DNA from: Escherichia coli
Lineage (GTDB): Bacteria > Pseudomonadota > Gammaproteobacteria > Enterobacterales > Enterobacteriaceae
Strand: one strand, 5' to 3'
Length of the DNA stretch: 64,000 bases
Assembly: GCF_044324875.1 (NCBI RefSeq)
Contig: NZ_CP172185.1
In this document: positions 1-64,000 of the stretch, one piece after another
Numbering within the stretch: the stretch's first letter is position 1
How the letters are laid out: every line of letters begins with the position of its first letter
Program-made: the position numbers and the translations under genes
Notes under the pieces: model-generated
Told to the model about the DNA's origin: nothing
Database searches by the model: none
What the model saw: only the letters and a program-made list of their open reading frames with translations

Positions 1-316
1 GCCGGAAGCCGAAGAAATCATTGCCCGTCTGCGCAAAATGCAGTCCTTCGATGCCGATATTCCTAAGATTGCGCTGATGCCGCAAAGTACCAGCGATGTG
101 CTGACGTTGCTTGCTGCGACCCTGGAGATGCAGGAGCAGTATGCCGATCGTCCAATCATCACGATGTCAATGGCAAAAACTGGCGTAATTTCTCGTCTGG
201 CTGGTGAAGTATTTGGCTCGGCGGCAACTTTTGGTGCGGTAAAAAAAGCCTCTGCACCAGGGCAAATCTCGGTAAATGATTTGCGCACAGTATTAACTAT
301 TTTACATCAGGCATAA
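1..316 (+). CDS. aroD: 3-dehydroquinate dehydratase, 3' portion (gene starts upstream of window)
   Basis: In-frame translation from window start continues ...[26 protein letters not shown]...ILHQA; recognised as AroD C-terminus; conserved K-12 neighbourhood. Confidence 0.85.
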
Positions 317-460
317 GCAATAATATTTCGGCGGGAATATCCTCCCCCGCCGAACTAAAAAAATATATTTAACCGTATTTAATAAAAATATTTCGTGAGT
401 CTCTGTGCGCTAATTCTCCATCTGGCGTAGGGAAAATCACATCTGAATCAGGAATTAACA

Positions 461-2056
461 ATGAAACCTGTAAAACCACCTCGTATTAATGGACGAGTGC
501 CGGTCCTGTCGGCACAGGAAGCGGTGAATTATATTCCCGACGAAGCAACACTTTGTGTGTTAGGCGCTGGCGGCGGTATTCTGGAAGCCACCACGTTAAT
601 TACAGCTCTTGCTGATAAATATAAACAGACTCAAACGCCACGTAATTTATCGATTATTAGTCCGACAGGGCTTGGCGATCGCGCCGACCGTGGTATTAGT
701 CCGCTGGCGCAAGAAGGTCTGGTGAAATGGGCATTATGCGGTCACTGGGGACAATCGCCGCGTATTTCTGATCTCGCAGAACAAAATAAAATTATTGCTT
801 ATAACTATCCACAAGGTGTACTTACACAAACCTTACGCGCCGCCGCAGCCCACCAGCCTGGTATTATTAGTGATATTGGCATCGGGACATTTGTAGATCC
901 ACGCCAGCAAGGCGGCAAACTGAATGAAGTCACTAAAGAAGACCTGATTAAACTGGTCGAGTTTGATAACCAAGAATATCTCTATTACAAAGCGATTGCG
1001 CCAGATATCGCCTTCATTCGCGCTACCACCTGCGACAGCGAAGGCTACGCCACTTTTGAAGATGAGGTGATGTATCTCGACGCATTGGTTATTGCCCAGG
1101 CGGTGCACAATAACGGCGGTATTGTGATGATGCAGGTGCAGAAAATGGTTAAGAAAGCCACGCTGCATCCTAAATCTGTCCGTATTCCGGGTTATCTGGT
1201 GGATATTGTGGTGGTCGATCCGGATCAAACCCAACTGTATGGCGGTGCGCCGGTTAACCGCTTTATTTCTGGTGACTTCACCCTTGATGACAGCACCAAA
1301 CTTAGCCTGCCCCTAAACCAACGTAAATTAGTTGCACGGCGCGCATTATTCGAAATGCGTAAAGGCGCGGTGGGGAATGTCGGCGTCGGTATTGCTGACG
1401 GCATTGGCCTGGTCGCCCGGGAAGAAGGTTGTGCTGATGACTTTATTCTGACGGTAGAAACAGGTCCGATTGGCGGAATTACTTCACAGGGTATCGCCTT
1501 TGGCGCGAACGTGAATACCCGCGCCATTCTGGATATGACGTCCCAGTTTGATTTTTATCACGGTGGTGGTCTGGATGTTTGTTATTTGAGTTTTGCTGAA
1601 GTCGACCAGCACGGTAACGTCGGCGTGCATAAATTCAATGGCAAAATCATGGGCACCGGTGGATTTATTGATATCAGTGCCACTTCGAAGAAAATCGTTT
1701 TCTGCGGCACATTAACTGCGGGCAGTTTAAAAACAGAAATTACCGACGGCAAATTAAATATCGTCCAGGAAGGACGGGTGAAGAAATTTATTCGGGAACT
1801 ACCGGAAATTACTTTCAGCGGAAAAATCGCTCTCGAGCGAGGGCTGGATGTTCGTTATATCACTGAGCGCGCAGTATTCACGCTGAAAGAAGACGGCCTG
1901 CATTTAATCGAAATCGCCCCTGGCGTCGATTTACAAAAAGATATTCTCGACAAAATGGATTTCACCCCAGTGATTTCGCCAGAACTCAAACTGATGGACG
2001 AAAGATTATTTATCGATGCGGCGATGGGTTTTGTCCTGCCTGAAGCGGCTCATTAA
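461..2056 (+). CDS. ydiF: acetate/short-chain acyl-CoA transferase (fused alpha/beta)
   Basis: 531-aa ORF; CoA-transferase-like sequence; position between aroD and ydiO as in E. coli. Confidence 0.85.
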   Translation: MKPVKPPRINGRVPVLSAQEAVNYIPDEATLCVLGAGGGILEATTLITALADKYKQTQTPRNLSIISPTGLGDRADRGISPLAQEGLVKWALCGHWGQSPRISDLAEQNKIIAYNYPQGVLTQTLRAAAAHQPGIISDIGIGTFVDPRQQGGKLNEVTKEDLIKLVEFDNQEYLYYKAIAPDIAFIRATTCDSEGYATFEDEVMYLDALVIAQAVHNNGGIVMMQVQKMVKKATLHPKSVRIPGYLVDIVVVDPDQTQLYGGAPVNRFISGDFTLDDSTKLSLPLNQRKLVARRALFEMRKGAVGNVGVGIADGIGLVAREEGCADDFILTVETGPIGGITSQGIAFGANVNTRAILDMTSQFDFYHGGGLDVCYLSFAEVDQHGNVGVHKFNGKIMGTGGFIDISATSKKIVFCGTLTAGSLKTEITDGKLNIVQEGRVKKFIRELPEITFSGKIALERGLDVRYITERAVFTLKEDGLHLIEIAPGVDLQKDILDKMDFTPVISPELKLMDERLFIDAAMGFVLPEAAH

Positions 2057-2069
2057 CAGGAGTATCACG

Positions 2070-3212
2070 ATGGATTTTTCTTTAACTGAAGAACAAGAAC
2101 TGCTGCTGGCCAGTATTCGCGAACTGATTACGACTAACTTTCCGGAAGAGTATTTCCGCACCTGCGATCAAAACGGGACATACCCGCGTGAATTTATGCG
2201 GGCACTGGCGGATAACGGTATTTCCATGCTTGGCGTGCCGGAAGAATTTGGTGGTATCCCTGCGGATTACGTCACCCAAATGCTGGCGCTGATGGAAGTG
2301 TCAAAATGCGGTGCCCCGGCATTTTTGATCACCAACGGTCAATGTATTCACAGTATGCGCCGTTTCGGTTCTGCAGAGCAGCTACGTAAAACGGCGGAAA
2401 GCACCCTGGAAACGGGTGATCCCGCCTATGCCCTGGCATTGACGGAACCAGGCGCAGGCTCAGATAACAACAGCGCCACCACCACTTACACGCGTAAAAA
2501 CGGCAAGGTTTACATCAACGGCCAGAAAACCTTTATTACCGGTGCGAAAGAGTACCCGTATATGCTGGTGCTGGCGCGCGATCCGCAACCGACAGATCCC
2601 AAAAAAGCCTTCACCCTGTGGTGGGTCGACTCCAGTAAGCCCGGCATTAAGATTAACCCGCTGCATAAAATCGGCTGGCATATGCTCAGCACCTGCGAAG
2701 TCTATCTCGACAACGTGGAAGTTGAAGAGAGCGACATGGTGGGCGAAGAAGGAATGGGTTTCCTCAATGTGATGTATAACTTTGAGATGGAGCGCCTGAT
2801 CAACGCCGCGCGCAGCACCGGCTTTGCCGAGTGTGCCTTTGAAGATGCCGCCCGCTATGCCAACCAGCGTATCGCTTTTGGTAAACCCATTGGTCATAAC
2901 CAGATGATCCAGGAAAAACTGGCGCTGATGGCGATTAAGATCGACAACATGCGCAACATGGTGTTGAAAGTGGCATGGCAAGCCGATCAGCATCAGTCAC
3001 TGCGCACCAGCGCGGCGCTGGCAAAACTGTACTGCGCACGTACCGCAATGGAAGTTATTGATGATGCGATTCAAATCATGGGCGGTCTGGGCTATACCGA
3101 TGAGGCGCGCGTCTCTCGCTTCTGGCGTGATGTCCGTTGTGAACGTATCGGCGGCGGTACAGACGAAATTATGATTTACGTAGCGGGTCGGCAGATCCTG
3201 AAAGATTATTAG
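2070..3212 (+). CDS. ydiO: acyl-CoA dehydrogenase family protein
   Basis: ORF starting MDFSLTEEQELL at ATG 2070 preceded by AGGAG; acyl-CoA dehydrogenase-like; synteny. Confidence 0.85.
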   Translation: MDFSLTEEQELLLASIRELITTNFPEEYFRTCDQNGTYPREFMRALADNGISMLGVPEEFGGIPADYVTQMLALMEVSKCGAPAFLITNGQCIHSMRRFGSAEQLRKTAESTLETGDPAYALALTEPGAGSDNNSATTTYTRKNGKVYINGQKTFITGAKEYPYMLVLARDPQPTDPKKAFTLWWVDSSKPGIKINPLHKIGWHMLSTCEVYLDNVEVEESDMVGEEGMGFLNVMYNFEMERLINAARSTGFAECAFEDAARYANQRIAFGKPIGHNQMIQEKLALMAIKIDNMRNMVLKVAWQADQHQSLRTSAALAKLYCARTAMEVIDDAIQIMGGLGYTDEARVSRFWRDVRCERIGGGTDEIMIYVAGRQILKDY

Positions 3213-3263
3213 AACAAATAATCTGCAGGCGGCGCAGCTTCTTAACAAACTGCGCCGCCAGAT

Positions 3264-4175
3264 TTATCCAACAAGACTTACCGGTTGAGGAAATTCAGAT
3301 AAGATTTCTTGTTCCGCAAAACAGTTTTTAAATTGCCTGCGGTAATCGCTGGGCGAACAGCCGACATGGCGCAAAAACAGTTTGGCAAAGTGATCGACAT
3401 TTTCATAACCCACACGCCAGGAGATCTCTGCCTGTGATAATTCAGTATTAGTGAGTGACCATTTCGCTTCCGTCATACGCCGTTGAATAACATAGTTAAT
3501 AGGGGAAATGCGATACTCTTTGGTAAATTCATGGCAAATATAACTGACGCTGGCACGAAACTTTTTCGATAACTGCTCTAAAGTGATTTTTTCGCGATAG
3601 TTATTATTCAGATAGAAAAGAATATCTTTTATCAGAACATCTTTTTTAATATATCCCTGCTCCGAACGATAAGCATTTTTAAAGTTTTCGTAGTAAAGAA
3701 TTGCTAACGTATAGGCAAAGGCGTCCCATAACGAAGATGTTTGGCTATTTTTACTTTGCGGCAAAATCACACTTAGCTCATTAAATAAGGTTTTAATGAC
3801 TTCTTTTCCCTGCCCTGCGGCAATTACCGGGCAAGAATGCGGTTGCAGTAGCTGATTTTCCTCAGCCCCCTGAAACTGAAAGCCGTACAGCGCACAGGTA
3901 CACGTCGTTGCCGGATCGTTAACGTCAGAGGCCACCGCATGCAGCCTGCCACGTTCTATCACCACAATGTCATCGGCGTGCGCGACATATAACGAAGAAT
4001 CGATGGTAAACCTTGCTACCCCTTTCTTGACGTAAATCAACTCAGTTTCATTGTCATGAACGTGATGTCCGGACTCCCATTTTGGATCATCGCTAAATGC
4101 AAAACGTGAAAGCCGTGGCGTTTTACCGGCGACAAACAGCGTTTCGCTGGCGTTATCAAAACAGTGTTGATACAT
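3264..4175 (-). CDS. ydiP: AraC-family transcriptional regulator
   Basis: 303-aa ORF with C-terminal AraC-type HTH; convergent with ydiO. Confidence 0.8.
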   Translation of the reverse strand: MYQHCFDNASETLFVAGKTPRLSRFAFSDDPKWESGHHVHDNETELIYVKKGVARFTIDSSLYVAHADDIVVIERGRLHAVASDVNDPATTCTCALYGFQFQGAEENQLLQPHSCPVIAAGQGKEVIKTLFNELSVILPQSKNSQTSSLWDAFAYTLAILYYENFKNAYRSEQGYIKKDVLIKDILFYLNNNYREKITLEQLSKKFRASVSYICHEFTKEYRISPINYVIQRRMTEAKWSLTNTELSQAEISWRVGYENVDHFAKLFLRHVGCSPSDYRRQFKNCFAEQEILSEFPQPVSLVG

Positions 4176-4490
4176 GACAACCTCCCTATTCCATGAGCAA
4201 GCAAAAACAATATATGCCGGATAAAATACGGCGTGTATTGCGGTTATACAACCGCGTTTAGCGAGAGCTAAACAAGATTATTTACACTGAATGCAAGATT
4301 GTACGGTCATGGAATAACTATATTGCCGCAAATTGTACTTTTGTTTTAGCGATCGCATTTTTTTTGCAAGATTGTTGGCAAGGAAAACAGCTTGCTCCGT
4401 CGAAAACCCCGCACCGCTATCGCACACTATTTTCAGACCATTTTTACCTTCCATCGGAGATGGTTCCGTATGCGACTCACAGGAGAAATC

Positions 4491-5255
4491 ATGAAAATAA
4501 TAACCTGCTTTAAGCTGGTGCCTGAAGAACAGGACATTGTTGTCACTCCAGAATATACCCTGAATTTCGACAATGCCGACGCCAAAATCAGCCAGTTCGA
4601 TCTCAATGCCATTGAAGCTGCAAGCCAGATTGCAACAGATGACGATGAGATAGCCGCGCTGACCATTGGCGGCTCATTGTTGCAGAACTCGAAAGTGCGT
4701 AAAGACGTGCTATCCCGCGGGCCGCACAGCCTGTATTTGGTGCAGGATGCGCAACTTGAACATGCACTACCTCTCGATACCGCAAAAGCACTGGCGGCAG
4801 CAGTTGAAAAGATCGGCTTCGATTTACTGATCTTTGGTGAAGGTTCCGGCGACCTTTATGCCCAGCAGGTTGGCTTGCTGGTCGGAGAAATTCTGCAACT
4901 TCCGGTGATTAATGCAGTGAGTGCTATTCAGCGTCAGGGCAATACACTGGTGATTGAACGCACGCTTGAAGATGATGTTGAAGTTATTGAGCTCTCTGTT
5001 CCAGCCGTGCTCTGCGTCACCTCCGATATTAACATGCCACGCATTCCTTCGATGAAAGCCATTCTCGGCGCGGGTAAAAAACCGATAAATCAGTGGCAGG
5101 CAAGTGACATTGGCTGGAGCCAGAGCGCGCCACTTGCTGAACTGACCGGCATTCGCGTACCGCCGCAAACAGAACGTAAGCACATCATTCTCGATAACGA
5201 TTCGCCGGAGGCCATTGCCGAGCTGGCGGAACATCTGAAAAAAGCCCTGAACTGA
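4491..5255 (+). CDS. ydiQ: electron transfer flavoprotein beta subunit (FixA-like)
   Basis: Start MKIITCFKLVPEEQD at ATG 4491 with AGGAGA RBS; ETF-beta-like; synteny. Confidence 0.85.
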   Translation: MKIITCFKLVPEEQDIVVTPEYTLNFDNADAKISQFDLNAIEAASQIATDDDEIAALTIGGSLLQNSKVRKDVLSRGPHSLYLVQDAQLEHALPLDTAKALAAAVEKIGFDLLIFGEGSGDLYAQQVGLLVGEILQLPVINAVSAIQRQGNTLVIERTLEDDVEVIELSVPAVLCVTSDINMPRIPSMKAILGAGKKPINQWQASDIGWSQSAPLAELTGIRVPPQTERKHIILDNDSPEAIAELAEHLKKALN

Positions 5256-5274
5256 AGCCTACGGAGAAGAAACG

Positions 5275-6213
5275 ATGAGTCAATTAAACAGCGTCTGGGT
5301 CTTTAGCGATAATCCTGAACGTTATGCTGAACTGTTTGGCGGCGCTCAGCAATGGGGCCAACAGGTGTATGCCATTGTACAAAATACCGACCAGGCGCAG
5401 GCAGTTATGCCTTATGGTCCAAAATGTATTTATGTTCTTGAGCAAAATGATGCGCTGCAACGTACTGAAAATTACGCCGAAAGCATTGCTGCCCTGCTGA
5501 AAGATAAACATCCTTCTATGTTGCTGCTGGCCGCGACGAAACGCGGTAAAGCTCTGGCAGCACGGTTAAGTGTGCAACTGAATGCGGCGCTGGTGAACGA
5601 TGCCACTGCGGTGGATATTGTCGATGGTCACATTTGCGCCGAACACCGGATGTATGGCGGGTTAGCGTTCGCACAGGAAAAGATCAATAGCCCGCTGGCG
5701 ATCATTACCCTTGCGCCCGGTGTTCAGGAACCGTGCACCAGTGATACCTCTCATCAGTGCCCGACAGAAACGGTACCTTATGTTGCCCCGCGTCATGAAA
5801 TTCTCTGTCGCGAACGCCGTGCGAAAGCGGCAAGCAGCGTGGACCTGAGCAAAGCAAAACGTGTGGTTGGCGTCGGTCGTGGTCTGGCAGCGCAGGATGA
5901 CCTGAAAATGGTCCACGAACTGGCGGCGGTGCTGAATGCTGAAGTCGGCTGTTCACGTCCAATTGCCGAAGGCGAGAACTGGATGGAGCGTGAACGTTAT
6001 ATCGGTGTCTCCGGCGTGTTGCTGAAATCCGATCTCTACCTGACGCTGGGGATCTCCGGGCAGATCCAGCATATGGTTGGCGGCAACGGCGCAAAAGTGA
6101 TTGTCGCCATCAATAAAGATAAAAATGCGCCAATCTTCAACTATGCCGACTACGGTCTGGTGGGCGATATCTACAAAGTCGTCCCTGCCCTGATTAGCCA
6201 GTTGAGCCGCTAA
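5275..6213 (+). CDS. ydiR: electron transfer flavoprotein alpha subunit (FixB-like)
   Basis: 312-aa ORF, ETF-alpha-like; follows ydiQ. Confidence 0.85.
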   Translation: MSQLNSVWVFSDNPERYAELFGGAQQWGQQVYAIVQNTDQAQAVMPYGPKCIYVLEQNDALQRTENYAESIAALLKDKHPSMLLLAATKRGKALAARLSVQLNAALVNDATAVDIVDGHICAEHRMYGGLAFAQEKINSPLAIITLAPGVQEPCTSDTSHQCPTETVPYVAPRHEILCRERRAKAASSVDLSKAKRVVGVGRGLAAQDDLKMVHELAAVLNAEVGCSRPIAEGENWMERERYIGVSGVLLKSDLYLTLGISGQIQHMVGGNGAKVIVAINKDKNAPIFNYADYGLVGDIYKVVPALISQLSR

Positions 6214-6268
6214 TTCCCCTTTCAACCACATCTCCCGCTGTAAACGCAGCGGGAAGGGAGCATAACGC

Positions 6269-7558
6269 ATGTCGGATGACAAATTTGATGCCATTGTGGT
6301 CGGTGCGGGCGTTGCTGGTAGCGTTGCCGCACTGGTCATGGCGCGAGCCGGGCTGGATGTCCTGGTGATAGAACGCGGCGACAGTGCCGGATGTAAAAAC
6401 ATGACCGGCGGGCGTCTTTATGCCCACACACTTGAAGCGATTATTCCAGGCTTTGCAGCATCAGCGCCGGTAGAACGCAAGGTCACACGCGAGAAAATCT
6501 CCTTCTTAACCGAAGAGAGTGCCGTTACCCTCGATTTTCACCGCGAGCAACCAGATGTTCCGCAACACGCGTCTTATACCGTATTGCGTAATCGTCTGGA
6601 CCCGTGGTTGATGGATCAAGCCGAACAGGCTGGCGCGCAGTTTATCCCGGGCGTTCGTGTCGATGCGCTGGTTCGTGAAGGAAACAAGGTCACTGGCGTG
6701 CAGGCCGGGGATGATATTCTCGAAGCGAATGTGGTGATTCTGGCTGATGGCGTTAACTCGATGCTTGGCCGCTCGCTGGGAATGGTTCCCGCTTCCGATC
6801 CGCATCATTACGCTGTTGGTGTTAAAGAGGTTATTGGCCTCACACCAGAACAGATCAACGATCGCTTTAATGTTACGGGCGAGGAAGGTGCCGCCTGGCT
6901 GTTTGCCGGTTCCCCTTCGGACGGCCTGATGGGTGGCGGATTCCTCTATACCAACAATGATTCCGTATCGTTGGGGCTGGTTTGTGGATTGGGTGATATC
7001 GCCCATGCGCAAAAAAGTGTGCCGCAAATGCTGGAAGATTTTAAACAACACCCCGCCATTCGCCCGCTGATTAGCGGCGGCAAACTGCTTGAATACTCCG
7101 CGCATATGGTACCGGAAGGCGGTCTGGCGATGGTGCCGCAGCTGGTTAACGATGGCGTGATTATCGTTGGTGACGCCGCAGGCTTCTGCCTGAATTTGGG
7201 TTTTACGGTCCGCGGCATGGATTTAGCCATTGCATCGGCTCAGGCTGCCGCCACAACGGTGATCGCCGCCAAAGAACGCGCGGATTTCTCCGCCAGCAGT
7301 CTTGCGCAATACAAACGTGAGCTGGAACAAAGCTGCGTCATGCGTGATATGCAGCATTTTCGCAAGATCCCGGCGCTGATGGAAAATCCGCGCCTGTTTA
7401 GTCAGTATCCGCGCATGGTCGCCGACATCATGAACGATATGTTCACCATTGACGGCAAACCAAACCAGCCGGTACGCAAAATGATCATGGGACACGCGAA
7501 GAAAATTGGGCTGATCAACTTGCTGAAAGATGGCATTAAGGGAGCAACCGCGCTATGA
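6269..7558 (+). CDS. ydiS: FAD-dependent oxidoreductase (FixC-like)
   Basis: N-terminal FAD-binding motif DAIVVGAGVAGS; 429 aa; synteny. Confidence 0.85.
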   Translation: MSDDKFDAIVVGAGVAGSVAALVMARAGLDVLVIERGDSAGCKNMTGGRLYAHTLEAIIPGFAASAPVERKVTREKISFLTEESAVTLDFHREQPDVPQHASYTVLRNRLDPWLMDQAEQAGAQFIPGVRVDALVREGNKVTGVQAGDDILEANVVILADGVNSMLGRSLGMVPASDPHHYAVGVKEVIGLTPEQINDRFNVTGEEGAAWLFAGSPSDGLMGGGFLYTNNDSVSLGLVCGLGDIAHAQKSVPQMLEDFKQHPAIRPLISGGKLLEYSAHMVPEGGLAMVPQLVNDGVIIVGDAAGFCLNLGFTVRGMDLAIASAQAAATTVIAAKERADFSASSLAQYKRELEQSCVMRDMQHFRKIPALMENPRLFSQYPRMVADIMNDMFTIDGKPNQPVRKMIMGHAKKIGLINLLKDGIKGATAL

Positions 7559-7848
7559 GCCAGAACGCTACGGTTAACGTCGACATCAAATTAGGCGTCA
7601 ATAAATTCCATGTTGATGAGGGCCACCCGCATATCATTTTGGCGGCAAATCCCGATATCAATGAATTCCGTAAATTAATGAAAGCCTGCCCTGCCGGACT
7701 TTATAAGCAGGATGATGCCGGCAACATTCATTTTGATTCTGCCGGTTGTCTGGAGTGCGGCACCTGTCGGGTGCTGTGCGGTAACACTATTCTCGAACAG
7801 TGGCAATATCCCGCAGGCACCTTCGGTATTGATTTTCGCTACGGCTAA
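7555..7848 (+). CDS. ydiT: ferredoxin-like protein (FixX-like)
   Basis: 97-aa ORF with Cys cluster (CLECGTCRVLC); start overlaps ydiS stop. Confidence 0.85.
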   Translation: MSQNATVNVDIKLGVNKFHVDEGHPHIILAANPDINEFRKLMKACPAGLYKQDDAGNIHFDSAGCLECGTCRVLCGNTILEQWQYPAGTFGIDFRYG

Positions 7849-7904
7849 TCATGCATCCCACAGGCCCGCATCTCGGGCCTGATGCTCTGTTTCGAGAGTC
7901 CAAA

Positions 7905-9551
7905 ATGAAAGTGACATTAACGTTTAACGAACAACGTCGTGCGGCGTATCGTCAGCAAGGGCTATGGGGCGATGCTTCGCTGGCCGATTACTGGCAGCAG
8001 ACCGCTCGTGCGATGCCAGACAAAATTGCCGTGGTCGATAATCATGGTGCATCGTACACCTATAGCGCGCTCGATCACGCCGCGAGCTGTCTGGCAAACT
8101 GGATGTTAGCGAAGGGTATTGAATCAGGCGATCGCATCGCATTTCAACTGCCTGGCTGGTGTGAATTTACCGTTATCTATCTTGCCTGCCTGAAAATCGG
8201 TGCGGTTTCCGTGCCGCTGTTGCCTTCCTGGCGAGAAGCAGAACTGGTGTGGGTGCTCAATAAGTGTCAGGCAAAAATGTTCTTTGCACCGACGTTGTTT
8301 AAACAAACGCGTCCGGTAGATTTAATCTTGCCGCTGCAAAATCAGCTTCCACAACTACAACAAATTGTCGGCGTGGACAAACTGGCTCCCGCCACCTCTG
8401 CTCTCTCATTAAGTCAGATTATCGCCGACAATACTCCTCTGACCACGGCGATAACGGTCCACGGCGATGAATTAGCCGCGGTGCTGTTTACCTCCGGAAC
8501 CGAGGGTCTGCCAAAGGGCGTGATGCTAACGCATAACAATATTCTCGCCAGTGAGCGGGCTTATTGCGCGCGGTTGAATCTGACCTGGCAGGATGTCTTT
8601 ATGATGCCTGCGCCACTTGGTCATGCAACGGGCTTTCTGCATGGCGTAACGGCACCATTTTTAATTGGTGCTCGCAGCGTGTTGTTAGATATTTTCACTC
8701 CTGCTGCGTGTCTCGCGCTGCTTGAGCAGCAGCGTTGCACCTGTATGCTCGGCGCAACGCCGTTTGTCTATGATCTTTTGAATTTACTGGAGAAACAGCC
8801 CGCTGACCTTTCAGCGCTGCGTTTCTTTCTTTGCGGCGGTACCACAATCCCCAAAAAAGTGGCGCGTGAATGCCAGCAGCGCGGCATTAAATTATTAAGT
8901 GTTTATGGTTCCACAGAAAGTTCGCCGCACGCAGTGGTGAATCTCGATGATCCTTTGTCGCGCTTTATGCATACCGATGGTTACGCTGCCGCAGGAGTTG
9001 AGATTAAAGTGGTCGATGACGCACGCAAGACCTTACCGCCAGGTTGCGAAGGTGAAGAAGCCTCGCGTGGCCCCAATGTGTTTATGGGGTATTTTGATGA
9101 ACCTGAATTAACCGCCCGTGCGCTGGATGAAGAAGGCTGGTATTACAGCGGCGATCTCTGCCGCATGGATGAAGCTGGCTATATAAAAATAACCGGGCGC
9201 AAGAAAGATATTATTGTCCGCGGCGGCGAAAATATTAGCAGCCGTGAAGTAGAAGATATTTTATTGCAGCATCCTAAAATTCACGATGCCTGTGTGGTTG
9301 CGATGCCCGATGAACGTTTAGGTGAACGCTCATGCGCTTATGTCGTGCTGAAAGCCCCGCATCATTCATTATCGCTGGAAGACGTGGTGACTTTTTTTAG
9401 CCGTAAACGGGTCGCGAAATATAAATATCCTGAACATATCGTGGTAATCGAAAAACTACCTCGCACTGCCTCAGGTAAAATACAAAAGTTTTTGTTAAGG
9501 AAAGATATTATGCTGCGATTAACTCAGGATGTCTGTGAAGAGATTGAATAA
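7905..9551 (+). CDS. fadK: short-chain acyl-CoA synthetase
   Basis: AMP-binding motif TSGTEGLPKGV; start taken at MKVTLTF (ATG 7905) rather than the upstream in-frame ORF start at 7851. Confidence 0.8.
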   Translation: MKVTLTFNEQRRAAYRQQGLWGDASLADYWQQTARAMPDKIAVVDNHGASYTYSALDHAASCLANWMLAKGIESGDRIAFQLPGWCEFTVIYLACLKIGAVSVPLLPSWREAELVWVLNKCQAKMFFAPTLFKQTRPVDLILPLQNQLPQLQQIVGVDKLAPATSALSLSQIIADNTPLTTAITVHGDELAAVLFTSGTEGLPKGVMLTHNNILASERAYCARLNLTWQDVFMMPAPLGHATGFLHGVTAPFLIGARSVLLDIFTPAACLALLEQQRCTCMLGATPFVYDLLNLLEKQPADLSALRFFLCGGTTIPKKVARECQQRGIKLLSVYGSTESSPHAVVNLDDPLSRFMHTDGYAAAGVEIKVVDDARKTLPPGCEGEEASRGPNVFMGYFDEPELTARALDEEGWYYSGDLCRMDEAGYIKITGRKKDIIVRGGENISSREVEDILLQHPKIHDACVVAMPDERLGERSCAYVVLKAPHHSLSLEDVVTFFSRKRVAKYKYPEHIVVIEKLPRTASGKIQKFLLRKDIMLRLTQDVCEEIE

Positions 9552-9575
9552 GTTTCATCTTCGGGGATCACATAA

Positions 9576-9612
9576 ACCCGGCGACAAAACGCCGCCGGGT
9601 ATTTATTTTATT
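9576..9612 (+). terminator. hairpin (cccggcg/cgccggg) followed by T-rich run after fadK
   Basis: Inverted repeat plus tatttattttatttc seen in sequence between convergent fadK and ppsA. Confidence 0.4.
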
Positions 9613-11986
9613 TCTTCAGTTCAGCCAGGCTTAACCAGGTTTGCACCACGGTATCCGGGTTCAGAGACAGGCTATCGATCCCTTCTTCCATCAACCATGC
9701 GGCAAAGTCTTCGTGGTCGGACGGGCCCTGACCGCAAATCCCGACATATTTGCCCTGTTTCTTCGCGGCACGAATCGCCATCGACAGCAGTGCTTTCACC
9801 GCATCGTTGCGCTCATCGAACAGTTCAGACACCACGCCGGAGTCACGATCCAGACCGAGCGCCAGCTGTGTCATGTCGTTTGAGCCAATTGAGAAGCCGT
9901 CGAAATATTCGAGGAACTGCTCTGCCAGTAAGGCGTTGGACGGAATTTCACACATCATGATGATTTTCAGTCCGTTCTCACCACGTTTCAGCCCCTGACG
10001 CGCCAGTTCGTCAACCACCGCTTTCGCCTGATCTACGGTACGCACGAACGGGATCATGATCTCAACGTTGGTCAGCCCCATATCGTTGCGCACACGTTTC
10101 ACTGCTTCACACTCCAGCGCGAAGCAGTCGCGGAAGCTGTCGGAAACATAGCGGCCCGCGCCACGGAAGCCGAGCATCGGGTTCTCTTCATCTGGCTCGT
10201 AACGCTCACCACCGACCAGGTTGGCATATTCGTTCGATTTAAAATCAGAGAGACGGACAATGACGCGCTTCGGATAAAACGCGGCACCCAGCGTCGCGAT
10301 CCCTTCAGTCAGACGACCAACGTAAAATTCACGCGGAGAATCAAAACCTTTCATCATCTCGCGGATTTCGTTTTGCAACTGCGGTTCCTGATCGTCAAAC
10401 TCAAGCAGTGCGCGTGGGTGGACGCCAATCATACGGTTGATGATAAATTCCAGACGCGCAAGGCCGACGCCTTCGTTCGGCAGGCAGGCGAAGTCGAAAG
10501 CACGGTCCGGGTTACCGACGTTCATCATTACTTTCAACGGCAGATCCGGCATCGTTTCTACGCTGGAGCTTTTCACGCTAAATTCCAGCAACTCCGCATA
10601 GACATAACCGGTATCACCTTCGGCACAAGAAACAGTGACGTTCTCACCGTCTTTCATCCGTTCTGTTGCATCACCACAGCCCACTACCGCCGGAATGCCG
10701 AGTTCACGAGCGATGATCGCCGCGTGACAGGTACGCCCCCCACGGTTGGTGACGATGGCAGATGCCTTCTTCATGATCGGTTCCCAGTCCGGGTCGGTCA
10801 TGTCAGTAACCAGCACGTCGCCAGGTTCGATGCGGTTCATTTCGCTGATGTCATGGATGACTTTCACCGGACCCGCGCCGATGCGATGACCGATAGCACG
10901 GCCTTCGGCGATAATCTTACCCTGTGAATGCAGCGTATAACGCTCCATGACCTGACCGCGTGAGCGCACGGTTTCCGGACGCGCCTGCACAATGAACAGT
11001 TTGCCGGTGTGGCCATCTTTCGCCCACTCAATATCCATTGGGCGACCGTAGTGTTTCTCAATTTGTACGGCCTGTTTTGCCAGTTCCTGCACTTCTTCGT
11101 TGGTCAGCGAGAAGATGTCACGCTGTTCCTGCGGTACGTCTTCGATTTTAACCTGCTTGCCGTGCTCCTGGGTCGGCGCGTAAACCATGCGGATTTTTTT
11201 CGACCCCATGGTGCGGCGCACGATAGCCGGGCGATTCGCCGCCAGTGTCGGTTTGTGCACGTAAAACTCATCCGGGTTAACCGCACCCTGCACGACCATT
11301 TCACCAAGGCCCCATGCGGAAGTGATAAACACCACCTGGTCAAAGCCGGATTCGGTATCAATGGAGAACATCACGCCAGAAGATGCGAGGTCGGAGCGCA
11401 CCATCCGCTGAACACCGGCGGAGAGCGCCACGCCACGGTGATCGTAACCCTGGTGCACACGATAAGAGATGGCGCGATCGTTAAACAGAGAAGCAAATAC
11501 ATGTTTCACTGCCACGAGAACGGCGTCAAAACCCTGAACGTTGAGGAAAGTTTCCTGCTGACCGGCAAAAGAAGCGTCCGGCATATCTTCTGCAGTAGCG
11601 GAGGAACGCACCGCAAACGAGGCGTTTTCGTCATCGGCGGAAAGCTGTGCATAGGCTTCGCGGATGGCGTTTTCCAGCTCAGGCTGGAAGGGAGTGTCGA
11701 TAATCCACTGGCGGATTTGCGCGCCCGCTTTCGCAAGCTGGGTAACATCGTCAATATCCGTTTTATCCAGCAGTTCATAAATGCGCTGGTTTACGCCGCT
11801 TTGGTCCAGAAACTGGTTAAACGCGTCGGCGGTTGTGGCGAAACCATTCGGAACGGAAACACCCATTCCGGAAAGGTTAGTAATCATTTCACCCAGGGAG
11901 GCATTTTTGCCCCCAACCCTGTCTACATCATTCATGCCGAGTTGGTTATACCAAAGCACCAGCGGTGACGAGCCATTGTTGGACAT
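9608..11986 (-). CDS. ppsA: phosphoenolpyruvate synthase
   Basis: 792-aa ORF; PEP-utilising enzyme sequence recognised. Confidence 0.95.
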
Positions 11987-12317
11987 CGAACAATCCTTTT
12001 GTGATAAATGAACGGTTTGAGAAACACATTTCTGCGCATTTATCTTTGCATATTTAACCGGATGAAAAAAACGGTGAATCGTTCAAGCAAATATATTTTT
12101 TTACTTTTTAAGACTGATCCCAGCGTTGCGCAAATCTGCTCTCTTCGACAATTTCCACATAAACCATCGGTATAAACGAAACCATAAAAATGAAATGCTG
12201 TTTTCATAAAAAATAAAATTGAAGGTTCATTTATAAACCAGACATAACGTTCTACGCTTCTGTGCGTTTTTAATTTATGCTTTCATAGAATTATGTCTGC
12301 ATCACGGGAAGAACAAA

Positions 12318-13151
12318 ATGGATAATGCTGTTGATCGCCACGTTTTTTATATTTCTGATGGTACGGCAATAACTGCGGAGGTATTAGGACACGCAGTAAT
12401 GTCACAATTTCCCGTCACTATCAGCAGCATTACGCTGCCGTTTGTCGAAAATGAGAGCCGTGCACGGGCAGTGAAGGATCAGATTGACGCAATTTATCAC
12501 CAGACAGGTGTGCGCCCGCTGGTCTTCTACTCCATCGTGTTGCCGGAGATTCGCGCCATCATCTTGCAAAGTGAGGGCTTTTGCCAGGATATCGTTCAGG
12601 CGCTGGTTGCCCCGCTACAACAAGAGATGAAACTGGATCCAACGCCGATTGCTCATCGTACCCATGGCCTGAACCCTAATAACCTCAATAAATATGACGC
12701 GCGTATTGCGGCGATTGATTACACCCTCGCCCACGATGATGGCATTTCGTTGCGCAATCTGGACCAGGCTCAGGTGATCCTGCTCGGTGTTTCTCGCTGT
12801 GGTAAAACCCCCACCAGTCTGTATCTGGCAATGCAATTTGGTATCCGCGCGGCAAACTACCCCTTTATTGCCGACGATATGGATAATCTGGTGCTACCCG
12901 CGTCGCTCAAACCGCTTCAGCATAAATTGTTCGGCCTGACTATCGACCCGGAACGTCTGGCGGCGATTCGCGAGGAACGTCGGGAGAACAGTCGCTATGC
13001 CTCGCTTCGTCAGTGCAGGATGGAAGTCGCGGAAGTGGAAGCATTGTACCGTAAAAATCAGATCCCGTGGATTAACAGTACCAATTATTCGGTAGAAGAG
13101 ATTGCTACCAAGATCCTCGATATCATGGGCCTTAGCCGCCGAATGTACTAG
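12318..13151 (+). CDS. ppsR: PEP synthase regulatory protein (bifunctional kinase/pyrophosphorylase)
   Basis: 277-aa ORF with P-loop GVSRCGKT; divergent from ppsA. Confidence 0.9.
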
Positions 13152-13307
13152 AGAACTAGTGCATTAACTTGTTTTTTTGTTATCATGCTAACCACCCGGC
13201 GAGGTGTGACACACCTCGCACTTGAAATCAGCTGCGATTGGTTTATCGTGATGCGCATCACTTCCCGGTAGTCCTGCCGTAGAAGCAACAAATTTCTGAG
13301 ACTTGTA

Positions 13308-14354
13308 ATGAACAGAACTGACGAACTCCGTACTGCGCGTATTGAGAGCCTGGTAACGCCCGCCGAACTCGCGCTACGGTATCCCGTAACGCCTGGCGTC
13401 GCCACCCATGTCACCGACTCCCGCCGCAGAATTGAAAAAATACTGAATGGTGAAGATAAGCGACTGTTGGTCATTATTGGCCCCTGCTCGATCCACGATC
13501 TCACCGCTGCAATGGAGTACGCCACCCGTCTGCAGTCGCTGCGCAACCAGTACCAGTCACGGCTGGAAATCGTAATGCGCACCTATTTTGAAAAACCACG
13601 AACTGTTGTCGGCTGGAAAGGGCTAATCTCCGATCCGGATTTAAACGGCAGCTATCGGGTAAATCACGGTCTGGAGCTGGCGCGCAAATTACTTTTACAG
13701 GTAAATGAGCTGGGCGTCCCCACCGCGACTGAGTTCCTCGATATGGTGACCGGTCAGTTTATTGCTGATTTAATCAGTTGGGGCGCGATTGGCGCACGTA
13801 CTACCGAAAGTCAGATCCACCGTGAAATGGCTTCGGCACTCTCCTGTCCGGTAGGTTTTAAAAATGGTACCGATGGCAACACGCGGATTGCTGTGGATGC
13901 TATCCGCGCAGCCCGCGCCAGCCATATGTTCCTCTCGCCAGACAAAAATGGTCAGATGACCATCTATCAGACCAGCGGCAACCCGTATGGCCACATTATT
14001 ATGCGTGGCGGCAAAAAACCGAATTATCATGCCGATGATATCGCCGCAGCCTGCGATACGCTGCACGAATTTGATTTGCCTGAACATCTGGTGGTGGATT
14101 TCAGCCACGGTAACTGCCAGAAGCAGCACCGTCGCCAGTTAGAAGTTTGTGAGGATATTTGTCAGCAAATCCGCAATGGCTCTACGGCGATTGCTGGAAT
14201 TATGGCGGAAAGTTTCCTGCGCGAAGGAACGCAAAAAATCGTCGGCGGTCAGCCGCTCACTTACGGTCAATCCATTACCGACCCGTGTCTGGGCTGGGAA
14301 GATACAGAACGCCTGGTCGAAAAACTCGCCTCTGCGGTTGATACCCGCTTCTGA
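13308..14354 (+). CDS. aroH: DAHP synthase, Trp-sensitive
   Basis: 348-aa ORF recognised as class I DAHP synthase; synteny. Confidence 0.9.
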   Translation: MNRTDELRTARIESLVTPAELALRYPVTPGVATHVTDSRRRIEKILNGEDKRLLVIIGPCSIHDLTAAMEYATRLQSLRNQYQSRLEIVMRTYFEKPRTVVGWKGLISDPDLNGSYRVNHGLELARKLLLQVNELGVPTATEFLDMVTGQFIADLISWGAIGARTTESQIHREMASALSCPVGFKNGTDGNTRIAVDAIRAARASHMFLSPDKNGQMTIYQTSGNPYGHIIMRGGKKPNYHADDIAAACDTLHEFDLPEHLVVDFSHGNCQKQHRRQLEVCEDICQQIRNGSTAIAGIMAESFLREGTQKIVGGQPLTYGQSITDPCLGWEDTERLVEKLASAVDTRF

Positions 14355-14485
14355 ATGCGTGCCCATTCCTGACGGAATGGGCATTTCTGCGCAACTTGTT
14401 GTCTCCTCAACAAATTACTGCTTGCTCTGGTTCGCCATAATATTGATAATAAGAATCATTGTTATATCAATTATTATTAATTTTT

Positions 14486-14677
14486 ATGCGTTATACGGAT
14501 AGCAGAAAACTCACGCCTGAAACGGATGCCAATCACAAGACCGCTTCCCCGCAGCCCATCCGGCGAATTACCAGCCAGACACTGTTAGGTCCGGATGGCA
14601 AACTGATTATCGATCATGACGGGCAAGAATATCTGCTCCGTAAAACTCAGGCTGGCAAGCTGCTGTTGACCAAGTAG
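14486..14677 (+). CDS. ydiE: HemP-like small protein
   Basis: 63-aa ORF from ATG 14486 ([14 protein letters not shown]...); position after aroH. Confidence 0.65.
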
Positions 14678-14680
14678 CCT

Positions 14681-16156
<1,476 letters not shown>

Positions 16157-16179
16157 TTAAACACCAGCAAACAGGAGGG

Positions 16180-16893
16180 TTATCGCTGAACCAACGTCGT
16201 TATCTGATTTATGGGAACGGCAGGCCACAGGCATCCCTGGAGAGCATGGAAATCAAAGGGGGTAATCTGTGCCATTATTTCTAGCGTATCAATGCCCCCC
16301 GCGATGATGCAATTGCAACATGGGGAAATTTGCGCCTGGATCGCACGAATAAACGGTTCGAAGGAGCGATGCGTGATTTGTTGCTGAATAAAACTTTTAT
16401 CCAGCATGACGCGGGTGAAAAGACCATCAAAAACCGCTTTCATTGTGCTATTGCCTGCGCCCAAATTACCTAACACAAGGGGATACATTTGCGATAAGGA
16501 AAAAAGATCGCGATTATCTTTTCCTTCATCGAGATGCGGGTAATTCTCATTAATCAACAGTTCAATAAACGGATATTTTAATAGTTCGCCTGCGTAATTA
16601 TCCCTGTCTAATAATAAAGTAGCCACTTGTGGCGTTAAATTAAGCCAGGCAAAGAGTTTATGTTGAATAAAAAAGTGTTGGCATGATTTTAGTAATTCCA
16701 ACTGCTCTGAAAATAATTGCCAATGTTGCTCCTCGGTAAGTTGCGCTATAACCCGACTCGTCGGGATACGAACCGTACCATCTTCACTGGAGAAATGGGT
16801 AATTAACTCAACGCCGACAAGGTCTTGCTGGTTATCTCTTATCGGCAGGAAATAGCAATCAGAATGATAAAGATTCTCCAAAAAAATCTTCAT
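16180..16893 (-). CDS. ydiV: anti-FlhD4C2 factor, degenerate EAL-like protein
   Basis: 237-aa ORF; synteny between selO and nlpC. Confidence 0.8.
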   Translation of the reverse strand: MKIFLENLYHSDCYFLPIRDNQQDLVGVELITHFSSEDGTVRIPTSRVIAQLTEEQHWQLFSEQLELLKSCQHFFIQHKLFAWLNLTPQVATLLLDRDNYAGELLKYPFIELLINENYPHLDEGKDNRDLFSLSQMYPLVLGNLGAGNSTMKAVFDGLFTRVMLDKSFIQQQITHRSFEPFIRAIQAQISPCCNCIIAGGIDTLEIMAQITPFDFHALQGCLWPAVPINQITTLVQR

Positions 16894-17139
16894 GGTAACC
16901 GTCCCTCTCGAAGGATGTTTTTCAGTATCCGGCTAAAAGGGATGAGGCCATAAGACATAACAATTACAGAAGGAGTAACTTTCATTTGTTCCATGTTAAC
17001 CACTTTTTCAGGGGTCCTTTTTTTAGATTATCCTGATTATAAACGAATAATCCATTTACGGAATTTTTGTCTGCAAAATACTACCGTATTCTGGAGTAAA
17101 TTGACGGCGATGTATCATCGCCGTCAATTTTTCGACATA

Positions 17140-17604
17140 CTAGATTCGTCTCGCCTGCCAGAAATTTTTCTGCCAATAGACATTATCAAGTGAGGAACGC
17201 ATCACTCCCTTGCTGGTAGAGGCGTGGATAAATTGGTTGTTGGTATCGTAAATACCTACATGCAAACCATTTTGTCCGGAGCCCGTTTTGAAAAAGACCA
17301 GGTCACCTGGCAGCAACTCGTCTTTATCAATTTGCGTGCCGATAGAGGCTTGTTCTTTAGTTTCTCGGGGCAGCTGCAAATCGAAACGATCGCGCATCGT
17401 CACAACCACAAACCCCGAACAGTCCACACCGCGCCGCGTCATGCCACCATAACGATACGGCGTGCCATGCCAGCTCTGTAGCTGGTCGTTCAAACCGGCA
17501 ATAACGGTAATCGAATCAGAAAGTCTGGCATTTGGCGGCGGTGCTTTATGGTGGCTACACCCGGCCAGAAACAGTGCTGTGATCAAAATAAGGCAGAAAC
17601 GCAT
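17140..17604 (-). CDS. nlpC: NlpC/P60-family lipoprotein
   Basis: Lipobox ...FLAGC at N-terminus, NlpC/P60 Cys/His region; 154 aa. Confidence 0.85.
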   Translation of the reverse strand: MRFCLILITALFLAGCSHHKAPPPNARLSDSITVIAGLNDQLQSWHGTPYRYGGMTRRGVDCSGFVVVTMRDRFDLQLPRETKEQASIGTQIDKDELLPGDLVFFKTGSGQNGLHVGIYDTNNQFIHASTSKGVMRSSLDNVYWQKNFWQARRI

Positions 17605-17681
17605 TCCGTACGGTTCCTCTGTTTTTTATTCTTGCATTAATTTAGCGTCGTAATTACCCGATTTTCAAGATACTAATGAAA

Positions 17682-18431
17682 TCAGATGGTCGAAATCAGC
17701 ATTCTGTGACCTTCGATATCCAGACGGCGAAAATTCATCCCATAGGCCTGCGCCAGATTTGGCGGCGTGAGCACCTCTTCCCTGCGTCCACTGGCCAGCA
17801 TTTTTCCACCTTTTAGCAACCACGCCCGATGCGCATGACGCAATGTATGGTTGAGATCGTGACTGCTCATCACAATCGCCAGTCCTTGCTGACACAGCGC
17901 GCTCAGAATTTTGTCTAATGCACTTTGTTGCGCAACATCAAGACTGTTCATCGGCTCATCAAGAAGCAGCAATTGGCCTGCGGGATTGGCTTGTGGTGTG
18001 ATTTGCAGCACCACCGCAGCAAGACGTACGCGTTGCCATTCGCCGCCGGAAAGTTGATTGGTGCTACGTCCGAGTTTGTCATCAAGAGTCAGCGCCCCTG
18101 CGACATCATTCAGTAGTTCGGTACGCGTTTTATCGTGCTGATGCAGTGTCAGGTAGTGCCAGACCGGCATTGCAAACGGTGGCGTCTGTTGTTGTGAAAG
18201 ATAGGCGCGATGCAGCGCGAGTTTTGTTGCGGACCATGCTTCCAGTGGTTGCCCCGCGAACTGAATGCTTCCCTTACCGCTGGTCATTCCGGCCATTCGC
18301 GCCAGTAAGGTACTCTTACCCGCGCCATTCGGCCCCACCAGGTGCAGGATCTCCCCAGCCCGAACCTCGCCAGAAAGCGGCCCCAGGCGGGTAGACTCCG
18401 CAACATCCTGTAACTGCATCACAATAGACAT
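17682..18431 (-). CDS. btuD: vitamin B12 ABC transporter ATP-binding protein
   Basis: Walker [10 protein letters not shown] and ABC signature LSGGEWQR. Confidence 0.95.
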
Positions 18432-18982
18432 TATTTTGCCAACGCCAGTTTAATGCTTTCCATCACAATGGGATCTTCCGGCGTCATATCCGGGGAAAAA
18501 CGCTGGATGACCAATCCGTCCCTGCCAACTAAAAATTTCTCAAAATTCCATAAGATATCATCAGGGTACAGCGGTGCACGACCTTTGCTGACCATACGGG
18601 CATAGAATCCGCTCTCTTCCGGCGCGACTGCGGTCGGCGCTGCGGCAATCAATTTTTGATACAGCGGATGGCGTCCTTCACCATTAACTTCAATCTTACT
18701 GAACATCGGGAACGTCACCCCCCATGTAGTGGTGCAGTAAGTTTTAATCTCTTCATCGCTGCCCGGTTCTTGCTCCAGAAACTGGTTGCACGGGAATCCC
18801 AGCACCACAAAACCACGATCGGCCCAGGCTTTCTGAATATTCTCCAACTGCTCATATTGCGGCGTTAAGCCACACTTTGAGGCGACATTGACAATCAACA
18901 GCACATTACCGGCGTACTTCTCCAGCGTGGTCACTTCACCGTCGATATCTTTCACTACGGTCGTCAGAATGGAATCTTGCAT
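18431..18982 (-). CDS. btuE: glutathione peroxidase-like protein
   Basis: 183-aa ORF, GPx-like; between btuD and btuC. Confidence 0.9.
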
Positions 18983-19044
18983 CGTTTCTCCTGGGTGTGG
19001 TCAGTAAAAATCTTAGCTTTTAATCATAGACCGTCTTTTTGCGG

Positions 19045-20025
19045 CTAACGTCCTGCTTTTAACAATAACCAGATAAACACCGGCGCACCCAACGTTGCGG
19101 TGACCACGCCAATAGGCAGCTCTGCGGCAGCTAATGCCAGGCGCGCTACAACATCGGCCAGCAGCAATGCGCTCGCCCCTGCCAGCGCGCAGCCGGGAAG
19201 TAATACGCGATGATCGGTCAAACCACATAACCGGAGAATATGTGGGATCACCAGACCAATAAAGCCGATAGCACCCGCCAACGCCACACTGACGCCAACC
19301 ATCCAGCCGGTCGCTGCCACCAGCACATTGCGCCAGAACCACAGGGGTAAACCCAGTTGCCGCGCCGAGATCTCGCCAAGTGCTAACATATTCATCGGCC
19401 TGGACTGACAACAGATCCACAACAACACGGGGATCAATGCCAGCATCAGCCAGCTTTGCCGCCAGTCTACGCCGCCAAAACCGCCCATCATCCAGTACAT
19501 CAGCTGACGTAAATCAACAGAGGTGGAAAAGTAGATAGCCCACGTCATTAGTGCGCTACAGATAATCCCTAATGCAACGCCAGCCAGCAATAACCGACTG
19601 GTCGAAAGATGACGACGGGCGAAACGTAAGAGTATTAAAGTGATGATAAGCGCGCCAGCAATCGCACACAGCCCCAGCGCCCAGTTGGGGAGTTGCCCTT
19701 GCCCAAGCAATACAGCGGCGATAAGCCCCACGCCTGCGCCATTAGAGACGCCAAGTAGTCCAGGTTCTGCCAGAGGATTTTCAAATAACGCCTGCATTAC
19801 AGCGCCGGATATAGCCAACGCCGCACCAACCAGCAATACAGCCAGCGTACGTGGCAGGCGAATCTGCCAGACGAACAGTTCGCCTCGAGGAGAAAACCAG
19901 TCACCTGGCGAGATCCATTGTTCACCGGCGCAAAGGCTTAAGAGAAGCGCCAGCAGCATCAAAACTGACAGGCATAATAACCAGCGAATATTTTGTCGCT
20001 GTTGTTGGCGGGCAAGTGTCAGCAT
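19045..20025 (-). CDS. btuC: vitamin B12 ABC transporter permease
   Basis: 326-aa highly hydrophobic ORF; FecCD-type permease; synteny. Confidence 0.95.
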
Positions 20026-20086
20026 GGTATCCGTTCTGCTGAAGTGTCATGGCGTTGATTTTACGGTGACTCTTCGACAGTGAAAA

Positions 20087-20108
20087 GAAAAAAGGCCGCA
20101 GAGCGGCC
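20087..20108. repeat. attL core, direct repeat gaaaaaaggccgcagagcggcc
   Basis: Identical 22-mer at 57761-57782; seen in sequence. Confidence 0.7.
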
Positions 20109-20200
20109 ATAATTGCAATCAAAAATCAATAATTTAAATACTTATCAATCACTTAAGAACACATTAAAATACAAGCAACCACGCAAAACGACGTGAATGT

Positions 20201-20218
20201 GGTCACTTTGTGGATCAT
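20201..20218. repeat. 18-bp repeat ggtcactttgtggatcat inside prophage left arm (possible integrase arm-type site)
   Basis: 17/18 match to 57705-57722 in same orientation; functional role is inference. Confidence 0.3.
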
Positions 20219-20631
20219 TCGTCCCCTTCTTTCTCTTTGTTCTGTTGAACGCTAATTGCGACACACGTAGCAATCAAATCTTTACATTTCTCCATATCTT
20301 CTGTCTTGCGCAACTTGATGCTTGCCACCGATTGTGGATTATCCGCTGTGGCACAATGCATTGTTATTTCAATGTCGTTTCGATGAAAGAGTCCCATAAT
20401 AGCTTTTGCAACCTCCGTCCCTTTTTCCGCGATATCAAAGATCAAAGCAAGTTTATACAAAATATCACCAGAAAAACACTCAACCCTGCTAAGACCAACA
20501 TCACATAATGAAAAATATTGCTCAACGTCCCCCTGGAGTTCGGGAGCACACACAATATCTATTTTTCCGTACTGGCCTGAATAAAAGTCACTATTAACTG
20601 TTTTTTTCACAACATCCTCCTTCTTCAGCAA
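20215..20631 (-). CDS. hypothetical acidic protein at prophage left end (C-terminal region paralogous to ORF 56096-56311)
   Basis: 138-aa ORF overlapping 3' end of int; FHRNDIEITMHC...IKLRKTEDMEKCKDLI resembles FRRNDIEIELHF...VKLRHARDVQACQCLI. Confidence 0.55.
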   Translation of the reverse strand: MLKKEDVVKKTVNSDFYSGQYGKIDIVCAPELQGDVEQYFSLCDVGLSRVECFSGDILYKLALIFDIAEKGTEVAKAIMGLFHRNDIEITMHCATADNPQSVASIKLRKTEDMEKCKDLIATCVAISVQQNKEKEGDE

Positions 20632-21595
20632 TTGGATTAAACCTCACCGCATCCTGCAAATAATCCGGTGCAAGATGGGCATAAATCATCGTTGTCTGAA
20701 TCTTTGCGTGCCCCAGAATTTTCTGGAGCGTCAGAATATTGCCGCCGTTCATCATGAAATGACTGGCGAAAGTGTGGCGCAGCGCGTGAACGGCCTGCCC
20801 GTCAGGAATGGAAGGGGCAACCGCTTTTATCGAATCGCGCACCAGTGAATAATCCAGCGCCGGAAATACCAGCTTTCCGCCCCGTTTTTTAATTTTGTCA
20901 AACAGGCTTTCAGAAATTGGAACAGTCCGGTTTTTACTGTTTTTGGTTCTGGAAAATGTGATCCGGGAATGCAGAACGCGGCGCTGTTCAAGTGCCACCA
21001 CCTCACCCCATCGCGCCCCGGTAGATAAAAGAATTTCAGTAGCTAGCCGTTCGTCGGGATGCTCTACCAGAACGTCAAGCAGCTGGAGGCACTCCTGCCT
21101 GTTCAGATACCCCATTTCGCGCTCGCTGACCTTCATCCCTTTCAGTCCGCTAACAGGGTTATCATTCTGGAAGTGACCGGATGAGATGAGTGCGGAAAAC
21201 ATCGCGCTAAGCGCACCAACCTCGCGGTTTATGGTACTTGGCTGAATCCCCTCCTCCGCTCTTGCCACGCGTAATTCCGTTAACGTGGTGGCGTTGACGT
21301 TGTTAACACGCGGATCCCCCATCGCTTCACACACGCGCTGTAATTTGAGGCGTGTGTTCCACCCCGATTTCATCAGTTGCCCGTGAAACTTCCACCATAA
21401 TTCGATAAGTTCGGACAACGAACGGCGATCGGTCGGCGCACTGTTCCATGCGTTATTTTGGTGTTGAGCTAAAACCCAGCGTTCGAACTGGATAGCCTCC
21501 GACTTTGTTTTGAACTTTTTACGAATGCGTTTACCTTTGCGCCCATCAGGACGCATATCAACCATGTAGCCACCAGGGATTGATTTTATGCTCAT
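20594..21595 (-). CDS. int: tyrosine-type site-specific integrase (P2 Int-like)
   Basis: Translation MSIKSIPGGYMVDMRPDGRKGKR...; C-terminal ...HALRHTFASHFMMNGGNILTLQKILGH...YAHL catalytic region; start chosen at ATG 21595 inside longer ORF. Confidence 0.9.
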   Translation of the reverse strand: MSIKSIPGGYMVDMRPDGRKGKRIRKKFKTKSEAIQFERWVLAQHQNNAWNSAPTDRRSLSELIELWWKFHGQLMKSGWNTRLKLQRVCEAMGDPRVNNVNATTLTELRVARAEEGIQPSTINREVGALSAMFSALISSGHFQNDNPVSGLKGMKVSEREMGYLNRQECLQLLDVLVEHPDERLATEILLSTGARWGEVVALEQRRVLHSRITFSRTKNSKNRTVPISESLFDKIKKRGGKLVFPALDYSLVRDSIKAVAPSIPDGQAVHALRHTFASHFMMNGGNILTLQKILGHAKIQTTMIYAHLAPDYLQDAVRFNPIAEEGGCCEKNS

Positions 21596-21644
21596 TGGCA
21601 TACCCCCAGCGTCACAAGCCCACCGTGCCCCCAGCGTTCCATAA

Positions 21645-21953
21645 TCAGCCGTGCAGTGTGCCAGTCTTGCGGACTTTTTGAGAAGGTGATGTGCTTTCTG
21701 GCCCATCAGGGGAGAGAGTCGGGCTGATCTGCCCAGCAGCCTCGTTTGTTTTTCCCGTCATGAGCCAATTCATGTACTTAAAAAAACGAGGATGATTAAC
21801 AATCTTGACGAGAGCTTCGCCGCCGACATTCTCAATCCGACCTGTCTCATAACGGCGTAGAGTACCGATAGGTACATCAATCAGTTCACAAAACTCTTCA
21901 CGCGTTAACCCTTCCGACTCACGAATTACTCTGATTTTTTCACCAATAAACAT
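21645..21953 (-). CDS. immunity repressor (P2 C-like HTH protein)
   Basis: 102-aa HTH protein upstream of int and divergent from early operon; recalled resemblance to P2 C. Confidence 0.7.
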   Translation of the reverse strand: MFIGEKIRVIRESEGLTREEFCELIDVPIGTLRRYETGRIENVGGEALVKIVNHPRFFKYMNWLMTGKTNEAAGQISPTLSPDGPESTSPSQKVRKTGTLHG

Positions 21954-21992
21954 TGACAGTGTTCCTATCAGTACAGTATTCTTGATTTCAAG

Positions 21993-22010
21993 GTGTACTT
22001 ATAAGTACAC
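21993..22010. promoter_or_regulatory. perfect 18-bp palindrome GTGTACTTATAAGTACAC in the repressor/early divergent intergenic region (putative operator)
   Basis: Seen in sequence; flanked by a second inverted repeat gtattcttg...caagaatac. Confidence 0.5.
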
Positions 22011-22050
22011 AAGAATACAAATAGCCACAGACTGGAAAGGTTACCACATC

Positions 22051-22329
22051 ATGACAAAAGTCTTGAACACATACGGGGAGACGGACTTCAACAAGCTGGC
22101 GGCAATGTACCCCTACCGTGATGAGCATGGACTGCCAGTTCTTGAGGAAAGCCTTGAGGACTACGCCAAACGAACCAATCAAGCCCTGAACACTGTTAAA
22201 AAACAGGTCGACAGAGCGCAGATCCCTATAAATCAGCATAAAAAAGGCGGGAAACGCACAGTAAATCTCTACGCAATTTTTCTGAAAACCATCATAAACG
22301 CAGAGAAATATGTACTCATGACGAAATAA
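22051..22329 (+). CDS. first early gene, Cox/Apl-position small protein (function uncertain)
   Basis: 92-aa ORF from ATG 22051 divergent from repressor; positional analogy only, no recognised similarity to P2 Cox. Confidence 0.4.
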   Translation: MTKVLNTYGETDFNKLAAMYPYRDEHGLPVLEESLEDYAKRTNQALNTVKKQVDRAQIPINQHKKGGKRTVNLYAIFLKTIINAEKYVLMTK

Positions 22330-22359
22330 CTATTTTCCGCAAATAACGAGGGCAACAAC

Positions 22360-22575
22360 ATGACCCCAAGACAAAAATTAACTACCAGCAATAATGATGT
22401 ATTAATCTGTTCAAATAAACACGTAGTGGCTGCAACAAAGGTCGGCTCATTAATCACTATTCACTTTGCTAATTTCAGCCTGGAGATACAGACCAATAAC
22501 GAGGGAGAAGCCGCAGCATACATGAATGTATTGAAAAACTCCCTGCGAGAAAAAAGAAACACCGAGGTGCAATAA
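22360..22575 (+). CDS. hypothetical early protein
   Basis: 71-aa ORF in early operon. Confidence 0.45.
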   Translation: MTPRQKLTTSNNDVLICSNKHVVAATKVGSLITIHFANFSLEIQTNNEGEAAAYMNVLKNSLREKRNTEVQ

Positions 22576-22883
22576 TGCGAAAACATTATTCACAACCATA
22601 TATCCGTAACAGTGCGCCACGCAGCAATAACCGCTGGAGCCTGCGCGAAACACACGCAACACCGGGCGGTCACGTTGTAAAACAAACTGGCGAACACACC
22701 TGGCTGATTGAGCAGGCTGGACTCGTGATCCACAGATGTAACCGCAATCCGTTTACCGGAAACCGCATCTTTGCGCTGAGCAGCGGCGACAACCAGTTCG
22801 GGCAGGATTTCACGCTACACGAAGCCCTGCGAACTGCCGACCGCTTAATTGCGGGGCGCAGCTTTCAGCACCCGGATTATTAA
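22575..22883 (+). CDS. hypothetical early protein
   Basis: 102-aa ORF, start overlaps previous stop. Confidence 0.45.
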   Translation: MRKHYSQPYIRNSAPRSNNRWSLRETHATPGGHVVKQTGEHTWLIEQAGLVIHRCNRNPFTGNRIFALSSGDNQFGQDFTLHEALRTADRLIAGRSFQHPDY

Positions 22884-22922
22884 AAGTCGGCTTAATAAGC
22901 CGTGAACCAGTCTTAATAAGAC

Positions 22923-23180
22923 ATGAGAGGCGATAAGATGAAAAGAGCCTACAAAGAAATCGCTAACGACATACTTCAGAATTATCACCTAACCCTTGCA
23001 AACGAGGGTGTCGCCTATGATGAGCAATCGTTCCGCGCAATGCAGGGTGGGATTCTTGGGCTGTATATCGCCGCCACAGCCAGCGGCGACCTCGAAGCGC
23101 TGGCAGAATTAAAGGTTATCTATCCGAAAGAACTTGGCGAAGACCTGATTAAACCCTATCTCATTGAGGAGCTGGCATGA
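22923..23180 (+). CDS. hypothetical early protein
   Basis: 85-aa ORF (alternative start MKRAYKEI at 22938). Confidence 0.45.
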   Translation: MRGDKMKRAYKEIANDILQNYHLTLANEGVAYDEQSFRAMQGGILGLYIAATASGDLEALAELKVIYPKELGEDLIKPYLIEELA

Positions 23181-23302
23181 ATATTCTTATCTCGTGGTTA
23201 ATTCTCATCCTCGCCATTATTTGCGCGGTGGGAATCATGCGAATTATTAACGGCATTAAAACCATCGAATCATTATTTACTGGCGACAAGCGCCATAAAT
23301 AA
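23177..23302 (+). CDS. small hydrophobic membrane peptide (41 aa)
   Basis: ATG 23177 overlaps previous stop (ATGA); MNILISWLILILAIICAVGIMRIINGIK...; below the 60-aa ORF track threshold. Confidence 0.35.
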   Translation: MNILISWLILILAIICAVGIMRIINGIKTIESLFTGDKRHK

Positions 23303-23382
23303 ATAACCGGAAATTACCAGAAAGCAAGAAAACATCCGCAACGGCGGAGGGATTCCCTTACGCCTGAAATAAGGAGCAGCGA

Positions 23383-23598
23383 ATGAGTAAACCACTAACC
23401 AGCATTGAGCGAAAAATTGTTTTTATGAATGTGGCAGGCGTGCAGTTCGAAGTGGATAAGCAGGTCATCGTCTCCGAAACGAGATGCCCGGCAGCAGGTG
23501 AGCAATGCACCTACCTGACACTGGCAGACGGCACGCAAATAACCGCCGTCACCGACACCATTCGCGAGCTTGTGATTATCAGAGGGGTTAAACGATGA
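23383..23598 (+). CDS. hypothetical early protein
   Basis: 71-aa ORF with AGGAG RBS upstream. Confidence 0.5.
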   Translation: MSKPLTSIERKIVFMNVAGVQFEVDKQVIVSETRCPAAGEQCTYLTLADGTQITAVTDTIRELVIIRGVKR

Positions 23599-23807
23599 CC
23601 AGCAAATACACCACCAACGCACGCAAGCCAGGCAAGGAGGCACGTCATCACATTGCCGTTCTGCGCAATCTCATCATGTGCGAAATCGACGACTTTGTGG
23701 CGGGACTGGGCCAGCCGGGCGAGCCAGCAACACCGGGCGAAATACACAAAGAACTACGCCGCCGCATAGAAAGCGCGGTGGATTACGTCATGAACCCGAA
23801 CGACTGA
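23595..23807 (+). CDS. hypothetical early protein
   Basis: 70-aa ORF, start overlaps previous stop. Confidence 0.5.
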   Translation: MTSKYTTNARKPGKEARHHIAVLRNLIMCEIDDFVAGLGQPGEPATPGEIHKELRRRIESAVDYVMNPND

Positions 23808-23847
23808 CCAGAACGCGAGCGCGCGCCGGATGACGCACGCATAACGC

Positions 23848-24333
23848 TTAGCGGGAAGCGCCAACCGTAAGGCTGGCAATGATTTTTTCGGAGAGTGAGA
23901 GAGATTCGCGATGATTAAGACCAAGAGCAGCACAAGCTTTATTGCGCGCCGGGTTGTCCATGCATTCAAGCACCGGAGAGTCCTGCTTCTCAATTTCCAC
24001 CAGTCGCGCCAGCAACACCTCCGTGCTGAGACCGTCGCTTTCAGTAATCAGGACGTTATAGCGATGAGCCTGTTCTTTTGCAGCCTGAGCGCGTCGCCCA
24101 AATTTCCAGGCGATATTGCAGCCACTAAGCACAGCCACGATACCACCCAGCAACCAACTGAAATTGCTGTCTGCAAACACAGTAGCCCCAGACGTAAGGA
24201 TGACAGCATTAATCACCGTATCCATACGGCGGTTAAACACCTCCGAAATATGTTCAAGCCAGTAACTGTTCCAGAGACGAAACATGACCTCGTGTCGCCG
24301 TTCGGCATGATTTTCAGTTGGTTGTCTGTTCAT
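23848..24333 (-). CDS. hypothetical membrane protein with a two-helix hydrophobic hairpin, opposite strand to early operon
   Basis: 161-aa ORF; hydrophobic stretch INAVILTSGATVFADSNFSWLLGGIVAVLSGCNIAW. Confidence 0.5.
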   Translation of the reverse strand: MNRQPTENHAERRHEVMFRLWNSYWLEHISEVFNRRMDTVINAVILTSGATVFADSNFSWLLGGIVAVLSGCNIAWKFGRRAQAAKEQAHRYNVLITESDGLSTEVLLARLVEIEKQDSPVLECMDNPARNKACAALGLNHRESLSLSEKIIASLTVGASR

Positions 24334-24576
24334 TGCGGTTTAACCCTCCTCATCATCTCGCCCCTGCCCTTTTTCAGGCGCGGGAGCCGGTTGCCGTGGC
24401 ACATGAAATTTATCGCTATCAGACATTTATTTTTTCCCGTGTGTTGTTGAACAAAGTGCCCGCACAGTTTTGACGGAACGGCGGGCGCTTCAAGCGTAAC
24501 ACACCCTTCTTTTCCGGTTGAAGGCGAAAAAAACCGGACAGCTACCCGACACAAACCAGACCAGCGGAGAACTGCC

Positions 24577-25131
24577 ATGTACGCACTTAAACCTATGGGG
24601 ATACCAGGCAAAGCCCCGGCGCATGTGAAAGCCTGGACACAGCAGGAAGATGATTTGCTGATCACCCTGTACCCGCAGCACACAGCACGAGATATCGCCG
24701 GGCGTCTGGGGCGCAGCCACGAAGGCGTGAAGAGCCGCATTTGTCGTCTGCGTGAACAGGGCAGGATTGGCATCAAGCAGCAAAGACTAAGCGATGAGAT
24801 GATCGCCACGCTCATCAGGAACCGCCACACCAGGTCCCTCAAGGAACTGGCACACATGGCGAAAGTTTCGACACGCACGGTAACCAACCGATTGAGGGCG
24901 CTGGGCTACAGCCTGATCAAATGCGGGGATCTGCATAAAAACACCGTCTACAGCGACCGCATCGTTGAGATTATCAGACAGTTACACGACGAGCAGGGCC
25001 TGACGTTCAGGGAAATCGCACAGCGCCTTAGCCACGAACTACAGCCGAACCCTACCCCGACACTGGCTCAACGTCTCTACTGGCGGTGCACAGCATCCGA
25101 CGCCGTATTCCGTGAACTGTTACCAGATTGA
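24577..25131 (+). CDS. putative DNA-binding protein with three HTH-like repeats
   Basis: 184-aa ORF with three similar ~35-aa segments rich in R/K after short helices. Confidence 0.5.
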   Translation: MYALKPMGIPGKAPAHVKAWTQQEDDLLITLYPQHTARDIAGRLGRSHEGVKSRICRLREQGRIGIKQQRLSDEMIATLIRNRHTRSLKELAHMAKVSTRTVTNRLRALGYSLIKCGDLHKNTVYSDRIVEIIRQLHDEQGLTFREIAQRLSHELQPNPTPTLAQRLYWRCTASDAVFRELLPD

Positions 25132-25454
25132 GCAATCACCATGTACACACAAAAAAACCGCTTGCAACAACAAACCGGAACAGGGTACGCTTCCCCCGCA
25201 CCTCATAAAGCGGGTGCCGGGTTTCGCAGCCTGCTGACTAGCAAAGCGCACAACCGCGCCAGCGGTTTTTTTGTGCGTACTGTATTGCCACGTCTTTTTC
25301 GCATCAGAATTATGGTGGGGCGTACGGGGCCGACTTCGGTCGGGCCGGTTTCTTCGTTTGCCGGTGTTGAGAACCCCGTACGTCTCGCCACCCCGAGATT
25401 CTCAACTCTGGTTGGTGAGTATCCAAAAACTCACAAACGAAGAGGCCAAACACC

Positions 25455-25673
25455 ATGGCAAACCGCAAACAGCGCCGCGCTATCGCTGCGCAGCGTCACA
25501 TCCAGACCGAAATCAACCGCAGACTCTTCCGCGCCCACAACATCGCGCGAATCATGCACGCCAACATGCTGCATGAACGCAGTAACGCGTTATCAAACCT
25601 CTATTCCGCTTCCGTTTTCAGCTATCTGGCGGACGACCTGCGCGAGCTGCAAGACCTCATTAACCAGCACTGA
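25455..25673 (+). CDS. hypothetical early protein
   Basis: 72-aa basic ORF. Confidence 0.45.
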   Translation: MANRKQRRAIAAQRHIQTEINRRLFRAHNIARIMHANMLHERSNALSNLYSASVFSYLADDLRELQDLINQH

Positions 25674-25745
25674 TAAACAACCCGAAGCCATCCTGCGCCC
25701 GTTCGCGGGAGGCTTCCGCACATCTGTAGTCGGGAGGATTGCGCC

Positions 25746-26114
25746 ATGATTCTGGCTGACGATTTTCTGGAGTACCTGAACAACACCGAGCGCGACCTGT
25801 ACGCGCGCGTTCTCACCCGTTACGAGAAATACAAACTTTCGCTGCCAGAACATCAACTCCGCGAAGGCGATATCGACATTGAAGGGCGCTACATCGTCAG
25901 GCACCTCATAGCGGGCTACGGCATCTGGCGTGTCACCGGACGTGAGCATTCATTGCTGACCATCTGCCAGAGTCCGTCCGGCGTGATAACGGAGATCGTC
26001 GCTGATAGTCTGCGACTCACCCATCACAGCGCCACCCCGGAAGAAACGCTGGCAGAAACCCAGCGTCTGTGTCGCGTCATTGCCAACGCCGCCCTCCGCG
26101 CAGACAGGAGGTAA
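25746..26114 (+). CDS. hypothetical early protein
   Basis: 122-aa ORF immediately upstream of gpA. Confidence 0.5.
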   Translation: MILADDFLEYLNNTERDLYARVLTRYEKYKLSLPEHQLREGDIDIEGRYIVRHLIAGYGIWRVTGREHSLLTICQSPSGVITEIVADSLRLTHHSATPEETLAETQRLCRVIANAALRADRR

Positions 26115-26117
26115 GCG

Positions 26118-28292
26118 ATGGAGTTCGTCAGAGACTGGCAAAAACCGCGCCCCGCTATCGGGCGCGAAGGCTTACCCGTACCTGAAACCGCACTGGATAC
26201 CATCCTGAAGTGTTACCGCGCGGACGAAGAGCGCGCCCTGAACGCTGAAGAGCAGGGTCATCCGCTTGCGGGCACAACCATCGGTAACGCGATCGACAAG
26301 TGGGAAGGCGCACAGGAGCGCCAGGAAGAGGCCATCACGCTCACACAGGAAGCGAAGAGACGCCCACCCACCCTCATTGAGGAAACCCTCAAAGAGCTGG
26401 ACACCCTGCCAAAGTGGTTGAGGCTGCCACTGATTAAGTACCTGAACTTCTTAAGGCGCAAACAGGAGGACGAACAGCAGAAAGGCAAGCGCGGCAAGGA
26501 CACCCGCAAATATGAGCGCTTCCTGAAAAACGGCATCCCCGCACGTCTTCGCCGTATTCGTGAGATTAACGCTCGCTTTGCACCGTTAAGTTTTCAGGCC
26601 GCTGCCATGCGCGAGAGTCTGGAAGAGTTAATCACACTGCCGAACCTGAGCCGTGAACGCATCCAGAAAATAGCCGTACTGCTTGCCAGCGCCGTTAAAA
26701 TGCATCTTGCCGACGCAATGGACAAGGCCCGCGAAATAACAGGGAACGACAAAGACGACAACCTGAACAACTGGCTGATTGCCTACCAGTATATTGGTCG
26801 CCGTGTCCTGAAGCTGGGGATCACCCCACCATACTGGAGCGCCCTTGAACTCCGTCCCGACCGCAGAAGCCCCCCGGACCTGACACTGGTACCGGGCGCT
26901 GTTTTGCGCCTGAACGACGCCGAATGGTGGAATAAAAAACTTCGCCAGATGCACGACGTCTGGCGTGAGGAACTTTTACGTGCAGCGGGCCTTGTATCCC
27001 GCCAGACCTCCATTTATGTGAGCCGGGAAGCGCTGGCAGACTTCCGCGAGAAACAGGCCCGTACCCGCGATTTTCTCAAAGCGCACGACGTGGAGAACGA
27101 AGACGGCGAACGCATCAGCCTGGAAGATATCTACTACGCCAGTACATCCAACCCGCATAACCGCCGCAACGAGATGATGGCGTGCGTCAAGGGAATGGAG
27201 CTTATCGCACAGGAACGTGGCGACGTGGCCTTCTTCGTCACGGTCACAGCCCCGTCTCGTTTTCACAGCGTCACCGACGCCGGTACCCTTAACCCGAAAT
27301 ACAAAGGCACAACAGTAAAAGACGCCAGCGACTATCTGGTTTATAACTTCTTCGCCTCCGCCCGCAAACTCATCAAAAAAGAGAAGCGGGGCTGGTACGG
27401 CATTCGCACCGTGGAGCCTCACCACGACGGCACGCCCCACTGGCACATGCTGGTATTCACAAGCCCCGAGAACGAAGCGCGCATCACGGAAATCATGTGC
27501 AATGCCGCCATCCGTGAAGACCGTGCAGAGCTGGGCGACGACATTACCCCGCGCTTCAAGTGCGAGAAGATAGACCCCGAAAAAGGTACGCCAACCAGCT
27601 ACATCGCCACCTACATCGGCAAAGGCATTGACGCCGCCGCATTCGGCGACACGGATCCCAAAACAGGCAAACCGCCCGTTGACCACGAAAGCGGAAAACC
27701 TATGGCGGACACCGTGGAAAACGCCGTCGCCTGGGCACGCCTGCATCGCATTCGCCAGTTCCAGTTCTTTGGCCTTCCCTCACGTCAGGTGTGGCGCGAG
27801 TTCCGCCGCCTTGCCGGACAAATGGCACGCAACCCGAAGGGGCCGCAGGCACTGACCAACCCCAAAGCCGACGCCCTCCTTGTTGCAGCCGATACGGGGT
27901 GTTTTGCCAGCTACATCATGCATCAGGGCGGTGTGCTCATTCCCCGCAGTGAATATCTGGCCCGCACGGCCTACGTCACCGCAGAAGAGCCGAACAACTA
28001 CGGCGAGTTCCCCGACCGTATTTACGGTGTACGGATGCCGGAACTGGGCGATGAGTTCACGTTATGTACCCACCCGGAAGAGTGGAAAATCGTCAGAAAG
28101 GAACCGGAACCAGACAACCGCACGGGCGAGGGTTTTGACCTTCAGGGCGACCCCGTCGCCCCTTGGACTCGTGGCAATAACTGTCACCCTGACGAAAAAA
28201 ACAACCAACAACAGCACACAAACAGAACAGTCAGAGTGGGCAAAACTGCCCCCCTTACCCCCATCGTCGGACGGTTTTGTGAGCTGGTTTAA
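26118..28292 (+). CDS. replication initiation endonuclease (P2 gpA-like rolling-circle Rep)
   Basis: 724-aa ORF with HxH metal motif (PHWHMLVF) and downstream Tyr-containing ...YIATYIGKG...; P2 gene order. Confidence 0.85.
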   Translation: MEFVRDWQKPRPAIGREGLPVPETALDTILKCYRADEERALNAEEQGHPLAGTTIGNAIDKWEGAQERQEEAITLTQEAKRRPPTLIEETLKELDTLPKWLRLPLIKYLNFLRRKQEDEQQKGKRGKDTRKYERFLKNGIPARLRRIREINARFAPLSFQAAAMRESLEELITLPNLSRERIQKIAVLLASAVKMHLADAMDKAREITGNDKDDNLNNWLIAYQYIGRRVLKLGITPPYWSALELRPDRRSPPDLTLVPGAVLRLNDAEWWNKKLRQMHDVWREELLRAAGLVSRQTSIYVSREALADFREKQARTRDFLKAHDVENEDGERISLEDIYYASTSNPHNRRNEMMACVKGMELIAQERGDVAFFVTVTAPSRFHSVTDAGTLNPKYKGTTVKDASDYLVYNFFASARKLIKKEKRGWYGIRTVEPHHDGTPHWHMLVFTSPENEARITEIMCNAAIREDRAELGDDITPRFKCEKIDPEKGTPTSYIATYIGKGIDAAAFGDTDPKTGKPPVDHESGKPMADTVENAVAWARLHRIRQFQFFGLPSRQVWREFRRLAGQMARNPKGPQALTNPKADALLVAADTGCFASYIMHQGGVLIPRSEYLARTAYVTAEEPNNYGEFPDRIYGVRMPELGDEFTLCTHPEEWKIVRKEPEPDNRTGEGFDLQGDPVAPWTRGNNCHPDEKNNQQQHTNRTVRVGKTAPLTPIVGRFCELV

Positions 28293-28329
28293 GTCGCTTA
28301 AGAGGCCGGACAGGAAAAAACTACAAAGA

Positions 28330-28608
28330 TTGCTCAAAAAACGCACCGAAGAGAGTCGCCAGAACGCCAGCGGCGGCACCGACACACCCACCGACACCAT
28401 TAACCTGGGCGTTGTGCTGCCGGAACTGCCGGAAATCGTGCAAGTCCGCCGCGATCTGGAAGCGCTGGGCGCGGACTTCCCCGAAGCAATGGCCCATTCC
28501 GTCTTTATGGGTGCCCGCGTTCGTCTGGGTGACGGTCGCACCGTTCACCGCGACGAGCAGACCGGGCGCATCACCGTCACCAGTCTGCAACCGGAGGCGA
28601 AACCATGA
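28330..28608 (+). CDS. small ORF after gpA (possible TTG start; alternatively ATG 28489)
   Basis: Open frame from gpA stop to 28608, stop overlaps next gene start; start codon unresolved. Confidence 0.3.
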   Translation: MLKKRTEESRQNASGGTDTPTDTINLGVVLPELPEIVQVRRDLEALGADFPEAMAHSVFMGARVRLGDGRTVHRDEQTGRITVTSLQPEAKP

Positions 28609-29015
28609 ACCGTTATCATTGTGTACTGCCGCGCCACTACTTCGGTCAGATTATGCGCTCGCGTATTCCGGCGGTCACGCTGCGAAACCTGAGCACGGTA
28701 CCGCAGCCGGGCGATGAGCTGGAAATCGCCGTAGCAGGCCCTGACCGTTCAGCCAGCTGCGTGACCGCCGACGTGCTGAACGCCGTGCCCGTAGGTGGTG
28801 ACTGGCTGGTTGCCATCCGCTTCCGCCAAGACCCGTTCGCACCTGAACCGCTCACCCCCGCAGGCCGCATCATGCAGAACTGGCGGGATGAAGGCGCGAA
28901 GGCGAACTGCGAAAAACTGATTAACAGGATTGCCACGACAAACCGACATGCCGCGCTGGCGCGCCGGATATACCCCGCAAAATCAACACAACCAACAGGA
29001 GTAAAAGGCCCATGA
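28605..29015 (+). CDS. hypothetical protein (accessory island gene 1)
   Basis: 136-aa ORF, translationally coupled (ATGA overlaps). Confidence 0.55.
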   Translation: MNRYHCVLPRHYFGQIMRSRIPAVTLRNLSTVPQPGDELEIAVAGPDRSASCVTADVLNAVPVGGDWLVAIRFRQDPFAPEPLTPAGRIMQNWRDEGAKANCEKLINRIATTNRHAALARRIYPAKSTQPTGVKGP

Positions 29016-29278
29016 AAAGAATCGCCGGAACTGACTACCAGGAGCTGCTTAAAGCGGTGGAAAACTACCGTTCAGCGCTGGTGTGGTGTGAGATTAAGCC
29101 CTGTGACCCGGGAGCAGTTAAGGATTGCAACCGGGCGCGTGAGGACATTCAGCGCGTAATTGGCTACCGCTATGTAGCAGCCATTATTGACCTTGTGAAT
29201 GAACTGGAGGAAGCAAAAGAGCGCATCGCAGAACTGGAAACCCAGAATAACCCCAACCAGCAGGAGCAGAAGCCATGA
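29012..29278 (+). CDS. hypothetical protein (accessory island gene 2)
   Basis: 88-aa ORF, overlapping start/stop. Confidence 0.5.
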   Translation: MKRIAGTDYQELLKAVENYRSALVWCEIKPCDPGAVKDCNRAREDIQRVIGYRYVAAIIDLVNELEEAKERIAELETQNNPNQQEQKP

Positions 29279-29856
29279 AAAAAAGAGACCTTAAAAAACA
29301 CCTCCGTAGTCAGATTGAATATTTTGAAGATAAGGCTGCAAAAACAGGGCTTTCCGGTAAAGAGAACATGAACTTCAGGGCACACCTCCTGACGTGGAGA
29401 ATACTTAATATCACGAGAGATGGACTTGAGCCGCTAGCCTACCTGATGGAAGATGGCGAGACCCTCATACAGGATCCCAATGTGGAAATGGAGAAGAAAG
29501 AGATGGACCTGCCGATAATCGGGCTGTTTGAGATCCCTGAACTAATAGGACGTTATGAACACGAAAACCGCCAGCTTGCCGCCTTTTTATCCGTGACAAT
29601 CGAACGACTGGAAGCCGTGAAACACGATATTCCGTTCGGTTTTGATGAGCGCACCGAGGGTGATTTGCTCAGCTTTCAGATTGCCCTGAACGTGCTCACC
29701 GCAGAGCCTTCTGCGTGGCTACGCCCGGAACGGCACCACAACACGTTCGCATTTACCGTAATTCCCTACGATGCCGCACAGGAAGAGGATAACTTCGAGA
29801 CCAGGCTTGTTCCCCTGTATCAGATTGCGGATTTCTATACGTTGATTCGCTGGTAA
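29275..29856 (+). CDS. hypothetical protein (accessory island gene 3)
   Basis: 193-aa ORF, overlapping start; followed by terminator. Confidence 0.55.
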   Translation: MKKRDLKKHLRSQIEYFEDKAAKTGLSGKENMNFRAHLLTWRILNITRDGLEPLAYLMEDGETLIQDPNVEMEKKEMDLPIIGLFEIPELIGRYEHENRQLAAFLSVTIERLEAVKHDIPFGFDERTEGDLLSFQIALNVLTAEPSAWLRPERHHNTFAFTVIPYDAAQEEDNFETRLVPLYQIADFYTLIRW

Positions 29857-29870
29857 TCCCCCACAGTAAA

Positions 29871-29895
29871 ACAGCCCGACCGGGCTGTTTTTTTA
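29871..29895 (+). terminator. intrinsic terminator (acagcccgaccgggctgt + T7)
   Basis: Seen in sequence after the 29275-29856 ORF. Confidence 0.6.
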
Positions 29896-29951
29896 TCTGA
29901 TATTTTTGATAACGTTGACCGGCTCATTAGCAAAAAAGCAAAGAGGAAAAC

Positions 29952-30338
29952 ATGAAAGCCCGTATCGGGATCATCCCGGAAAAAGCCCTGCGCCAGCACC
30001 TGATTGATATTGCCAGAGGGAAGCGAAAACCACAGCCCGACGAGCCAAAGGTATGGTTTTCATCCATCAATGCGGCAGGCCAGACGCTGAGCAATGAAAA
30101 TATCGCCCTTCTGCGTCTTATGAATGAGGAGAAGCCGCAGACCATGACCGCACTTGCGGAGTTATCCGGCAGAAAACTGAGCAACCTGTCTGTAACCCTG
30201 AAAATGCTGAGCAGCTACGGTTTTGTCAGTCTGGAAAAGAAAGGGAATACTGTACACCCGAAAGCACTTTTTACCGATTTTGAAATCATCGTTGATCCGT
30301 CCGTGGGTTCAGTACATCGCGCCACCGCCCGGCCCTGA
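29952..30338 (+). CDS. hypothetical protein, possible winged-helix DNA-binding
   Basis: 128-aa ORF with RBS GAGGAAAA; segment ...MTALAELSGRKLSNLSVTLKML... looks HTH-like. Confidence 0.45.
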   Translation: MKARIGIIPEKALRQHLIDIARGKRKPQPDEPKVWFSSINAAGQTLSNENIALLRLMNEEKPQTMTALAELSGRKLSNLSVTLKMLSSYGFVSLEKKGNTVHPKALFTDFEIIVDPSVGSVHRATARP

Positions 30339-30348
30339 AGTGCGCAAT

Positions 30349-30370
30349 AAACAGCCCCGTTCGGGGCTGT
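30349..30370. terminator. hairpin cagccccgttcggggctg between convergent genes
   Basis: Seen in sequence between 29952-30338 (+) and 30374-30748 (-). Confidence 0.45.
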
Positions 30371-30373
30371 TAT

Positions 30374-30748
30374 TTATTCCAGAATCAGCTGTTCAGGTGT
30401 GCAGCCGTACAGTCTGGCAAGGCGCTCAATATTTGCCCTGCGCGGGCGTTCCGTTCTTTCGAATTCGGACACGGTAGCCTGCCTGATACCCAGCGCATCC
30501 GCCACCTGCTTTTGCGTCATTCCGCGATAGATTCGCCACGCCGCCTGCATTGTGCAGCCACGCTCCGAGAGAATGTTAACCACCTCGTTGGGATACAGCG
30601 TATCAGGCGATGCACACGGTTCGTTCTGGACGTCCTCGTAGAGTTCGTCAAGGTCGCTGTCTCCTGCCAGTTTTTCAAACAACGCCACTGGCAGAATGAC
30701 GGACACCCTGTTACCCGCACCGTCAGTAATAAACTGAATCTGACTCAT
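30374..30748 (-). CDS. XRE-family HTH protein, putative antitoxin/regulator
   Basis: 124-aa ORF; C-terminal ...MTQKQVADALGIRQATVSEFERTERPRRANIERLARLYGCTPEQL typical XRE HTH; strong RBS CAGGAGGGG. Confidence 0.6.
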   Translation of the reverse strand: MSQIQFITDGAGNRVSVILPVALFEKLAGDSDLDELYEDVQNEPCASPDTLYPNEVVNILSERGCTMQAAWRIYRGMTQKQVADALGIRQATVSEFERTERPRRANIERLARLYGCTPEQLILE

Positions 30749-30794
30749 TTACCCCTCCTGCTAAACATCGGTTTATTTTTTAATTTGCTGCCGG

Positions 30795-30821
30795 TGATAA
30801 AAAACGGCGGGTCGCCCCGCC
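30795..30821 (-). terminator. hairpin ggcggg-gcga-cccgcc + T6 immediately after the RelE-like stop
   Basis: Seen in sequence (reverse complement of 30795-30821). Confidence 0.45.
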
Positions 30822-31094
30822 TTAGTATGTTGTCGAGGTTCTCCGCTGAATACGGAGGATCCTGATAACCACTATCTGCCCTCCCTCAATCGTGAACCTG
30901 ACACGGTAATGATTTACCCTGAGTCTGTACTCCCCGCCCGAGTCAGTGAGCTTTTTAATATCCAGATTCTGGAACTTCGGATAGCCATAAAGCGCGTTAA
31001 CTTTCTCGCGTAAGGATTTCTGATCCCTCGCTGGCAAAACCCGTAAATCTTTGATTGCCCGAGGGGTCCACATGATTTCAGTCGTCATAAACAC
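30822..31094 (-). CDS. RelE/ParE-superfamily toxin-like protein
   Basis: 90-aa ORF; ...KKLTDSGGEYRLRVNHYRVRFTIEGGQIVVIRI... matches the RelE/ParE pattern (KxL..G...YRLRVGDYRV.Y). Confidence 0.6.
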   Translation of the reverse strand: MFMTTEIMWTPRAIKDLRVLPARDQKSLREKVNALYGYPKFQNLDIKKLTDSGGEYRLRVNHYRVRFTIEGGQIVVIRILRIQRRTSTTY

Positions 31095-31677
31095 ACCGGA
31101 AGCAAATTATTAAAGAGCCGTGCCCGCTGGCACACCTTAAATATAGGTTTTAACCCCTATATTGTCAAACAAAATCCCTATATCATGAAGTAAAAAAGCA
31201 CCTCCCGCGACCTCCCTTTCCGGTGCACGAAAGTGCACAAATTTGCACAATTTTTTTGAACGACTTTTTGCCCTTCCGGCCCGTGTGGCGTCTGGATCCG
31301 TCGGGGATCCGTGCGTGCACGAAAAAAGGCCTTTTTCTGCGCGCAGGTGACGGGGGAACAGCCCGCGTTTCAGGGGGTAAATAGCATTCCCTGAACGATG
31401 TTGCAGTGACACAACAGAATGGCTGTATTTCTCACGCTGAGCGTGAAAAAGACGTAAGGGCTTTTGATTTGATGGGGTGAAAGATAAGGCCGTCAAAATC
31501 GCACTGAGGCAGCGAGAATATGTCGTCAGAGTTGCGGGGTTGCGTAAGCATCCGCCCGGCGATGATGGCTACAGGGCTGGAGATGTTGTGAAATTATCTG
31601 AAGGAATAACCAGCTTGCAGGAGAACCCGGGCAAAGTCAGAATAGCGGCAGGCATCAACTCAAAAGAGGATAATGTC

Positions 31678-32181
31678 ATGAGCCACTTTAATGATTTATG
31701 CCAGATCAATCGTGAAGCTGAAGAAAAACGCGCTGAGGCAGCTCAAATTTTGCGGGATGAAGCGGCAAGGCTGATTGATTTCTATGAAGAATGGCTGGGG
31801 CTTCCATCCATGTACTGGGAAGACGATGATGGCGACCTGCACCGCTACGTGGAGACAGGCTTGCCATGTAAGACAGCGGCGGATTTTAGTCCTCTTTCAG
31901 TCCACAATATCGCATCTGCACCAGACAATATTTTCCGCATGGCCGTGCGAACCTGGGTTAAGTCATCTGACAGCAGCTACCCGGTAAGCGTGGTTATTGC
32001 ACTTGAATTATATTCAGTAGATGCGGAACGGGTGTCTCTGAGAGTCCGGGTGGAAGACGATATTTCTGTTCGCGTATTTATCAATAAACCCAGCGAAGAA
32101 GCCTGGGGCGATGTTGTTATGCACATGAAAAAGCACATCGCTAATCACCTGAAAAAGCGAGCGCCATCAGCACTTCGTTAA
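31678..32181 (+). CDS. hypothetical protein adjacent to portal gene
   Basis: 168-aa ORF from ATG 31678 with RBS AAGAGGA (in-frame GTG 31477 would give 234 aa); followed by hairpin. Confidence 0.5.
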   Translation: MSHFNDLCQINREAEEKRAEAAQILRDEAARLIDFYEEWLGLPSMYWEDDDGDLHRYVETGLPCKTAADFSPLSVHNIASAPDNIFRMAVRTWVKSSDSSYPVSVVIALELYSVDAERVSLRVRVEDDISVRVFINKPSEEAWGDVVMHMKKHIANHLKKRAPSALR

Positions 32182-32197
32182 GCAGAGCTGGAGAGTC

Positions 32198-32221
32198 GGG
32201 GCATAAATTTTTTATGCCCCG
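32198..32221. terminator. palindromic hairpin ggggcataaattttttatgcccc between convergent ORF and portal gene
   Basis: Seen in sequence. Confidence 0.5.
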
Positions 32222-32247
32222 GCGAAGCAGCAGACAAGCGAAGCGCG

Positions 32248-33303
32248 TCAGGATATGGGCTGGGTGTCTAACAGTGCGTAAGGGTTAAAACGGATCACCT
32301 CTTCGCCCAGCCAGTCGTTGACGTGTTTCATTGCTTCCATGACGGGCATCAGTTCGTTAATGGCAAACACACGGGCTGCCTTCTCCACATCCCCGAATGA
32401 CCCCTTCTCACCCGGCATGGCCCCCATCAGCTGCGGCGGTACACGGTGCACGGACAGCACATCATCACGCGATGCAGCCTTGACGTTCATGAACTCATCC
32501 TTTGCGGTGATTTGCTGAAACGGCAAAATCTGTACGCCATCCTTACCACCTCCCGCCGCGTGGATGAGCAGATTTTTAAACGCCCCGCCACCACGCGCGC
32601 TTTGCAGTGTTTCCCGCAGTTTTTCCATGCTTTCACGGTCAACCTGCGCCGCACCGATGTAGACAATACAGCCCGCGTGTGAGCCGTTATCGTAGTAGAG
32701 CTTGCGGAAGATATCGGCGGAATGTGACAGGCTGGCAGACAGCAGGCCGCCCAGGTAATCCGGCATCCCGTAAATCTCCTGGTTGATATCAGGATTCATC
32801 AGGTGGCATATCGTCCCCTCACGAAAGCGGTACTCTTCCTGTCCTTCCTGTATATACCACCATGATTTCATATCGCTGCCACGTCGCATGTATTTCGCCA
32901 GCGCCCGGCGCAGGGCCAGCGGTTCGCCAAGCATGTTGCGCCGCAGCTCAAGACAGGCATTACCGAACACAAACCAGTCCATCGCCACCCCGGCGAACTC
33001 CTGGCGGGACAGCAGAGGATGTGGAATATAGCAGCCCAGCAGCACATTACGTTTGAAGCTGAGCGCCGACTGGTGCCAGGACGTCTGGCGGGCAGCCCGT
33101 GCCAGTCCGTACCAGTCAACGGGCGTTTCAAACCACCGCCCGTTGTCGGCGCAGTACATGCTGTCCAGCAGGTCGGCCCCTGACAGCCGGTAAGGTCCTT
33201 CAAACGTGAAGGCACTCAGTGTCGGGTCGCTTCGCAGGGAATCCGCAAGGCTGCCCTGCGCTGCGCGGGCGTTCGTACGTCGTTGTTTATTTTTTCTGCT
33301 CAT
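32248..33303 (-). CDS. portal protein (P2 gpQ-like)
   Basis: 351-aa ORF; position and orientation as P2 Q, overlapping terminase gene. Confidence 0.85.
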   Translation of the reverse strand: MSRKNKQRRTNARAAQGSLADSLRSDPTLSAFTFEGPYRLSGADLLDSMYCADNGRWFETPVDWYGLARAARQTSWHQSALSFKRNVLLGCYIPHPLLSRQEFAGVAMDWFVFGNACLELRRNMLGEPLALRRALAKYMRRGSDMKSWWYIQEGQEEYRFREGTICHLMNPDINQEIYGMPDYLGGLLSASLSHSADIFRKLYYDNGSHAGCIVYIGAAQVDRESMEKLRETLQSARGGGAFKNLLIHAAGGGKDGVQILPFQQITAKDEFMNVKAASRDDVLSVHRVPPQLMGAMPGEKGSFGDVEKAARVFAINELMPVMEAMKHVNDWLGEEVIRFNPYALLDTQPIS

Positions 33304-35054
33304 CAGAACTCCGTAACACTGAAGGGGGCGGCATCATGTTCACCGCCGACAGGTTCGTTGATAACGGCCAGCATGGTGGCCCATGCAAGATCGCCATGGC
33401 TTACGCCTCTTGCGCGATCTGTTTCGTAGGTGATAAATCCGGCCTGCGTTTTTGTTTTGCGTACCGCGTTAAAGGCGCTCACCAGTTCGCGCTCGCTGCG
33501 GTCGTACTCCCACCGCCCGGCGCGCATGAGCTGCAGCATCTTCAGAACCAGCGTGCGCTTTGATGACAGGGTGAAGGTGTAGGGAATGGCTGCCGGAAAA
33601 AAGCGCTTCACAATCTGATACACCGCATCCCCGTGACCGCCGGTTACGTCAATACCGATATGCTCAACGTTATAGCGAAAGGTGAACTCTTCAATCACCT
33701 TCGCCTGCGCCTCAAACTCCAGCCCCTGCACCCGCCGCGTCTCCACGGTGCGAAAACGCCCGCCCGGTACGGCTGGCGGCACCACCACGACAACCGCCCC
33801 GCTGTCACCGTTCCCGCTACTGCCGTTGGCGTCGTACCCAATCCACACAGGGCGGTTCCCCATCGGACGCGGTGCAAACGGCTTCCAGTCCGGCCACTCG
33901 TCGTATCCGTCAACACCGCAGCCAATCAGGATATTCAGGTTAAATGCCGATTCCCCTTCGCGAGCAAATTCACACATGTAGAGATTGCGGAACTCGTCTT
34001 CAGTGTTATTGCGCCGGATTTTGTCAATGTTGGTTAACGTCCATCCCTGACTGACCACATCTTCCAGCGTCACAATTTGCCGCCAGATATAGTCAGGACA
34101 GATAAGGCCGTTATGAAGCGCATTCCAGCTCACATCAAAATGCTGACGTTTATGAGTACGAAGCCCTTCATTCCAGTGATCGCCGTTCCAGTATGCATAC
34201 GCCTCATGTGTTTCACTTGATGGCGTGGAAAAATAGGTACACCGCAAACCATCCAGCGTTGCCATAGCAGCAGCCACCTTGCGCAGCTCTGCGAAACGCC
34301 CCGTCCAGAAAAACTCATCAAAATACAGATTCCCTGTGTACGCTTGCGCGGTGGCCGCAGAAGTGCCGAGAAAATGCAGCTCTGCACCGTTGGAGAGGAT
34401 GACTTTATCGCCCCCTTTCAGTTCCACATCAACTTCAGATGCAGCCTTCTGAATAATGCTTTTAAACTGGAGCGCCTGACGACGAGACGCAGACAAAAAA
34501 ATCTGGTTACGCTGGTAAGGTTGTGCCACATCGTCACGCAGCGCCATCAGCAGCGCTTCCTGCGCAAAATACCAGGTCGCCCCAATCTGGCGGGATTTCA
34601 GGATCATCCTGTCAGTAATTCCGGCACGCTCACAGGCACCGATAGCATCAAGCCATTTGCGCTGGTGTCCGGCCAGCCTGTCGGTAATTTTTTCCCGCAG
34701 CGCCGCGATCTGTTCCGGCGTGAAATGATTTTTGCGTTTTTTCGCCCGGCCTTTCTTTCCTGTTGCCGTCTCATCCGGCAGACCGTCATGCAGCTTTTTA
34801 AGCTGACGGGTCAGCAAATCAATTTCCTTAAAGTCCCCGCCTGTTTTATTCTGTTTTTCCGTGAGCTGAATGAGTCGCGCATCCATGGACTGCGTGACAC
34901 GCTGAACCGGGGGCGTCTCATCCCACTGGTCGCGTTTTTTCCACGAATGGATCGTGTTCTGGTTGATACCCATAAGGCGGGAAATTTCCGCAACAGGGTA
35001 ACCCTGCCAGTACAGCTGGCGTGCCCGCTGGCGAACAAATGTATCCTGAATCAT
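33303..35054 (-). CDS. terminase large (ATPase) subunit (P2 gpP-like)
   Basis: 583-aa ORF downstream of shared divergent late promoter region; P2 order. Confidence 0.85.
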   Translation of the reverse strand: MIQDTFVRQRARQLYWQGYPVAEISRLMGINQNTIHSWKKRDQWDETPPVQRVTQSMDARLIQLTEKQNKTGGDFKEIDLLTRQLKKLHDGLPDETATGKKGRAKKRKNHFTPEQIAALREKITDRLAGHQRKWLDAIGACERAGITDRMILKSRQIGATWYFAQEALLMALRDDVAQPYQRNQIFLSASRRQALQFKSIIQKAASEVDVELKGGDKVILSNGAELHFLGTSAATAQAYTGNLYFDEFFWTGRFAELRKVAAAMATLDGLRCTYFSTPSSETHEAYAYWNGDHWNEGLRTHKRQHFDVSWNALHNGLICPDYIWRQIVTLEDVVSQGWTLTNIDKIRRNNTEDEFRNLYMCEFAREGESAFNLNILIGCGVDGYDEWPDWKPFAPRPMGNRPVWIGYDANGSSGNGDSGAVVVVVPPAVPGGRFRTVETRRVQGLEFEAQAKVIEEFTFRYNVEHIGIDVTGGHGDAVYQIVKRFFPAAIPYTFTLSSKRTLVLKMLQLMRAGRWEYDRSERELVSAFNAVRKTKTQAGFITYETDRARGVSHGDLAWATMLAVINEPVGGEHDAAPFSVTEF

Positions 35055-35116
35055 TTCTCCCCCTCATGTGATTCAGGCAGTTTACTCACCCCTTACAGGC
35101 CTCCTGCCATGCCCGG

Positions 35117-35140
35117 TGTTGTCGGCATTCGCTTACAACA
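35117..35140. promoter_or_regulatory. dyad TGTTGT-N12-ACAACA in the divergent terminase/scaffold late promoter region (Ogr/Delta-type activator site)
   Basis: Dyad seen in sequence; matches known TGT-N12-ACA architecture of P2 late promoters. Confidence 0.45.
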
Positions 35141-35208
35141 AACGCACTTTGTCTGTCCCTGCCCCGTTTTGCCATCATGAGACAAACGATCATCACGAGG
35201 GCCCGACA

Positions 35209-36045
35209 ATGCCTGAACAGAAAAAAACATCCCGTAAAACATTCCGCGTGGCCGTTTCCGGTCCCACCGCAGACGGTCGCGAAATCAGCGCCGCAGATTT
35301 GCGCGCGGCGGCCAGTAACTTCAACCCTGAGATTTACGGCGCACGCGTGAACGTGGAGCACTGGCTTTCACCGGTTCCGTCCAGTGAATTTTCCGCCATG
35401 GGTGATGTGACGGCACTGAGCACAGAAGAAATCACCGAAGGTCCGCTGGTCGGTCGTACTGCGCTGTATGCGAAAATCGAACCCACCGACCGCATGAAAA
35501 ATCTGGTCTCCCGGGGTAAGAAAATTTACTCCAGTATTGAGCTGGCACGAAATTTCACCCCTACGGGCACCCCGTATCTTATTGGCCTTGCCATGACAGA
35601 CACCCCGGCAAGCATCGGCACGGAGCGTCTTCAGTTCGCCCTGCAGCAGCGCCGTTCGGTCATGACCTTCAATAATCAGCAGACGGAAGCACCGATGTTC
35701 TCTGACGCCATTGAGGCTGAAGTGATCGAACTGACGGAGCGCCGCAGCGAGGAAGGTGCGCAGTGGTTTAACCGCGTGATGAACATGATTGGGCGAGGAC
35801 GCAGGGCTGACGACACCCGGTTCTCCCGCATTCATGACGCCGTTGAGGGGATAGCCTCATCGCATGCCGACCTTCTCGACCGCTTCAGTGCACTGGAATC
35901 GCGCCATCAGGCAGACAGACAGAAAGTCGCCACCCTGTCCACTGAGCTGGCAGAGCTGAAAAACAGACTGCGCGGACTGGACGCTGATCAGCAAAGTCGT
36001 TTTACGGCAACCGGCGGGCAGTCCAGACAACTGGCTGACTACTGA
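35209..36045 (+). CDS. capsid scaffolding protein (P2 gpO-like)
   Basis: Start MPEQKKTSRKTFRVAVSGPTADGREISA... at ATG 35209; P2 order. Confidence 0.8.
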   Translation: MPEQKKTSRKTFRVAVSGPTADGREISAADLRAAASNFNPEIYGARVNVEHWLSPVPSSEFSAMGDVTALSTEEITEGPLVGRTALYAKIEPTDRMKNLVSRGKKIYSSIELARNFTPTGTPYLIGLAMTDTPASIGTERLQFALQQRRSVMTFNNQQTEAPMFSDAIEAEVIELTERRSEEGAQWFNRVMNMIGRGRRADDTRFSRIHDAVEGIASSHADLLDRFSALESRHQADRQKVATLSTELAELKNRLRGLDADQQSRFTATGGQSRQLADY

Positions 36046-36073
36046 CAGAAATAACCACAAGAGGTGATAACCG

Positions 36074-37213
36074 ATGAATCTGATCATGAGCGATGCCGCG
36101 CGGGCCGAGCTTTTTGCTTACCAGGCACAACAGGCGGAGATGAATAACATCACGATATCTGCGCTCTCCTCCCGCTTTTCGGTACAGCCGGCAGTGCAGC
36201 AGAGATTTGAAAACGCATCAAAGGAAAGCCATGATTTTCTTCAGAAAGCCAACAGCATTGGTGTGACAGAGCAGAAAGGTGAAAAGGTACTCCTGGACAC
36301 CACCGGGCCGGTTGCGCGCACGAACAGCAGTTATGACGGTACAAATCGTCGTAACCCGCTGAATGTGGTGGACATGAAAGCGCGACGCTATGAGTGCGAG
36401 CAGGTGAACTACGACACCTTCATCTCCTACCCTCAGCTTGACATGTGGGCCGGACACCCTGACTTCCAGCTGCGTGTGAGTCGCCAGATTGCCAGACAGG
36501 TGGCACTTGATCGCATCATGACAGGTTTTAACGGTACGCACCATGCGGAAGTCTCGGATATAAAAAAACACCCGCGACTTGAGGACGTCAATAAGGGGTG
36601 GCTGCAGGATATCAGGGACCAGGCCCCGCAACGCGTCATGAAAGACGTGATGCTGACTGCGCGCAATATGGACAATTCGGTGGCATACACAGGCAGATAC
36701 GCCAATCCCGATGCACTGGTCCAGGATGCACGCTCATCCCTGCTTGACGAATGGCACAAGGACGCAGACGACCTCGTTGTCATCATGGGGCGAAACCTCT
36801 TTAACTCCCTGCGCCTGCCGGTCCTGAACAGTATCAGCATGCAGAATGCGAATGCCGAACTGCTTGCCGGACAGCTCATTGTGTCAACGCGGACCATTGG
36901 CGGCCTTGATGTGTACCTTGCGCCATTTTTCCCGGCTCAGTCAATGCTCATCACCTCATTCAGCAACCTGTCGGTTTACTGGCAGAAGGGGTCCATGCGT
37001 CGTCTCATGAAGGATGAGCCCGAATACAACCGTATCGCCATCTATCAGTCCGTTAACGACTGCTATGTGGTTGAGGACCATGGTAAGTGCGCACTGATTG
37101 AGAATATCAGCTTTGCCGAATATGACCATGACGCGCCGGACTGGTACCGGGACGCCACAAAAGCACTGTCAGCGCAGGCTGAAGACAGGGATGCAGGGGA
37201 AGAGGAGGATTAA
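36074..37213 (+). CDS. major capsid protein (P2 gpN-like)
   Basis: 379-aa ORF with GAGGTGA RBS; P2 order. Confidence 0.85.
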   Translation: MNLIMSDAARAELFAYQAQQAEMNNITISALSSRFSVQPAVQQRFENASKESHDFLQKANSIGVTEQKGEKVLLDTTGPVARTNSSYDGTNRRNPLNVVDMKARRYECEQVNYDTFISYPQLDMWAGHPDFQLRVSRQIARQVALDRIMTGFNGTHHAEVSDIKKHPRLEDVNKGWLQDIRDQAPQRVMKDVMLTARNMDNSVAYTGRYANPDALVQDARSSLLDEWHKDADDLVVIMGRNLFNSLRLPVLNSISMQNANAELLAGQLIVSTRTIGGLDVYLAPFFPAQSMLITSFSNLSVYWQKGSMRRLMKDEPEYNRIAIYQSVNDCYVVEDHGKCALIENISFAEYDHDAPDWYRDATKALSAQAEDRDAGEEED

Positions 37214-37215
37214 CC

Positions 37216-37998
37216 ATGCTGACACCGGCACAGGCTCATTTCCAGCGCGTGATGGCTTTACGGGCAGGAACGGCAGCAGAAAACGAGGATATCGTGGCCC
37301 GCACGGCTCATGAGCAGGTCCTTCACCGTCTGCGCCTGGCACAGCAACGCATAAAGGGCGTCCAGGCAAAAGCGGCAAAGGCCGCGCTCAAGCGTGAAAT
37401 GCTGCCGGGTTTTGCAGGCTGGATAGACGGCACGCTGGAAGCCGACGGCGGACAGCAGGATGAGGTGATAGCCACACTCATGGTGTGGGCCGTGGACTGT
37501 GGCGACCTGGCGCTTGCACTGCGCATCGGGGATTATGTGGTTCGCCACAACCTCACGATGCCTGACAACTTCGGGCGTACGGCAGCCACGGTACTGACCG
37601 AGGAAATCTGCAACCCTGTTCTGACACAGGCCGGAACGGATGCACACGCCGATTTGTCCGGCTACATCGAACCGCTGGACACCCTCTGGCAAATTGTCGC
37701 GAACCGGGACATGCCCGATGAGGTCCGCGCCAAGCTGTGCAAGGCATGCGCCTTTGCCCGTCGTGGCCTGACCGATGCCGACAGCATGGCGGTGAGTCTG
37801 AAGCTGTTCCGTGAGGCAATGCACCTTAACCCGAATGCGGGGGTAAAACGTGAGATTGCCACGCTTTCACGGGCCCTGAAAAAGGCCGGACAGGATGAAG
37901 CCGCTGCCGCACAGGAGCCTGCGGCACAGAAAGATACAACCAGAGAACAGACCACGACGCCGAAGGCGAAAGCGAAAGCGAAGGCGAAACGTGGTTAA
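37216..37998 (+). CDS. terminase endonuclease/small subunit (P2 gpM-like)
   Basis: 260-aa ORF with C-terminal KAKAKAKAK tail; P2 order. Confidence 0.8.
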   Translation: MLTPAQAHFQRVMALRAGTAAENEDIVARTAHEQVLHRLRLAQQRIKGVQAKAAKAALKREMLPGFAGWIDGTLEADGGQQDEVIATLMVWAVDCGDLALALRIGDYVVRHNLTMPDNFGRTAATVLTEEICNPVLTQAGTDAHADLSGYIEPLDTLWQIVANRDMPDEVRAKLCKACAFARRGLTDADSMAVSLKLFREAMHLNPNAGVKREIATLSRALKKAGQDEAAAAQEPAAQKDTTREQTTTPKAKAKAKAKRG

Positions 37999-38100
37999 CG
38001 GCTGACCCCGTCAGAAGGCGGCGTGCCGGGCGTTCCGGTTACGGTTTTCCGTTCCCCTTACACCCGGCACCCACCGCTTTTTTTTCTGAAGGAGCGATTT

Positions 38101-38595
38101 ATGAGCATGGTCGCAAGACCGGAAGCCGCCCCTGCGCGGGACGACATCACCGACACCGACGACGGCGACGCCACCATCACCGCCGGGGCATTCTGGCCGG
38201 AGATTGTGCTGCGGGAGCTGCGCCTTGCAGTACGCCTGCCGGGCCGCATCACCTCCACACGTCTGGCGCACGTTGCCACGGGAGCCGTGGCTCACGTCAC
38301 GCGGGAGCTGGAAGAGTGGCAGCAGGCGCAAATCGCCGCAGGATTCAGCACGCTGACAGACGTACCTGCCGCCACCATCAACGGTGAGAGCGTCAACGCC
38401 TGGCATTACCGGCACGCCGTCTACAGCGCCACCCGTGCCCTGATTCTGGAACGCTGGCGGGATGTGGACACCACCGACAAGGGGGACCGCAGGGCTGACG
38501 CACTGGATGAGCAGGTGGAGGACCTGTGGCGCGACGTGCGCTGGGCGATTTCCGATATTCTCGGCTTTCCCCGTCTTTTTGTGGAGCTTGTGTGA
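38101..38595 (+). CDS. head completion/stabilisation protein (P2 gpL-like)
   Basis: ATG 38101 with AAGGAG RBS; P2 order. Confidence 0.75.
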   Translation: MSMVARPEAAPARDDITDTDDGDATITAGAFWPEIVLRELRLAVRLPGRITSTRLAHVATGAVAHVTRELEEWQQAQIAAGFSTLTDVPAATINGESVNAWHYRHAVYSATRALILERWRDVDTTDKGDRRADALDEQVEDLWRDVRWAISDILGFPRLFVELV

Positions 38596-38792
38596 TGAAA
38601 GTGAGGGCACTTCAGGGGGACACCGTCGATTTACTCTGTTTCCGGCACTACGGCACCACGCAGGGGGTGACCGCACAGGTACTTGATGCCAATCCCGGGC
38701 TCTGCCGCCAGGTAATTCTGGAAGCGGGACAGGAGGTGGAGATGCCGGAGCCGGAAAGGAAACAGCAACGCGAAAAGGTAAAGCTATGGTGA
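38595..38792 (+). CDS. tail protein X (P2 gpX-like)
   Basis: 65-aa MKVRALQGDTVDLLCFRHYG... recalled as gpX-like; ATGA overlap. Confidence 0.7.
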   Translation: MKVRALQGDTVDLLCFRHYGTTQGVTAQVLDANPGLCRQVILEAGQEVEMPEPERKQQREKVKLW

Positions 38793-39076
38793 CGGGATTT
38801 TTTCAGCGCGTCAGTGACTGGATCACCTTCTGGGCGTCAGTGACGGCAACAACCATTGGTGTTATGACCATCAGCGAAAAAATTGCGCTGGCCGGGCTGC
38901 TTCTGGGGTCACTTTCCGCCATCCATGCCTGGCGCCACCGCAGGCGTACGGAGCAGGCAATGAAGCGCCGCAATGACCTTATCGCCCGCATCCTGGCACG
39001 TTCAGAAAACCGCGAGCTTCACGACGGTGAGAGACGGGCACTGGACAGCGTGAGACAGGACGGAGAAGAGCGGTGA
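38786..39076 (+). CDS. holin
   Basis: 96-aa ORF with two hydrophobic segments and charged C-terminus directly upstream of endolysin. Confidence 0.6.
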   Translation: MVTGFFQRVSDWITFWASVTATTIGVMTISEKIALAGLLLGSLSAIHAWRHRRRTEQAMKRRNDLIARILARSENRELHDGERRALDSVRQDGEER

Positions 39077-39618
39077 AACTGCCGGTAAAACGTTATGCGG
39101 TGGCGGCCATTGTGGCGCTGGGCGTCTCCATGGCACCCGGTGAACTGAGAACCTCACGGGAAGCACAGATAAAAATCGCCACCCGGGAAGAGTGCCGGGC
39201 GACACCGTACCGTGATATTGCAGGAGTAATGACCGTGGGATGTGGTTCAACAGGGGGCGTGGAGAACCGGGTTTACGGAGAAAAGGAGGTGGCCCGCCGC
39301 TGGGTGAATGACCTGCGGCACGCGGAAAACTGTATCAACCAGAACTTCAGCGGTGCCGCCATGCCCCAGTCCGCCTTTGAGGCGATGACCGACGCGGCGT
39401 TCAACGTCGGCTGTACCGGCCTGATGTGGTACCGGGACAGGAGCGGCAACCGGCAGCGCACCACCATCTGGAAGCACGCACAGGCGCACCGCTGGGTGGC
39501 GATGTGCGGGAGACTGACCGATTTTGTCAACAGTGGCGGACGCCGCTCACAGGGGCTGGTTAACCGCCGGGAGGAGTTCAGACAGTGGTGTCTTCGCGAC
39601 ACGGGAGGCAGCACATGA
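39073..39618 (+). CDS. SAR-type endolysin (T4-lysozyme-like, GH24)
   Basis: N-terminal hydrophobic signal-anchor YAVAAIVALGVSMAPG then E...D...T region (TREECRATPYRDIAGVMTVGCG). Confidence 0.75.
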   Translation: MKLPVKRYAVAAIVALGVSMAPGELRTSREAQIKIATREECRATPYRDIAGVMTVGCGSTGGVENRVYGEKEVARRWVNDLRHAENCINQNFSGAAMPQSAFEAMTDAAFNVGCTGLMWYRDRSGNRQRTTIWKHAQAHRWVAMCGRLTDFVNSGGRRSQGLVNRREEFRQWCLRDTGGST

Positions 39619-40022
39619 GACCGGTTTACGCCGTGATTGTTGCCCTCATGGTGACCGCCCTGACGGCAGTGGCCATGTGGCAGTCATACCGGCTGGGGCG
39701 TGCCGGTGAGGCACGTGACGCCGCAGAGCAGCAGCTGGGCGAATACAGCCGGGCGCTGCGTGAGTCCTCCGCCGTTATCAGCGATGCCTCCGCCGTACTG
39801 CATGAGGTGATGACGCAGCGACAGAAAAGGGCACAGGAAGGAGAAGTCAGACGTGAACAGCTTCGCGAAATTGCTGCGACGGATGAGTGCGCCGGCACTC
39901 TTCCTGACCACCGTTTTACTGACCGGCTGCGCGAACACACGGAACGCGCCACTGCCCGCGCCCTCCTTCCGGTTCATTCCGGCGGGACTGACGACGGGAA
40001 CACGGCCCCCGCCCTTCCCTGA
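39615..40022 (+). CDS. i-spanin (Rz/LysB-like)
   Basis: N-terminal TM (VYAVIVALMVTALTAVAMW) followed by charged helical region. Confidence 0.55.
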   Translation: MRPVYAVIVALMVTALTAVAMWQSYRLGRAGEARDAAEQQLGEYSRALRESSAVISDASAVLHEVMTQRQKRAQEGEVRREQLREIAATDECAGTLPDHRFTDRLREHTERATARALLPVHSGGTDDGNTAPALP

Positions 40023-40167
40023 ACACCCCACATGGGGAAATATCGGGATATGGAGCGACAGCCTCCTGGATGCACTGGAAACCTGCAACGCAGACAAACA
40101 GGCCATTGAGGCGCTGGAGCGCCGGAGACTCAACCGACAGAACGGAGGGGGACATGCTGAAAAGTAA
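39883..40167 (+). CDS. o-spanin lipoprotein (Rz1/LysC-like), overlapping i-spanin in another frame
   Basis: Lipobox LFLTTVLLTGC, Pro-rich; embedded in spanin gene. Confidence 0.5.
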   Translation: MSAPALFLTTVLLTGCANTRNAPLPAPSFRFIPAGLTTGTRPPPFPEHPTWGNIGIWSDSLLDALETCNADKQAIEALERRRLNRQNGGGHAEK

Positions 40168-40618
40168 ATCCCTGAGCACACACATGAGTACAGCGTGCCG
40201 GTGGTGCAGGGCCAACCCGGAAAAGTTCACCGTGTTCATTGAACGTGGCGGGATAGAGACCACCGGCGAGACGCCGACGTTCGTGTACAACTACCGGCTC
40301 GTGATGTTCGTCATGGACTACACGGGCGACCTGGACGACCTGACGCTTCCACTGATTGTCTGGCTGGCAGAGAACCAGCCGCAGTTGCTGCTTAATCCTG
40401 AGCGCAACGGCGATATTCAGTTCACGGCGGCCATTAACGACGACGACAGTGCGGACGTGCTTTTTGAGCTGCCGCTGCGCGAGCGCGTGCGCGTCACCCG
40501 CAGGGATGACGGCACCCTCACAACGGAACATCTGCCGGAGCCGAAATCGCGCATCCCGCAGGACGGCGACTGGTCGCACATTCTGGAGGATGTGACGTGG
40601 GAGGTGACCGGTGACTGA
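40154..40618 (+). CDS. tail completion protein (P2 gpR-like)
   Basis: ATG 40154 (MLKSKSL...); P2 order. Confidence 0.7.
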   Translation: MLKSKSLSTHMSTACRWCRANPEKFTVFIERGGIETTGETPTFVYNYRLVMFVMDYTGDLDDLTLPLIVWLAENQPQLLLNPERNGDIQFTAAINDDDSADVLFELPLRERVRVTRRDDGTLTTEHLPEPKSRIPQDGDWSHILEDVTWEVTGD

Positions 40619-41252
40619 CAGGGCTTTCACTGAACTGGACCGCACAATGCGGACCATCAGCAGCGGACTTTCCCCGCAGGCACTGAGCCGCATTGCCGGA
40701 CAGCTTGCCAGAGAGGTTCGCCGCAGCCAGCAACAGCGTATGCGCGCACAGAAAGCGCCGGACGGTACACAGTGGGAGCCGCGCAGACGGCGCATCAGCC
40801 GCCTGCAGCAGCGTATCCGCTTCATCCGGAACAACGAAACCCGCACGCTGAAAAACTGGCATCACGACGTGAGCAGACACGGACGCACCATCACCGGCTG
40901 GGATGAGGATAAGGGAGGCCTGCGCACCTTCTACCGGGAGGATATCACCCGTTATATTGAAATCAGCACCCGCCGCATCAGCCGCAACGCCACAAAGACC
41001 GTACCGATGTTTGCGAAGCTGCGCACGGCACGCTACCTGAAAGCCAGAGGCGATGCGGGCGGTCTGACCGTCGGTTATGACGGCGTGGCGGCACGCATTG
41101 CCCGCGTTCACCAGTTCGGGGAGCGCGACCGGGTGGCCGCAGGGGTGTATACGGATTATCCGGCCCGTGAACTTCTTGGAATAACACCGGCAGATGAACG
41201 GCTGATTGCCGACAGGCTACTGAACCGCATTGCGGGAGAAATATCATCATGA
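40611..41252 (+). CDS. virion morphogenesis/tail completion protein (gpS position)
   Basis: 213-aa ORF overlapping neighbours; positional. Confidence 0.6.
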   Translation: MTDRAFTELDRTMRTISSGLSPQALSRIAGQLAREVRRSQQQRMRAQKAPDGTQWEPRRRRISRLQQRIRFIRNNETRTLKNWHHDVSRHGRTITGWDEDKGGLRTFYREDITRYIEISTRRISRNATKTVPMFAKLRTARYLKARGDAGGLTVGYDGVAARIARVHQFGERDRVAAGVYTDYPARELLGITPADERLIADRLLNRIAGEISS

Positions 41253-41830
41253 ACGCGGAGCTTATGCGCCTTATCAGCAACATTATCAGAACCGGCGTGA
41301 TTTTCGACGTGAACCCGCAGACCTGGGAGGTCCGGGTGCGCAGTGGCGGACTGGAGACAGGCTGGCTTCGCTGGAGCACCGCGCGGGCGGGCGCGTTCAG
41401 TGTCTGGGTGCCGCCAGCCACCGGTGAACAGGTGGCGTTCGTCTGTATCGGTGGTAATCCCGAAACCGCGATAATCATCGGCAGCCTCTGGAGCGATGAT
41501 ATCCCGGCACCGGGCAGCACACTGAAGGAAATCATCATGACAGCACCGGACGGTGCGGTATTCCGCTACGATGCAGACGCCGGTGCACTGGAGGTTAAGG
41601 GGATTAAAACAGCCAGCATTCAGGCCGACACGCGCATCACCCTGGACACGCCGGAGGTGGTGTGTACCCGCAAACTTATCACCGCCACCCTGGAGGTGCA
41701 GAACGGCGGCGAGATGCGCGGCAGCATATCCCACAGCGGCGGCAGCCTGACATCCAACGGTATCACCGTTCATACGCACACCCACGGTGGCGTCAGGACG
41801 GGCCCGGGCACCACGGGAGGCCCGCAATGA
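41249..41830 (+). CDS. baseplate assembly protein V (spike)
   Basis: 193-aa ORF; P2 order. Confidence 0.8.
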   Translation: MNAELMRLISNIIRTGVIFDVNPQTWEVRVRSGGLETGWLRWSTARAGAFSVWVPPATGEQVAFVCIGGNPETAIIIGSLWSDDIPAPGSTLKEIIMTAPDGAVFRYDADAGALEVKGIKTASIQADTRITLDTPEVVCTRKLITATLEVQNGGEMRGSISHSGGSLTSNGITVHTHTHGGVRTGPGTTGGPQ

Positions 41831-42177
41831 CCGCTGTTTACAGGGGGATGAACCCGCAGGGAACCGGCACGCTGAGCGACAGCGAACACCTGAAAAACAG
41901 CGTGCGGGATATCCTGACCACACCGCCAGGCAGCCGGGTGATGCGCCGCGAATACGGCAGCCTGTTACCGGACCTCATCGACGAGCCCATGAACGACACC
42001 ACGCGTTTACAGTGCATGAGCGCCACGGTGACTGCGCTGGCGCGCCATGAACCCCGTATAGCACTGCAGAACGTCGATGTGAACTGGCGGGCTGGCGGAC
42101 GCGCCGTGGTGACGTTATCCGGCATCATCACCGAAACCATGCAGAACATCACATTCAGTATCACCCTGAGGGAGTAA
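41827..42177 (+). CDS. baseplate protein W (GPW/gp25 family)
   Basis: ATG 41827 overlapping V stop; 116 aa. Confidence 0.8.
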   Translation: MTAVYRGMNPQGTGTLSDSEHLKNSVRDILTTPPGSRVMRREYGSLLPDLIDEPMNDTTRLQCMSATVTALARHEPRIALQNVDVNWRAGGRAVVTLSGIITETMQNITFSITLRE

Positions 42178-42180
42178 ATC

Positions 42181-43077
42181 ATGCCTTCCGTTGACCTGTC
42201 ACAGTTACCGGAACCGGCCATCATCGCGCAGCCGGATTTTGAGTCCATCCTGGCAGACATTAAAACCATGATGGTGAGCTCCTTCCCGGAAGAATACCGC
42301 GCCGCCGTCACCCGTGCCCTTACTCTGGAATCCGAGCCATTGAACATCATTTCCCAGGCCATGGCCTTTCGTGAAATGCTGCTTCGCCAGCGCATCAATG
42401 AAGCCGCCCGCGCCTGCATGCTCAGCCACAGCCGGGGCAGTGACCTGGACAATCTGGCCGCCAACAACAACACCCGCCGCCTGGTCATTCATCCGGCCAC
42501 TGATACCACGGAAGCAGTGATGGAAAGCGACACATCGCTGCGTCTGCGTGCCCAGTCAGCCTGGGACGGCCTGAGTGTGGCCGGACCGTCCGGCGCGTAT
42601 GAGTATTTTGCCCGGAGCGCAAGCGGTCTTGTCCGTGATGCGCGCGCCATCAGCCCGTCACCGGCCACAGTCACCGTCTCCATCCTGTCAGCAGACGGTG
42701 ACGGCACCGCCGGTGAGGCGTTACTGAACACGGTGCGCACCGCCCTGAATGCCGAGAACGTGCGCCCGGTTGCCGACCGCCTGACTGTGCAGAGTGCTAC
42801 CATCGTGAACTGGGTAATGGAAGCGAAGCTGTATTTTTATCCAGGGCCGGAGTCTGAACCCATGCTTGCGGCCGCTGACGCCGCTTTCCGTGCATGGCTG
42901 GCAGACCAGGGCCGTATCGGTCAGGACGTGGCCCTGTCAGCCATCACTGCAGCGCTGCATGTTCACGGTGTCCAGCGCGTTGAGGTCATAAAACCCACGC
43001 AGAACATCACCATCAGTGACACTCAGGCAGCCAGATGTACCACATTCAGCATCAGCGAAGGAGGACGCAATGAGTGA
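42181..43077 (+). CDS. baseplate protein J
   Basis: 298-aa ORF; P2 order. Confidence 0.85.
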   Translation: MPSVDLSQLPEPAIIAQPDFESILADIKTMMVSSFPEEYRAAVTRALTLESEPLNIISQAMAFREMLLRQRINEAARACMLSHSRGSDLDNLAANNNTRRLVIHPATDTTEAVMESDTSLRLRAQSAWDGLSVAGPSGAYEYFARSASGLVRDARAISPSPATVTVSILSADGDGTAGEALLNTVRTALNAENVRPVADRLTVQSATIVNWVMEAKLYFYPGPESEPMLAAADAAFRAWLADQGRIGQDVALSAITAALHVHGVQRVEVIKPTQNITISDTQAARCTTFSISEGGRNE

Positions 43078-43798
43078 CAGGAAAAAAACAGACAGCGCAC
43101 AGCACAGTACATCACTGCTTCCACCGTCCGCAGGGCCATTCATGCGCGCCACAGAGGCGACAGGAGTACGCATCAGTGCCATACCGGTGGACGCCGACAC
43201 CCTGTGGTCGCCGGACCGCTGCCCTGCTCACCTCCTGCCCTACCTTGCATGGGCATGTTCCGTTGACCGCTGGGACCGCAACTGGCCGGAAGAGACCAGA
43301 CGACAGGTGATTGGCCAGTCCTGGAAGGTACACCGCCAGAAAGGAACGGTCAGCGCACTGAGGGAAACAGCCGCAGCATTCGGTTATGAGATGACCATCA
43401 GTGAATGGTGGGAGCATGGAGGGCAGCCGGGCACCTTTACTGTGACCATCGGGGCAGACACTCAGGGCATCGGCCCTGAAACATGGCTGGAGATGGAGGA
43501 TCTGCTCAATGATGCACGTCCGGTTTCACGTCATATGACGGGGCTTTATGCCGCCCTGCGTTCTGGCGTGACGGTTTACTGCGCTGCGGGAGCAGGCTGT
43601 GATGAGCTTGTAACCATTCACCAGAAAGCTCGCGCCTCCCTGGCGGGCCAGGTGACCATCATCGCAGCAGGAGACACACACACAACCGACAGTGTGACCG
43701 TACTGCCGGGGGTTCCGTCAGGTATGTACGGGGAGATCTGTATCCGTACCGGCGCAGGTATATTCGTGAGTGAGATTGTGGAGGTTATCACCTTATGA
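43070..43798 (+). CDS. baseplate/tail protein I
   Basis: ATG 43070 with GAAGGAGG RBS, overlapping J stop. Confidence 0.75.
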   Translation: MSDRKKTDSAQHSTSLLPPSAGPFMRATEATGVRISAIPVDADTLWSPDRCPAHLLPYLAWACSVDRWDRNWPEETRRQVIGQSWKVHRQKGTVSALRETAAAFGYEMTISEWWEHGGQPGTFTVTIGADTQGIGPETWLEMEDLLNDARPVSRHMTGLYAALRSGVTVYCAAGAGCDELVTIHQKARASLAGQVTIIAAGDTHTTDSVTVLPGVPSGMYGEICIRTGAGIFVSEIVEVITL

Positions 43799-44910
43799 AC
43801 ACCGATTTTTATTCCGTTCTGACGGATGCCGGGCTGAAAAAACTGGCGGCAGCCGCAGCATCAGGGAATCAGATGAAAATCACCCATATGGCTGTAGGCG
43901 ACGGAAACGGAAAAGCCGTAACACCCGGCAGGGCCGACACCAGGCTTGTCAGGGAAAAATACCGTGCGCCACTGAACAGTCTGGAAGAAGACACAGAGAG
44001 ACCGGGGCATGTTATCGCAGAAATGGTGATACCTGAAAAACAGGGAGGGTGGTGGATCAGAGAATTCGGATTATTCGACGAAGACGGCGGAATGATTGTT
44101 ACAGGCAAATTTCCTGACACATGGAAGCCTGCACCTGGTCAGGGTGGAGCACGACTGATATCAGTGAAAGTGGTTGTGGCAGTATCACATACAGAAAACA
44201 TTGTGCTGAAAGTGGATCCTTCTGTTGTCATGGCAACCCGGGAATGGGTGAACACAAAAGCAGAGCAGTTAAAGAAAGAGCTCAGACAACCTGATGCAAC
44301 CACCAAAACAAAAGGCATTGTTCAGCTTAGCAGTGACATCAACAGCACCTCTGAAACGCAGGCTGCCACCCCCGGAGCGGTAAAAGCCGTGAATGATCGT
44401 GTGGACGGAAAACAGGACGCGGATCCCACGCTCACATCTCTGTCCGGGAAAAATGCACAGCAACTGAGGCAGCTTCTGGGGCTGGGCACGCTTGCCACCC
44501 TGAACAGGGGCACCGGTTCAGGGAATGTGCCGGACATGAGTCACTTTGCGAGTAAAAAAGCAGACTACGGTTACCAGTGTTTTCCTGGCGGCATAATGAT
44601 CCAGTGGCTGCGGATCCCCTCAGACCACACAGGAAGAGCTGTCAGTCAGGAAGCCCGGGTGGCACTAAGCGGCGTGCGACTGTTTTCAGTGGAGGGTAAC
44701 TGGAACGGTAATAACATGATTAAGACCCTGGCAAACTACCAGTGGCCGAGAGTTTTCGGGGCAATTTATGCGACCGTTGCAACCAGGAATCACGGATCTG
44801 CATGGCGAGTATATCCGGTGTCCGCGAACAAGGATGTGCGTGTCGTATCCATTGCCTGGGCGGGAGAAGGTACAGATGACACTTATGTGGTTGGGGTGGG
44901 AAGAGTATGA
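43795..44910 (+). CDS. tail fibre protein (gpH-like, short)
   Basis: 371-aa ORF after baseplate I; conserved N-terminal fibre anchor region then divergent C-terminus. Confidence 0.7.
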   Translation: MNTDFYSVLTDAGLKKLAAAAASGNQMKITHMAVGDGNGKAVTPGRADTRLVREKYRAPLNSLEEDTERPGHVIAEMVIPEKQGGWWIREFGLFDEDGGMIVTGKFPDTWKPAPGQGGARLISVKVVVAVSHTENIVLKVDPSVVMATREWVNTKAEQLKKELRQPDATTKTKGIVQLSSDINSTSETQAATPGAVKAVNDRVDGKQDADPTLTSLSGKNAQQLRQLLGLGTLATLNRGTGSGNVPDMSHFASKKADYGYQCFPGGIMIQWLRIPSDHTGRAVSQEARVALSGVRLFSVEGNWNGNNMIKTLANYQWPRVFGAIYATVATRNHGSAWRVYPVSANKDVRVVSIAWAGEGTDDTYVVGVGRV

Positions 44911-45353
44911 AAATGATGTGGTCGCCGTCTGTGGGCGGTTTTTTTGGTGAAGACAGCAGCCATATACCGGAAGATGCGGTGGAGGTTGATGAATCGATGT
45001 GGAGCAGGATGATGGAGGGACAACTTGAGGGAAAAATTATCGTTAACGGCCCTGACGACCTGCCTGTTCTGGAAGAGCGTCCGGGACCGGGGCCAGAAGA
45101 ATACCGGCATCAGGCTCGCCTTGAGCTTGCTGACCTTCGCCGACAGGGGCTGGAACACATAGAGTCGATGCGCTGGCGTGACAAAGCGGTCATGAACAGG
45201 CTGGGAGAAGAGGAGAAGCAGGAGTATAACGCCTGGCTTGACTGGCTCGACGCGCTTGACAGTACGGACATATCAGGGGCACCGGATGTGGTGTGGCCGG
45301 TGATGCCCGTCACGGTGGTTCCTGAACATCCTCAGAAAAAATTGCCGGAGTGA
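44907..45353 (+). CDS. tail fibre assembly protein (gpG/Tfa-like)
   Basis: 148-aa ORF overlapping H stop; positional. Confidence 0.6.
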   Translation: MKMMWSPSVGGFFGEDSSHIPEDAVEVDESMWSRMMEGQLEGKIIVNGPDDLPVLEERPGPGPEEYRHQARLELADLRRQGLEHIESMRWRDKAVMNRLGEEEKQEYNAWLDWLDALDSTDISGAPDVVWPVMPVTVVPEHPQKKLPE

Positions 45354-45360
45354 ACAGCCT

Positions 45361-45386
45361 CCGGCCTGAGACTGCACTCAGGCCGG
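45361..45386. terminator. GC-rich hairpin ccggcctgag-actgca-ctcaggccgg between convergent G and U
   Basis: Seen in sequence. Confidence 0.4.
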
Positions 45387-45394
45387 AAATTCTG

Positions 45395-45841
45395 TTATCT
45401 GCCAGCATTGCGGATGATACCCGAAAGCATATCAGACACCGACGGCATCATTCGCTCCCGCAAATCCTCATCACAGCGTTCCATACTGACAGTGAACTCA
45501 ATTTTTTTGGCCTTACCGTGGCGGTCAAGTTCGCTTCGCGTTGTGCGGACAGCCGTTATCACATACATGCCGTATATCTGCCCCACACCGTCAATCAGCG
45601 GCCATGGGCGGCCAGTGTAAGCCTGCGTCGTTAAAAGGCTGAGGGAAACCTCACCGCCGGTAATTTCGGGATAAAGCACACCGGACAACGTGATCTGGTC
45701 GTCACCCGCCCCGATATACTGCCAGCTGGCCGAACGATTGATGCGTTCATTTTTAACGTGGCGCCAGGTTTTATTATGTTGCAGTTGTTGATGAGGCAGC
45801 GTACGCAACTCAAAAACAAACATGCCGTAAATCATCATCAT
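45395..45841 (-). CDS. tail protein U
   Basis: 148-aa ORF immediately downstream of tape measure gene on minus strand. Confidence 0.75.
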   Translation of the reverse strand: MMMIYGMFVFELRTLPHQQLQHNKTWRHVKNERINRSASWQYIGAGDDQITLSGVLYPEITGGEVSLSLLTTQAYTGRPWPLIDGVGQIYGMYVITAVRTTRSELDRHGKAKKIEFTVSMERCDEDLRERMMPSVSDMLSGIIRNAGR

Positions 45842-45852
45842 GCGAGGTACTC

Positions 45853-48800
45853 CTAATCTCTGTCACGGAAACTACCGACTGTCTGGCGGATACGGCGTTC
45901 CATTTCCGCACGGACGGCATCACCCACCATTTTTGCCAGTTCGCGCGGGTTTTGCGTGTGAACATCATGCAGGTGAATATGCAGTTCGCCAGTTAATCCC
46001 CATGGTGCCGGATCACTCTGACGCGGTCGGGGCGATGCGGGGGATATGGGCTGGCGCACAGCCTCAACCACCGGACGGGATGTTGCCGTTACGACGGGTG
46101 TCATTACCGGCGCAATATTGCCGGACACTACCGGTTTAATTACCGGGGAGAGCGTCGGTATAACATCGCCAGCCATAACCGGTTTGATCGCTGGCGAAAT
46201 AACCGGAGCAACAGACTCAGCCATGACGGAACTGACAGGCTGAGGCGCTCTCACTATGCCAGCATCGATAACCAGCATGAGCTCGCGTACTGCCTCAAGG
46301 ACAGGACGGGATATTGCCGCCATCACTGGTGTCATTAGCGGGGAGAACGTCGGCATGACATCGTGAGTCATAACCGGTTTGATCACCGGCGAAACCACCG
46401 GCGTAATATTACCGGACAGTACCGGACGGACGACCGGAGGAATAACCGGCACATTATTCACGGACACCACCGGCTTCACGACCGGCGACACGTTCGCCGT
46501 GGTGGATATCAGCGGCGAAACACTGACAGGCGGTGGCGCTGGCAGCGGTGGCAACGAAGGCACACTGACCGACGGCACCTGCGGCAGTCTGACAGGTGGC
46601 TCACTGACACTACCCGGTAACAGGGAAGCTGCGCGGTTAAAGCGTTCCTCCTTCCACTCACCACGAACGGCCAGCGCTTCCGGCAGGTTTTTAAAGATAA
46701 TATCGCCGGGACCAGTGCGTTTTTTCGCCTGTTTCGCCTCATCCAGCAGGCCACCGGTGTTATCGACGATTTTATTCAGGCGACGCATGGTGCCGGTATT
46801 CTCCCCCGTCAGCGGAGCAGTTGCTGCAGGTGCAGGTACTGGCGGCTTTTTGTCTTTGTCATTTTGCGGCGGATTAATGACATTAACATCCGCCAGGAGC
46901 ATGGCGGCTTTCTCGTTCAGCAGCTCCTTCTGCTTCAGCTCTTCCGCCTTTTTCCGGGCGCGCTCAACCGCCGACGGAATCAGCCCGAGTTTTTCCAGCA
47001 CCCGGGTTAATGAGTCAATCAGCAGCGTAACCGGACCGGTCACCAGATTGCTGATAAACTCCCCGACCTTCTGCCCGAACGTCCGCCCGGCTTCCGTGCA
47101 CTTGTCCAGCTCATCCTTTGTTGTGCTTACCGGCGCGAACAAATCCACGAACCACTGCCACACACGCCCGATTGTCTGCCCGACATACTCAAACAATGGT
47201 CCCAGTGGTGCCACAGCCTCGCGCAGTGGCGTAAGCCCCTGCCACAGGCCGGACAAGAACCCGCCCACGACAGCCTTCAGCTGGTCCCAGTGCCGCCAGA
47301 TAAGCACTGCCGCACCGACCAGTGTCGCCACCACAAGGCCCACCGGACTTAACAGAAAACCCAGCGCCCCGCCAAGTGCGCCCACCGCACCACTCACCAT
47401 CCCCCACAGTGCGGGCAGACCTGACAGTCTGAGCGCCAGTATTCCGATACCGCGCCCCAGTGAAATCAGTGCGCCGCCAGGTGAAGTGAACGCAGCCAGC
47501 AGACCACCACGCAGCGCGCCAAGTCCCGCCTGCACACCACGAAGCCGCCCCGCAACTACGCCCAGCAGTGCAGCAAACCGTCCGGCACCGGAGGTGATAC
47601 CGACAAACAGCACGCGCCAGCCACCGATACCGCCCAGCGGACCACCGAGTACGCCGCGCAGCTGCGTCAGTAACGGCAGCGCACGACCGAGGCCGGATGT
47701 GCCGGTCAGCAGGGCAAACCCAAGACGCAGTTTTGCCAGCGGCCCCATCAACACACCAGTGGCAAGTGACAGCGCCCCCATGGCCGCAACCGCAGCCAGC
47801 AGTGCACCACCGGCAATCAGCAGTTGTTTTGTCAGTTCAGGGTGCGCCTGGGCCAGCGCGGTGACTTTCGCAATAACCCGGGTGAACGACTGCGTGACAG
47901 AACGCAGCGGCCCGTCAACGAGGTCAGCGACACGGATACGCAGCCCTTCCCATGCGCTGTTCAGTGATTTCAGGTCGCCGTCCAGGTTGTCCGCCATGAT
48001 TCTGGCGTTTTCTTCCAGTTCGCCGTTCGCTGCCTGAATCTCACGCGTCAGGCGCGGCAGGTTTTTTTCGCCTGCCTGTTCAACCAGGCTCATCAGGGAG
48101 ACATACGCCTCCTGCCCGGCAATATCTGAAAAGAACGAGACTTTTGCCGCGTTACCGTATTTACGGGTGGCCTGATACAGCTCATACAGGATATCTTCCA
48201 TCGGGCGCATGTTCCCGTAAGCATCCTGCGTTTCCACGCCCAGCTGTTTCAGCGCCTTTGCTGCCGCTTTAGGCGGGTTCACAAGGCGGGACAGACTGGA
48301 GCGCAGCGCCGTACCAGCATCACTGCCACGTATCCCCATCGACCCAAGCAACCCGGTCATGGCTGCGGTCTGTTCAAGAGACAGACCGAGTGAGGCGGCG
48401 ACCGGTCCCGTATATTTCATCGTCTCACCAAGCCCGCGCAGGTCGGTATTGGTGCGGGTGAACGTTGCGGCCAGCGTGTCACCCACGCGGTTCATCTGGT
48501 CGGCAGACAACCCGAACTGCGTAAGGATATTTGAGCTGATATCGGCCGTCTGACCGAGGTCCATGCCGCTGGCCGTTGCCAGATTCAGCACGCCGGGAAG
48601 AGCCGCCTGTATCGCCTGCGGCGTGAACCCCGCCATGGCAAGGAACGCCTGACCGCTGGCAGCATCACCTGCGGTAAACTGCGTTTCGGAGCCGAGTTTA
48701 AGCGCCTGTTCGCGCAGCGCCTTAAACTGCGGACTGTTTTTGTCAATACGGGTCAGCGCCTGGACGCGCGACATCTCCTTACCAAAACTGACCGCCGGTT

Positions 48801-49395
48801 GCAGGAAACGCCCGGCCGCATAGCCACCTGCCGCTGCCGTGCCGACTGCCGTAAATCCACCCGCTTTCAGTTTTCCCGCCATCTCCTGAGCGCGGAAATA
48901 TTGCTGGCGTGCCTGCGTGACGCGTGCCAGAGTCTGCCGTTCACGTTCCAGCTGTTCGTTGTATTGCTGTGTTCGCCGTATGGCCTGTTGAATGGTGTTG
49001 TCACTGCCGGAAAGCGCAATACCGTGACGCCGCAGCTCACCACCCAGTTCGCGCATTCGCTGAACTTCACGCGCACGGACCTCATTGAGACGCTCAAGTT
49101 TGAGGCTCAAATCGTTCATCAGCTTTTTCTGTTTGTCAGACAGCACGGTTCCGGCGCGCTGAATTTGCTGAAGTGCGCTTAACTGGCGTTGTGCCCGGGC
49201 AATGCCGTTTCCGGCCTTGTTTGCAGCCTCGCGGGCGCGATCAAATGAACGGGCGTGGCGTTCCAGGTTTTTGATCGCACCCTGCGTTCTCTGTATGGAG
49301 TCGCCAAGCTGGCCCATCATGCGACGGGCGTTTTCGGTGGGACGGGTCAGCCTGTCAACAGCGCTGAAGGCGACCCGTATATCAAGCGTTTTCAT
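45853..49395 (-). CDS. tail tape measure protein (gpT-like), start taken at MKTLDIR
   Basis: Very long Ala/Gly-rich ORF with Pro/Val-rich repeats near C-terminus; ORF track start at 49431 is a GTG. Confidence 0.85.
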   Translation of the reverse strand: MKTLDIRVAFSAVDRLTRPTENARRMMGQLGDSIQRTQGAIKNLERHARSFDRAREAANKAGNGIARAQRQLSALQQIQRAGTVLSDKQKKLMNDLSLKLERLNEVRAREVQRMRELGGELRRHGIALSGSDNTIQQAIRRTQQYNEQLERERQTLARVTQARQQYFRAQEMAGKLKAGGFTAVGTAAAGGYAAGRFLQPAVSFGKEMSRVQALTRIDKNSPQFKALREQALKLGSETQFTAGDAASGQAFLAMAGFTPQAIQAALPGVLNLATASGMDLGQTADISSNILTQFGLSADQMNRVGDTLAATFTRTNTDLRGLGETMKYTGPVAASLGLSLEQTAAMTGLLGSMGIRGSDAGTALRSSLSRLVNPPKAAAKALKQLGVETQDAYGNMRPMEDILYELYQATRKYGNAAKVSFFSDIAGQEAYVSLMSLVEQAGEKNLPRLTREIQAANGELEENARIMADNLDGDLKSLNSAWEGLRIRVADLVDGPLRSVTQSFTRVIAKVTALAQAHPELTKQLLIAGGALLAAVAAMGALSLATGVLMGPLAKLRLGFALLTGTSGLGRALPLLTQLRGVLGGPLGGIGGWRVLFVGITSGAGRFAALLGVVAGRLRGVQAGLGALRGGLLAAFTSPGGALISLGRGIGILALRLSGLPALWGMVSGAVGALGGALGFLLSPVGLVVATLVGAAVLIWRHWDQLKAVVGGFLSGLWQGLTPLREAVAPLGPLFEYVGQTIGRVWQWFVDLFAPVSTTKDELDKCTEAGRTFGQKVGEFISNLVTGPVTLLIDSLTRVLEKLGLIPSAVERARKKAEELKQKELLNEKAAMLLADVNVINPPQNDKDKKPPVPAPAATAPLTGENTGTMRRLNKIVDNTGGLLDEAKQAKKRTGPGDIIFKNLPEALAVRGEWKEERFNRAASLLPGSVSEPPVRLPQVPSVSVPSLPPLPAPPPVSVSPLISTTANVSPVVKPVVSVNNVPVIPPVVRPVLSGNITPVVSPVIKPVMTHDVMPTFSPLMTPVMAAISRPVLEAVRELMLVIDAGIVRAPQPVSSVMAESVAPVISPAIKPVMAGDVIPTLSPVIKPVVSGNIAPVMTPVVTATSRPVVEAVRQPISPASPRPRQSDPAPWGLTGELHIHLHDVHTQNPRELAKMVGDAVRAEMERRIRQTVGSFRDRD

Positions 49396-49908
49396 GCTCT
49401 GCGTTCCCGCTGCGAAGGGCCGCCCGCTCACGCCAGGCGACCACCTCGCCGGGATCCATCAGGAAGATTTCAGCGGGAGACCAGTTGAAAATAACGGCGA
49501 TATCCGCCACAAAGTCTTCAATATGCTCAAAGGGCACGACGGTTATCAGCCTGCCGTCGCCGCCACGCTCTTCCCGCCAGAGTCCTGACCGGCCAAAAAA
49601 TTAACCGCCACCCCGCACAGCTGAATAAAATCAGCGGACCCCATGCGCTTAAGCAGAACCTCGTCCAGTCGCGGCGAAGTGACGCGCGGGAGTAACTCAA
49701 ACATCGCGTCCGTTTTCATGTTCAGCACGTCAAGCAGTGACAGCCCGCGCAGTGAACCGGCCTGCTGTACAGCAGGCGTGATTTCCACATACGTGATTTT
49801 TTTGTTACCGAGCACAAGGGGCGTTTTCAGCGTCACGCCGCGCTCACTGGTCACGTCCGCCGCATCAGCACCGTCAGTAACAGGGGCAACAACCGGATTT
49901 TCTTTCAT
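49382..49908 (-). CDS. tail assembly chaperone E' (E+E' product via programmed -1 frameshift)
   Basis: Slippery heptamer T TTT TTG (minus strand; plus-strand CAAAAAA at 49594-49600); -1 frame stays open to 49382, overlapping tape measure start. Confidence 0.5.
49546..49908 (-). CDS. tail assembly chaperone E
   Basis: 120-aa ORF between tube and tape measure genes; ends shortly after slippery TTTTTTG. Confidence 0.75.
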   Translation of the reverse strand: MKENPVVAPVTDGADAADVTSERGVTLKTPLVLGNKKITYVEITPAVQQAGSLRGLSLLDVLNMKTDAMFELLPRVTSPRLDEVLLKRMGSADFIQLCGVAVNFLAGQDSGGKSVAATAG

Positions 49909-49958
49909 GCATAAAACCTCAAATCAGGGGGCGACGCCGCGCGCCGCCGTGGAAAACA

Positions 49959-50477
49959 TTAACCACCAAGACCAATCGCCGAGCGCACGCGGTCCGGGAA
50001 GACGCTTTTGCCGTCCTTGCGTTCGATGTGGTTCAGTAAATCAATCTCCAGCACCGGACGGTCGTTAATGCTGAGTTTGTAGTAGGTACTTTTGACCGCA
50101 TAGGTGTGAGACGTGACCTCACCCTGTTTGGCCTCCCCGGTATCAATTTCCGTCACGCGACCGCGAAGCTCAATCTCGTACAGGTCACTCTGTTCTTCAT
50201 CGTTGTAGTACTCACCGACAAAGCGCAGCAGCGTACCGTCAATCGTTCCGCCGTACTTGAGGAACAGTTCGCGGGTCGGCCCGCCCATGGTGAAACTCGC
50301 ATCCAGCGCGCCGTCATCCAGGCCAAGGTCGATATTTACTGCACCGGCCATACCACCACCGCGATAGGCTTCCGTTTTACGGGTCAGTTTGGGGGGCGTG
50401 AAGCCGGTCACCCTGCCAATCTGGTTCACCCCGTCAGTAAACAGCGTGAACACCCTGAGATTTTTTGGTACGGCCAT
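49959..50477 (-). CDS. tail tube protein (FII)
   Basis: 172-aa ORF, start overlaps sheath gene stop. Confidence 0.85.
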   Translation of the reverse strand: MAVPKNLRVFTLFTDGVNQIGRVTGFTPPKLTRKTEAYRGGGMAGAVNIDLGLDDGALDASFTMGGPTRELFLKYGGTIDGTLLRFVGEYYNDEEQSDLYEIELRGRVTEIDTGEAKQGEVTSHTYAVKSTYYKLSINDRPVLEIDLLNHIERKDGKSVFPDRVRSAIGLGG

Positions 50478-50805
50478 TAAGCACCTCCAAGCGTCGCAAA
50501 TGCAGGACCAAAGAATTCATCAGTAAACGTCTGGTAAAGTTCCATATCCTCAAGCGGCGGAACGGGCGTGTACTTGTAGCGGATACGCACGCGTCCCTGA
50601 CGAAGTTCCGTGGTGCTGTTATCCACCACGTCATACCAGCACTCCGCACCAACGAGACGTCCTGACGTAACCAGCGCATCCAGTTTTGCGCGAATTGCGC
50701 TTAACACGTCTTTCACATTAGCAGGGGTCAGCGGGGCATCAATCGTTTCAAACTGCGCTTCCGCAACAGAATCAGCCAGCACCTGATGCAAAATGGCATC
50801 TGAAT
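50477..50805 (-). pseudogene. tail sheath (FI) C-terminal fragment, separated from N-terminal part by an IS
   Basis: Frame ...AIDSDAILHQVLADSVAEAQF...RIRYKYTPVPPLEDMELYQTFTDEFFGPAFATLGGA ends where tube gene starts; 5' boundary approximate. Confidence 0.6.
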
Positions 50806-50988
50806 CGATCGCAGTTTGGCATTCGAATCGATCATGATTTGGCATCCATCTCCGATCACAGTTTGGCATCACAATCGATCACGATTTGGCATGCTTCCGA
50901 TCATTGATTGGCATCCTGCCAGTCACTCCGGGAATTAACTCTTTTCACCACAGTCTCCATTGCCGTGTTTAAACCAGTGGAGACGTCA

Positions 50989-52554
50989 ATGTCCAGAAAG
51001 AGAAAATCCAGGAGCACTATGGAAACCTGTTTTAAGATCCTTCAGCTCAAGTTCGACAAGAAGCTGACTAACCGTTGTATCGGACTGACGTTACACATCA
51101 GCGCCTCAACCGTTTTTGAGGTTCTTGCCCGCTTCAAAGCCTCTTCTCTGTCATGGCCATTACCTGCTGATATATCCCATGACACGCTGGAGAAACTCAT
51201 TTTTCCGCCCAAAGACACCTTTGCATCAGAGCTTGTAATGCCTGACATGTTGTACTTCGATACGGAAATGAGAAAACCAGGTGTGACGCGGCAACTGTTG
51301 TGGATGGAATACAAGGCACAGGCGGGTAACAAAGCGATGGGATACTCGCACTTCTGCCGTTGCTACCGGGAGTGGAAAAAAACGCGACGTCTCTCCATGC
51401 GCCAGGAGCATCGTGCCGGCGAAAAGCTTTTTATCGACTTCTGTGGTCCTACGGTTCCTGTTATTAATCCGGACACCGGTGAGATACGCCGCGTGGCAAT
51501 CTTCGTGGCCGTAATGGGGGCGTCCAACTATACCTACGTTGAAGCGTGCGAAGGTCAGGACATGATGTCATGGTTAAATGCCCACAGCCGTTGCCTGACC
51601 TTCCTGGGCGGCGTACCGAAGCTGCTCATCCCCGATAACCTCAGAAGCGCAGTGAAAAAGGCCGATCGATATGAGCCTGTCATCAACGACAGTTATCAGG
51701 CACTGGCTGAGCACTATGGCACGGTTATCATCCCGGCCCGACCACGCAAACCTAAAGATAAACCAAAAGCAGAAAACGGCGTCCTCATCGTTGAACGATG
51801 GCTTCTTGCCCGCATCCGTAATGAAACCTTCCACACGCTCAGGGCGCTGAATGCGCGCCTTAGGGAGTTACTGACAGACATGAATAACCGGCCAATGAAG
51901 GGGTACGGCAATCAAACCCGTGCAGAACGCTTCCGCATACTGGATGCGCCAGCACTCTCTCCGCTGCCTCTGGCACCTTATGAATACACGGAATACAAAG
52001 CTGTGAAGGTTGGCCCTGACTACCACGTTGAATATGCCCGTCACTGGTACTCCGTTCCACACGAACTGGTCGGTCAGCGTCTGTCACTGAAGGCGGGGCA
52101 GTCGGTGGTACAGCTCTGGCACAAGGGGCAGTGTGTGGCGCAACATCCGCGCAGCACACATGAATATAAACACACAACCAATCCGCTTCACATGCCAGAG
52201 CGCCACCGGCAGCACGGGACATGGACACCGGAACGCCTGATCGAGCAGGGAAAACGTACGGGCCCGTCCACAGGCCGGGTGGTTGAATCCATGCTGAAGG
52301 CAAAACCCCATCCGGAACTGGCTTATCGTGCAGTTCTGGGGCTGCTGGCACTTCAGAAAAAATACGGCCCGGAACGGCTGGAAAAGGCCTGTTACGTTGC
52401 CCTGCACTATAACGCCCCTGACAGACGCTTTATCGACAATCTGCTGCGTCACCATCGGGAGAACCTGGAGCTTCCATTATCCCGCCAGGGCGAACAACAT
52501 CCGGCATATGCTTCAGAGCATGAAAACCTGCGTGGTCCGGGCTACTACCACTGA
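50989..52554 (+). CDS. istA: IS21-family transposase IstA
   Basis: N-terminal HTH, DDE-type central region; start taken at MSRKRKSRS (ATG 50989). Confidence 0.85.
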   Translation: MSRKRKSRSTMETCFKILQLKFDKKLTNRCIGLTLHISASTVFEVLARFKASSLSWPLPADISHDTLEKLIFPPKDTFASELVMPDMLYFDTEMRKPGVTRQLLWMEYKAQAGNKAMGYSHFCRCYREWKKTRRLSMRQEHRAGEKLFIDFCGPTVPVINPDTGEIRRVAIFVAVMGASNYTYVEACEGQDMMSWLNAHSRCLTFLGGVPKLLIPDNLRSAVKKADRYEPVINDSYQALAEHYGTVIIPARPRKPKDKPKAENGVLIVERWLLARIRNETFHTLRALNARLRELLTDMNNRPMKGYGNQTRAERFRILDAPALSPLPLAPYEYTEYKAVKVGPDYHVEYARHWYSVPHELVGQRLSLKAGQSVVQLWHKGQCVAQHPRSTHEYKHTTNPLHMPERHRQHGTWTPERLIEQGKRTGPSTGRVVESMLKAKPHPELAYRAVLGLLALQKKYGPERLEKACYVALHYNAPDRRFIDNLLRHHRENLELPLSRQGEQHPAYASEHENLRGPGYYH

Positions 52555-52570
52555 CAGAAGGAACAACAGT

Positions 52571-53326
52571 ATGAGTGATAACCTGTTAAACAAACTGACC
52601 CAACTGAAACTCCCGGCGATGGCCGGGAGCCTGATACGGCAGCGGGAAACGCCTCAGACCTACGACGAACTGTCGTTCGAGGAAAGGCTGACGCTGCTGG
52701 TTGATGACGAGCTTCTGAGCAGGGAAAACAGCCGTGTGGCACGGTTGAGAAAAAATGCCGGCCTGAAATACCAGGCAACACCGGAAGGGCTGCGCTATCC
52801 GGCCTCAAGAGGTCTGCGGGCTGAACAGATGAGAGAACTGCTGAACGGCCACTACATAACCCACAGGAAAAACCTGCTGATAACCGGTCCGACAGGATGT
52901 GGCAAGAGCTGGATAGCCAATGCGCTGGGCGAACAGGCATGTCGACAGAAACACAGCGTCCGGTACTGTAGAACCGGGCGATTACTGGAACAACTGGCTC
53001 AGGGACGTGTTGATGGCAGCTGGCTGAAATATCTGAAACAGTTGCAAAAAATACAGGTTCTAATCCTGGACGATCTGGGGCTGGAACAGTTAAGTAACGC
53101 CCAGTGTAATGACCTTCTGGAGCTCATAGAGGATCGTTACGGACAAAGCAGCACGATAGTGGTAAGCCAGTTCCCGGTAGATAAATGGCATGGTCTGATG
53201 GAGAACCCAACAACAGCAGATGCCATCCTGGACAGACTGGTACATAACTCACACCGAGTGGTCCTTCAGGGAGAGTCACTGAGGAAAAATCCCCCGGTAG
53301 TGGAAAGCAGCGAAAAAACGCGTTAA
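52571..53326 (+). CDS. istB: IS21-family helper ATPase IstB
   Basis: Start MSDNLLNKLTQLKLP; Walker A GPTGCGKS, Walker B ILDDLG. Confidence 0.9.
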   Translation: MSDNLLNKLTQLKLPAMAGSLIRQRETPQTYDELSFEERLTLLVDDELLSRENSRVARLRKNAGLKYQATPEGLRYPASRGLRAEQMRELLNGHYITHRKNLLITGPTGCGKSWIANALGEQACRQKHSVRYCRTGRLLEQLAQGRVDGSWLKYLKQLQKIQVLILDDLGLEQLSNAQCNDLLELIEDRYGQSSTIVVSQFPVDKWHGLMENPTTADAILDRLVHNSHRVVLQGESLRKNPPVVESSEKTR

Positions 53327-53409
53327 AAAGCGGTAGAAAAAGTTAAGTTCCCGGTTGATCGAATGGATGCGAATCGCTGATCGGACTTCGATGCCAATCC
53401 GTGATCGAA

Positions 53410-54406
53410 TAGAGCGGAATACGCACACCTGAGCGGTTCGCGTGTACACCTCAAAGATATACGCCTTCGTTTCCGGCGTACGGTTGCCCCAGAAGCGGAA
53501 ACCGTTACGGCGAATGATGGTGGTGATTTCCTTGTTGTTGAGATTGTTGGCATCGCTGTCTTCGGACTGAAGGGACCAGAACACCGGGCTGGAAATACCC
53601 AGCACATTTCTTACCGGCACGTTGGACAGCGATTTATGCCAGCCCTGTTCGTGGTCAATACGTGCACGTAAACCGCAGGCGTACGCCGCAGCCGGGAAGA
53701 CCTCATTAGCGCCGGATTTCGGGTTATGGGCGATGAAGTCAGGCCAGAGCAGCATAAGTTCGCGCTCGTTAAATCTGGCGCGGTAGCTGATTGCATCAGC
53801 GGGCTTCTTGCAGTTGTGACAGCCCGCGTAGACAAATGCGCGAAGTTTTTCTGCAATTACACACAGGGATTTTGTGACAGCTTCAGTATCCAGTCCGGGC
53901 GCTGCGATGATGCGCGGACGGTAACCGATGGCATCATCCTGTTCAGCTATCAGAAGTGCATACATACCGGTATAATTACCGTCGCCATCCGTGCCACCAA
54001 TGACATACTGGTCCTGCGTTTTGTGTGGGTATACAGGATGTGCATCTTCAGACTCATCAATACCAAAAAATGCCCTGTCTTCAGGATCCAGATGACCGAA
54101 TGATGTAACTCCTGTATCCGGGGCGCCCTGAGAACTGGCATCAGGAACGCGCACCACAATCACCTTCGTGCTCACCTGGTCGGCGACAGCCTTAAGCGAT
54201 TTGTAAAGCGTCCCCTTTGTGCCGGCCTTACCCAGCACATCACTGACGCGGGTCAGCAGTGTGGGTTTGTTCAGCGGGAACAGAGTTTCATCCGCGTCAT
54301 CTGCCGTAGCCACAATACCAATAACACTGGAATCCACATCATTAATGGCGGTGGCAAGGCCGGTACTTTCCCTTACGCGCGCACCATGAAAGCGTGTTTC
54401 ACTCAT
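53410..54406 (-). pseudogene. tail sheath (FI) N-terminal fragment interrupted by IS
   Basis: Start MSETRFHGARV at ATG 54406; frame runs into IS right end where translation becomes IS-derived. Confidence 0.65.
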
Positions 54407-54490
54407 ATGTTTCACCCTTGTCTGGCTGGTTGATTTTGCGTAATCATTACCCACGATGCCGCCGGTATCATCTCCTGCCCGTTCTCACCG

Positions 54491-54506
54491 TTCGCTTACA
54501 ACAAAC
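54491..54506. promoter_or_regulatory. late-promoter-like motif TTCGCTTACAACAAAC upstream of D (same 16-mer as at 35128-35143)
   Basis: Exact 16-mer shared with the scaffold-gene promoter region. Confidence 0.3.
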
Positions 54507-54566
54507 AGCCGTTCACCACGGTCGCACGCCGTGAAAACATGACGGGACACACCACGAGGGCAGACC

Positions 54567-55658
54567 ATGACCGACCTGTTAATCAACGTTCCGTCACCGG
54601 ATATCGAAATCACCATCAACAACAACAGACTCCGTAACGTCACGGAGCGGCTCATGACGCTGTCACTGACCGACAACCGGGGCTTTGAGGCGGACCGCGT
54701 CACCCTGACCATTGACGACGCGGACGGGCAGCTTCAGCTGCCACAGCGCGGCGCACGCCTGAACGTGATGATTGGCTGGCGCGGGGAGGCGCTGGTTAAC
54801 AAGGGTGTCTACATCGTTGATGAAGTGACGTGGGAAGGCCCGCCGGACAAACTGACCATCACCGCCAGCAGCGCCGATTTTCGCGAAGAGTTCAACGTGA
54901 AGCGTGAAGTCTCCTGGCACGACGTGACGGTAAAACAGGTTGTGTCAGCCATCGCGCACCGCTACGGCCTGAAAGCACAGATAAGCGATATCCTCATGGA
55001 TATCGAAATTGACCACGCAGACCAGACCGAAGAGAGCGATATATCCTTCCTGACCCGCATGGCTGAAATGCTGGGTGCGATTGCCACCGTAAAAAACGGC
55101 AGCCTGTTATTCATTCTGCCGGGTGGCGGAACCGGGCCGGACGGAAAAGCCCTGCCTTCGTTCGCCATTACCCGCAGCAGCGGCGACAGTCACCGCTTTC
55201 GCATTGCTGACCGTGATGCGTATACGGGGGTCCGGGCGCACTGGCTCGATCTGAAGTTCGGGCAAAAGAAAAAAGTGAACGTGAAGCGACGCAGGGAAGC
55301 CGGGAAACAGAAACAGGAGAAGAGCAGCAGCCGGGAAGGTGATTACATGGAGGGCGCGGAAGGGAACGTCTACGTTCTGCGCAGGACTTACCAGAATGAA
55401 GAAACCGCACGACGTGCAGCAGCTGCAAAGTGGCAGGAACTACAGCGGGGCGCGGCATCATTCTCCATCACGCTGGCGCGCGGTCGTGCCGACCTGTACC
55501 CTGAAATGCACGGCAGGGTAACAGGTTTTAAAAGCGAGGTGGACAATCAGGACTGGATTATTGCCAGGGTGGAGCACAGCATAGATGAAAGCGGCTTCAC
55601 CACACAACTGGAGCTGGAAGCGAAAATCCCCGAATGGATAGCAGATTCAGGCGGATAA
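54567..55658 (+). CDS. late control/tail protein D
   Basis: 363-aa ORF directly upstream of ogr-like gene, as in P2. Confidence 0.85.
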   Translation: MTDLLINVPSPDIEITINNNRLRNVTERLMTLSLTDNRGFEADRVTLTIDDADGQLQLPQRGARLNVMIGWRGEALVNKGVYIVDEVTWEGPPDKLTITASSADFREEFNVKREVSWHDVTVKQVVSAIAHRYGLKAQISDILMDIEIDHADQTEESDISFLTRMAEMLGAIATVKNGSLLFILPGGGTGPDGKALPSFAITRSSGDSHRFRIADRDAYTGVRAHWLDLKFGQKKKVNVKRRREAGKQKQEKSSSREGDYMEGAEGNVYVLRRTYQNEETARRAAAAKWQELQRGAASFSITLARGRADLYPEMHGRVTGFKSEVDNQDWIIARVEHSIDESGFTTQLELEAKIPEWIADSGG

Positions 55659-55701
55659 AATTAAAATGAGCCATCTCCACTCAGCCAGATAAGGAGAAGC
55701 C

Positions 55702-55953
55702 ATGTTCCGTTGTCCCCTGTGCGGTGCATCCGCACGTATCCGCACCAGTCGCAATGAAAATGATTCAGGCACAGTTCGCCTGAAGTACTACCAGTGCAAT
55801 AACCTCGAATGCGGGATCGGCTTTACCACACTGGAGGGTTTTAACAAATTCACATCAAAACGCGCCCCGTCGCCGCAGGGTACAGAGCGGATACCGTGGG
55901 AAGATTTTCCGGGATCTCACAGGGGGAATGCTCAGATGAATCTTGATATTTAA
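55702..55953 (+). CDS. ogr: Ogr/Delta-family zinc-finger late transcription activator
   Basis: MFRCPLCG...YYQCNNLECG Cys4 arrangement; position after D. Confidence 0.8.
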   Translation: MFRCPLCGASARIRTSRNENDSGTVRLKYYQCNNLECGIGFTTLEGFNKFTSKRAPSPQGTERIPWEDFPGSHRGNAQMNLDI

Positions 55954-55965
55954 GAACAATAATCA

Positions 55966-56097
55966 GGTTGAGAGGACATCATAAGGCAAGTAGATTAACG
56001 GCAGATACTTTCCCGCAACCACGGGCAAGTATTTAATTATCCATGATGAAATATGACCTAAATTGTTTTTTGCCCGCCGGAAAGCGGGCATTTTTTT
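55966..56097 (+). repeat. repeat unit 1 (GGTTGAG...GTAGATTAAC...hairpin+T-run), candidate small RNA
   Basis: Shares 5' GGTTGAG, GTAGATTAAC core, TTATCCATGAT and terminal gcccgccNNNNNNgggc+T7 with units 2/3. Confidence 0.3.
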
Positions 56098-56311
56098 ATT
56101 CTTTTGTGGTTATGGGGTCATCAGGAACCACGTGCAGATTATATTTTTGTTTTTTTGGCGTTCCTCCGGCAGCAACGAGTTCATCAATAAGACACTGACA
56201 CGCCTGAACATCCCGGGCATGTCTTAGTTTCACCTTTATTGATTTAACCTTATCCTCACCGGAGGAGAAATGCAGTTCAATCTCAATATCGTTTCTTCGG
56301 AACAATCTCAT
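56096..56311 (-). CDS. hypothetical small protein, paralogous to C-terminal half of ORF 20215-20631
   Basis: 71-aa ORF with RBS AGGGGGG; similarity noted by eye. Confidence 0.5.
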   Translation of the reverse strand: MRLFRRNDIEIELHFSSGEDKVKSIKVKLRHARDVQACQCLIDELVAAGGTPKKQKYNLHVVPDDPITTKE

Positions 56312-56580
56312 ACGCCCCCCTGAATATATCAGAAATGCTAGTATCGAAAAATGAGAAAACAGTTAGACAGGAGAAACATATTAACACAAATCATTTATAC
56401 CTATAGATGAAATTATAATTTCATTCATGAATATGATAGATAACTATATTGTGAACAAAATGAAAAATGGCTAAATTAAAAATGGGCATGGAGGAATGCC
56501 TCGTAATCAGTAATACATGATCCATACTTCCTTGTTTTGCCCGCCGGAAAGCGGGCATTTTTTTGGCGGTTACCATCGCC

Positions 56581-56765
56581 TCACCTTCCTGGTTCACACA
56601 AAGCAACCCTGATTTTCCATGAAAACTTCAGGGTTGAGCCAAAAGCACAAAGACAGTAGATTAACCAAGGGTACCCGCCACCTGCCAACAGGAACGGTAT
56701 CCAGTACGTATTAATGACTGACAATTCACATTGCTGTTTTGCCCGCCAGAAGGTGGGCATTTTTT
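56581..56765 (+). repeat. repeat unit 2 (~203-bp period) ending in intrinsic terminator, candidate small RNA
   Basis: Near-identical to unit 3 with scattered substitutions; terminator stem 56740-56757 + T-run. Confidence 0.35.
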
Positions 56766-56783
56766 TGGCAGTTATCATGGACG

Positions 56784-56968
56784 CACCTTCATGACACATA
56801 TTAAGCAGACCTGATTTTTCCATGAAAAATTCATGGTTGAGACAAAAGCACAAAAACAGTAGATTAACCACGGGTGCCTGCCACCTGACAACAGGAAGGG
56901 GTGTCCATTATCCATGATATACAAACGAAAAGTCTTGTCTTTTGCCCGCCGTTGCGCGGGCTTTTTTT
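56784..56968 (+). repeat. repeat unit 3 ending in intrinsic terminator, candidate small RNA
   Basis: As unit 2; terminator stem 56943-56960 + T8 overlaps hicB stop. Confidence 0.35.
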
Positions 56969-57366
56969 TATCCAAGAACCCTGTCTGCAGCAACACGCGC
57001 CAGAAATCCAGAGCGGCTACCGTATTCAGGATGAGACTCAACGAACTGATCAATGCGACGAATAAGCAGAGATGGCAGGGTAACATTGATTTTTTCCGAT
57101 TTCCCCATCAGGCGGGACACATCCACCTCAACGAGCGCCCACACTGCATCACTGTATTCAGGATCTGATTGCCATTCATCAAGATTTGTAGCGACAGGGA
57201 TAGACTCACCAGATTCAACCAGTAATTCTACGTGTGCCTCAATGGCTTCACGGGCACTGTCTACCGCATCCTGAAAACTATCACCGCCAGAAAAACAGCC
57301 GGGCAGATCTGGGACGCGAACACCAAAAGATGAATCCCCCCGGTCAATAGCGATTGCATATAACAT
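56968..57366 (-). CDS. hicB: HicB-family antitoxin
   Basis: MLYAIAIDRGDSSFGVRVPDLPGCFSGGDSFQDAVDSAREAIEAH... typical HicB N-domain; C-terminal RHH-like tail. Confidence 0.8.
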   Translation of the reverse strand: MLYAIAIDRGDSSFGVRVPDLPGCFSGGDSFQDAVDSAREAIEAHVELLVESGESIPVATNLDEWQSDPEYSDAVWALVEVDVSRLMGKSEKINVTLPSLLIRRIDQFVESHPEYGSRSGFLARVAADRVLG

Positions 57367-57388
57367 TGAGACCTCCAGAAGGTGGGGC

Positions 57389-57568
57389 TTACAGCCCCGC
57401 CTGTTTCTTAATACTTTTTAAAGTTGGTAAAGGTATATCTTTTTGAGGGTGTTTTACCGTTACCAGCCCCTTCTTTGTCGGATGTTTGAATTGATGATGA
57501 CTCCCCTTAACCCTAACAAGATACCATCCATCCGCCTCTATCATTGCTATTGCACTTTTGCTATCCAT
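57389..57568 (-). CDS. hicA: HicA-family toxin (59 aa; absent from ORF track)
   Basis: Manual translation of minus strand: MDSKSAIAMIEADGWYLVRVKGSHHQFKHPTKKGLVTVKHPQKDIPLPTLKSIKKQAGL; 20 bp upstream of hicB. Confidence 0.75.
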   Translation of the reverse strand: MDSKSAIAMIEADGWYLVRVKGSHHQFKHPTKKGLVTVKHPQKDIPLPTLKSIKKQAGL

Positions 57569-57704
57569 CCCCCCGTACTCCGTCTTTCGTTGTTGGAGTT
57601 ATTATAACCCCAACAACTAGTCAAAGCAAGGGTTCGGAGTTATTAGAGTTATAGAATAATTGACTGCCTCCCCAAAACTGCGGCAAGAAAAAACCACTGA
57701 CCAC

Positions 57705-57722
57705 GGTCAATTTGTGGATCAT
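57705..57722. repeat. 18-bp repeat ggtcaatttgtggatcat inside prophage right arm
   Basis: 17/18 match to 20201-20218. Confidence 0.3.
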
Positions 57723-57760
57723 GAATTAATTTTTATTTATAAATCAATGCATTATACAAA

Positions 57761-57782
57761 GAAAAAAGGCCGCAGAGCGGCC
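57761..57782. repeat. attR core gaaaaaaggccgcagagcggcc (part of ihfA terminator hairpin)
   Basis: Identical to 20087-20108; followed by T-run, i.e. intact terminator after ihfA. Confidence 0.7.
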
Positions 57783-57799
57783 TTTTTAGTTAGATCAGA

Positions 57800-58099
57800 T
57801 TACTCGTCTTTGGGCGAAGCGTTTTCGACCCGGCTTTTTAACTTCTGCCCGGGTCTGAAGGTCACCACGCGCCGTGCTGTAATGGGAATATCCTCGCCCG
57901 TTTTCGGGTTACGTCCCGGGCGTTGATTCTTATCACGCAGATCGAAGTTACCAAAACCAGAGAGTTTCACCTGTTCGCCGTTTTCCAGAGCGCGACGGAT
58001 CTCTTCGAAAAACAGTTCAACCAGTTCTTTGGCATCCCGCTTGCTAAGCCCAAGCTTATCAAACAGATATTCTGACATTTCAGCTTTTGTAAGCGCCAT
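57800..58099 (-). CDS. ihfA: integration host factor alpha subunit
   Basis: 99-aa [57 protein letters not shown]... Confidence 0.95.
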
Positions 58100-58103
58100 A
58101 GGT

Positions 58104-60494
<2,391 letters not shown>

Positions 60495-60505
60495 CTATTC
60501 CTGCC

Positions 60506-61531
<1,026 letters not shown>

Positions 61532-61550
61532 TTAATTTTTTCAAAACGCG

Positions 61551-61580
61551 CATACAAAAAAAGCCTCCACTGGGAGGCTT
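61551..61580 (-). terminator. pheST attenuator terminator hairpin (aagcctcccagtggaggctt + T-run on minus strand)
   Basis: Seen in sequence between pheM leader and pheS. Confidence 0.6.
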
Positions 61581-61627
61581 TCAGGCGCTGTTTTCCGTTT
61601 CTCTTCTCACGCGCTAGCCTCCTGGAG

Positions 61628-61672
61628 TCAGGTGCTAAAGTAAAAAAAGAAGCGGAAAATAGCAGCATTCAT
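61628..61672 (-). CDS. pheM: pheST operon leader peptide (Phe-rich, 14 aa)
   Basis: Minus-strand ATG AAT GCT GCT ATT TTC CGC TTC TTT TTT TAC TTT AGC ACC TGA = [14 protein letters not shown]. Confidence 0.8.
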
Positions 61673-61794
61673 TGCTTGCGTTACCTTTTGGTACTTTTCA
61701 AAAGACCTTTATTGAAAAGGCTACGGCGATAAAAGTCAATGTTTTGATGGCGTTGAAACGAAAAGAGGGAGACTAGCTCCCTCTTTCAACTGGC

Positions 61795-62178
<384 letters not shown>

Positions 62179-62204
62179 TTAAAAAGTTAAAAAACGTTAA
62201 CGGC

Positions 62205-62426
<222 letters not shown>

Positions 62427-62498
62427 TTAATAAACGAAACAAAGGCGAACAAAGCCTGTGAAGCCCGAAGGCTCCACAGACAGTGCTACTTGAAGGCC

Positions 62499-63044
<546 letters not shown>

Positions 63045-64000
63045 TTATTCCTCCAATTGTTTAAGACTGCGGCTGCGAATCTCTTGTTGCAGCTTCTCGA
63101 TCACTTCATTTACGTCCATGCTTCCCAGGTCTTTACCACGGCGGGTGCGAACGGCAACTTTGCCTGATTCCACCTCTTTATCACCACAGACCAGCATATA
63201 CGGGACGCGACGCAAAGTGTGCTCGCGGATTTTAAAGCCAATCTTCTCATTTCTCAAGTCTGCTTTAACACGAATGCCCGCATTTGATAGTTTTTGCGTC
63301 AATTCGTTAACGTATTCAGACTGTGAATCGGTAATATTCATGATAACAACCTGAACCGGCGCAAGCCAGGTCGGGAAGAAACCAGCGAATTCTTCGGTCA
63401 GGATACCGATGAAACGTTCCATCGACCCCAGAATTGCGCGGTGAATCATAACCGGTACCTTACGCTCGTTGTCTTCGCCCACATAGGAGGCGCTCAGACG
63501 AGACGGCAAGGAGAAGTCCAGCTGTACTGTACCGCACTGCCATGCACGATCGAGGCAGTCATACAGGGTAAATTCAATTTTCGGACCGTAGAAAGCGCCT
63601 TCACCCAGTTGATATTCAAACGGGATGTTGTTTTCTTCCAGCGCAACCGCCAGGTCCGCCTCAGCACGATCCCACATTTCGTCGCTGCCAATACGTTTTT
63701 CAGGACGAGTGGAGAGTTTGACGACGATCTTCTCGAAGCCAAAAGTGCTGTACATATCATAGACTAAACGGATACATCCGTTAACTTCATCGCGAATTTG
63801 TTCTTCAGTACAGAAGATATGCGCGTCATCCTGGGTAAAACCACGTACACGCATCAGGCCATGCAGCGAACCTGACGGCTCGTTACGGTGGCAGCTACCA
63901 AACTCGGCCATACGCAGCGGCAAATCGCGATAAGACTTCAGCCCCTGGTTGAAAATTTGTACGTGACCCGGGCAGTTCATCGGCTTAATGCAGTATTCAC
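63045..64000 (-). CDS. thrS: threonine-tRNA ligase, 3' portion (gene continues past window end)
   Basis: C-terminal class II aaRS/anticodon-binding region; frame open to window edge. Confidence 0.9.

Follow-up and report, generated by a model that had tools for sequence, protein, structure and literature searches.

Gene content of the insert between btuC and ihfA

The window, i.e., the whole 64-kb stretch of Escherichia coli DNA that was analysed, contains btuC (19045–20025, minus strand; NCBIfam NF003001, 575 bits versus a cut-off of 334) and ihfA (57800–58099, minus strand; TIGR00987 himA, 182 bits versus a cut-off of 120) as the left and right chromosomal flanks of about 37.7 kb of phage DNA, as stated in the original prediction. 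The DNA bracketed by a direct repeat belongs to a P2-family phage and comprises about 35.0 kb without an IS element. The prophage has a GC content of 55%, compared to 50–51% in the flanks, and the left flank (1–20108) runs colinear with that of O26:H11 (98% identity). Assignment to the P2 family was confirmed by the genes between the repeats, which encode an integrase, portal, terminase, P2-family capsid, sheath, tube, tape measure, gpD and ogr. The prophage of F374 is about 99% identical along most of the length and differs in four swapped modules: the accessory genes between attL and int, 22871–23174, 29032–29889, and the tail fibre module 43360–45416.

As in P2 and Wphi, the int-C/cox arrangement adjoins the attachment site. 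The gene for the C-type immunity repressor with a helix-turn-helix (21645–21953, minus strand; phrog_147, E 4.5e-31; 100% identical to the F374 protein) is divergent to that of a Cox/Apl-like DNA-binding protein (22051–22329, plus strand; phrog_11533, E 1.5e-47). The latter also matches phrog_575, "Cox-like excisionase and repressor", albeit weakly (E 2e-6), and is presumed to be the excision directionality factor. isrK-like and C4 antisense RNA genes (25198–25395, plus strand) were matched by Rfam RF01394 (64.7 bits) and RF01695 (79.2 bits), both above the gathering scores. Downstream of them, an ORF of 72 aa (25455–25673) carries the name "derepression protein" from the annotation of a 100% identical F374 protein, and is followed by the gene for a gpA-type replication endonuclease (26118–28607, plus strand; phrog_91, E 8e-216), the frame of which is broken. 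The interval between gpA and the portal gene holds a RelE-like toxin with an HTH partner (30374–31094, minus strand; phrog_1213 and phrog_7241), annotated in F374 as HTH protein and RelE family toxin. A toxin-antitoxin pair, hicB (56968–57366) and hicA (57389–57568), both on the minus strand and encoding proteins 100% identical to HicB and HicA of F374, adjoins attR with hicA; it had no match in the NCBIfam or PADLOC models. Both pairs are accessory (non-essential) genes.

The portal (32248–33303; TIGR01540, 210 bits versus a cut-off of 166) and the large terminase (33303–35054), both on the minus strand, were assigned as a pair by phrog_68/phrog_5751. They are followed on the plus strand by scaffold, P2-family major capsid and small terminase (35209–37998; TIGR01551 major_capsid_P2, 233.5 bits versus a cut-off of 219.65), with proteins 98–99% identical to those of F374, and by a block (38101–45353) in which tblastn with annotated F374 proteins located head completion, tail X, lysis, tail completion, baseplate V/W/J/I, tail fibre (43795–44910) and fibre assembly. 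An inverted tail block on the minus strand (45395–50786) comprises gpU, the tape measure (45853–49431), gpE/E', the tail tube (49959–50477) and the 3' part of the sheath gene (50477–50786), while the 5' part of the sheath gene (residues 1–327; phrog_23, E 8e-84) is located at 53426–54406 on the same strand. The genes for the gpD late control/tail protein (54567–55658; phrog_52, E 2e-152, for gpD/ogr) and for an Ogr/Delta-type zinc-finger late activator (55702–55953), both on the plus strand, encode proteins that are 100% identical to "late control D" and "ogr/Delta-like zinc finger" of F374.

The prophage is P88-like (Xuanwuvirus, Peduoviridae) rather than a canonical P2. Of the isolated phages, P88/Xuanwuvirus matched best at the nucleotide level (about 77–78% identity). 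The matches, in the same orientation, include the replication gene, the portal-terminase-capsid module and a portion of the tail block, but with megablast no more than about 34% of the first 24 kb and 9% of the last 14 kb were covered. In contrast to P2, the sheath-tube-E-T-U block is inverted, and unlike P2 and Wphi the prophage has accessory genes between ogr and attR.

IS21-family insertion and gene A frameshift

The insert was at first taken to be phage DNA throughout; this holds for the P88/Xuanwuvirus-like genome, but 2.6 kb belong to an IS21-family element. This ISSso4-like element of 2639 bp (50787–53425, plus strand) encodes istA and istB (IstA, 284 bits versus a cut-off of 160; IstB, 257 bits versus a cut-off of 200), is bounded by TG...CA with repeated motifs at the termini, and interrupts the sheath gene at codon 326/327. 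It is flanked by the 7-bp target-site duplication CACCTGA (50780–50786 on the left, 53426–53432 on the right), which is present only once at the corresponding position of the uninterrupted F374 sheath gene. When the 427-aa F374 sheath was used for tblastn, residues 1–327 and 326–427 mapped to opposite sides of the element. Copies of the IS with 99.8% identity are present at other places in many E. coli genomes, and none of 5426 complete E. coli genomes has it in the sheath gene.

Gene A shows a +1 frameshift due to an extra A in an A-run (28189–28195). Compared to the 829-aa gene of F374 there is a single 1-nt indel, and tblastn gave a match in two frames. As it lies in a homopolymer, the frameshift could be a sequencing error. 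Both the insertion and the frameshift distinguish the copy in the window from F374.

Because the IS splits the tail-sheath gene and gene A is frameshifted, the prophage is most likely defective and would not form infectious particles. Excision may still be possible, with int and cox intact. The prophage might instead be fully functional and inducible, with IS and frameshift being assembly or sequencing artefacts or tolerated; int, C and cox are intact, as are all remaining genes (96–100% identical to F374), and the A7 homopolymer is a typical site of errors. We consider this unlikely, since clean TG...CA ends together with a perfect 7-bp duplication at one point of a colinear sheath gene indicate real transposition and not misassembly, and since, with the sheath interrupted at residue 326 of 427, no full-length protein can be made.

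Attachment core, integrase and arm sites

An exact-match scan of the 64-kb window found GAAAAAAGGCCGCAGAGCGGCC at 20087–20108 and 57761–57782 only, both on the plus strand. A third copy was absent from the window when up to 2 mismatches were allowed, and none of 100 shuffled sequences contained a match. The predicted perfect 22-bp repeat is thus exact and present in two copies, but too short: identity extends 3 bases further to the left, giving the 25-bp sequence AAAGAAAAAAGGCCGCAGAGCGGCC at 20084–20108 (attL core) and 57758–57782 (attR core). It is also found at both ends of the prophages of F374 and O26:H11 11368. The attL core, at a distance of 58 bp from the btuC start codon, contains on the minus strand the hairpin GGCCGC-TCT-GCGGCC and TTTTTTCTTT. 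Between it and btuC, a consensus scan found a promoter-like site (20058–20086, minus strand; TTTTCA, 17-nt spacer, TAAAAT). As it lies on the bacterial side, this putative promoter stays in the lysogen.

The attR core, 18 bp from the ihfA stop codon, corresponds to the intrinsic terminator of ihfA (minus strand), where the STnc540 region has its 3' end. It had been proposed that the right copy forms this terminator together with the TTTTT that follows it on the plus strand. The hairpin does coincide with the terminator, but that T-run was rejected, because ihfA is transcribed from the minus strand; the T-run of the ihfA terminator is the complement of AAAGAAAAAA and lies within the repeat. On the ihfA strand, a terminator-like hairpin with T-run is present at both copies. 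A core resembling a GC hairpin with T-run is also known from the ogr-int interval of Wphi, while core sequence and host site differ from those of P2 and Wphi.

The integrase gene (20594–21556, minus strand; phrog_1, E 1.5e-73) encodes a P2/Wphi-type tyrosine recombinase, in which the motifs ...STGARWGE..., HALRHTFASHF and GHAKIQTTMIYAH were found. Identity is 46% to Int of P2, Wphi and L-413C across 98% of the length, and 83% to Int of the O26:H11 prophage at the same site. Within a collection of 50,697 records, no isolated phage has an integrase that is more than 58% identical; therefore this integrase family is known from prophages only, and P88-type phages presumably use other attachment sites. 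A small gene (20215–20631, minus strand; phrog_14142, E 3e-52) between attL and int is 70% identical to its O26 counterpart and had no match in PADLOC. It occupies a variable accessory position, where F374 has two unrelated genes.

Putative tandem arm-type integrase sites are present in both arms, aaTGTGGTCActTTGTGGATCAt with an 11-bp register in the P' arm (20196–20219, plus strand) and CCACGGTCAatTTGTGGATCAt in the P arm (57703–57724, plus strand); at the position equivalent to the latter, attR of O26 has AATGTGGACACATGGTGGAACA. TTTGTGGATCAT occurs only twice in the 64 kb, once per arm, and ATGTGGTCACTTTGTGGATC is invariant across three lysogens, with surroundings that are about 20% divergent. 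The layout is the same as in the Wphi attP, and P2 and Wphi likewise have tandem TGTGGxxCA-type repeats in an 11-bp register on each arm, but the arm motif is TGTGGTCA/TGTGGATCA here versus TGTGGACA there. Predicted matches to the IHF consensus (WATCARnnnnTTR, plus strand) are located in the P' arm (20124–20136 and 20143–20155) and between P arm sites and core (57742–57754, AATCAATGCATTA). The match at 20124–20136 is kept in three aligned attL sequences, and O26 attR has AATCAATCGATTA at equal offset to the match near the P arm.

No tRNA was found anywhere in the 64-kb window, in agreement with the suggestion that a terminator hairpin and not a tRNA serves as attB. This wording might imply that the substrate of the integrase is an extruded hairpin or folded single strand, as for integron attC or CTX-phi/XerCD, instead of a duplex core. 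A perfect 6-bp GC stem indeed dominates the core, A/T pairs lengthen it to 11 bp in attB, and a GC hairpin is also present between the arms of the Wphi attP. Nevertheless, such a mechanism is very unlikely: Int is an arm-binding tyrosine recombinase of the P2/lambda type, the combination of tandem arm sites with matches to the IHF consensus corresponds to a duplex intasome architecture, and paired core-type half-sites would appear as dyad symmetry. Moreover, the extended dyad is not kept in attP, which has ATAAT instead of TTTTT in its right half, so that duplex identity alone is common to both. We infer that attB functions as a dyad-symmetric duplex core.

Site occupancy and the proposed course of integration

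An empty-site construct, in which the junction was rebuilt with a single repeat copy and the insert removed, matched strain C4 with 100% identity over 1017 nt. Of 5426 complete E. coli genomes, 5120 contain it as one contiguous stretch. The insertion-free site thus carries the repeat only once, as predicted. The btuC-ihfA site is split in about 305 of these genomes, corresponding to an occupancy of about 5–6%, which shows that the insert is not universal in E. coli. A full-length homologue of int is present in 281 genomes (counted irrespective of genomic site, versus about 305 split sites), and two sampled genomes share the arrangement. O26:H11 11368 and the isolate F374 also have P2-like prophages at this site, and differing prophage variants with one integrase family form exactly identical junctions.

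The attachment site, including the 25-nt duplication, is already known: Oshima et al. 2008 (PMC2608844) described PP_SE11-4 of strain SE11 as a P2-like prophage of 35.8 kb that lies between btuC and ihfA and shows a duplication of 25 nt. By this published description it resembles the prophage in the window in site, duplication, P2-like type and size class (35.8 versus 35.0 kb). New points are the IS in the sheath gene, the gene A frameshift, the P88-like type, and the hicAB and relE-like accessory genes.

That the 37.7 kb are an ancestral segment with the 25-mer as a terminator or REP-like repeat, or arrived by homologous recombination or transposition, has next to no probability: the repeat is short and terminator-like hairpins are frequent in intergenic DNA, but the 25-mer has only two copies in the window and a single one in empty sites, and the insert is missing from 94% of genomes. 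Further arguments against it are the content, which is that of a complete phage with an integrase gene beside one junction, and the exactly equal junctions of different prophage variants with one integrase family.

Our data strongly support site-specific integration of a P2-family phage at the ihfA terminator, followed by decay of the prophage, as the best explanation. A temperate phage, with P88/Xuanwuvirus as nearest relatives, would have integrated by site-specific recombination into the intrinsic terminator directly 3' of ihfA and 58 bp upstream of btuC, using an attP core of 25 bp identical to the bacterial site. The integrase would bind the dyad-symmetric core as well as the tandem arm-type sites of each arm, with IHF probably bending the arms. 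Strand exchange, presumably inside the 25-bp identity, would leave one core copy per junction, and hence a second copy of the terminator at attL, between the int-side genes of the phage and the btuC promoter region. Insertion of the IS21-family element into the sheath gene and the +1 frameshift in gene A would represent later decay.

The bacterial site can also be viewed as the end of an sRNA. Westermann et al. 2019 (PMC6315103) reported STnc540 as a ProQ-dependent sRNA from the ihfA 3'UTR of Salmonella. In the empty E. coli site, Rfam RF02082 (STnc540) gave a single match of 67.4 bits from the ihfA 3' end to btuC, and the attB core corresponds to the family's terminator stem-loop with the U-tract. 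The RF02082 alignment shows that the Salmonella 3'UTR has about 45 nt more than that of E. coli. In the lysogen the match is divided between attR (43.1 bits) and attL (29 bits). In P2, the attachment site locI overlaps the sRNA gene cyaR at its 3' end; this would closely parallel the ihfA site. As hairpin and T-run are wholly inside the core, the ihfA terminator and the end of the 3'UTR sRNA are rebuilt at attR, where the STnc540 region is unaltered through the U-tract. Integration at this site would therefore preserve termination of ihfA transcription in the lysogen.

Junctions and occupancy of the insertion site

The inserted DNA is flanked on the left by btuC (19045–20025, minus strand) and on the right by ihfA (57800–58099, minus strand), both of which score far above their curated NCBIfam cut-offs. 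The left 20 kb of the window are colinear with the chromosome of E. coli O26:H11 (98% identity), and a Phe leader at 61554–61678 is consistent with the pheMST-ihfA region. GC content is 55% in the prophage versus 50–51% in the flanks. The 22-mer GAAAAAAGGCCGCAGAGCGGCC, which the original prediction described as a perfect direct repeat at the prophage ends, is present in exactly two copies in the 64 kb window (20087–20108 and 57761–57782). No further copies with up to two mismatches were found in the window, and none in 100 shuffles. The repeat is exact, but its true length is 25 bp: once extended, it reads AAAGAAAAAAGGCCGCAGAGCGGCC at 20084–20108 (attL) and 57758–57782 (attR). The inserted DNA amounts to 37,674 bp.

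An insert-free junction was built in silico by joining 19600–20108 to 57783–58290, which leaves one copy of the repeat. This junction was found in E. coli strain C4 with 100% identity over all 1017 nt, and the empty site of this strain contains the 25-mer exactly once. Among 5426 complete E. coli genomes, 5120 have the junction in contiguous form, defined as at least 80% of the query matching at a single location, while the btuC-side and ihfA-side flanks lie apart in about 305. Thus, neither an insertion-free junction lacking the repeat nor a segment of ~37 kb common to all E. coli is found, and the reading as an insertion between btuC and ihfA stands. The evidence for recombination consists of the attL and attR products together with the empty attB. 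A tRNA as integration target is ruled out, since no tRNA gene is present anywhere in the window.

The predicted ihfA terminator as core of the attachment site

Downstream of the ihfA stop codon the minus strand reads TCTGATCTAACTAAAAAGGCCGCTCTGCGGCCTTTTTTCTTT, with a 6-bp GC stem that is extended to 11 bp by A-U pairs and followed by a U-tract. The segment GGCCGC-TCT-GCGGCC followed by TTTTTTCTTT starts 18 nt past the stop codon on this strand. A terminator scan predicted a terminator at both core copies, and the predicted fold has an energy of −16.1 kcal/mol (z = −4.2). The repeat thus coincides with the ihfA terminator hairpin, as had been proposed. The T-run to the right of the right copy had also been assigned to the terminator, but this was a strand error, since ihfA is on the minus strand and both hairpin and U-tract lie inside the 25-bp core. 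The right copy retains the full predicted ihfA terminator; the left copy retains hairpin and U-tract and is missing only the upstream A-run. Judged from the sequence, ihfA termination would be unchanged by the insertion, and a duplicate terminator would be placed between btuC and the left-end phage genes (int and the ORF at 20215–20631, both minus strand). A promoter-like site (TTTTCA, 17-nt spacer, TAAAAT; 20086–20058, minus strand) on the bacterial side of attL would be retained. Nothing usable was found in the literature on the btuCED promoter, and the btuC promoter named here is a consensus match only.

The same region matches the Rfam model of the sRNA STnc540 (RF02082). In the empty site of strain C4 (locus L003, 1927–2085) a single match of 67.4 bits covers the whole interval between the ihfA 3′ end and btuC. 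The prophage splits this match: 43.1 bits, above the gathering score, remain at the right junction (57703–57858, minus strand), and the remainder at the left junction (20026–20147, minus strand) scores 29 bits. The att core corresponds to the terminator helix of the model, and the sequence at attR is unchanged through the U-tract. In Salmonella, STnc540 is a ProQ-dependent sRNA that is processed from the ihfA 3′ UTR and uses the ihfA terminator, and the homologous structure is treated there as the ihfA terminator (Westermann et al. 2019, PMC6315103).

The integrase (20594–21556, minus strand) is a P2/Wphi-type tyrosine recombinase with 46% identity to Int of Wphi, P2 and L-413C over residues 1–315 of 320 (98% of the length, E ~1e-72), and it matches phrog_1 (E 1.5e-73). 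Its sequence contains the motifs STGARWGE, HALRHTFASHF and GHAKIQTTMIYAH, which, as is usual in this integrase family, would hold the catalytic Arg, His-x-x-Arg, His and Tyr. The sequence TTTGTGGATCAT occurs once in each arm of the reconstructed attP and nowhere else in the 64 kb, each time as the second unit of a tandem pair with an 11-bp register. These tandem arm-type repeats are CCACGGTCAatTTGTGGATCA in the P arm (57703–57724) and aaTGTGGTCActTTGTGGATCA in the P′ arm (20196–20219). ATGTGGTCACTTTGTGGATC is invariant in three lysogens, while the neighbouring sequence differs by about 20%, and attR of the O26 prophage has AATGTGGACACATGGTGGAACA at the position equivalent to the arm site here. 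A match to the IHF consensus at 57742, between the P-arm sites and the core, is conserved in O26, and a consensus scan revealed two more in the P′ arm (20124 and 20143). Phage Wphi is organized alike in its ogr-int interval, where a GC hairpin followed by a T-run is bordered on each side by tandem TGTGGAC repeats.

From the arm repeats, the IHF-consensus matches, the P2-type Int and the Wphi-like plan we infer that integration proceeds through a standard arm-binding tyrosine-recombinase intasome. Int would bridge arm and core sites, and IHF would bend the attP arms. Strand exchange would fall within the 25 identical bp and probably span the middle of the GGCCGC-AGA-GCGGCC dyad, with the crossover overlap region expected within GGCCGCAGAGCGGCC, and the Cox-like protein (22051–22329) would direct excision. 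We see no reason to assume that the integrase recognizes an extruded hairpin, since the dyad symmetry has the look of paired core half-sites. P2 attB/cyaR would be a parallel to the attB described here; a literature search on it returned nothing usable.

Gene content and condition of the prophage

As assigned by PHROGs and NCBIfam, the inserted DNA holds a complete P2-family genome. Genes were identified for the integrase, a C-type repressor, the Cox-like protein and the gpA replication endonuclease, for lysis, baseplate and fibre, for sheath, tube, gpE, tape measure and gpU, and for gpD and an Ogr/Delta-type activator. The major capsid protein matches TIGR01551 (major_capsid_P2, equivalog) with 233.5 bits against a cut-off of 219.65. 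Together with the complete gene set, this confirms the predicted P2-family identity. The gpA protein is a rolling-circle replication endonuclease (phrog_91, E 8e-216). Portal and large terminase genes (32248–35054, minus strand) are divergent from those for scaffold, capsid and small terminase (35209–37998, plus strand), which were assigned by PHROGs, NCBIfam and comparison to the prophage of E. coli isolate F374. The Ogr/Delta activator and gpD genes adjoin the att end, and their products are 100% identical to proteins annotated as 'ogr/Delta-like zinc finger' and 'late control D'; against NCBIfam PRK09678, Ogr reaches only 40 bits, below the cut-off of 116. The NCBIfam models for HicA/HicB, terminase, gpD, gpU and baseplate J gave no match in the prophage, and the names of these genes therefore rest on PHROGs and on the RefSeq annotation of near-identical proteins.

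In the canonical Peduovirus order FI-FII-E-T-U share one strand with H-G and D; this order is not found here. Sheath, tube, E, tape measure and U (45395–54406) are encoded by the minus strand, opposite to the fibre genes and D, which lie on the plus strand. P88-like phages have the same sheath-to-U arrangement, whereas canonical P2 differs in strand. Because of this inverted, P88-like block the element belongs to the P2 family but not to the genus Peduovirus. The O26:H11 and F374 prophages at the same site share the minus-strand block, and the best nucleotide matches among isolated phages are P88 and its relatives (Xuanwuvirus), with ~77–78% identity over part of the genome only. The minus-strand ORF at 45853–49431 had been considered as a defence or accessory gene, but was dismissed since it encodes the tape measure protein (PHROGs). 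This protein is intact (1192 aa) with a repetitive, Pro/Val-rich C-terminal part, while the annotation of F374 lists its tape measure gene (locus L002, 33525–35300) as a truncated pseudogene, so that decay has affected different genes in the two near-identical prophages.

When checked against every annotated protein of the F374 prophage, all genes were intact except those for the tail sheath and gene A. An IS21-family element (ISSso4-like, 2639 bp, 50787–53425) splits the sheath gene at residue 326/327, so that the set of contractile tail genes is not intact. The element carries istA and istB in tandem (NF033546, 284 bits versus a cut-off of 160; NF038214, 257 versus 200), and its ends, TGCAAAATGG... 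and ...AATACGCA, form terminal inverted repeats of the TG...CA type, with GATC..TTGGCAT motifs repeated at both. It is flanked by a 7-bp target duplication, CACCTGA (50780–53432 inclusive). Many E. coli genomes have copies with 99.8% identity at other places, but in none of the 5426 complete genomes is the IS at this position in the sheath gene. In gene A, a run of seven A residues (28189–28195) replaces the six found in F374, resulting in a +1 frameshift near the 3′ end, between residues 693 and 715 of 829, that leaves the last ~110 codons out of frame. The extra A may represent either a true mutation or a sequencing error in the homopolymer. Considering both the split sheath gene and the frameshift in gene A, the prophage is most likely unable to produce infectious particles. 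Excision may still occur, as int, C and cox are intact.

Several segments vary among the relatives. Next to attR, in the slot between ogr and attR, the window has hicAB (56968–57568, minus strand), which is also present in F374; the same slot is filled by hok/gef in O26:H11 (locus L004, 15226–15366) and in strain EC12 (locus L006, 3598–3738), so that different toxin-antitoxin gene sets take the position beside the attachment site. A RelE-like toxin and its HTH partner (30374–31094, minus strand) lie in the gpA-portal interval, and the segment beside them (29032–29889) is exchanged versus F374, which has a DUF6516 gene there. The slot between attL and int holds a small gene with no assigned function (20215–20631, minus strand). 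Its C-terminal half (20230–20397, minus strand) resembles a 71-aa ORF downstream of ogr (56099–56311, minus strand; 37.5% identity over 56 aa, E 2e-8 by tblastn), which points to a weak paralogue pair near both ends of the prophage. In these three slots PADLOC gave weak HTH-type matches only, none convincing, and the claim of defence systems there was dropped.

An isrK-like RNA (25198–25272) and a C4 antisense RNA (25308–25395), both above the Rfam gathering score, are located directly upstream of a 72-aa ORF (module 25198–25673), to which a 100% identical protein is annotated as 'derepression protein'. The arrangement resembles an anti-repressor module of the P1/P7 type under antisense control, here placed within the early region of a P2-family phage. 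A His-Xaa-Ser radical-SAM system (hxsABCD) beside a shortened gpD-like gene (L004, 11125–14522) lies between gpD and ogr in O26:H11, and in this position EC12 carries genes for a SIR2-family protein and an ATP-binding protein (L006, 1–2722) that are defence-like in look, whereas the window has no gene there. Compared with the F374 prophage, which is otherwise 99% identical, tail fibre and fibre-assembly genes (43360–45416) are exchanged; the fibre has 371 aa here and 756 aa in F374, with 42% identity at the N-terminus only, which suggests a swap of a host-range module.

Relatives at the site and possible meaning for the host

The P2-like prophage PP_SE11-4 of E. coli SE11 is located at the same site, with the same repeat length of 25 nt (Oshima et al. 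2008, PMC2608844). By its position between btuC and ihfA and its duplicated 25 nt, the insertion described here fits this attB group. The F374 and O26 prophages have the identical 25-mer at their junctions, in O26:H11 strain 11368 at both ends. The P2-like prophage of the latter has an integrase with 83% identity to the one here, and the prophage of F374 (NZ_OY754371.1) is ~99% identical outside the IS and four exchanged modules. Of 5426 genomes, 281 have a full-length homologue of the integrase gene, close to the ~305 with a split site; two sampled genomes, 2017-03-3CC and EC12, have the same arrangement as the window. An identical prophage or strain elsewhere was rejected. The left junction matches other genomes with at most 89% identity over 1 kb, since the attL-side accessory genes are exchanged, and the right arm is common to only four genomes, none with an IS in the sheath gene. 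The prophage is thus an already known type, a member of a P2-family lineage in a published attachment site, and the original finding is correct in substance and ordinary.

The one reading with some novelty, a regulatory effect of the integration on the host through btuCED or the sRNA from the ihfA 3′ UTR, is improbable. If there were one, the 37.7 kb at the STnc540 terminator could abolish any read-through from ihfA to btuCED, and the altered sequence just past the U-tract could change termination efficiency or the stability of the sRNA 3′ end. This would represent lysogenic conversion affecting vitamin B12 uptake or the sRNA. The duplicate terminator at attL would then insulate btuC from int-side transcription, and the position of an IHF-dependent phage next to the gene for IHF-alpha could be more than coincidence.

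Beyond correct annotation the significance is small. What is gained are the exact boundaries (25-bp core, insert of 37,674 bp) and a correction of the strand on which the terminator reads. In addition, this copy is recognized as P88-like and probably defective, and the attB core is seen to coincide with the STnc540 terminator. The btuC-ihfA terminator is a recurrent, published site of one integrase lineage, occupied in ~5–6% of complete E. coli genomes. The overlap of its core with the sRNA terminator is a further case of the known tendency of phage integrases to target conserved dyad-symmetric 3′ ends of RNA genes and operons while rebuilding them.

Follow-up and report, generated by a model that had tools for sequence, protein, structure and literature searches.

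Two diverged members of PHROG 14142 on the opposite arms of a P2-like prophage in Escherichia coli, one of them an exchangeable cassette between int and att

The stretch of Escherichia coli DNA analysed here, 64,000 nucleotides in length and referred to as the window, contains a P2-like prophage with a small open reading frame (ORF) near each of its ends, a longer one beside the integrase gene (orfA) and a shorter one beside ogr (orf71). This arrangement raises the questions of whether the two ORFs are truly related, how two relatives came to lie on the opposite arms of one phage, and what such proteins might do there. The prophage is 37.6 kb long and lies between ihfA and btuC, inserted at the ihfA terminator. 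Host sequence common to 5,425 E. coli genomes (i.e., nearly all of the 5,426 complete genomes) runs up to 20108 and begins again at 57758, and therefore the element is taken to extend from 20109 to 57757, with both ORFs inside it. Along the minus strand come ihfA, attR, hicA-hicB, tandem units of ~203 bp, orf71, ogr (convergent) and the phage body, followed by the C repressor, int, orfA, an att arm of ~110 nt, attL and btuC (Table 1). The right part of the window is 100% identical to E. coli strain F374 (NZ_OY754371.1). This att site is unmentioned in Nilsson et al. 2011. In a 2026 survey of P2-like viruses (PMC13100340), the BtuC permease was called a phage “auxiliary metabolic gene”, a call that may be a prophage-boundary artefact, because this integrase type inserts directly beside btuC.

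Table 1. The prophage, its borders and the features discussed, in window positions.
Feature	Position	Strand	Description
btuC	19045-20025	-	host gene flanking the prophage
attL core	20084-20108		25-bp exact direct repeat AAAGAAAAAAGGCCGCAGAGCGGCC; also the ihfA terminator hairpin
conserved att arm	20116-20218		between cassette and att core
orfA	20215-20610	-	131 aa from the probable start; full-length PHROG 14142 member; cargo cassette between int and attL
int	20594-21598	-	P2-like tyrosine integrase; last ~13 codons within the swappable cassette
isrK and C4 antisense RNA	25198-25395	+	early region; isrK (Rfam, 64.7 bits) directly before C4 (79.2 bits)
ogr	55702-55953	+	late-gene activator; conserved neighbour of orf71
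orf71	56096-56311	-	71 aa; C-terminal-only family member; convergent with ogr
hicA-hicB	56968-57568	-	complete, separate toxin-antitoxin pair; between attR and the repeats
STnc540 sRNA	57703-57858	-	Rfam match; ihfA 3' end, attR core and ~55 nt of phage DNA
attR core	57758-57782		second copy of the 25-bp direct repeat AAAGAAAAAAGGCCGCAGAGCGGCC
ihfA	57800-58099	-	host gene flanking the prophage

The initial annotation, which had the positions, the minus strand and the quoted peptides of both ORFs right, proposed that they are related through a diverged C-terminal region, and the alignments bear this out. In BLASTP, the longest reading of orfA (138 aa) and orf71 share 21 of 56 residues (38%) without a gap at E = 6e-11, a significant similarity that covers residues 72-127 of orfA and pairs Met79 of the 138-aa reading (Met72 of a 131-aa reading) with Met1 of orf71. 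The phrog_14142 profile matches both proteins, orfA end to end (positions 1-128 of 128, E 1.6e-52) and orf71 only over positions 72-127 (E 4.9e-12). Given the BLASTP value and the common profile, the similarity is far above chance, and coincidence is ruled out as an explanation. An internal duplication, in which the N-terminal half would be homologous to the C-terminal half, was also considered and rejected (hhalign probability 0.1%). Membership in PHROG 14142 gives the two ORFs a name and explains no function, as the group has no assigned one.

The gene beside int is real, and the part of its earlier description that needs correction is the start. Translation probably begins at the GTG at 20610, giving 131 aa, rather than at the TTG at 20631 (138 aa). 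The GTG, which falls within the last 17 nt of int, is preferred because it follows AAGGAGGA at a spacing of 5 nt, because the PHROG profile is matched from its first position, and because the RefSeq homologue, WP_000416304.1, is 131 aa long. Alleles of orfA in other prophages differ by 30–40% at the protein level, with synonymous sites near saturation, and omega against other alleles is 0.16–0.24 in each half of the gene; orfA is thus a coding sequence under purifying selection. The two products had been described as small acidic proteins in att-proximal positions. Both terms suit orfA, which has a pI of 4.8 and ends 107 nt from the att core, and neither suits orf71, which is slightly basic (pI 8.7) and adjoins ogr, separated from the attR core by ~1.45 kb that include hicAB and the tandem repeats.

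The clearest evidence on the nature of orfA comes from strain F374, which carries the same prophage with flanks 99.5% identical, and in which two unrelated genes replace window positions 20221-20634. The replacement interval (NZ_OY754371.1 828639-829779) encodes members of phrog_5176 and phrog_17809, both PHROGs without an assigned function, and the window stretch that it replaces takes in orfA with its ribosome-binding site, and ~13 codons at the end of int; the cassette boundary at 20634 was set by this comparison. Other E. coli prophages with the same integrase have a phrog_4293 gene together with a gene for a DUF1640 membrane/coiled-coil protein in the slot, and in strain CM2, orf71 is present beside ogr and the int-to-att interval is empty. 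The integrase occurs in 298 of 5,426 complete E. coli genomes, 158 of which have an orfA allele. The window's own allele was found in none of the 5,426, the common allele (WP_000416304.1, which EPEC E2348/69 carries) being 77% identical to it at the DNA level. Thus orfA is a single-gene exchangeable cassette in a variable int-to-att slot: it lies between the int stop codon (20594) and the att core, the content of the slot varies and the flanks are kept. It had been called an accessory (“moron”) gene, which agrees with the exchange in F374, with the related prophages in which unrelated cassettes take its place, and with a tblastn search of 50,697 isolate phage records that returned no homologue. 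Since the family is absent from these records, it does not belong to the core equipment of P2. The locus is ordinary accessory cargo near the integration site of P2-like phages. It also offers a clean natural case of one cassette being exchanged for another in the slot between integrase and att, which has received little study, and the breakpoints of the exchange can be placed to within a few bases.

In prophages with other cassettes, the ~100 nt that separate the cargo from the att core are kept at 76–79% identity. As this arm is conserved whatever the cargo, it is probably an Int-binding arm. An 18-nt motif, GGTCACTTTGTGGATCAT, occurs on both arms of the prophage (20201-20218 and 57705-57722, 17 of 18 positions identical) at 93 and 36 nt from the att core, with overlap of the orfA stop codon. 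Each copy also begins a small ORF (MIHK...), and the motifs are candidate arm-type Int binding sites.

A gene in such a place might serve the integrase itself, as a directionality factor or a regulator of Int. The constant att-proximal position of the family in P2-like phages and in a P4-like satellite would fit an accessory factor of integration or excision, as would the overlap of the orfA start with the int stop, which suggests translational coupling, and the arrangement of the circular phage, in which attP has a copy on each side and both copies share the strand of int. However, orfA is dispensable, as unrelated cassettes stand beside the same integrase; CM2 and most full-length prophage contigs have no such gene next to int; and the integrases and att sites that accompany members of the same clade differ. 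The fold is predicted to be ferredoxin-like, and neither Pfam nor this fold gives a helix-turn-helix or winged-helix signature of the Xis, Cox or AlpA type. The directionality factor of P2 itself is Cox. As orfA is freely exchanged for other genes, or missing, next to one and the same integrase, we regard a role in integration or excision as very improbable.

Unlike orfA, which covers the family profile, orf71 (WP_001236182.1 in RefSeq, “hypothetical protein”) corresponds to the C-terminal part of it, and no N-terminal remnant was found upstream in any frame. It stands beside ogr at 98–100% nucleotide identity in prophages at ihfA, copA, serS and zapB, the CM2 prophage being one of them. Compared with the orf71 of IMG/VR locus L050, the window's copy differs at 4 of 216 nt (98% identity), and identity drops to 76% in the 200 nt upstream; four differences have no statistical power and are too few for a within-lineage dN/dS. 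A Shine-Dalgarno sequence precedes the ATG and is a canonical AGGAGG in L050. Such a gene might be a dead relic, 5'-truncated from a full-length gene on the ogr side, with the long copy alone being functional; it would have remained open because the conserved internal Met72 supplies a start, and would have been kept through its linkage to ogr. Full-length genes do occupy the same ogr-side position in eight loci (L010-12, L040-43, L045), and the right end of these prophages is full of repeated arm remnants, including the 203-bp units and decayed orf71 copies (L063, L064). Damage is plain to see in other short forms (L004, L005), the databases contain truncated or frameshifted variants (P0006-P0008), and the AF2 topology places residues 72-86 within the N-terminal domain, all of which would suit a relic. 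By contrast, the ogr-proximal copy is intact and conserved at 98–100% at four att sites, while the extra att-distal copies in two genomes have acquired frameshifts and stop codons, and the relic reading also has against it the excess of ORF identity over that of the upstream DNA, the Shine-Dalgarno sequence, and at least three independent short-form lineages that begin at the same Met. High conservation could also result from hitch-hiking with ogr in a young lineage. We consider the relic reading a minority possibility to be taken seriously, and the sequence comparisons favour, short of proof, a functional orf71.

Short forms occur elsewhere too. Those of L051, of the P4-like satellite and of several database singletons start at the same Met as orf71, and the short forms keep exactly the most conserved part of the family. 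Compared with the C-terminal halves of long forms, orf71 and the other short forms have pN well below pS. In the case of L051 against the C-terminal half of the long form in L013, pN is 0.088 and pS is 0.73, as would be expected of a short form that is either constrained or very recently truncated. The satellite's short form (P0019) is present on 10 contigs, with GAGG 6 nt upstream of its start. Products of decay are also found: the gene in L004 is a frameshifted long gene, and the L005 sequence, homologous from about residue 45 onwards, has no start. Every long form has Met72, and purine runs resembling a Shine-Dalgarno sequence precede it at inconsistent spacing, so that internal initiation in the long genes is possible but unsupported.

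The right end of the prophage, where orf71 lies, contains several repeated elements. Extra att-distal copies of orf71 (L063 6842-7047 and L064 5670-5875) are 80% identical with 10 gaps and several stop codons, and 72-nt fragments of it (94%) occur at L063 6320-6391 and L054 1-72, beside the intact ogr-proximal copy; the pattern suggests stacked remnants of earlier right arms. In the window, three tandem units of ~100 nt are located downstream of ogr on the plus strand (55966-56099, 56632-56768 and 56835-56971), within the ~203-bp repeats. Each has a promoter-like TTGAGA-N17-TAGATT (a promoter scan found two of them), a 5' stem-loop, an AU-rich spacer and, at its end, a strong Rho-independent terminator (TGCCCGCCGGAAAGCGGGCA followed by T7), and the stem-loops show compensatory differences between units. 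An extra terminator lies at 56538-56566, and orf71 is flanked by unit 1 on one side and by a fourth terminator copy on the other. Judged by these elements, the units have the apparent layout of Hfq-type sRNA genes; Rfam gave no family above the gathering score for the repeats beside orf71. In sister prophages at other att sites, the position of hicAB is taken by a Hok/Gef gene, a 73-aa ORF or ~2 kb of unannotated DNA, and thus the ogr-to-att interval is a second variable cargo zone.

How the long and the short copy came into one prophage can be read from the positions of their relatives. The family is small, with 20 of 1.84 billion representative sequences matching at E ≤ 0.001, including a few spurious repeats. 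It is limited to enterobacteria, and every database name is “hypothetical protein”. Its members are common in E. coli, Salmonella and Citrobacter, individual alleles reaching at least 1,000 contigs, and the literature search returned no paper naming the accessions or the PHROG. Positions were surveyed in 41 IMG/VR loci, which were found with the C-terminal alignment, and in contigs from protein databases. The long form follows this integrase type directly in 24 loci, is convergent with ogr at the other end of the prophage in 8 (in L010 beside host fabF), and stands at the prophage end beside raiA in the Salmonella-type loci L013 and L056. The short form was found beside ogr in 4–5 loci, and after the alpha primase of a P4-like satellite (L006) that also carries AlpA, Ash, Derepression and Toprim genes. 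On the circular phage, all of these positions fall within the ogr-attP-int interval on the int strand, and it is the side of attP that varies.

Pairwise codon comparisons over 52 shared codons place orf71 closest to the C-terminal halves of the long forms on the ogr/late-gene side (pN 0.28–0.30); the long copy of the window itself is the most distant (pN 0.44). On these distances, the two ORFs belong to separate clades of the family, orf71 to an “ogr-arm” clade and orfA to an “int-arm” clade. A recent tandem or in-phage duplication can be set aside: DNA similarity between the two ORFs is negligible (21 of 27 nt at best), and orf71 is nearer to the ogr-arm long forms. Because the classes are linked to position on either side of attP, the two copies would have come with different arms of a mosaic phage, and the arm-swapping mosaicism of P2-like phages, not duplication within a phage, most likely united them. 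Occupation of both arms is rare, being found in the window and on one IMG/VR contig, 2778261161_000003 (loci L030 and L051). The window and this contig each have a long form on the int side and a short form of another lineage on the ogr side, and one might imagine that the two proteins are a pair, separated by integration at attP, in which the short protein is a partner or antagonist of the long one through their common C-terminal module; the invariant Met72, as a conceivable internal start, could point the same way. Most prophages have one form only, however (at least 6 full-length prophage contigs have only the int-side long copy, and CM2 has only the short one), and the inconsistent spacing of the Shine-Dalgarno-like motifs before Met72 also speaks against such a pair, to which we assign only the slightest probability. 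Arm swapping that brought together an int-side and an ogr-side member would account for both copies.

The sequences and the predicted fold provide some indications of what the proteins might do. The most conserved stretch of the family is IMGL(F/L)xRNDIEIE, followed by KLR...D...C..L, also written M-G/R-L-F/L-x-R-N-D-I-E-I-E ... K-L-R ... D ... C ... L. AlphaFold, run once with 4 and once with 15 sequences, gave the same topology at a mean pLDDT of 70–71: b1 (14-21), a1 (23-35), b2, b3 (53-59), a2 (60-73), b4 (80-86), b5 (94-99) and a3 (103-129). The predicted fold is a generic ferredoxin/PII-like domain with a long C-terminal helix, of which orf71 would keep only the C-terminal b-hairpin and the helix. 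In the model, b4 (residues 80-86), which is the short form's first strand, is part of the ferredoxin-like sheet at the N-terminus, and hence the C-terminal piece may not fold on its own as modelled; the short form alone would have to fold differently, e.g., as a dimer. The likeness to ferredoxin-like domains such as PII-like, ACT and DUF2179 is one of fold only, in a model of pLDDT 71 and at 7–13% identity; unlike these, the family has an extra strand and a 27-residue C-terminal helix, and there is no match at the level of sequence profiles. Pfam returned nothing even at E ≤ 10 for the single sequence or for 15 members, NCBIfam and PDB sequence profiles gave no significant match, and PADLOC-DB v2 had no family at E ≤ 1 for either protein. 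Nor do the two genes resemble a type II toxin-antitoxin pair, as orfA is a single-gene cassette and orf71 stands alone between terminator hairpins.

The position of orfA can be compared with known places of phage defence genes. According to the hotspot passage of bioRxiv 10.64898/2026.02.27.708500, the stretches “integrase to att” of P2 and “primase to att” of P4 are minor hotspots of defence genes, and the first of them is reported to hold only 3% of P2 defence systems. Like the P2 hotspot described there, orfA lies exactly between int and att and is swapped between near-identical prophages, and like the P4 hotspot, a short family member follows the alpha primase of a P4-like element. Unlike the defence genes of those hotspots, orfA and orf71 match no known or candidate defence model, and orf71 is on the ogr arm, a side absent from that passage. 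The family member of locus L048 has a HEC-04 candidate defence ATPase (E 3e-204) inserted directly beside it. On this hotspot location, a role specifically in defence or exclusion is a minority possibility at most.

Some features of a broader role can nevertheless be proposed. In the P2 Pc operon model, C and int are transcribed together in the lysogen. Considering this model, and that orfA is on the same strand as int, follows it and overlaps it, the protein would probably be made from the repressor-integrase transcript of the lysogen. It would most likely act by binding a partner, either a protein or a small ligand, and not by catalysis, as there is no catalytic signature and the predicted module is ferredoxin/PII-like with a C-terminal helix. 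From its position, we infer a lysogenic-conversion factor in conflicts between phages or between phage and satellite, and not a part of the integration machinery. The lysogenic-conversion genes old, tin and Z/fun of P2 exclude other phages. orfA and orf71 resemble them in being non-essential, variable, prophage-borne single genes outside the core operons, and differ from them in lying at other loci of the P2 map and in having no sequence or domain similarity to them. Overall, with moderate confidence, we favour the reading that orfA and orf71 are two diverged members of PHROG 14142, an int-att cassette and a short copy on the ogr arm, probably of mosaic origin and with a possible role in conflict. 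A more detailed version is unlikely as a whole: the family would be a non-enzymatic conflict effector with the C-terminal b-hairpin-helix module as its active part, the module would be made as a protein of 57–71 aa (orf71 and the P4-like form, possibly also via Met72 in long genes), and the ferredoxin/PII-like N-terminal domain would be a regulatory sensor. Should the family prove to have a phenotype, the prophage-borne conflict genes would gain a very small, domain-less member, and a “hypothetical” protein that is present on thousands of contigs from E. coli, Salmonella and Citrobacter would receive a function.

Two RNA elements of the prophage are also worth noting. In the early region, isrK and the C4 antisense RNA form a P1/P4-type antisense immunity element within a P2-like phage. 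At the other end, the STnc540 match spans the att site, and upon integration, phage DNA, which still scores, therefore takes the place of the distal part of this sRNA region.

Follow-up and report, generated by a model that had tools for sequence, protein, structure and literature searches.

The integrase of phage lambda is heterobivalent: its N-terminal domain binds arm sites that are distinct from the core, and IHF bends the DNA between them. In P2-type phages, the arm motif tgTGGaCa forms direct repeats, two or more to either side of the core, and the arm sites of the 186 type are direct repeats with the consensus tgccGCCActt; the N-terminal integrase residues Y, D and R have been proposed to discriminate P2-type from 186-type arm sites, the discriminators of the 186 type being W, E and Y (PMC3448106). 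The P2 record (AF063097) lists the protein-binding sites in the order Int P arm, IHF, attP core, Cox and Int P' arm, with gaTGTGGTCAATGTGTGGACGT as the P arm and TGTGGACACTGTGTGGACAC as the P' arm; the IHF feature is flanked by the P site and the core, and Cox is placed solely in the interval from the core to the P' site. Here we report a pair of short direct repeats at the two ends of a P2-like prophage of Escherichia coli, which, judging from sequence comparison, are very probably arm-type sites bound by the P2-type integrase that the prophage itself encodes.

The 64-kb stretch of E. coli chromosome that was analysed (the window) carries btuE, btuC (19045-20025, minus strand), a 37.6-kb insertion, ihfA (57800-58099, minus strand) and pheT. 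The insertion is a P2-like prophage that lies between btuC and ihfA, within the terminator of ihfA, and has P2-like genes for late control protein D (gpD) and Ogr at its right end and a gene for a C-like HTH repressor next after the integrase gene. A sequence of 25 bp (AAAGAAAAAAGGCCGCAGAGCGGCC), identical at 20084-20108 (attL) and 57758-57782 (attR), bounds the prophage as its att core. The attL copy carries the left half of a duplicated ihfA terminator hairpin, and the attR copy forms, together with 57783-57787, the intact ihfA terminator hairpin (inverted repeat I2). The prophage boundary was fixed at 20108 because E. coli genomes whose site is unoccupied agree with the window as far as this exact position. 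In P2 terms, the left junction is the int-proximal P' arm and the right junction the ogr-proximal P arm. A fragment of hicA was the sole match when the reconstituted attP was compared with the phage collection, and therefore no sequenced phage in this collection has this attP. The target of the prophage is the terminator of a gene that codes for a subunit of IHF, the very protein that its own arms appear to need.

The sequence-only reading had placed two 18-bp repeats of the same orientation at 20201-20218 and 57705-57722, approximately 90 bp and 40 bp inside the att cores. Both were found there on the plus strand: the left 18-mer (GGTCACTTTGTGGATCAT, 20201-20218) and the right 18-mer (GGTCAATTTGTGGATCAT, 57705-57722) are identical at 17 of 18 positions, the former starting 92 nt past the core and the latter ending 35 nt short of it. 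A search of both strands of the window with up to three mismatches returned the two known copies and no others, and none of 100 dinucleotide-preserving shuffles contained two matches (mean number of matches, 0.09). Comparison of the flanks of the left and right copies revealed no homology past the 18 bp.

The att region overlaps the Rfam model of the enterobacterial sRNA STnc540, which covers the 3' end of ihfA, its terminator and the region upstream of btuC. The model matches at attR (57703-57858, minus strand) with 43 bits, above threshold, and its other half matches at attL (20026-20147, minus strand) with 29 bits; the locus is therefore divided by the prophage, and its terminator duplicated. 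As an explanation of the right 18-mer the model was rejected, since almost no letters are aligned there.

The repeats are parts of a longer structure. On the left, the conserved unit begins 3 nt upstream of the 18-mer, at the TGTGG at 20198, and it probably ends with ...GGATC at 20216, as position 20217 is T and not A in the closest relative and in a second cargo class. Each 18-mer is best read as the 3' part, and most, of a 20-bp tandem pair of putative half-sites and not as a single site. The candidate Int site of the P' arm (int-proximal, attL) is TGTGGTCAC-TT-TGTGGATCA at 20198-20217 (plus strand; units TGTGGTCA and TGTGGATC), which includes the left 18-mer, and that of the P arm (ogr/hicAB-proximal, attR) is CACGGTCAA-TT-TGTGGATCA at 57702-57721 (plus strand; units CACGGTCA, which is weak, and TGTGGATC), which includes the right 18-mer. 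The units are about 9 bp long and start 11 bp, or one helical turn, apart (20198 and 20209 in P', 57702 and 57713 in P); all lie on the plus strand, with int on the minus strand, and their orientation is equal in both arms. The gap between site and core is 36 nt for P and 89 nt for P'. In the whole window, the pattern TGTGG-N6-TGTGG occurs once, and this occurrence is the P' site.

Either side of the core thus has at least two direct repeats resembling tgTGGaCa; of these, the first P-arm unit matches in part only, and the second unit, TGTGGATCA, deviates at the invariant C. When dimers were scored with a weight matrix derived solely from the eight units of P2 and WPhi, the P' site ranked 2nd and the P site 138th among the 127,962 window positions scored. 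The first unit of the P arm (CACGGTCAA) is degenerate (weight-matrix score -2.0), and because it fits the motif poorly, the P arm may hold only one good unit. A third TGTGGA motif, TTGTGGATTATCCG (TGTGGATTA) at 20333, was dismissed as a chance match, being located within a cargo open reading frame and not conserved at the equivalent place in strain SK1144.

This arrangement closely resembles that of P2, where both arms likewise carry a pair of TGTGG units that are offset by 11 bp and oriented alike with respect to int, the gaps are 39 nt (P to core) and 87 nt (core to P'), and an IHF site, here a consensus match, is located between P site and core. The first units found here are almost the same as that of the P2 P arm (TGTGGTCAA), and the second unit is TGTGGACA/G in P2 versus TGTGGATCA here. 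The two elements differ in core and integration site (here the ihfA terminator) and in the degenerate first unit of the P arm. Whereas the P2 P' site overlaps the 3' end of int, the P' site here is separated from int by the cargo open reading frame; also unlike in P2, ogr is followed by a repeat region and a hicAB cassette before the P site is reached, and additional IHF consensus matches are present in the P' spacer. Phage WPhi (AJ245959), in which the equivalents of the arm sites are TGTGGACGCTATGTGGACA and TGTGGACACTATGTGGACAC, shares the tandem TGTGGAC units with 11-bp phasing and the same orientation on both arms; its P' site is located just ahead of the int stop codon, its core is different, and its four units are all of the TGTGGAC(A/G) type. 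With the attP of lambda (P1, P2, P'1-3), the principle is common; the number of sites (five), their arrangement and their consensus differ, and the integrase is only distantly related, which places the element outside the lambda site family. The 186-type motif tgccGCCActt is absent from both arms, and the integrase has Y/D/R at the discriminating residues, so that sites of the 186 type were rejected.

The integrase gene (20594-21595, minus strand) encodes an intact P2-type tyrosine integrase of 333 amino acids, as identified by homology, Pfam and alignment; the mechanically called open reading frame (20594-21706, minus strand; 370 amino acids) is longer, and the homologues begin at MSIKSIP (21595). 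The protein contains the Pfam domains Int_N and Phage_integrase, and a match to Arm-DNA-bind_4 remains below the threshold (E 0.0056). It is 46% identical overall to the integrases of P2 and WPhi, and its N-terminal 55 residues are 55% identical to those of P2 Int. The full-length alignment shows conserved R, H-x-x-R and Y motifs and an N-terminal Y-x-x-D-x-R, the discriminator place reading G-Y-M-V-D-M-R. Compared with the common lineage, the N-terminal domain has diverged, at 73% identity.

The repeats had been expected to recur in related att sites, and they do. Left arms were gathered from viral contigs by the core and the following non-T base, that is, by a procedure that does not use the motif, and E. 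coli loci were added; TGTGGTCA[C/A]TTTGTGGATC is present at equal offset in 28 of 28 distinct related left arms. Identity to the window in these arms is 0.99 for the 20-bp site, 0.71 for the 89-nt spacer and 0.44 beyond the site, making the P' site the best-conserved 20-nt stretch of the left arm. The left arm of the window is the most divergent of the compared set. A related P' arm is found in 305 of 5,426 complete E. coli genomes. The P2-like prophages between btuC and ihfA in strains SK1144, AR_0128, O111 11128 and F374 have the core, the P' site and homologous arms in common with the window. The closest relative, F374 (Int 98% identical, right arm identical), carries other cargo straight after TGTGGATC, and most of the relatives at this locus have TGTGGACACACAGTGGAACG as the P-arm site and hok/gef cargo instead of hicAB.

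In the window, the P' site is followed by a cargo open reading frame of 138 amino acids without a Pfam family (20215-20631, minus strand), which separates the site from int. The start of this reading frame overlaps the last 38 nt of int (20594-20631), and its stop codon is the TCA within the P' site (20215-20217), as it is for the family of this reading frame. This reading frame is replaced in the relatives, with the breakpoint just past the P' site. At least five unrelated cargo classes adjoin the site, homology stopping within 1-2 nt of ...GGATC(A/T); cargo modules that start within 1-2 nt past TGTGGATC were found in the window (20216-20220) and in L002, L004, L016, L084 and L095. Since homology ends directly past it, the P' site is the outer edge of the conserved att region.

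At the right junction, the relatives have TGTGGAC(A/G)C-N2-NGTGGAAC, followed by a conserved ATAAATCAAT block and the core. The P arm of the window aligns with that of the relatives (TGTGGACACACAGTGGAACG) without gaps and is identical at 37 of 75 positions, the common blocks being CCACTGA, GG-CA, GTGGA-C and the IHF block. The P-arm version of the window is present in 4 of 5,426 genomes, all at least 99.7% identical, and is assigned as an arm site by its position and its similarity to the P' site. In these alignments, a putative TGTGG-type tandem is kept at a fixed place while its sequence varies by arm and by lineage, a pattern that fits binding by a protein but not a crossover, for which the copies would have to be identical. 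The possibility that the repeats serve a second, nested element as crossover sites was rejected because the two arms of the relatives differ in sequence.

The site extends beyond this group of prophages. A 17-mer of the site recurs in three further settings: in another family, at a distance of approximately 94 nt from a core that differs (AAAAAAGGGAGGCTTTCGCCGCC); at the btuC-ihfA locus of another host, where the spacer is divergent; and directly adjoining the int stop codon in a third family. The integrases of the family with the different core are 62-65% identical to that of the window in the N-terminal domain and 34-39% identical in the core-binding domain, which would be expected of proteins whose N-terminal domain recognises the shared arm site and whose middle domain recognises the differing cores. 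In the third family, the N-terminal domain is 47% identical and has W, not Y, at the discriminator; the rule linking residue to motif is therefore not strict. Homology is lost at the outer edge of the site also in the family with the different core and in the btuC-ihfA relative of the other host.

The consensus WATCAANNNNTTR was used to search the window for IHF sites, and all matches are consensus-level. Five matches were found versus 1.19 expected, four of them in the att arms. One candidate (AATCAATGCATTA, 57742-57754, plus strand) lies between the P site and the core, the same position as the IHF site of P2; two more are located in the P' spacer (20124-20136 and 20143-20155, plus strand), in blocks conserved across the related left arms, and the fourth lies at 20272, just within the cargo open reading frame. 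The matches at 57742, 20124 and 20143 are kept in the relatives, the block at 57742 being the ATAAATCAAT block mentioned above. By its position and by analogy with P2, the P' spacer (20109-20197, plus strand) is presumed to be the region of the excision factor, which is Cox in P2. A search of this spacer for the cox-box TTAAA(G/C)NC(A/C) (PMC3936717) returned three motifs only, each with two mismatches (20134, 20153 and 20164), and the Cox-like protein of the prophage has marginal similarity to P2 Cox.

That the repeats bind another phage protein, either the Cox-like directionality factor encoded at 22051-22329 or the C-type repressor, is very unlikely. The Cox footprint of P2 (24399-24472) does reach the P' Int site and slightly overlaps it, and the sites of directionality factors, too, are direct repeats about one helical turn apart (PMC7498355). 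However, the motif occurs here on both arms, whereas Cox of P2 is annotated on one side of the core, and the repeats are unlike the cox-box. Moreover, no copy of the repeat with up to three mismatches is present in the repressor/early-promoter region, where both proteins must also bind, and this switch region and the P' spacer have no k-mer of 8 nt or longer in common.

The sharp breakpoints raise a second alternative, in which the conserved block is the junction of cargo exchange (a recombination scar or swap target) and its likeness to an Int site is secondary. The start of at least five cargo classes within 1-2 nt past ...TGTGGATC and the end of homology at the same point in another core family agree with such a junction, but selection against exchanges that damage a required Int site yields an equal pattern. 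The P-arm copy of the relatives is not at a comparable cargo junction, and the site of P2, WPhi and the L054 family abuts or overlaps int directly, without any cargo. As motif, phasing, position and the two-arm plan also match the annotated Int sites of P2, we consider this explanation highly improbable. A related proposal, that the outer edge of P' is an active hotspot of cargo exchange beyond the limit set by selection and that the P-arm site of this prophage has been remodelled towards its own P' site (17 of 18 positions), we regard as unlikely; the hotspot could be caused by arm-bound Int, or the folded complex, promoting illegitimate joining there, and the remodelling by co-evolution with the diverged N-terminal domain of Int.

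A chance similarity or a recent, functionless local copy is scarcely tenable despite the small number (two) and short common stretch (18 bp) of the copies, chance being effectively refuted by the shuffled windows and by the 99% conservation of the block in diverged relatives whose flanks diverge, local copying being at odds with the end of homology at the 18-mer, which argues against segmental duplication, and the unconserved TGTGGATTA at 20333 showing how a chance match looks.

The assignment of the repeats to the arms of a lambda/P2-type integrase, as proposed from the sequence alone, is supported by the P2-like nature of the prophage, the P2-type motif, and the position, orientation and conservation of the sites. 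From these comparisons, we infer that Int and IHF would bind at the candidate sites and that the sites would be required for recombination. In the circular phage, the order would be ogr...hicBA, P site, IHF site, 25-bp core, 89-bp spacer with IHF-like and presumed excision-factor sites, P' site, cargo open reading frame and int. As is known for integrases of this class, the small N-terminal domain of Int would bind the arm units, and these Int molecules would hold the core with their other two domains, the core-binding and the catalytic one; IHF would bend the DNA between arm and core, giving a folded complex (intasome), and strand exchange would take place within the 25-bp identity with the ihfA terminator. 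Integration would split the arm sites between the two junctions, where they would be needed again for excision.

The ends of the prophage have several further features. The hicA/hicB toxin-antitoxin cassette (56968-57652) adjoins the P arm, and upstream of hicAB there is an operator-like palindrome (GTTGTTGGAGTTAT/ATAACCCCAACAAC, 57589-57617) with a repeat at 57639-57652. Similar palindromes lie beside hicAB in unrelated phage contigs, and a check of HicB relatives in viral contigs for diverged P arms yielded hicAB in unrelated contexts and no arm sites. Between ogr and hicB, two to three direct repeat units of approximately 203 bp occupy 56530-56971, and a terminator-like hairpin (GCCCGCCGGAAAGCGGGCATTTTTTT) occurs four times (56063, 56530, 56732 and 56935). 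The stretch from 56063 to 56971 is unannotated in E. coli F374 and could be a small-RNA array; a search of it against Rfam found no family at threshold, the best scores (about 20-24 bits) being driven by the terminators. An open reading frame of 71 amino acids near ogr (56096-56311, minus strand) corresponds to the C-terminal half of the 138-aa cargo protein, of which it is a truncated paralogue (38% identity, E 6e-11); like that protein, it has no Pfam family. Related cargo is therefore present at both ends of the prophage. Inside the prophage, isrK (25198-25272, plus strand) and C4 antisense RNA (25308-25395, plus strand) score above the Rfam thresholds, a pair better known from P1/P7-type immunity and Gifsy-type prophages.

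The architecture is that of the well-described P2-type attP and leaves the knowledge of site-specific recombination unchanged. This study delimits the attP of a prophage family, with its core, the proposed Int sites of the two arms and candidate IHF sites, which is of use for the annotation of prophage boundaries, the prediction of the ability to excise, and the design of integration vectors aimed at the ihfA terminator. It also provides a clean example of a prophage in which the functional edge of attP marks the point where cargo genes are swapped.

Follow-up and report, generated by a model that had tools for sequence, protein, structure and literature searches.

The studied C repressors of P2-family phages act on direct repeats in the spacer between their own gene and the early operon. 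P2 C does recognise direct repeats, as the preliminary description of the present DNA had stated: two of 8 bp, 22 bp apart (PMC1904268, PMC2995052). P2 Hy dis C recognises two 8-bp repeats 26 bp apart and WPhi C two 10-bp repeats 34 bp apart (PMC1904268, PMC1904263). In P2 as in WPhi, the -10 box of the early promoter Pe lies between the two repeats (PMC1904268, PMC1904263). When the spacers of these two phages were read directly, TTGACA was found to abut the start of C, with one repeat upstream of the -10 box, inside the promoter spacer, and the other downstream of it. P2 C forms a symmetric dimer that can be superimposed on P22 c2, a repressor that binds palindromic operators, and in both the recognition helices are 26 A apart (PMC2995052). 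The C family is described as binding non-palindromic direct repeats; P2 C is cited as a rare symmetric dimer on such sites, and the authors call the mechanism puzzling (PMC2995052, PMC4752584). No mention of palindromic C operators was found in the literature searched, and Karlsson 2006 lay outside that search. The latter work reportedly defined the P2-like immunity classes I-X.

The locus described here is a 97-nt spacer at positions 21954-22050 of the window, by which we mean the whole 64-kb stretch of E. coli DNA analysed. It is the gap between the repressor start codon (ATG, minus strand, 21951-21953) and the ATG of the first early gene at 22051. The repressor gene (21645..21953, minus strand) encodes a helix-turn-helix protein of 102 aa, which its ORF, its Pfam domains HTH_31 and HTH_3, its assignment to PHROG 147 (transcriptional regulator, E = 4.5e-31) and its match to the solved P2 C (2XCJ/2L49, E = 3.8e-15, residues 3-98) mark as a C-type immunity repressor. 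It is 49.5% identical to P2-type C proteins and its best phage match is 54%. Since no record in a collection of 50,697 phage records was more than 54% identical, the repressor is not of the P2, WPhi or L-413C type. A nucleotide search of the same collection with the switch region gave only a 10% partial match, and no characterised phage in it shares the immunity region. In the protein collection the identical repressor is recorded on 582 contigs.

The first early gene (22051..22329, plus strand) encodes a Cox-like protein of 92 aa that matches phrog_11533 (E = 1.5e-47) and, weakly, phrog_575, 'Cox-like excisionase and repressor' (E = 2e-6). The identical gene is named 'DNA-binding protein' in RefSeq, and a BLASTP comparison of its product with WPhi Cox found no similarity. 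The Cox-type identity of this gene is therefore the weak point in assigning the locus to the P2-type switches. Downstream of C lies a tyrosine integrase with the Pfam domains Int_N and Phage_integrase. Its maximal ORF is 20594..21706 on the minus strand; the true start is probably further in, and RefSeq homologues are 310-330 aa long. btuC lies beyond the integrase, and the order integrase-C / Cox-like gene is that of P2. The structural genes of the prophage are about 78% identical to those of P88-like Peduoviridae. On repressor homology and gene order, the spacer is thus assigned as the C/Cox-type lysis/lysogeny switch of a P2-family (Peduoviridae) prophage next to btuC, which agrees with its initial reading as an immunity switch region.

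Ten further loci (L101-L110) combine the identical module of C gene, 97-nt spacer and Cox-like gene with integrases that differ in length and start (310-329 aa), which indicates that immunity module and integrase assort independently. The attachment end also carries variable cargo. When window positions 19045-21706 were compared with E. coli F374, whose switch region is 99.9% identical, the interval from btuC to the repressor was about 724 bp longer in F374 and held two hypothetical genes adjoining the integrase; there the window carries a 138-aa ORF (20215-20631) instead. On the other side of the switch, a 161-aa ORF (23848-24333, minus strand) runs against the direction of the early operon. 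Its RefSeq homologue is hypothetical, and it may be an inserted accessory gene.

The perfect 18-bp palindrome that had been noticed between repressor and early gene is present. It lies at 21993-22010, reads GTGTACTTATAAGTACAC, pairs at all nine symmetric positions and is here named O2. In shuffles of the 97-nt spacer, a perfect palindrome of 18 bp arose by chance with P = 5e-4. The whole window contains three such palindromes, against 0.2 expected. The second, GCCTGCTGTACAGCAGGC (49760-49777), is GC-rich and lies in the tail-gene region, where it adjoins a 1192-aa ORF (45853-49431) that is likely to encode the tape-measure protein, judged from size and position alone. On the minus strand a run of seven A lies 19 nt upstream of this palindrome, which may form a hairpin that stimulates frameshifting in the tail chaperone pair; the spacing is long for that. 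The third, ATGAAATTATAATTTCAT (56407-56424), lies in an AT-rich stretch (about 56340-56500) that has no ORF of 90 aa or more.

A promoter scan of the region gave one sigma-70-like promoter, with the -35 hexamer TTGACA (21953..21958, plus strand), an 18-nt spacer and the -10 hexamer TATTCT (21977..21982, plus strand), which together match at 10 of 12 positions. We take it as Pe. Its -35 hexamer overlaps the start codon of C on the other strand, and transcription is predicted to start near 21989, so that O2 would occupy about +4 to +21. The Pe spacer is filled exactly by a degenerate copy of the palindrome, O1 (GTGTTCCTATCAGTACAG, 21959..21976), which had been overlooked in the preliminary description. 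O1 starts 34 bp upstream of the start of O2 and is 14/18 identical to it (14 matches within 17 nt when aligned as direct repeat D2), and five of its nine symmetric pairs match. The operator had been taken to be a single palindrome; at the sequence level, the spacer instead contains two directly repeated 18-bp units 34 bp apart, one on each side of the Pe -10 box.

Read on the minus strand, the left half of O1 is AGGAACAC (21959-21966), which contains AGGA 9 nt before the ATG of C. This AGGA is likely to be the ribosome-binding site of C, in which case O1 would double as a translation signal. The asymmetry of O1 at positions 5 and 7 creates the AGGA, and both positions are kept as CC in all class members. 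At the other end of the spacer, the conserved block AAGGTTACCACATC (22037..22050) just 5' of the early-gene ATG is the probable ribosome-binding region of that gene, and possibly also part of the repressor promoter Pc. Consensus scanning gave no consistent candidate for Pc, here or across relatives; the same scan missed the mapped Pc of WPhi, which is annotated as abutting the cox start codon.

Relatives with repressors 65-89% identical to this one were found in E. coli, Salmonella, Klebsiella, Yersinia, Edwardsiella and Providencia. Their recognition-helix region is almost unchanged, GT(L/M)RRYETGRI. A scan of species-representative genomes added 16 loci, all with repressors at most 59% identical, and no further members of this class. 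The preliminary description had proposed that absence of the palindrome from relatives would speak against it; the palindrome was present in every relative examined. In an alignment of the spacers of 13 loci from six genera, with repressors 65-100% identical, conservation is sharply bimodal, the two units and the promoter hexamers being kept while the remaining spacer diverges. The majority fraction is 0.99 in the -35 hexamer (five of six columns invariant), 0.94 in O1 (11 invariant columns) and 0.97 in O2 (12 of 18 columns invariant), and it falls to 0.58 between the -10 hexamer and O2 and to 0.45, with indels, between O2 and the ribosome-binding region. Positions 22037-22053 reach 0.85, with seven invariant columns. 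Within the -10 hexamer the variation is confined to positions 3-5, with T, A and T fixed at positions 1, 2 and 6, a pattern that reads as the signature of a working -10 element.

In the relatives O1 is GTGTTCCTATAAGTACAC, which is 16/18 identical to O2 and has seven of nine symmetric pairs, and the spacing between O1 and O2 is 32 to 34 bp. O2 retains seven to nine of the nine symmetric pairs in all class members. In a Yersinia locus it reads GTGTTCTTATAAGAACAC, with the partner positions 5 and 14 both changed and all nine pairs kept. This is the only compensating symmetric change among about seven variant O2 sequences, the others carrying single asymmetric changes, so the evidence that O2 has undergone compensating change appears modest.

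Viral contigs were scanned for exact GTGTNCTTATAAGNACAC for covariation at positions 5 and 14, and no new variants were found: in switch context there were 38 cases of A/T and one of A/C. Outside switch context, eight of nine matches were perfect palindromes. One such sequence, (G)GGTGTACTTATAAGTACACC(C), is a palindrome of 18-22 bp in three unrelated IMG/VR phage contigs, where it encodes the peptide GVLISTP, within antirepressor-like ORFs in L112 and L127 and within a 66-aa ORF of unknown kind in L111. The three cases inspected were rejected as operators and are a coding coincidence.

The palindrome had also been described as flanked by a second, nested inverted repeat. Its arms (inverted repeat I2) are indeed complementary at nine of nine positions, GTATTCTTG at 21976..21984, which contains the Pe -10 hexamer, and CAAGAATAC at 22010..22018, where conservation of the spacer is lowest (majority fraction 0.45). 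With the palindrome held fixed and the flanks shuffled, the chance of such a repeat was about 0.006. The arms are not concentric with the palindrome: the left one ends 8 nt from it and the right one overlaps it by 1 nt, and the two centres differ (21997 for the outer repeat, 22001.5 for the palindrome). In the spacer alignment, no relative whose repressor is non-identical has the outer repeat, which was rejected as a conserved element on that ground. The spacer is identical in ten contexts with an identical repressor, which is uninformative on selection for the outer repeat. The repeat is specific to this lineage, and an operator role for it has no comparative support.

A wider survey covered C-family types from viral contigs and genomes and was extended by the scan of species-representative genomes. 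Among about 20 other types, at least 12 have, at the position of O2, an 18-mer with seven to nine of nine symmetric pairs, and in these types the best palindromes sit at +30 to +35 downstream of the -35 hexamer. By chance, about 0.008 would be expected there per type. Examples of palindromic units are TGGAGCTAATTAGCTCCA, GGTAGCAATTGCTACC, CATCCTCAATTGAGGATG, GGGTTCTCATAAGAACCC and the L-413C-type TGGAACCTATATAGGTTCCA. A palindrome at the O2 position was absent from P2, WPhi and E. coli TUM9803. Across the types, a change of recognition helix goes with a change of the repeated units, the units staying at the same positions.

At the same btuC site, between near-identical flanks, TUM9803 has a prophage with a swapped immunity cassette. 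The exchange takes in exactly C residues 1-67, the spacer and most of cox (about 21752-22290). The two prophages share the C-terminal 35 residues of C, and the spacer of TUM9803 carries different repeats, TGGTTCAYTCMAAT.

The repressor is very probably heteroimmune to P2, as had been suspected. Immunity groups share at least 95% repressor identity (PMC3448106), compared with 49.5% here; the recognition helix is GTLRRYETG here and GTLSYYESG in P2, and the operator sequences are unrelated. Heteroimmunity had been suggested on the basis of the palindromy itself, and that step does not hold, since palindromic units occupy the same position in many C-family types.

Judged from these comparisons, it is probable that O1 and O2 constitute a bipartite C operator that shuts off Pe through one dimer per dyad unit and has an immunity specificity unlike that of P2. 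We infer a model in which the 102-aa C, a symmetric dimer like P2 C, would place one dimer on each 18-bp unit. O2 would be the strong site. O1 would be weaker, constrained as it is by the overlapping signals of the Pe spacer and the likely ribosome-binding site of C, and would be filled cooperatively. With both units occupied, RNA polymerase would be excluded from Pe, and its shut-off would maintain lysogeny and confer superinfection immunity with a specificity unlike that of P2 and WPhi. Pc is predicted to read leftward through both units, as in WPhi. Several observations are consistent with this model. The units overlap the places where the half-sites of P2 and WPhi C have been mapped, which supports their reading as a C operator, and the fact that they vary with the recognition helix supports C as the binding protein. 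The symmetry of the P2 C dimer and its P22 c2-like helix spacing make a dyad unit structurally natural. WPhi C can bind a single unit (PMC1904263, PMC1904268), which fits one dimer per unit, and it tolerates changes of spacing (PMC1904263), which fits the O1-O2 spacing of 32-34 bp in the relatives.

The same two units could be read in another way, by a C that recognises the right-hand 10-11 bp alone, as TATCAGTACA (21966-21975) and TATAAGTACA (22000-22009), 34 bp apart. One helix of each dimer would read the repeat and the other would touch the DNA non-specifically, leaving the left half of O2 unread. For P2 C this model is the accepted one (PMC2995052), and all three experimentally studied C proteins recognise non-palindromic direct repeats. 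The right-hand TATNAGTACA alone does form a WPhi-like direct repeat, with the 34-bp spacing, the repeat length of about 10 bp and the placement around the -10 box that are found in WPhi (PMC1904268), and the left half of O1 departs from symmetry, five of nine pairs being kept in the window. We nevertheless consider this reading unlikely. The left half of O2 is as well conserved as the right half across six genera, the double change in Yersinia restores the symmetry, and palindromes recur at this position in at least 12 of about 20 other types, where chance would give them at about 0.008 per type. The asymmetry of O1, for its part, plausibly comes from AGGA, the likely ribosome-binding site of C.

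Two further explanations do without a C dimer on dyad DNA. The palindrome could act in RNA, by forming a stem-loop at the 5' end of the Pe transcript or within the repressor mRNA leader and so affecting stability or translation. O2 lies just downstream of the predicted Pe start and could form a hairpin of 7 bp with a 4-nt loop, and symmetric changes fit RNA base pairing equally well. Against this, the fold of the whole leader is unexceptional (-10.7 kcal/mol, z = -1.4), the sequence itself, beyond its pairing, is nearly invariant wherever the recognition helix is conserved, O1 repeats the sequence inside the promoter spacer and so outside the Pe transcript, and the positions coincide with the mapped protein operators of P2 and WPhi. 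An RNA element is accordingly most improbable. Slightly less probable again is that the palindrome arose by chance or is the site of another binder, such as a host factor or the Cox-like early protein. Cox and Apl also bind this spacer in P2 and 186 (PMC3936717, PMC7498355), but their known sites consist of short direct repeats arrayed with a period of about one helical turn, unlike an 18-bp palindrome (PMC7498355), and a host factor would not explain units that differ with the recognition helix of C. Chance is excluded by the shuffling result for O2 together with its conservation. Moreover, the window holds no further copy of the 18-mer with up to three mismatches, and the 9-bp half-site with up to one mismatch occurs in it at the chance rate (seven found, 6.8 expected), so that distal operators are not indicated either.

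The bipartite dyad operator, if correct, bears on the puzzle posed by P2 C. A close family member and at least 12 other immunity types keep the layout of P2 and WPhi with true palindromes as the repeated unit. We tentatively suggest, with slightly less than even confidence, that the P2 C family usually, and probably ancestrally, recognises DNA through dyad-symmetric 18-bp units with one C dimer each, and that the non-palindromic repeats of P2, P2 Hy dis and WPhi are degenerate special cases. If C binds symmetrically, the family would offer matched natural pairs of palindromic and degenerate operators for dissecting the puzzle, and would show new immunity specificities arising by a cassette swap of repressor N-terminus, operator and Cox. 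With its perfect palindrome at O2, the present repressor would be a clean natural system in which to ask how asymmetric DNA is read by a symmetric P2 C dimer (PMC2995052, PMC4752584). The analysis also defines a putative promoter and operator for an uncharacterised immunity type.

The second kind of switch in P2-like phages is that of 186 CI, which recognises inverted repeats at an early promoter belonging to a face-to-face pair (PMC1904268). The CI protein is 196 aa long, with a separate oligomerisation domain, and its switch needs CII and uses distal operators, whereas the repressor here has 102 aa and is P2 C-like. The ORFs after the Cox-like gene (71 and 102 aa) gave no CII-like match. A switch of the 186 CI type was rejected on the size of the repressor, this result and the lack of distal copies of the 18-mer.

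Like 434 and P22 c2 repressors, which are symmetric helix-turn-helix dimers on dyad sites, the repressor here apparently meets its DNA as a symmetric dimer, and C.Esp1396I places one dimer on each of its directly repeated palindromes. The whole-protein families are not homologous, there is no LexA-like cleavage domain here, and in promoter arrangement and partner protein (Cox) the present switch follows P2.

P2 itself shares with this locus a homologous repressor and operators around the Pe -10 box. P2 has face-to-face promoters Pe and Pc serving C-int and cox operons, of which the gene order and Pe alone are confirmed here. Its operator consists of 8-bp direct repeats, GTTTAGAT, 22 bp apart and without a palindrome, and it belongs to a different immunity group (49.5% identity). 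In this respect P2, P2 Hy dis and WPhi are alike in having non-palindromic half-sites, unlike the present locus with nine of nine pairs in O2. WPhi is closer in layout: it too has a small P2-type C, TTGACA at the same position and two units 34 bp apart around the -10 box. Its units are 10-bp non-palindromic direct repeats, TATTGGTGAC, in place of 18-bp dyads; neither the repressors nor the unit sequences are related in specificity, and no similarity is detectable between the Cox proteins.

The layout found here is identical to that of the L-413C type (the 'P2' record from E. coli O157:H43 T22, R18C and FSLSP004), for whose operator no describing paper was found in the literature search. In that type TTGACA is followed by an 18-nt spacer with CCTATATAGG, by TAAATT and then by the 20-bp perfect palindrome TGGAACCTATATAGGTTCCA, with a repeat spacing of 34 bp. 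The L-413C-type repressor is 49.5% identical to the one described here; its recognition helix is STLKKYEGG, and the sequence of its units differs from that of O1 and O2.

Follow-up and report, generated by a model that had tools for sequence, protein, structure and literature searches.

What is a minus-strand gene doing inside a prophage early operon that otherwise runs along the plus strand? The question is raised by a 161-aa open reading frame (ORF) with an ATG start at 23848..24333, minus strand, in the 64,000 nucleotides of Escherichia coli DNA analysed here, which we call the window. The prophage in the window is P2-like (Peduoviridae-type) and is inserted beside btuC. Its integrase gene (20594..21706) and C-type repressor gene (21645..21953) are on the minus strand. 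A Cox-like gene at 21982 on the plus strand is followed by a run of small early genes and, farther on, by the gene for the gpA replication endonuclease (26118..28292, plus strand). From the Cox-like gene to gpA, every early gene nearby is on the plus strand, and the integrase and repressor genes alone share the strand of the 161-aa ORF. The initial annotation had singled out the ORF for this orientation, and the ORF itself, its homologues and the strands of its neighbours bear that description out.

The 161-aa protein was examined for homologues. The search produced 24 close homologues with 54-99% identity and essentially constant length. At E<=1e-3 it reached 102 clusters (50% identity), nearly all of them 150-170 aa, and constant-length homologues were found down to ~25% identity. 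The hydrophobic hairpin and the motifs of the protein are kept across the family. The protein also matched PHROG 6315 (E=5.6e-51), a family with no assigned function. In a codon-level comparison between the window and locus L004 the dN/dS of the main gene was ~0.15, and it was 0.07-0.17 in the remaining pairs with unsaturated synonymous sites. A minus-strand gene is annotated at this position in RefSeq E. coli records.

A plus-strand ORF of 179 aa (23911..24450) overlaps the main gene in the window. Because the minus-strand gene has the homologues, the PHROG match, the RefSeq annotation and a purifying dN/dS, the plus-strand ORF is very probably spurious. The opposite strand is annotated over the main gene in two deposited genomes, Yersinia phage vB_YenM_42.18 (gene 008) and the Salmonella prophage Fels-2 (STM2733.1), and we read both annotations as the same wrong-strand mistake.

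The initial annotation described a two-helix hydrophobic hairpin followed by a charged soluble region. The window protein has one short hydrophobic segment at aa 39-54 (nt 24172..24219) and a second, ~4 residues further on, at aa 59-78 (nt 24100..24159). Their best 19-residue Kyte-Doolittle means are 1.18 and 1.56, a moderate hydrophobicity. The family average has two clear peaks of ~2.05 at residues 40-54 and 61-75. The AlphaFold model consists of one long helical hairpin (H6-54 and H59-101) and then four short helices, with pLDDT of 82-94 over nearly all of the protein when a more diverse alignment was used. The hairpin is therefore upheld by the model and by the family peaks, and is qualified by the short, moderately hydrophobic segments of the window protein. 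The order of parts was correct as far as the helical soluble region (aa 79-161) is concerned, but the description omitted an amphipathic N-terminal helix of 38 residues (aa 1-38). Both hydrophobic segments are flanked by Arg/Lys clusters, which by the positive-inside rule suggests that both termini are cytoplasmic. Since the segments are short, a re-entrant or peripheral association with the membrane may also apply.

The closest known family is the SLATT superfamily (SMODS and SLOG-associating 2TM effector domain), represented by NCBIfam SLATT_1–SLATT_6 and SLATT_fungal and by a Pfam clan that includes DUF4231. The window protein matched NCBIfam SLATT_4 with E=0.099 and 12.5 bits, against a cut-off of 55. 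SLATT_4, SLATT_1 or SLATT_fungal was the best or a recurring NCBIfam match, in colinear register, for most members tested. Other members gave E-values of 1e-4 to 0.16, with a best score of 21.4 bits among 20 of them, and the family consensus gave E=1.6e-5 and 24.8 bits; the curated cut-offs are 35-55 bits and every score is far below them. Neither the window protein nor the 20 other members nor the consensus reached the curated cut-off of a SLATT profile in NCBIfam or Pfam, and Pfam gave no SLATT match among 84 family members or for the consensus. The one Pfam match over the hairpin, to ATP-synt_I, was weak and probably compositional, and was rejected as non-specific. None of the PADLOC-DB 2.0 protein models gave a match at E<=1.

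Structure comparison pointed the same way as the profile register. Foldseek against AFDB50 retrieved family members and distant proteins labelled SLATT or DUF4231 in UniProt, with TM-scores of ~0.65-0.7. Against viral models the top matches were giant-virus SLATT proteins at 9-15% identity (E ~1e-2, probability 1.0). Matches to solved structures were generic helical hairpins (ESCRT-III, PspA and BAR domains) with E>0.8 and were treated as meaningless. The parts that define a SLATT fold, an N-terminal helix, a tight two-TM hairpin and a C-terminal helix, are all found in the AlphaFold model, the hydrophobic peaks and the Foldseek matches. A SMODS, SLOG, TIR or reverse transcriptase partner was absent beside the cassette in the ~25 contexts examined, where the neighbours are ordinary phage early genes. 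We conclude that the main protein has a SLATT-like fold and probably represents an outlying branch of the superfamily, its scores falling short of formal membership. A class II holin or pinholin was also considered. Such proteins have ~70-100 aa and two TM segments and are encoded in a lysis cassette on the late-operon strand; a 161-aa protein with a 38-aa N-terminal helix, encoded in the early region, does not fit. The holin reading also fails in phage EKP1, where a family member lies beside the lysis genes but on the opposite strand. A match of the main protein to an Rz-like PHROG (E=0.045) is at chance level.

The initial annotation took the upstream flank for plain intergenic sequence and the gene for a solitary one. 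Both views need correction. The 243 bp upstream hold a conserved 28-codon ORF and a structured leader, and a divergent isrK/C4 module adjoins them.

The 28-codon micro-ORF (24340..24426, minus strand) encodes MSDSDKFHVPRQPAPAPEKGQGRDDEEG, with the core H-x4-P-x-P. A gap of 6 nt separates its stop codon from the main-gene ATG, and the Shine-Dalgarno sequence of the main gene, GAGGAGG, lies inside its last codons. An equivalent ORF of 26-48 codons, with its stop 3-12 nt upstream of the main gene, was found in 20 loci that span the family down to ~25% main-protein identity. The carriers are P2-like prophages of E. coli and Enterobacter, the Yersinia phage, Fels-2, 186-like prophages, EKP1, and lambdoid prophages of Snodgrassella, Providencia and others. 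The core of the micro-protein, a His followed four residues on by Pro-x-Pro (FHVPRxPAPxP), is nearly invariant, and the lambdoid versions have a polyproline run and a basic tail. The window and L004 differ in the micro-ORF by 10 synonymous and 2 non-synonymous changes (dN/dS ~0.03), so that in this pair the micro-ORF is, by codon comparison, under tighter constraint than the main gene. The RefSeq E. coli records examined have no entry for the micro-ORF, and a PHROGs search with seven micro-protein sequences returned no family.

The pairing of the two ORFs is not universal. In the E. coli lineage of L014 and L020 a frameshift interrupts the micro-ORF, and the main gene is intact. The micro-ORF is absent from a divergent E. 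coli subfamily (L033-L047), in which an intact main gene lies directly behind a good promoter. Because these lineages keep the main gene, the micro-ORF is not an indispensable antitoxin for every member of the family. In an AlphaFold model of a linker fusion, read by per-residue confidence only, micro-protein residues 11-20 had a pLDDT of 63 against 36-37 for the linker, a weak hint of direct contact with the main protein at an unspecified site. An RNA hairpin that masks the ribosome-binding site of the main gene was considered and rejected, as the junction of the two ORFs folds no better than shuffled sequence (z=-0.71).

Upstream of the micro-ORF is a leader (24505..24538, minus strand) with two interdigitated stems in the order a-b-a'-b', a structure that rests on covariation in 18 leaders. 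In stem A, TCCGGTT (24538..24532) pairs with AACCGGA (24519..24513), and in stem B, CCTTC (24524..24520) pairs with GAAGG (24509..24505). The stems lie ~80-110 nt upstream of the micro-ORF in every P2/186-like cassette and in most lambdoid ones. MAFFT misregisters some rows of the leader alignment, and RNAalifold consequently recovered the core of stem A alone. The stems were therefore tabulated sequence by sequence and not from the RNAalifold alignment. Both stems can be read in 18/18 leaders compared, and a strict non-overlap script found both in 12/18 leaders as against ~1% of shuffled sequences. The arms of stem A occur in 6 variants and those of stem B in ~10 (CCATG/CATGG, CCACG/CGTGG, CTAC/GTAG and CCTCA/TGAGG among them), with Watson-Crick pairing kept in both stems. 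The loop that joins a' to b' has only 1-3 nt, so the two stems are probably unable to form together and would be mutually exclusive alternatives. The sense strand of the leader folds more stably than the antisense strand (mean MFE -14.2 vs -12.0 kcal/mol), and Rfam gave no match to the leader. The leader may be an RNA switch, a 5' stabiliser, or an element that acts in the antisense early transcript.

Three further elements flank the ORFs. A TGnTAnnnT block, TGTTACGCT (24493..24501, minus strand), keeps its aligned position in the P2/186-like cassettes and may be either an extended -10 element or a pairing partner for the 5' arm of stem A. A perfect TGTGTATAAT stands at a similar distance in L007 and L008, both of them lambdoid cassettes. 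A two-hexamer sigma-70 scan of 23300..25300 found no promoter. A second leader hairpin, formed by the inverted repeats GCCCGC...GCGGGC, lies between the TGnTAnnnT block and the micro-ORF (24458..24486, minus strand). Inverted repeats at the same relative position are present in 6/13 P2/186-like leaders (the window, L004, L016, L031, L050 and L053), with 5 bp in L053. Finally, a weak terminator-like hairpin was picked up by a consensus scan at 23754..23769 on the minus strand, ~80 nt past the stop codon of the main gene and within the convergent plus-strand gene.

The cassette has the distribution of an accessory unit. Its DNA was found by blastn in 33/5426 complete E. coli genomes, to which the divergent subfamily adds 12, while a P2-type gpA is present in 2510/5426. 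Strains Ch1 and CS5L are among the E. coli carriers. Among 50,697 phage records the cassette occurs in 3-5, compared with 384 that have GpA, and a megablast search against the phage records matched nothing. The initial annotation had suggested that absence from closely related prophages would mark the gene as a moron, and one such absence is clear. In Fels-2 a stretch of 781 nt between fil and STM2733 contains the cassette; the closely related phage SEN8 has 86 nt in that place, with flanks 85-89% identical between the two. The Fels-2 counterpart of window positions 23750..24580 is at ~30120..30900 of NC_010463. Other relatives matched the Fels-2 query at the same coverage (~69%, in two pieces). 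Presence and absence between collinear close relatives, the mark of a moron, is thus found both in Fels-2 vs SEN8 and in the E. coli counts. Together with its spread over unrelated phages, these results make the view that the cassette is an accessory unit, or moron, behaving as an insertion and not a core replication gene well supported at the level of genome comparison, as the initial annotation had proposed.

Phages of unrelated types carry the cassette, its position in the genome varies, and it is almost always antisense to its surroundings. All P2/186-like loci examined have it within the early lytic operon and on the opposite strand; it is antisense to its neighbours in the window, L001, L003, L004, L014, L002, L011, L050 and Fels-2. 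In the lambdoid loci (L005-L008, L013 and L049) it lies in the early-left (PL-side) operon beside cI, again on the opposite strand; in L007 it is downstream of N, a few genes away. EKP1 has it between the genes for the Q antiterminator and the holin, again antisense. L052, a distant member, is co-oriented with its neighbours. A module of isrK and a C4 antisense RNA runs divergently from the cassette in the window and in related E. coli prophages; it precedes the gene for a derepression protein and gpA. Because this module adjoins it, the cassette stands at the boundary of two transcription units and not in the middle of one.

What might such a unit do? We tentatively read the cassette (23848..24538) as an abortive-infection or exclusion module expressed in the lysogen, in which a SLATT-like membrane effector is controlled by the micro-protein. 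We rate this reading at somewhat less than an even chance. The cassette would be a self-contained two-gene moron: a structured leader with its own promoter, a proline-rich 28-aa micro-protein and, coupled to it in translation, an inner-membrane protein of 161 aa. The SLATT-like fold and the occupation of the lambda sieB slot in lambdoid prophages make superinfection exclusion or abortive infection plausible.

The proposed mechanism has five steps. In the lysogen, a promoter of its own would drive transcription of the cassette against the repressed early lytic operon; such expression is proposed by analogy with sieB of P22, which is expressed from the prophage (PMC10461980). The membrane protein would be a latent SLATT-type effector that forms pores or perturbs the membrane, a proposal made because SLATT proteins are predicted pore formers and one of them is required for DRT10 defence (PMC12632851). 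The micro-protein would restrain the effector. It might be a labile partner resembling an antitoxin, or a proline-rich uORF whose translation gates the coupled synthesis. A superinfecting phage would upset the balance, and the effector would then damage the membrane and abort the infection, the niche that sieB fills in lambda and P22. On induction of the carrier itself, strong antisense early transcription would silence the cassette and so spare the carrier's own lytic cycle.

Several results count against the abortive-infection reading. There is no PADLOC match, no curated SLATT cut-off is reached, and the usual SLATT partners are absent. The micro-ORF is lost in some lineages, L052 is co-oriented with its neighbours, and the scan found no strong sigma-70 promoter. 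The hydrophobic segments are short, and homology to lambda SieB was not detected. A more specific version holds that the cassette is a new phage-borne class of abortive infection: a SLATT-like pore without a nucleotide-signalling partner, a proline-rich micro-protein as inhibitor or translation gate, a two-stem leader switch and an antisense off-switch, together forming a SieB analogue spread over P2/186-like, lambdoid and other temperate phages including Fels-2. This version is possible but doubtful.

The cassette might instead serve the life cycle of its carrier, through host takeover, lysis timing or the stability of lysogeny, or its antisense transcription might damp a leaky early operon. 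It is convergent with the early promoter, and no obvious terminator was found within the 40 nt between the convergent stop codons. Its site in the E. coli P2-like prophages, where the early genes on the Cox side meet the replication block controlled by isrK/C4, and the lysis genes that adjoin it in EKP1 would also suit such a role. Purifying selection at the protein level on both ORFs argues that the proteins themselves matter, however, and a life-cycle gene would not be expected to be absent from most relatives or to move between unrelated phage types and positions. We regard this explanation as unlikely, though it keeps some force.

DNA entry of incoming phages is blocked by T4 Imm, P22 SieA and HK97 gp15. 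A narrow superinfection exclusion of this kind, in which the hairpin protein blocks entry of phage DNA without killing and the micro-protein is accessory or regulatory, shares with the cassette an accessory, apparently prophage-expressed layout. A small inner-membrane product with both termini probably cytoplasmic would suit it, and the lack of a sensor or enzymatic partner fits a passive block. The details of the protein and its placement fit less well, as the SLATT-like fold favours a pore-type effector, the periplasmic turn of ~4 residues leaves almost nothing exposed where the injection machinery is usually met, and the slot taken in lambdoid phages belongs to the abortive system sieB and not to sieA. 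Entry block is rather improbable on this evidence.

The arrangement of a small ORF followed by a larger one, 3-12 nt apart, recalls type II toxin-antitoxin pairs, and a disordered proline-rich peptide would, by inference, be prone to proteolysis. The cassette could then be an addiction module that stabilises the prophage, with the micro-protein as labile antitoxin, the membrane protein as toxin and no anti-phage role. Lineages with a broken or missing micro-ORF have an intact main gene, however, and an integrated prophage has little to gain from post-segregational killing, so we consider pure addiction improbable; it overlaps mechanistically with the abortive-infection explanation and is not exclusive of it. 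Finally, that the main gene is a chance ORF antisense to a plus-strand early gene, as the two deposited phage records and the overlapping 179-aa ORF would imply, is refuted by the conservation pattern of the minus-strand gene (constant-length homologues, low dN/dS, conserved hairpin and motifs), besides the high pLDDT and the RefSeq annotation, and can for practical purposes be discarded.

The abortive-infection reading, if true, would have consequences beyond this prophage. A cassette made up of a SLATT-like protein, a 28-residue partner and a short structured leader would be a far simpler system than CBASS or DRT10 for studying how SLATT proteins, which many predict to do the killing in several bacterial immune systems, are restrained and triggered. 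Its presence in Fels-2 of Salmonella Typhimurium LT2 and in P2-like prophages of E. coli makes it testable in standard model strains. The recurrent antisense embedding possibly couples expression of the moron to the lysogenic state. The locus also exposes an annotation problem, as the RefSeq E. coli records examined lack the micro-ORF and two reference phage genomes give the wrong strand over the main gene. A literature search found nothing on the main-gene family, its accessions, PHROG 6315 or the Fels-2 locus tags, and the PANGU preprint mentions SLATT solely within an unrelated operon type. What is new, as judged from the sequences, is a prophage moron that encodes a SLATT-like candidate effector together with a micro-protein partner without precedent and that is characteristically placed antisense.

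How does the cassette compare with known systems? Like SLATT proteins, the main protein has ~150 aa, with an N-terminal helix that runs into TM helix 1, a tight turn, and a helix 2 that runs into a long cytoplasmic helix. It retrieves predicted structures labelled SLATT, colinear sub-threshold HMM matches recur, and the superfamily belongs to a phage-conflict context. Unlike SLATT proteins, the family scores 24.8 bits at best where the cut-off is 55, and Pfam SLATT matches are lacking in the 84 members. Unlike SLATT systems, the cassette has no nucleotide-generating enzyme, reverse transcriptase or other sensor, and its partner is a proline-rich micro-protein of 28-48 aa. The main gene is, moreover, carried by temperate phages, antisense in their lytic operons.

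DRT10 consists of a UG17 reverse transcriptase, an ncRNA and a SLATT protein; for the last, the role of a restrained toxic effector has been proposed (PMC12632851). The cassette resembles it in having a SLATT-type membrane protein as the presumed toxic effector, restrained until infection, and in residing on mobile elements of E. coli. It differs in having no reverse transcriptase gene, no ncRNA recognisable by Rfam and no match to a PADLOC model. Control is presumably exerted by the micro-protein or the leader, where DRT10 uses cDNA.

SieB of lambda and P22 (PF14163) mediates an abortive-type exclusion, and the lambdoid members of the family occupy the position and orientation of lambda sieB. 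In both proteins a charged helical region comes after two hydrophobic helices, but the main protein has a long N-terminal helix that SieB lacks. Comparison of the 84-member alignment with lambda SieB by hhalign gave a probability of 0.3%, and there was no Pfam SieB match among the members. The self-immunity factor of P22 sieB, Esc, is reportedly an internal in-frame product, whereas the small partner in the cassette is an upstream micro-ORF.

The P2 hotspot for accessory genes adjoins cos (Rousset et al. 2022, PMC9122126). The cassette, unlike the cargo of that hotspot, is away from cos and antisense within the early operon, which would be a second, distinct site for accessory anti-phage cargo in P2-like phages. 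Like the classical morons, tin, old and fun(Z) of P2, gp15 of HK97 and rexAB of lambda, the cassette is an accessory insert with candidate regulation of its own that is absent from close relatives.

The early region of the prophage (about 21900 to 26200) was compared with other genomes. At least 80% of it was covered in 9 genomes, and in one of the relatives, the complete E. coli genome H14 (NZ_OY754371.1), 93% was covered at 99.3% identity. The insertion site was examined in two of them, E. coli strain CS5L (L001) and a second E. coli locus (L003). Both of these prophages are inserted at glsA/ybaT, whereas the window prophage adjoins btuC. The integrase genes, at 20594..21706 on the minus strand of the window and at 16501..17514 in L001, encode proteins with only 43% identity. 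It looks as though the integration module had been swapped by mosaic exchange. Between btuC and the prophage integrase, at 20026..20147 on the minus strand, Rfam gives a sub-threshold match to the enterobacterial sRNA STnc540 (29 bits; gathering score 38).

The gpA replication endonuclease gene (26118..28608) is broken at about 28195. At this position the intact CS5L homologue, which encodes 829 aa, carries 7 consecutive A residues and the window carries 8, and consequently the window gene is read as a 724-aa ORF and an overlapping 242-aa ORF. Either the prophage is defective, or the split is a sequencing error in the homopolymer.

Two related E. coli prophages have cargo at the known P2 hotspot beside cos, between gpA and the portal gene (25452..26959 in L001, 17473..18965 in L003). 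The genes there encode a DUF6516 protein and an accompanying transcriptional regulator, as well as a RelE-family toxin and its HTH antitoxin. The window counterpart of this stretch is about 28600..32200. Known exclusion genes lie near the cassette, that is, the micro-ORF and the SLATT-like membrane-protein gene, in two lambdoid prophages (L005, 9296..10601; L007, 9924..10847) and in a 186-like prophage (L011, 9960..10793). RexA/RexB, a BstA-like gene and Abi_alpha are found at these loci, so the cassette tends to have defence genes around it, close to the immunity region.

The public annotation of the cassette was inspected as well. In two deposited phage records, the strand complementary to the conserved membrane-protein gene is the one annotated, as a hypothetical protein: gene 008 of Yersinia phage vB_YenM_42.18 (L002, 7812..8477) and STM2733.1 of Fels-2 (L053, 3914..4318). 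The micro-ORF is annotated in neither phage record, nor in the RefSeq E. coli records examined.

A divergent subfamily of the main gene is represented by L033-L047 (for example L041, 4983..5438) and by 12 E. coli genomes. Its members have 33-39% identity to the window protein, and are without the micro-ORF and without the NRR-x-D motif ahead of helix 1. A promoter-like site, TTGTGT-16 nt-TATAAT, precedes the main gene, and about 145 nt separate the gene's start from the 5' end of an isrK/C4 module that is oriented divergently to it.

In the window, Rfam matches identified isrK (25198..25272, 64.7 bits) and the C4 antisense RNA (25308..25395, 79.2 bits), both on the plus strand. They are located within the P2-like early region, flanked by a D5-like gene encoding a 184-aa DNA-binding protein (24577..25131) and by a gene for a 'derepression protein' (25455..25673) that precedes gpA. 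Approximately 0.5 kb of this module is common to more than 1000 E. coli genomes at roughly 84% identity; most of these matches are P4-like satellites whose annotation reads 'ash family / derepression protein'. The isrK/C4 unit is a P1/P4-type RNA immunity module within a P2-like phage.

Follow-up and report, generated by a model that had tools for sequence, protein, structure and literature searches.

The window analysed here, the whole 64,000-nucleotide stretch of DNA, is part of an Escherichia coli chromosome and carries a P2-family prophage adjoining btuC. The host element is a complete, helper-type phage of the P88-like group; P88 itself is inducible by mitomycin C (PMC5285337). Within this prophage, a stretch of 323 bp (25132-25454) forms the gap between an ORF of 184 aa and one of 72 aa, and the latter is followed by a 122-aa ORF and by a gene for a P2 gpA-type replication endonuclease (Table 1). 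The conserved block begins near 25148, and the DNA to its left varies among relatives. Together, the RNA region described below, the 72-aa gene, the 122-aa ORF and gpA share 82-85% DNA identity with P88, other Xuanwuvirus-type phages and Citrobacter phage phiSM, and the gene order in P88 and its relatives is the same as in the window. In RefSeq the ~320 bp between the two ORFs are without annotation, and one GenBank record calls the RNA region ‘similar to ash family protein’. A scan of the 64-kb window for tRNA and tmRNA genes found none, and a search of NCBIfam gave only weak helix-turn-helix matches for the 184-aa ORF and assigned none of the other ORFs examined (72-aa, 122-aa, gpA and the long ORF) to a family. 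An earlier, sequence-only reading had placed in this intergenic gap an intrinsic terminator followed by several inverted repeats, all of which are present where it put them, and had offered three options for the element: a noncoding RNA, a structured leader or an array of protein-binding sites.

Table 1. Features of the RNA region and the neighbouring genes (positions in the 64-kb window)
Feature	Position	Strand	Remarks
184-aa helix-turn-helix ORF	24577-25131		directly 5' of the RNA stretch
Candidate cassette promoter, equivalent of P4 P_LE	25162-25191	+	assigned from position only
IsrK/seqA-like small RNA	25198-25272	+	Rfam RF01394 isrK; ends at the intrinsic terminator
a1 site, UUCGCAGC	25223-25230	+	loop and 3' arm of hairpin 2; type differs from the module's own a'
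b1 site, CUAGCAAAG	25238-25246	+	just 3' of hairpin 2; type differs from the module's own b'
Promoter-like motif TTGCCA-17-AATTAT	25285-25313	+	from promoter scan; nearly invariant in alignment
C4/CI-type antisense RNA	25313-25390	+	Rfam RF01695 match covers 25308-25395; ends assigned by analogy
C4 stem P1 (17-bp closing stem)	25313-25329 with 25374-25390	+	
C4 hairpin P2, ccgacttcggtcgg	25330-25343	+	UUCG loop
C4 hairpin P3	25344-25365	+	12-nt loop; carries b' loop (25349-25360)
C4 a', GUUGAGAA	25366-25373	+	8-nt single-stranded joint
a2 target, UUCUCAAC	25399-25406	+	perfect 8-bp complement of a'
Local hairpin gtgagt/actcac	25415-25434 (arms 25415-25420, 25429-25434)	+	between a2 and b2
b2 target, CAAACGAAGAGGCC	25434-25447	+	14 consecutive pairs with 25347-25360
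72-aa ‘derepression protein’ gene	25455-25673	+	P4 epsilon homologue; phrog_3688
122-aa ORF	25746-26114	+	phrog_3237; downstream, same transcription unit
P2 gpA-type replication endonuclease gene	26118-28292	+	phrog_91, E = 7.7e-216; frameshift shortens gene

An Rfam scan of the whole window recovers two families inside this stretch, C4 and isrK, above their gathering scores, which makes the noncoding RNA option the right one; what had gone unrecognised is that there are two separate RNAs of known families, accompanied by target sites. The C4 match scores 79.2 bits against a gathering score of 45 (E = 7.5e-14) and is full-length, covering model positions 1-87. We have provisionally assigned the mature ends, at 25313 and 25390, by analogy with the 77-nt C4 RNA of phage P1. 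The RNA consists of a closing stem P1, which includes the repeat cgtacgggg/ccccgtacg (25321-25329 and 25374-25382) that had been pointed out before, two hairpins, P2 and P3, and a single-stranded joint, a', with the second antisense segment, b', exposed in the loop of P3. The 78-nt core has a minimum free energy (MFE) of -48 kcal/mol, compared with -30.7 +/- 3.3 for shuffled sequences (z = -5.2, with 0 of 200 shuffles as stable), and its MFE structure is the Rfam consensus. The complementary strand reaches -30.3 kcal/mol at best, and the C4 RNA is therefore placed on the + strand. Stems P1, P2 and P3 are 100% paired in all 43 homologues of the alignment described below, with a few compensatory changes. 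These observations also bear on the proposal of a DNA-level array of protein-binding sites, that is, of operators formed by the several inverted repeats that lie close together in this early regulatory region. The strand-specificity of the structure is due to G-U pairs, the compensatory changes keep RNA pairing and not half-site sequence, and no repeated operator-like consensus is present, so that we give this proposal, for which no support was found, a negligible probability.

The second RNA matches the isrK family over its full length, with 64.7 bits against a gathering score of 50 (E = 1.5e-11). It is made up of hairpin 1 (25198-25217), hairpin 2 (25218-25233), a linker and the intrinsic terminator, ccgcgccagcgg at 25254-25265 followed by a run of seven T residues at 25266-25272, for which the scan places the stem at 25252-25267. 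Hairpin 1 and the terminator stem are kept across the 43 homologues, and hairpin 2 is weak in the MFE fold of the window's own sequence. A third family, c4-a1b1 (Rfam RF03163), which describes bases already covered by the isrK model and whose match overlaps that of isrK, stays below threshold in the window (23.3 bits, gathering score 46.7); the copy of phage P4 itself is also slightly under threshold, at 44.1 bits.

Two promoter-like sequences accompany these RNAs. The first consists of the hexamers TTGCAA (25162-25167) and TACGCT (25186-25191), separated by 18 nt; another 6 nt lie between it and the start of the isrK model. Most homologues have TTGCCA-18-TACATT at this position, and P4 has TTGCCT-18-TATAGT at an equal distance from its isrK-like RNA, so that, judged by its position, this sequence may be the promoter of the cassette and the equivalent of P4 P_LE. 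A promoter scan of the window missed this candidate, which in the window is a weaker, degenerate version. The second, TTGCCA-17-AATTAT, was returned by the scan. The AATTAT hexamer runs into the 5' edge of C4 and includes a conserved AUG (25312-25314), and we have set this motif aside as the C4 promoter: it is probably not one, since a start ~7 nt downstream of this -10 element would lie inside stem P1.

The regions of the C4 RNA that are left free to pair, a' and b', have counterparts immediately upstream of the 72-aa gene. The repeat gttgagaa/ttctcaac, earlier listed as one in a nested set of inverted repeats, is present but is not a stem of one fold: it is the antisense-target pair formed by a' and a2. 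The b' loop, together with two adjoining stem bases (25347-25360), pairs with b2 through 14 consecutive pairs, two of which are G-U, and b2 contains the Shine-Dalgarno sequence GAAGAGG (25439-25445), 9 nt before the ATG of the 72-aa gene. The summed duplex energy of a'/a2 and b'/b2 is -24.6 kcal/mol in the window, compared with a norm of -25.2 +/- 1.5 for cognate modules. Pairing between C4 and its flanks was taken from segment-wise scans; whole-molecule duplex folding was uninformative. The structured-leader option is partly right, in that a2 and b2 make up the leader of the 72-aa gene. Between a2 and b2, the hairpin gtgagt/actcac is present in the window, as had been noted, and the fold of 25396-25460 that includes it has a z-score of -2.9; it is only weakly and partly kept among homologues, and we do not count it as a conserved element. 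P4 has an analogous hairpin between its a2 and b2.

The 72-aa protein itself matches the Pfam family PF25738, ‘Derepression protein family’ (E = 2.1e-8), and a direct pairwise BLASTP aligns 66 of its residues with P4 epsilon at 29% identity (E = 6e-10). Its homologues carry the NCBI name ‘derepression protein’. A tblastn search of phage genomes with this protein returned nine P88-like records only and did not reach P4 at E <= 0.01, and a comparison with PDB sequences gave chance-level matches only. The target of epsilon in the P4 system is the C repressor of a P2 prophage, which is thereby derepressed.

The sequence-only reading had made its case depend on whether the pairing is found in homologous phages, and there it is both conserved and strongly covarying. 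The RNA region is present in all of 80 IMG/VR loci encoding the 72-aa protein and three annotated records, which were reduced to 42 distinct variants, giving an alignment of 43 sequences. In this alignment the scaffold is almost invariant, with its stems paired in 98.5% of cases, and variation gathers in six patches, a1, b1, a', b', a2 and b2: 67% of the columns in the six site cores are variable, compared with 37% of those elsewhere. For a'-a2 and b'-b2 taken together, 91.2% of cells are paired, both sides have changed in 11 of 20 pairs (165 such cells), and the covariation score is 0.529, compared with 0.122 after shuffling and 0.06-0.17 when the partner is slid. The a1-a' and b1-b' pairs behave in the same way, with 96.0% of cells paired, changes on both sides in 11 of 17 pairs and a score of 0.630 (0.118 shuffled). 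A wider scan, anchored on the invariant terminator, yielded 203 loci representing 84 distinct modules, which fall into 26 types defined by a' and b'; 82 of these modules have cognate sequences at each of the four target sites. Where two modules occur in the same genome they are of different types in five of six cases, a small sample that is to be taken as anecdotal. By analogy with P1 and P7, such discrete types on a fixed scaffold are what should be expected of a trans-acting immunity RNA under selection for heteroimmunity.

The same alignment bears on the long ORF 25141-25749, which would encode 202 aa, crosses the RNA region and overlaps the conserved 72-aa gene in another frame. Several database results could be taken to mean that the region encodes a protein. 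Residues 16-87 of the translation match the Pfam family Phage_ASH at E = 2.9e-4; PHROGs 6928, 995 and 821 are matched with E-values of about 1e-15 to 1e-17, and several of the PHROGs are labelled transcriptional regulators; databases label the frame ‘Ash family’, ‘cI’ or ‘transcriptional repressor’; a ‘cI gene product’ is annotated in the corresponding frame of the P4 record; and the frame is open in 40 of the 43 homologues. However, substitutions fall on codon positions 1, 2 and 3 in a ratio of 21/31/29, without the third-position bias seen in the 72-aa gene (26/20/41), the start codon is missing in 12 of the 43 homologues, and a strong intrinsic terminator lies inside the ORF. The Phage_ASH and PHROG matches fall exactly on the RNA region, and the variable residues of the translation correspond to the patches, each several bases long, in which the RNA pairs covary. 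On the grounds of codon-position statistics, of the terminator inside the ORF and of covariation in the RNA we reject a coding reading, which, with the overlap of the 72-aa gene added, we consider very improbable, in agreement with the earlier view of this ORF as spurious. Because there is no third-position bias, the variable patches covary and the immunity factor of P4 is an RNA, the protein families concerned look like translations of RNA genes. In our best reading the long ORF is spurious, and conceptual products of this kind seem to underlie at least one family in Pfam and several in PHROGs. That the frame stays open in so many relatives is an odd point left beside this reading.

The cassette belongs to the known families C4/CI and IsrK/seqA, and it would work most like the immunity region of P4. 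In P4, Rfam places the isrK-like RNA and its terminator at 8615-8692 (60.8 bits) and the C4-family RNA, which is the CI immunity RNA, at 8420-8507 (74.9 bits), and the order and spacing of the elements (P_LE, seqA, CI RNA, seqC, eta/epsilon, orf151, alpha) are as in the window. In both, the hairpin 2 loop holds a1, b1 follows immediately 3' of that hairpin, and a2 and b2 sit on the ribosome-binding site of the first downstream ORF; in P4, a2 is GUGAGAA and b2 is UUCACAGG, running into AGGAGG. Further points of likeness are an epsilon derepression gene followed downstream by a replication gene, and a spurious ORF that spans the RNA in the corresponding frame. From this matching layout we regard the window's cassette as a P4-type immunity unit on a helper-type phage. 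The P4 CI RNA is processed from a primary transcript and pairs with seqA and seqC, preventing expression of the replication genes, and Salmonella IsrK has been described as a structural homologue of seqA (PMC4825925). The two regions also differ. P4 is a satellite with an alpha primase-helicase, whereas the window holds a full P2-like helper-type phage with a gpA rolling-circle nuclease. P4 has a small ORF between seqC and epsilon; the window has none before its epsilon-like gene, and b2 therefore lies directly on the ribosome-binding site of that gene. The 122-aa ORF shows no similarity to P4 orf151 in a direct comparison, the a and b sequences differ from those of P4, and the window's seqA equivalent (a1/b1) is non-cognate.

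Similar arrangements are known from two further systems. The immI region of phages P1 and P7 (c4 - icd - ant1/2), the organisation of which is summarised in PMC8198154, shares with the window a C4 RNA of RF01695 whose a'/b' pair with a2/b2 where these cover the ribosome-binding site of a first gene of small size, an upstream set of a1/b1 sites, differences in a/b that give heteroimmunity, and a controlled product that counters the main repressor. For P1, the supplement of Weinberg et al. 2010 (PMC2864571) sets out the model of C4 a'/b' with a1b1/a2b2, including the proposal of a decoy, and locates a1 within hairpin 2 of the upstream motif, with b1 directly on the 3' side of this hairpin. In contrast to the window, P1 is a plasmid prophage with a C1 repressor, and its downstream genes, icd and ant, are unrelated to the epsilon-like protein; in the window a replication gene lies inside the controlled unit. 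The isrK - orf45 (STnc1160) - anrP region of the Salmonella prophage Gifsy-1 also contains an IsrK of RF01394 and a Rho-independent terminator that is partly read through, and there the short IsrK acts in trans to switch on translation of a downstream anti-repressor. Salmonella IsrK is an Hfq-binding RNA that acts on the read-through transcript in trans, raising translation of the anti-repressor ~140-fold in Gifsy-1, where an ~80-nt RNA is processed from the read-through transcript (PMC4825925). The published model is worded otherwise than as a decoy, with IsrK pairing with ‘orf45’ (PMC4825925). Gifsy-1 is a lambdoid prophage whose Ant-type anti-repressor is reached by translational coupling from orf45; unlike Gifsy-1, the window has no coupled ORF ending at the start codon of the next gene. 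Control in P4 is mainly by transcription termination and in P1 by a translational block together with Rho, and sequence alone does not assign the mode used in the window.

With two RNA genes, their complementarities, the covariation and the gene order read directly from the DNA, we propose, with a probability of roughly 0.78, that in this stretch the early operon of a P88-like prophage carries a secondary immunity cassette, RNA-based and of the P4/P1-immI type, the dynamic steps being drawn by analogy. In the model suggested by P1, P4 and Gifsy-1, transcripts would enter the region from the P_LE-like promoter or from the 184-aa gene, and some of them would stop at the terminator, giving a short IsrK/seqA-like decoy RNA. 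Read-through RNA would be processed, with RNase P acting at the 5' end, to a stable C4 RNA of ~78 nt; in P1 and P4, RNase P makes the 5' end of the C4-type RNA. The C4 RNA would then pair with a2/b2 in trans, or in cis within its precursor, and block translation of the epsilon-like gene, and Rho-dependent polarity or premature termination would keep gpA silent in the lysogen as well as in superinfecting phages of the same type. A cognate a1/b1 would serve as a decoy that occupies a'/b' and releases the block.

The region might instead be a purely cis-acting structured leader, in which the C4 fold and the a2/b2 pairing alternate in one mRNA and no separate trans-acting RNA is made. In keeping with this, a'/b' pair with a2/b2 within one molecule in the predicted full-length leader, no promoter directly upstream of C4 can be assigned with confidence, and the read-through mRNA of Gifsy-1 is translationally inactive by itself (PMC4825925). 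We nevertheless consider it unlikely, because the homologues in P1, P4 and Salmonella are processed to stable trans-acting RNAs of ~77-80 nt, and because a cis switch needs no diversification of the kind seen in the 26 types on an invariant scaffold and in the differing same-genome pairs.

The window's copy differs from nearly all others in its upstream sites. In the 42 homologues a1 is complementary to the module's own a', and the summed duplex energy of a1:a' and b1:b' is -22.4 +/- 0.9 kcal/mol; in the window it is -9.2 kcal/mol, which is the level of unrelated pairs, and b1:b' pairing is broken into runs of at most 3 bp. The window's a1 is of the type that fits a' CUGCGAA, as found in E. 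coli Ch1, and against the Ch1 C4 RNA the window's a1b1 reaches -22.9 kcal/mol. A non-cognate state, with no complementarity of a'/b' to upstream a1/b1, is found in 1-2 of the 84 modules, and the missing complementarity is a property of the window's copy and not of the C4 family. In a three-way alignment the window matches E. coli Ch1 at every position between 25100 and about 25303, and E. coli 23CRST011 at every position from about 25244 onward; between 25196 and 25243 it departs from the cognate version at 10 bases. Ch1 carries a fully cognate module of the window's a1/b1 type, and 23CRST011 a fully cognate module of its C4 type. Judged by this alignment, the window is a recombinant made by one crossover in the invariant spacer, with Ch1-type a1/b1 and C4 and a2/b2 of the other type. 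Joining a1/b1 of one type to a C4 of another leaves the decoy unable to pair with the C4 of its own module.

What this may mean for the 72-aa gene is suggested by thermodynamic folding of the read-through leader. In the window a'/b' are predicted to pair with a2/b2, whereas in both parental types they are predicted to pair with a1/b1. The window's leader is thus predicted to fold closed, with the ribosome-binding site masked and a probability of 0.01 that the Shine-Dalgarno sequence is unpaired. In one cognate parental type, however, a local hairpin masks the Shine-Dalgarno sequence too (P(unpaired) 0.07), and predicted accessibility therefore separates the two states poorly. Given that a1/b1 are non-cognate and that the c4-a1b1 score is below threshold, part of the canonical circuit is missing or altered, and in the window the relief step should, on these predictions, fail.

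Such a defect raises the question of whether the cassette is a relic in a decaying prophage, a homologue of working cassettes that no longer operates. Besides the non-cognate a1/b1, the P_LE-like hexamers are degenerate, the exact hybrid is absent from 5,426 complete E. coli genomes (best match 97.0%) and its signature from IMG/VR, and the gpA gene carries a +1 frameshift, from which the prophage may be decaying. On the other hand, C4, a2 and b2 are undamaged and match each other perfectly, none of the scaffold stems is disrupted, and the 72-aa ORF is intact and 94% identical to a widespread protein cluster; a sequencing error could account for the frameshift, which falls in the A7 homopolymer at 28195-28201. 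We therefore judge it improbable that the cassette is a relic.

A bolder reading, which we think rather unlikely, takes the cassette to be an induction and cross-talk switch of P88-like phages, with its 26 or more types forming a combinatorial RNA ‘immunity code’ and the window's hybrid being either functional or a captured intermediate. If this were so, production of the epsilon-like anti-repressor and of gpA would depend on the ratio of the IsrK/seqA-like decoy to C4, and the a/b types would govern whether P2-like prophages, and perhaps P4-like satellites, coexist or derepress one another. The Ch1-matching decoy of the window would then derepress another resident or incoming phage and leave its own C4 lock untouched, or else the hybrid would represent an intermediate captured in the evolution of a new specificity.

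We found no published description of the cassette in this P2-like phage group in the literature. A secondary immunity cassette as proposed here would place an RNA lock of the P4/P1 type before an epsilon-like anti-repressor and the replication gene of P2-like phages, for which, to our knowledge, C and Cox are normally the only controlling proteins described. Over many types, a1/b1, a'/b' and a2/b2 covary in three-way fashion, which offers a clean natural data set on the evolution of antisense specificity and, as the mismatch in the window is rare and natural, a direct test of the long-debated role of a1/b1 (seqA/IsrK) becomes possible. The element is present in 1,121 of 5,426 complete E. coli genomes, in up to four copies per genome (megablast); that is, about one fifth of these genomes carry a conserved RNA cassette that is either left blank by RefSeq or mislabelled as an ‘ash family’ or ‘transcriptional regulator’ protein.

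Across the 84 distinct specificity modules sampled (within L004-L203), the a-types and b-types, that is, the specificities matched to the two exposed C4 RNA segments a' and b', are freely reassorted, with approximately six a-types and 14 b-types giving rise to 26 combinations. Every type is present in three interleaved copies that lie merely 5-25 nt apart, and free reassortment in which all three copies still match cannot be produced by simple crossovers. Imperfect decoys are rare: besides the window's own module, the sole example among the 84 is an IMG/VR module (L195), in which the upstream site a1 pairs with its own a' at just six of eight positions, perhaps a second case of partial mismatch arising in nature. 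A different departure is seen in the C4 homologue of IMGVR_UViG_2582580934_000004 (L037, 60-417), in which the second hairpin is duplicated, producing tandem b' loops that differ in sequence (CUUUGCUCU and CUUGUGUAG); b1 and b2 of this locus match the second loop only. This RNA could confer immunity with dual specificity, or it could have arisen by recombination.

Next to the 5' end of C4 there is a promoter-like motif, TTGCCA-17-AATTAT, nearly invariant in all homologues, whose second hexamer overlaps the C4 5' end and includes a conserved AUG (25312-25314). Three roles are conceivable for this motif: promoter, sequence context for recognition by RNase P or, as for orf45 of the Salmonella prophage Gifsy-1, start of a coupling ORF.

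The frame translated across the isrK and C4 RNAs in the window matches the Pfam family Phage_ASH (PF10554), and PHROGs 6928, 995, 821, 29966 and 3960, annotated as ‘transcriptional regulator/repressor’, also match the translated RNA region; a matching frame is likewise found in phage P4 (see table). The window frame is open in 40 of 43 homologues, yet it lacks any coding signature, and these family entries look like artefacts arising from translation of conserved RNA genes.

Coordinates of features in and around the cassette and in the host flank (window positions unless stated)
Feature	Position	Strand	Family or score
ORF of 161 aa	23848-24333	-	phrog_6315 (unknown function)
HTH ORF of 184 aa	24577-25131	+	phrog_323
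Matching frame, window	25141-25749	+	
Matching frame, P4 record (L085)	8168-8584	-	
TTGCCA-17-AATTAT	25285-25313	+	
sRNA STnc540	57703-57858	-	RF02082, 43.1 bits
Phe leader	61554-61678	-	RF01859, 74.4 bits

Directly upstream of the cassette, the 161-aa (reverse-strand) and 184-aa ORFs break into the early operon. This position looks like a variable cargo slot, because the related phage P88 carries a lipoprotein/protease gene there instead. Downstream, an extra A at 28195-28201 truncates the gpA-type replication nuclease (ORF 26118-28292) at 724 aa; the window has A7 here, and two close relatives, in which the gene is annotated as 829 aa, have A6. The frameshift reflects either an error in sequencing the homopolymer or a pseudogene in a decaying prophage. 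In the host flank, the Phe leader and STnc540 fit the E. coli pheST-ihfA-btuC neighbourhood.
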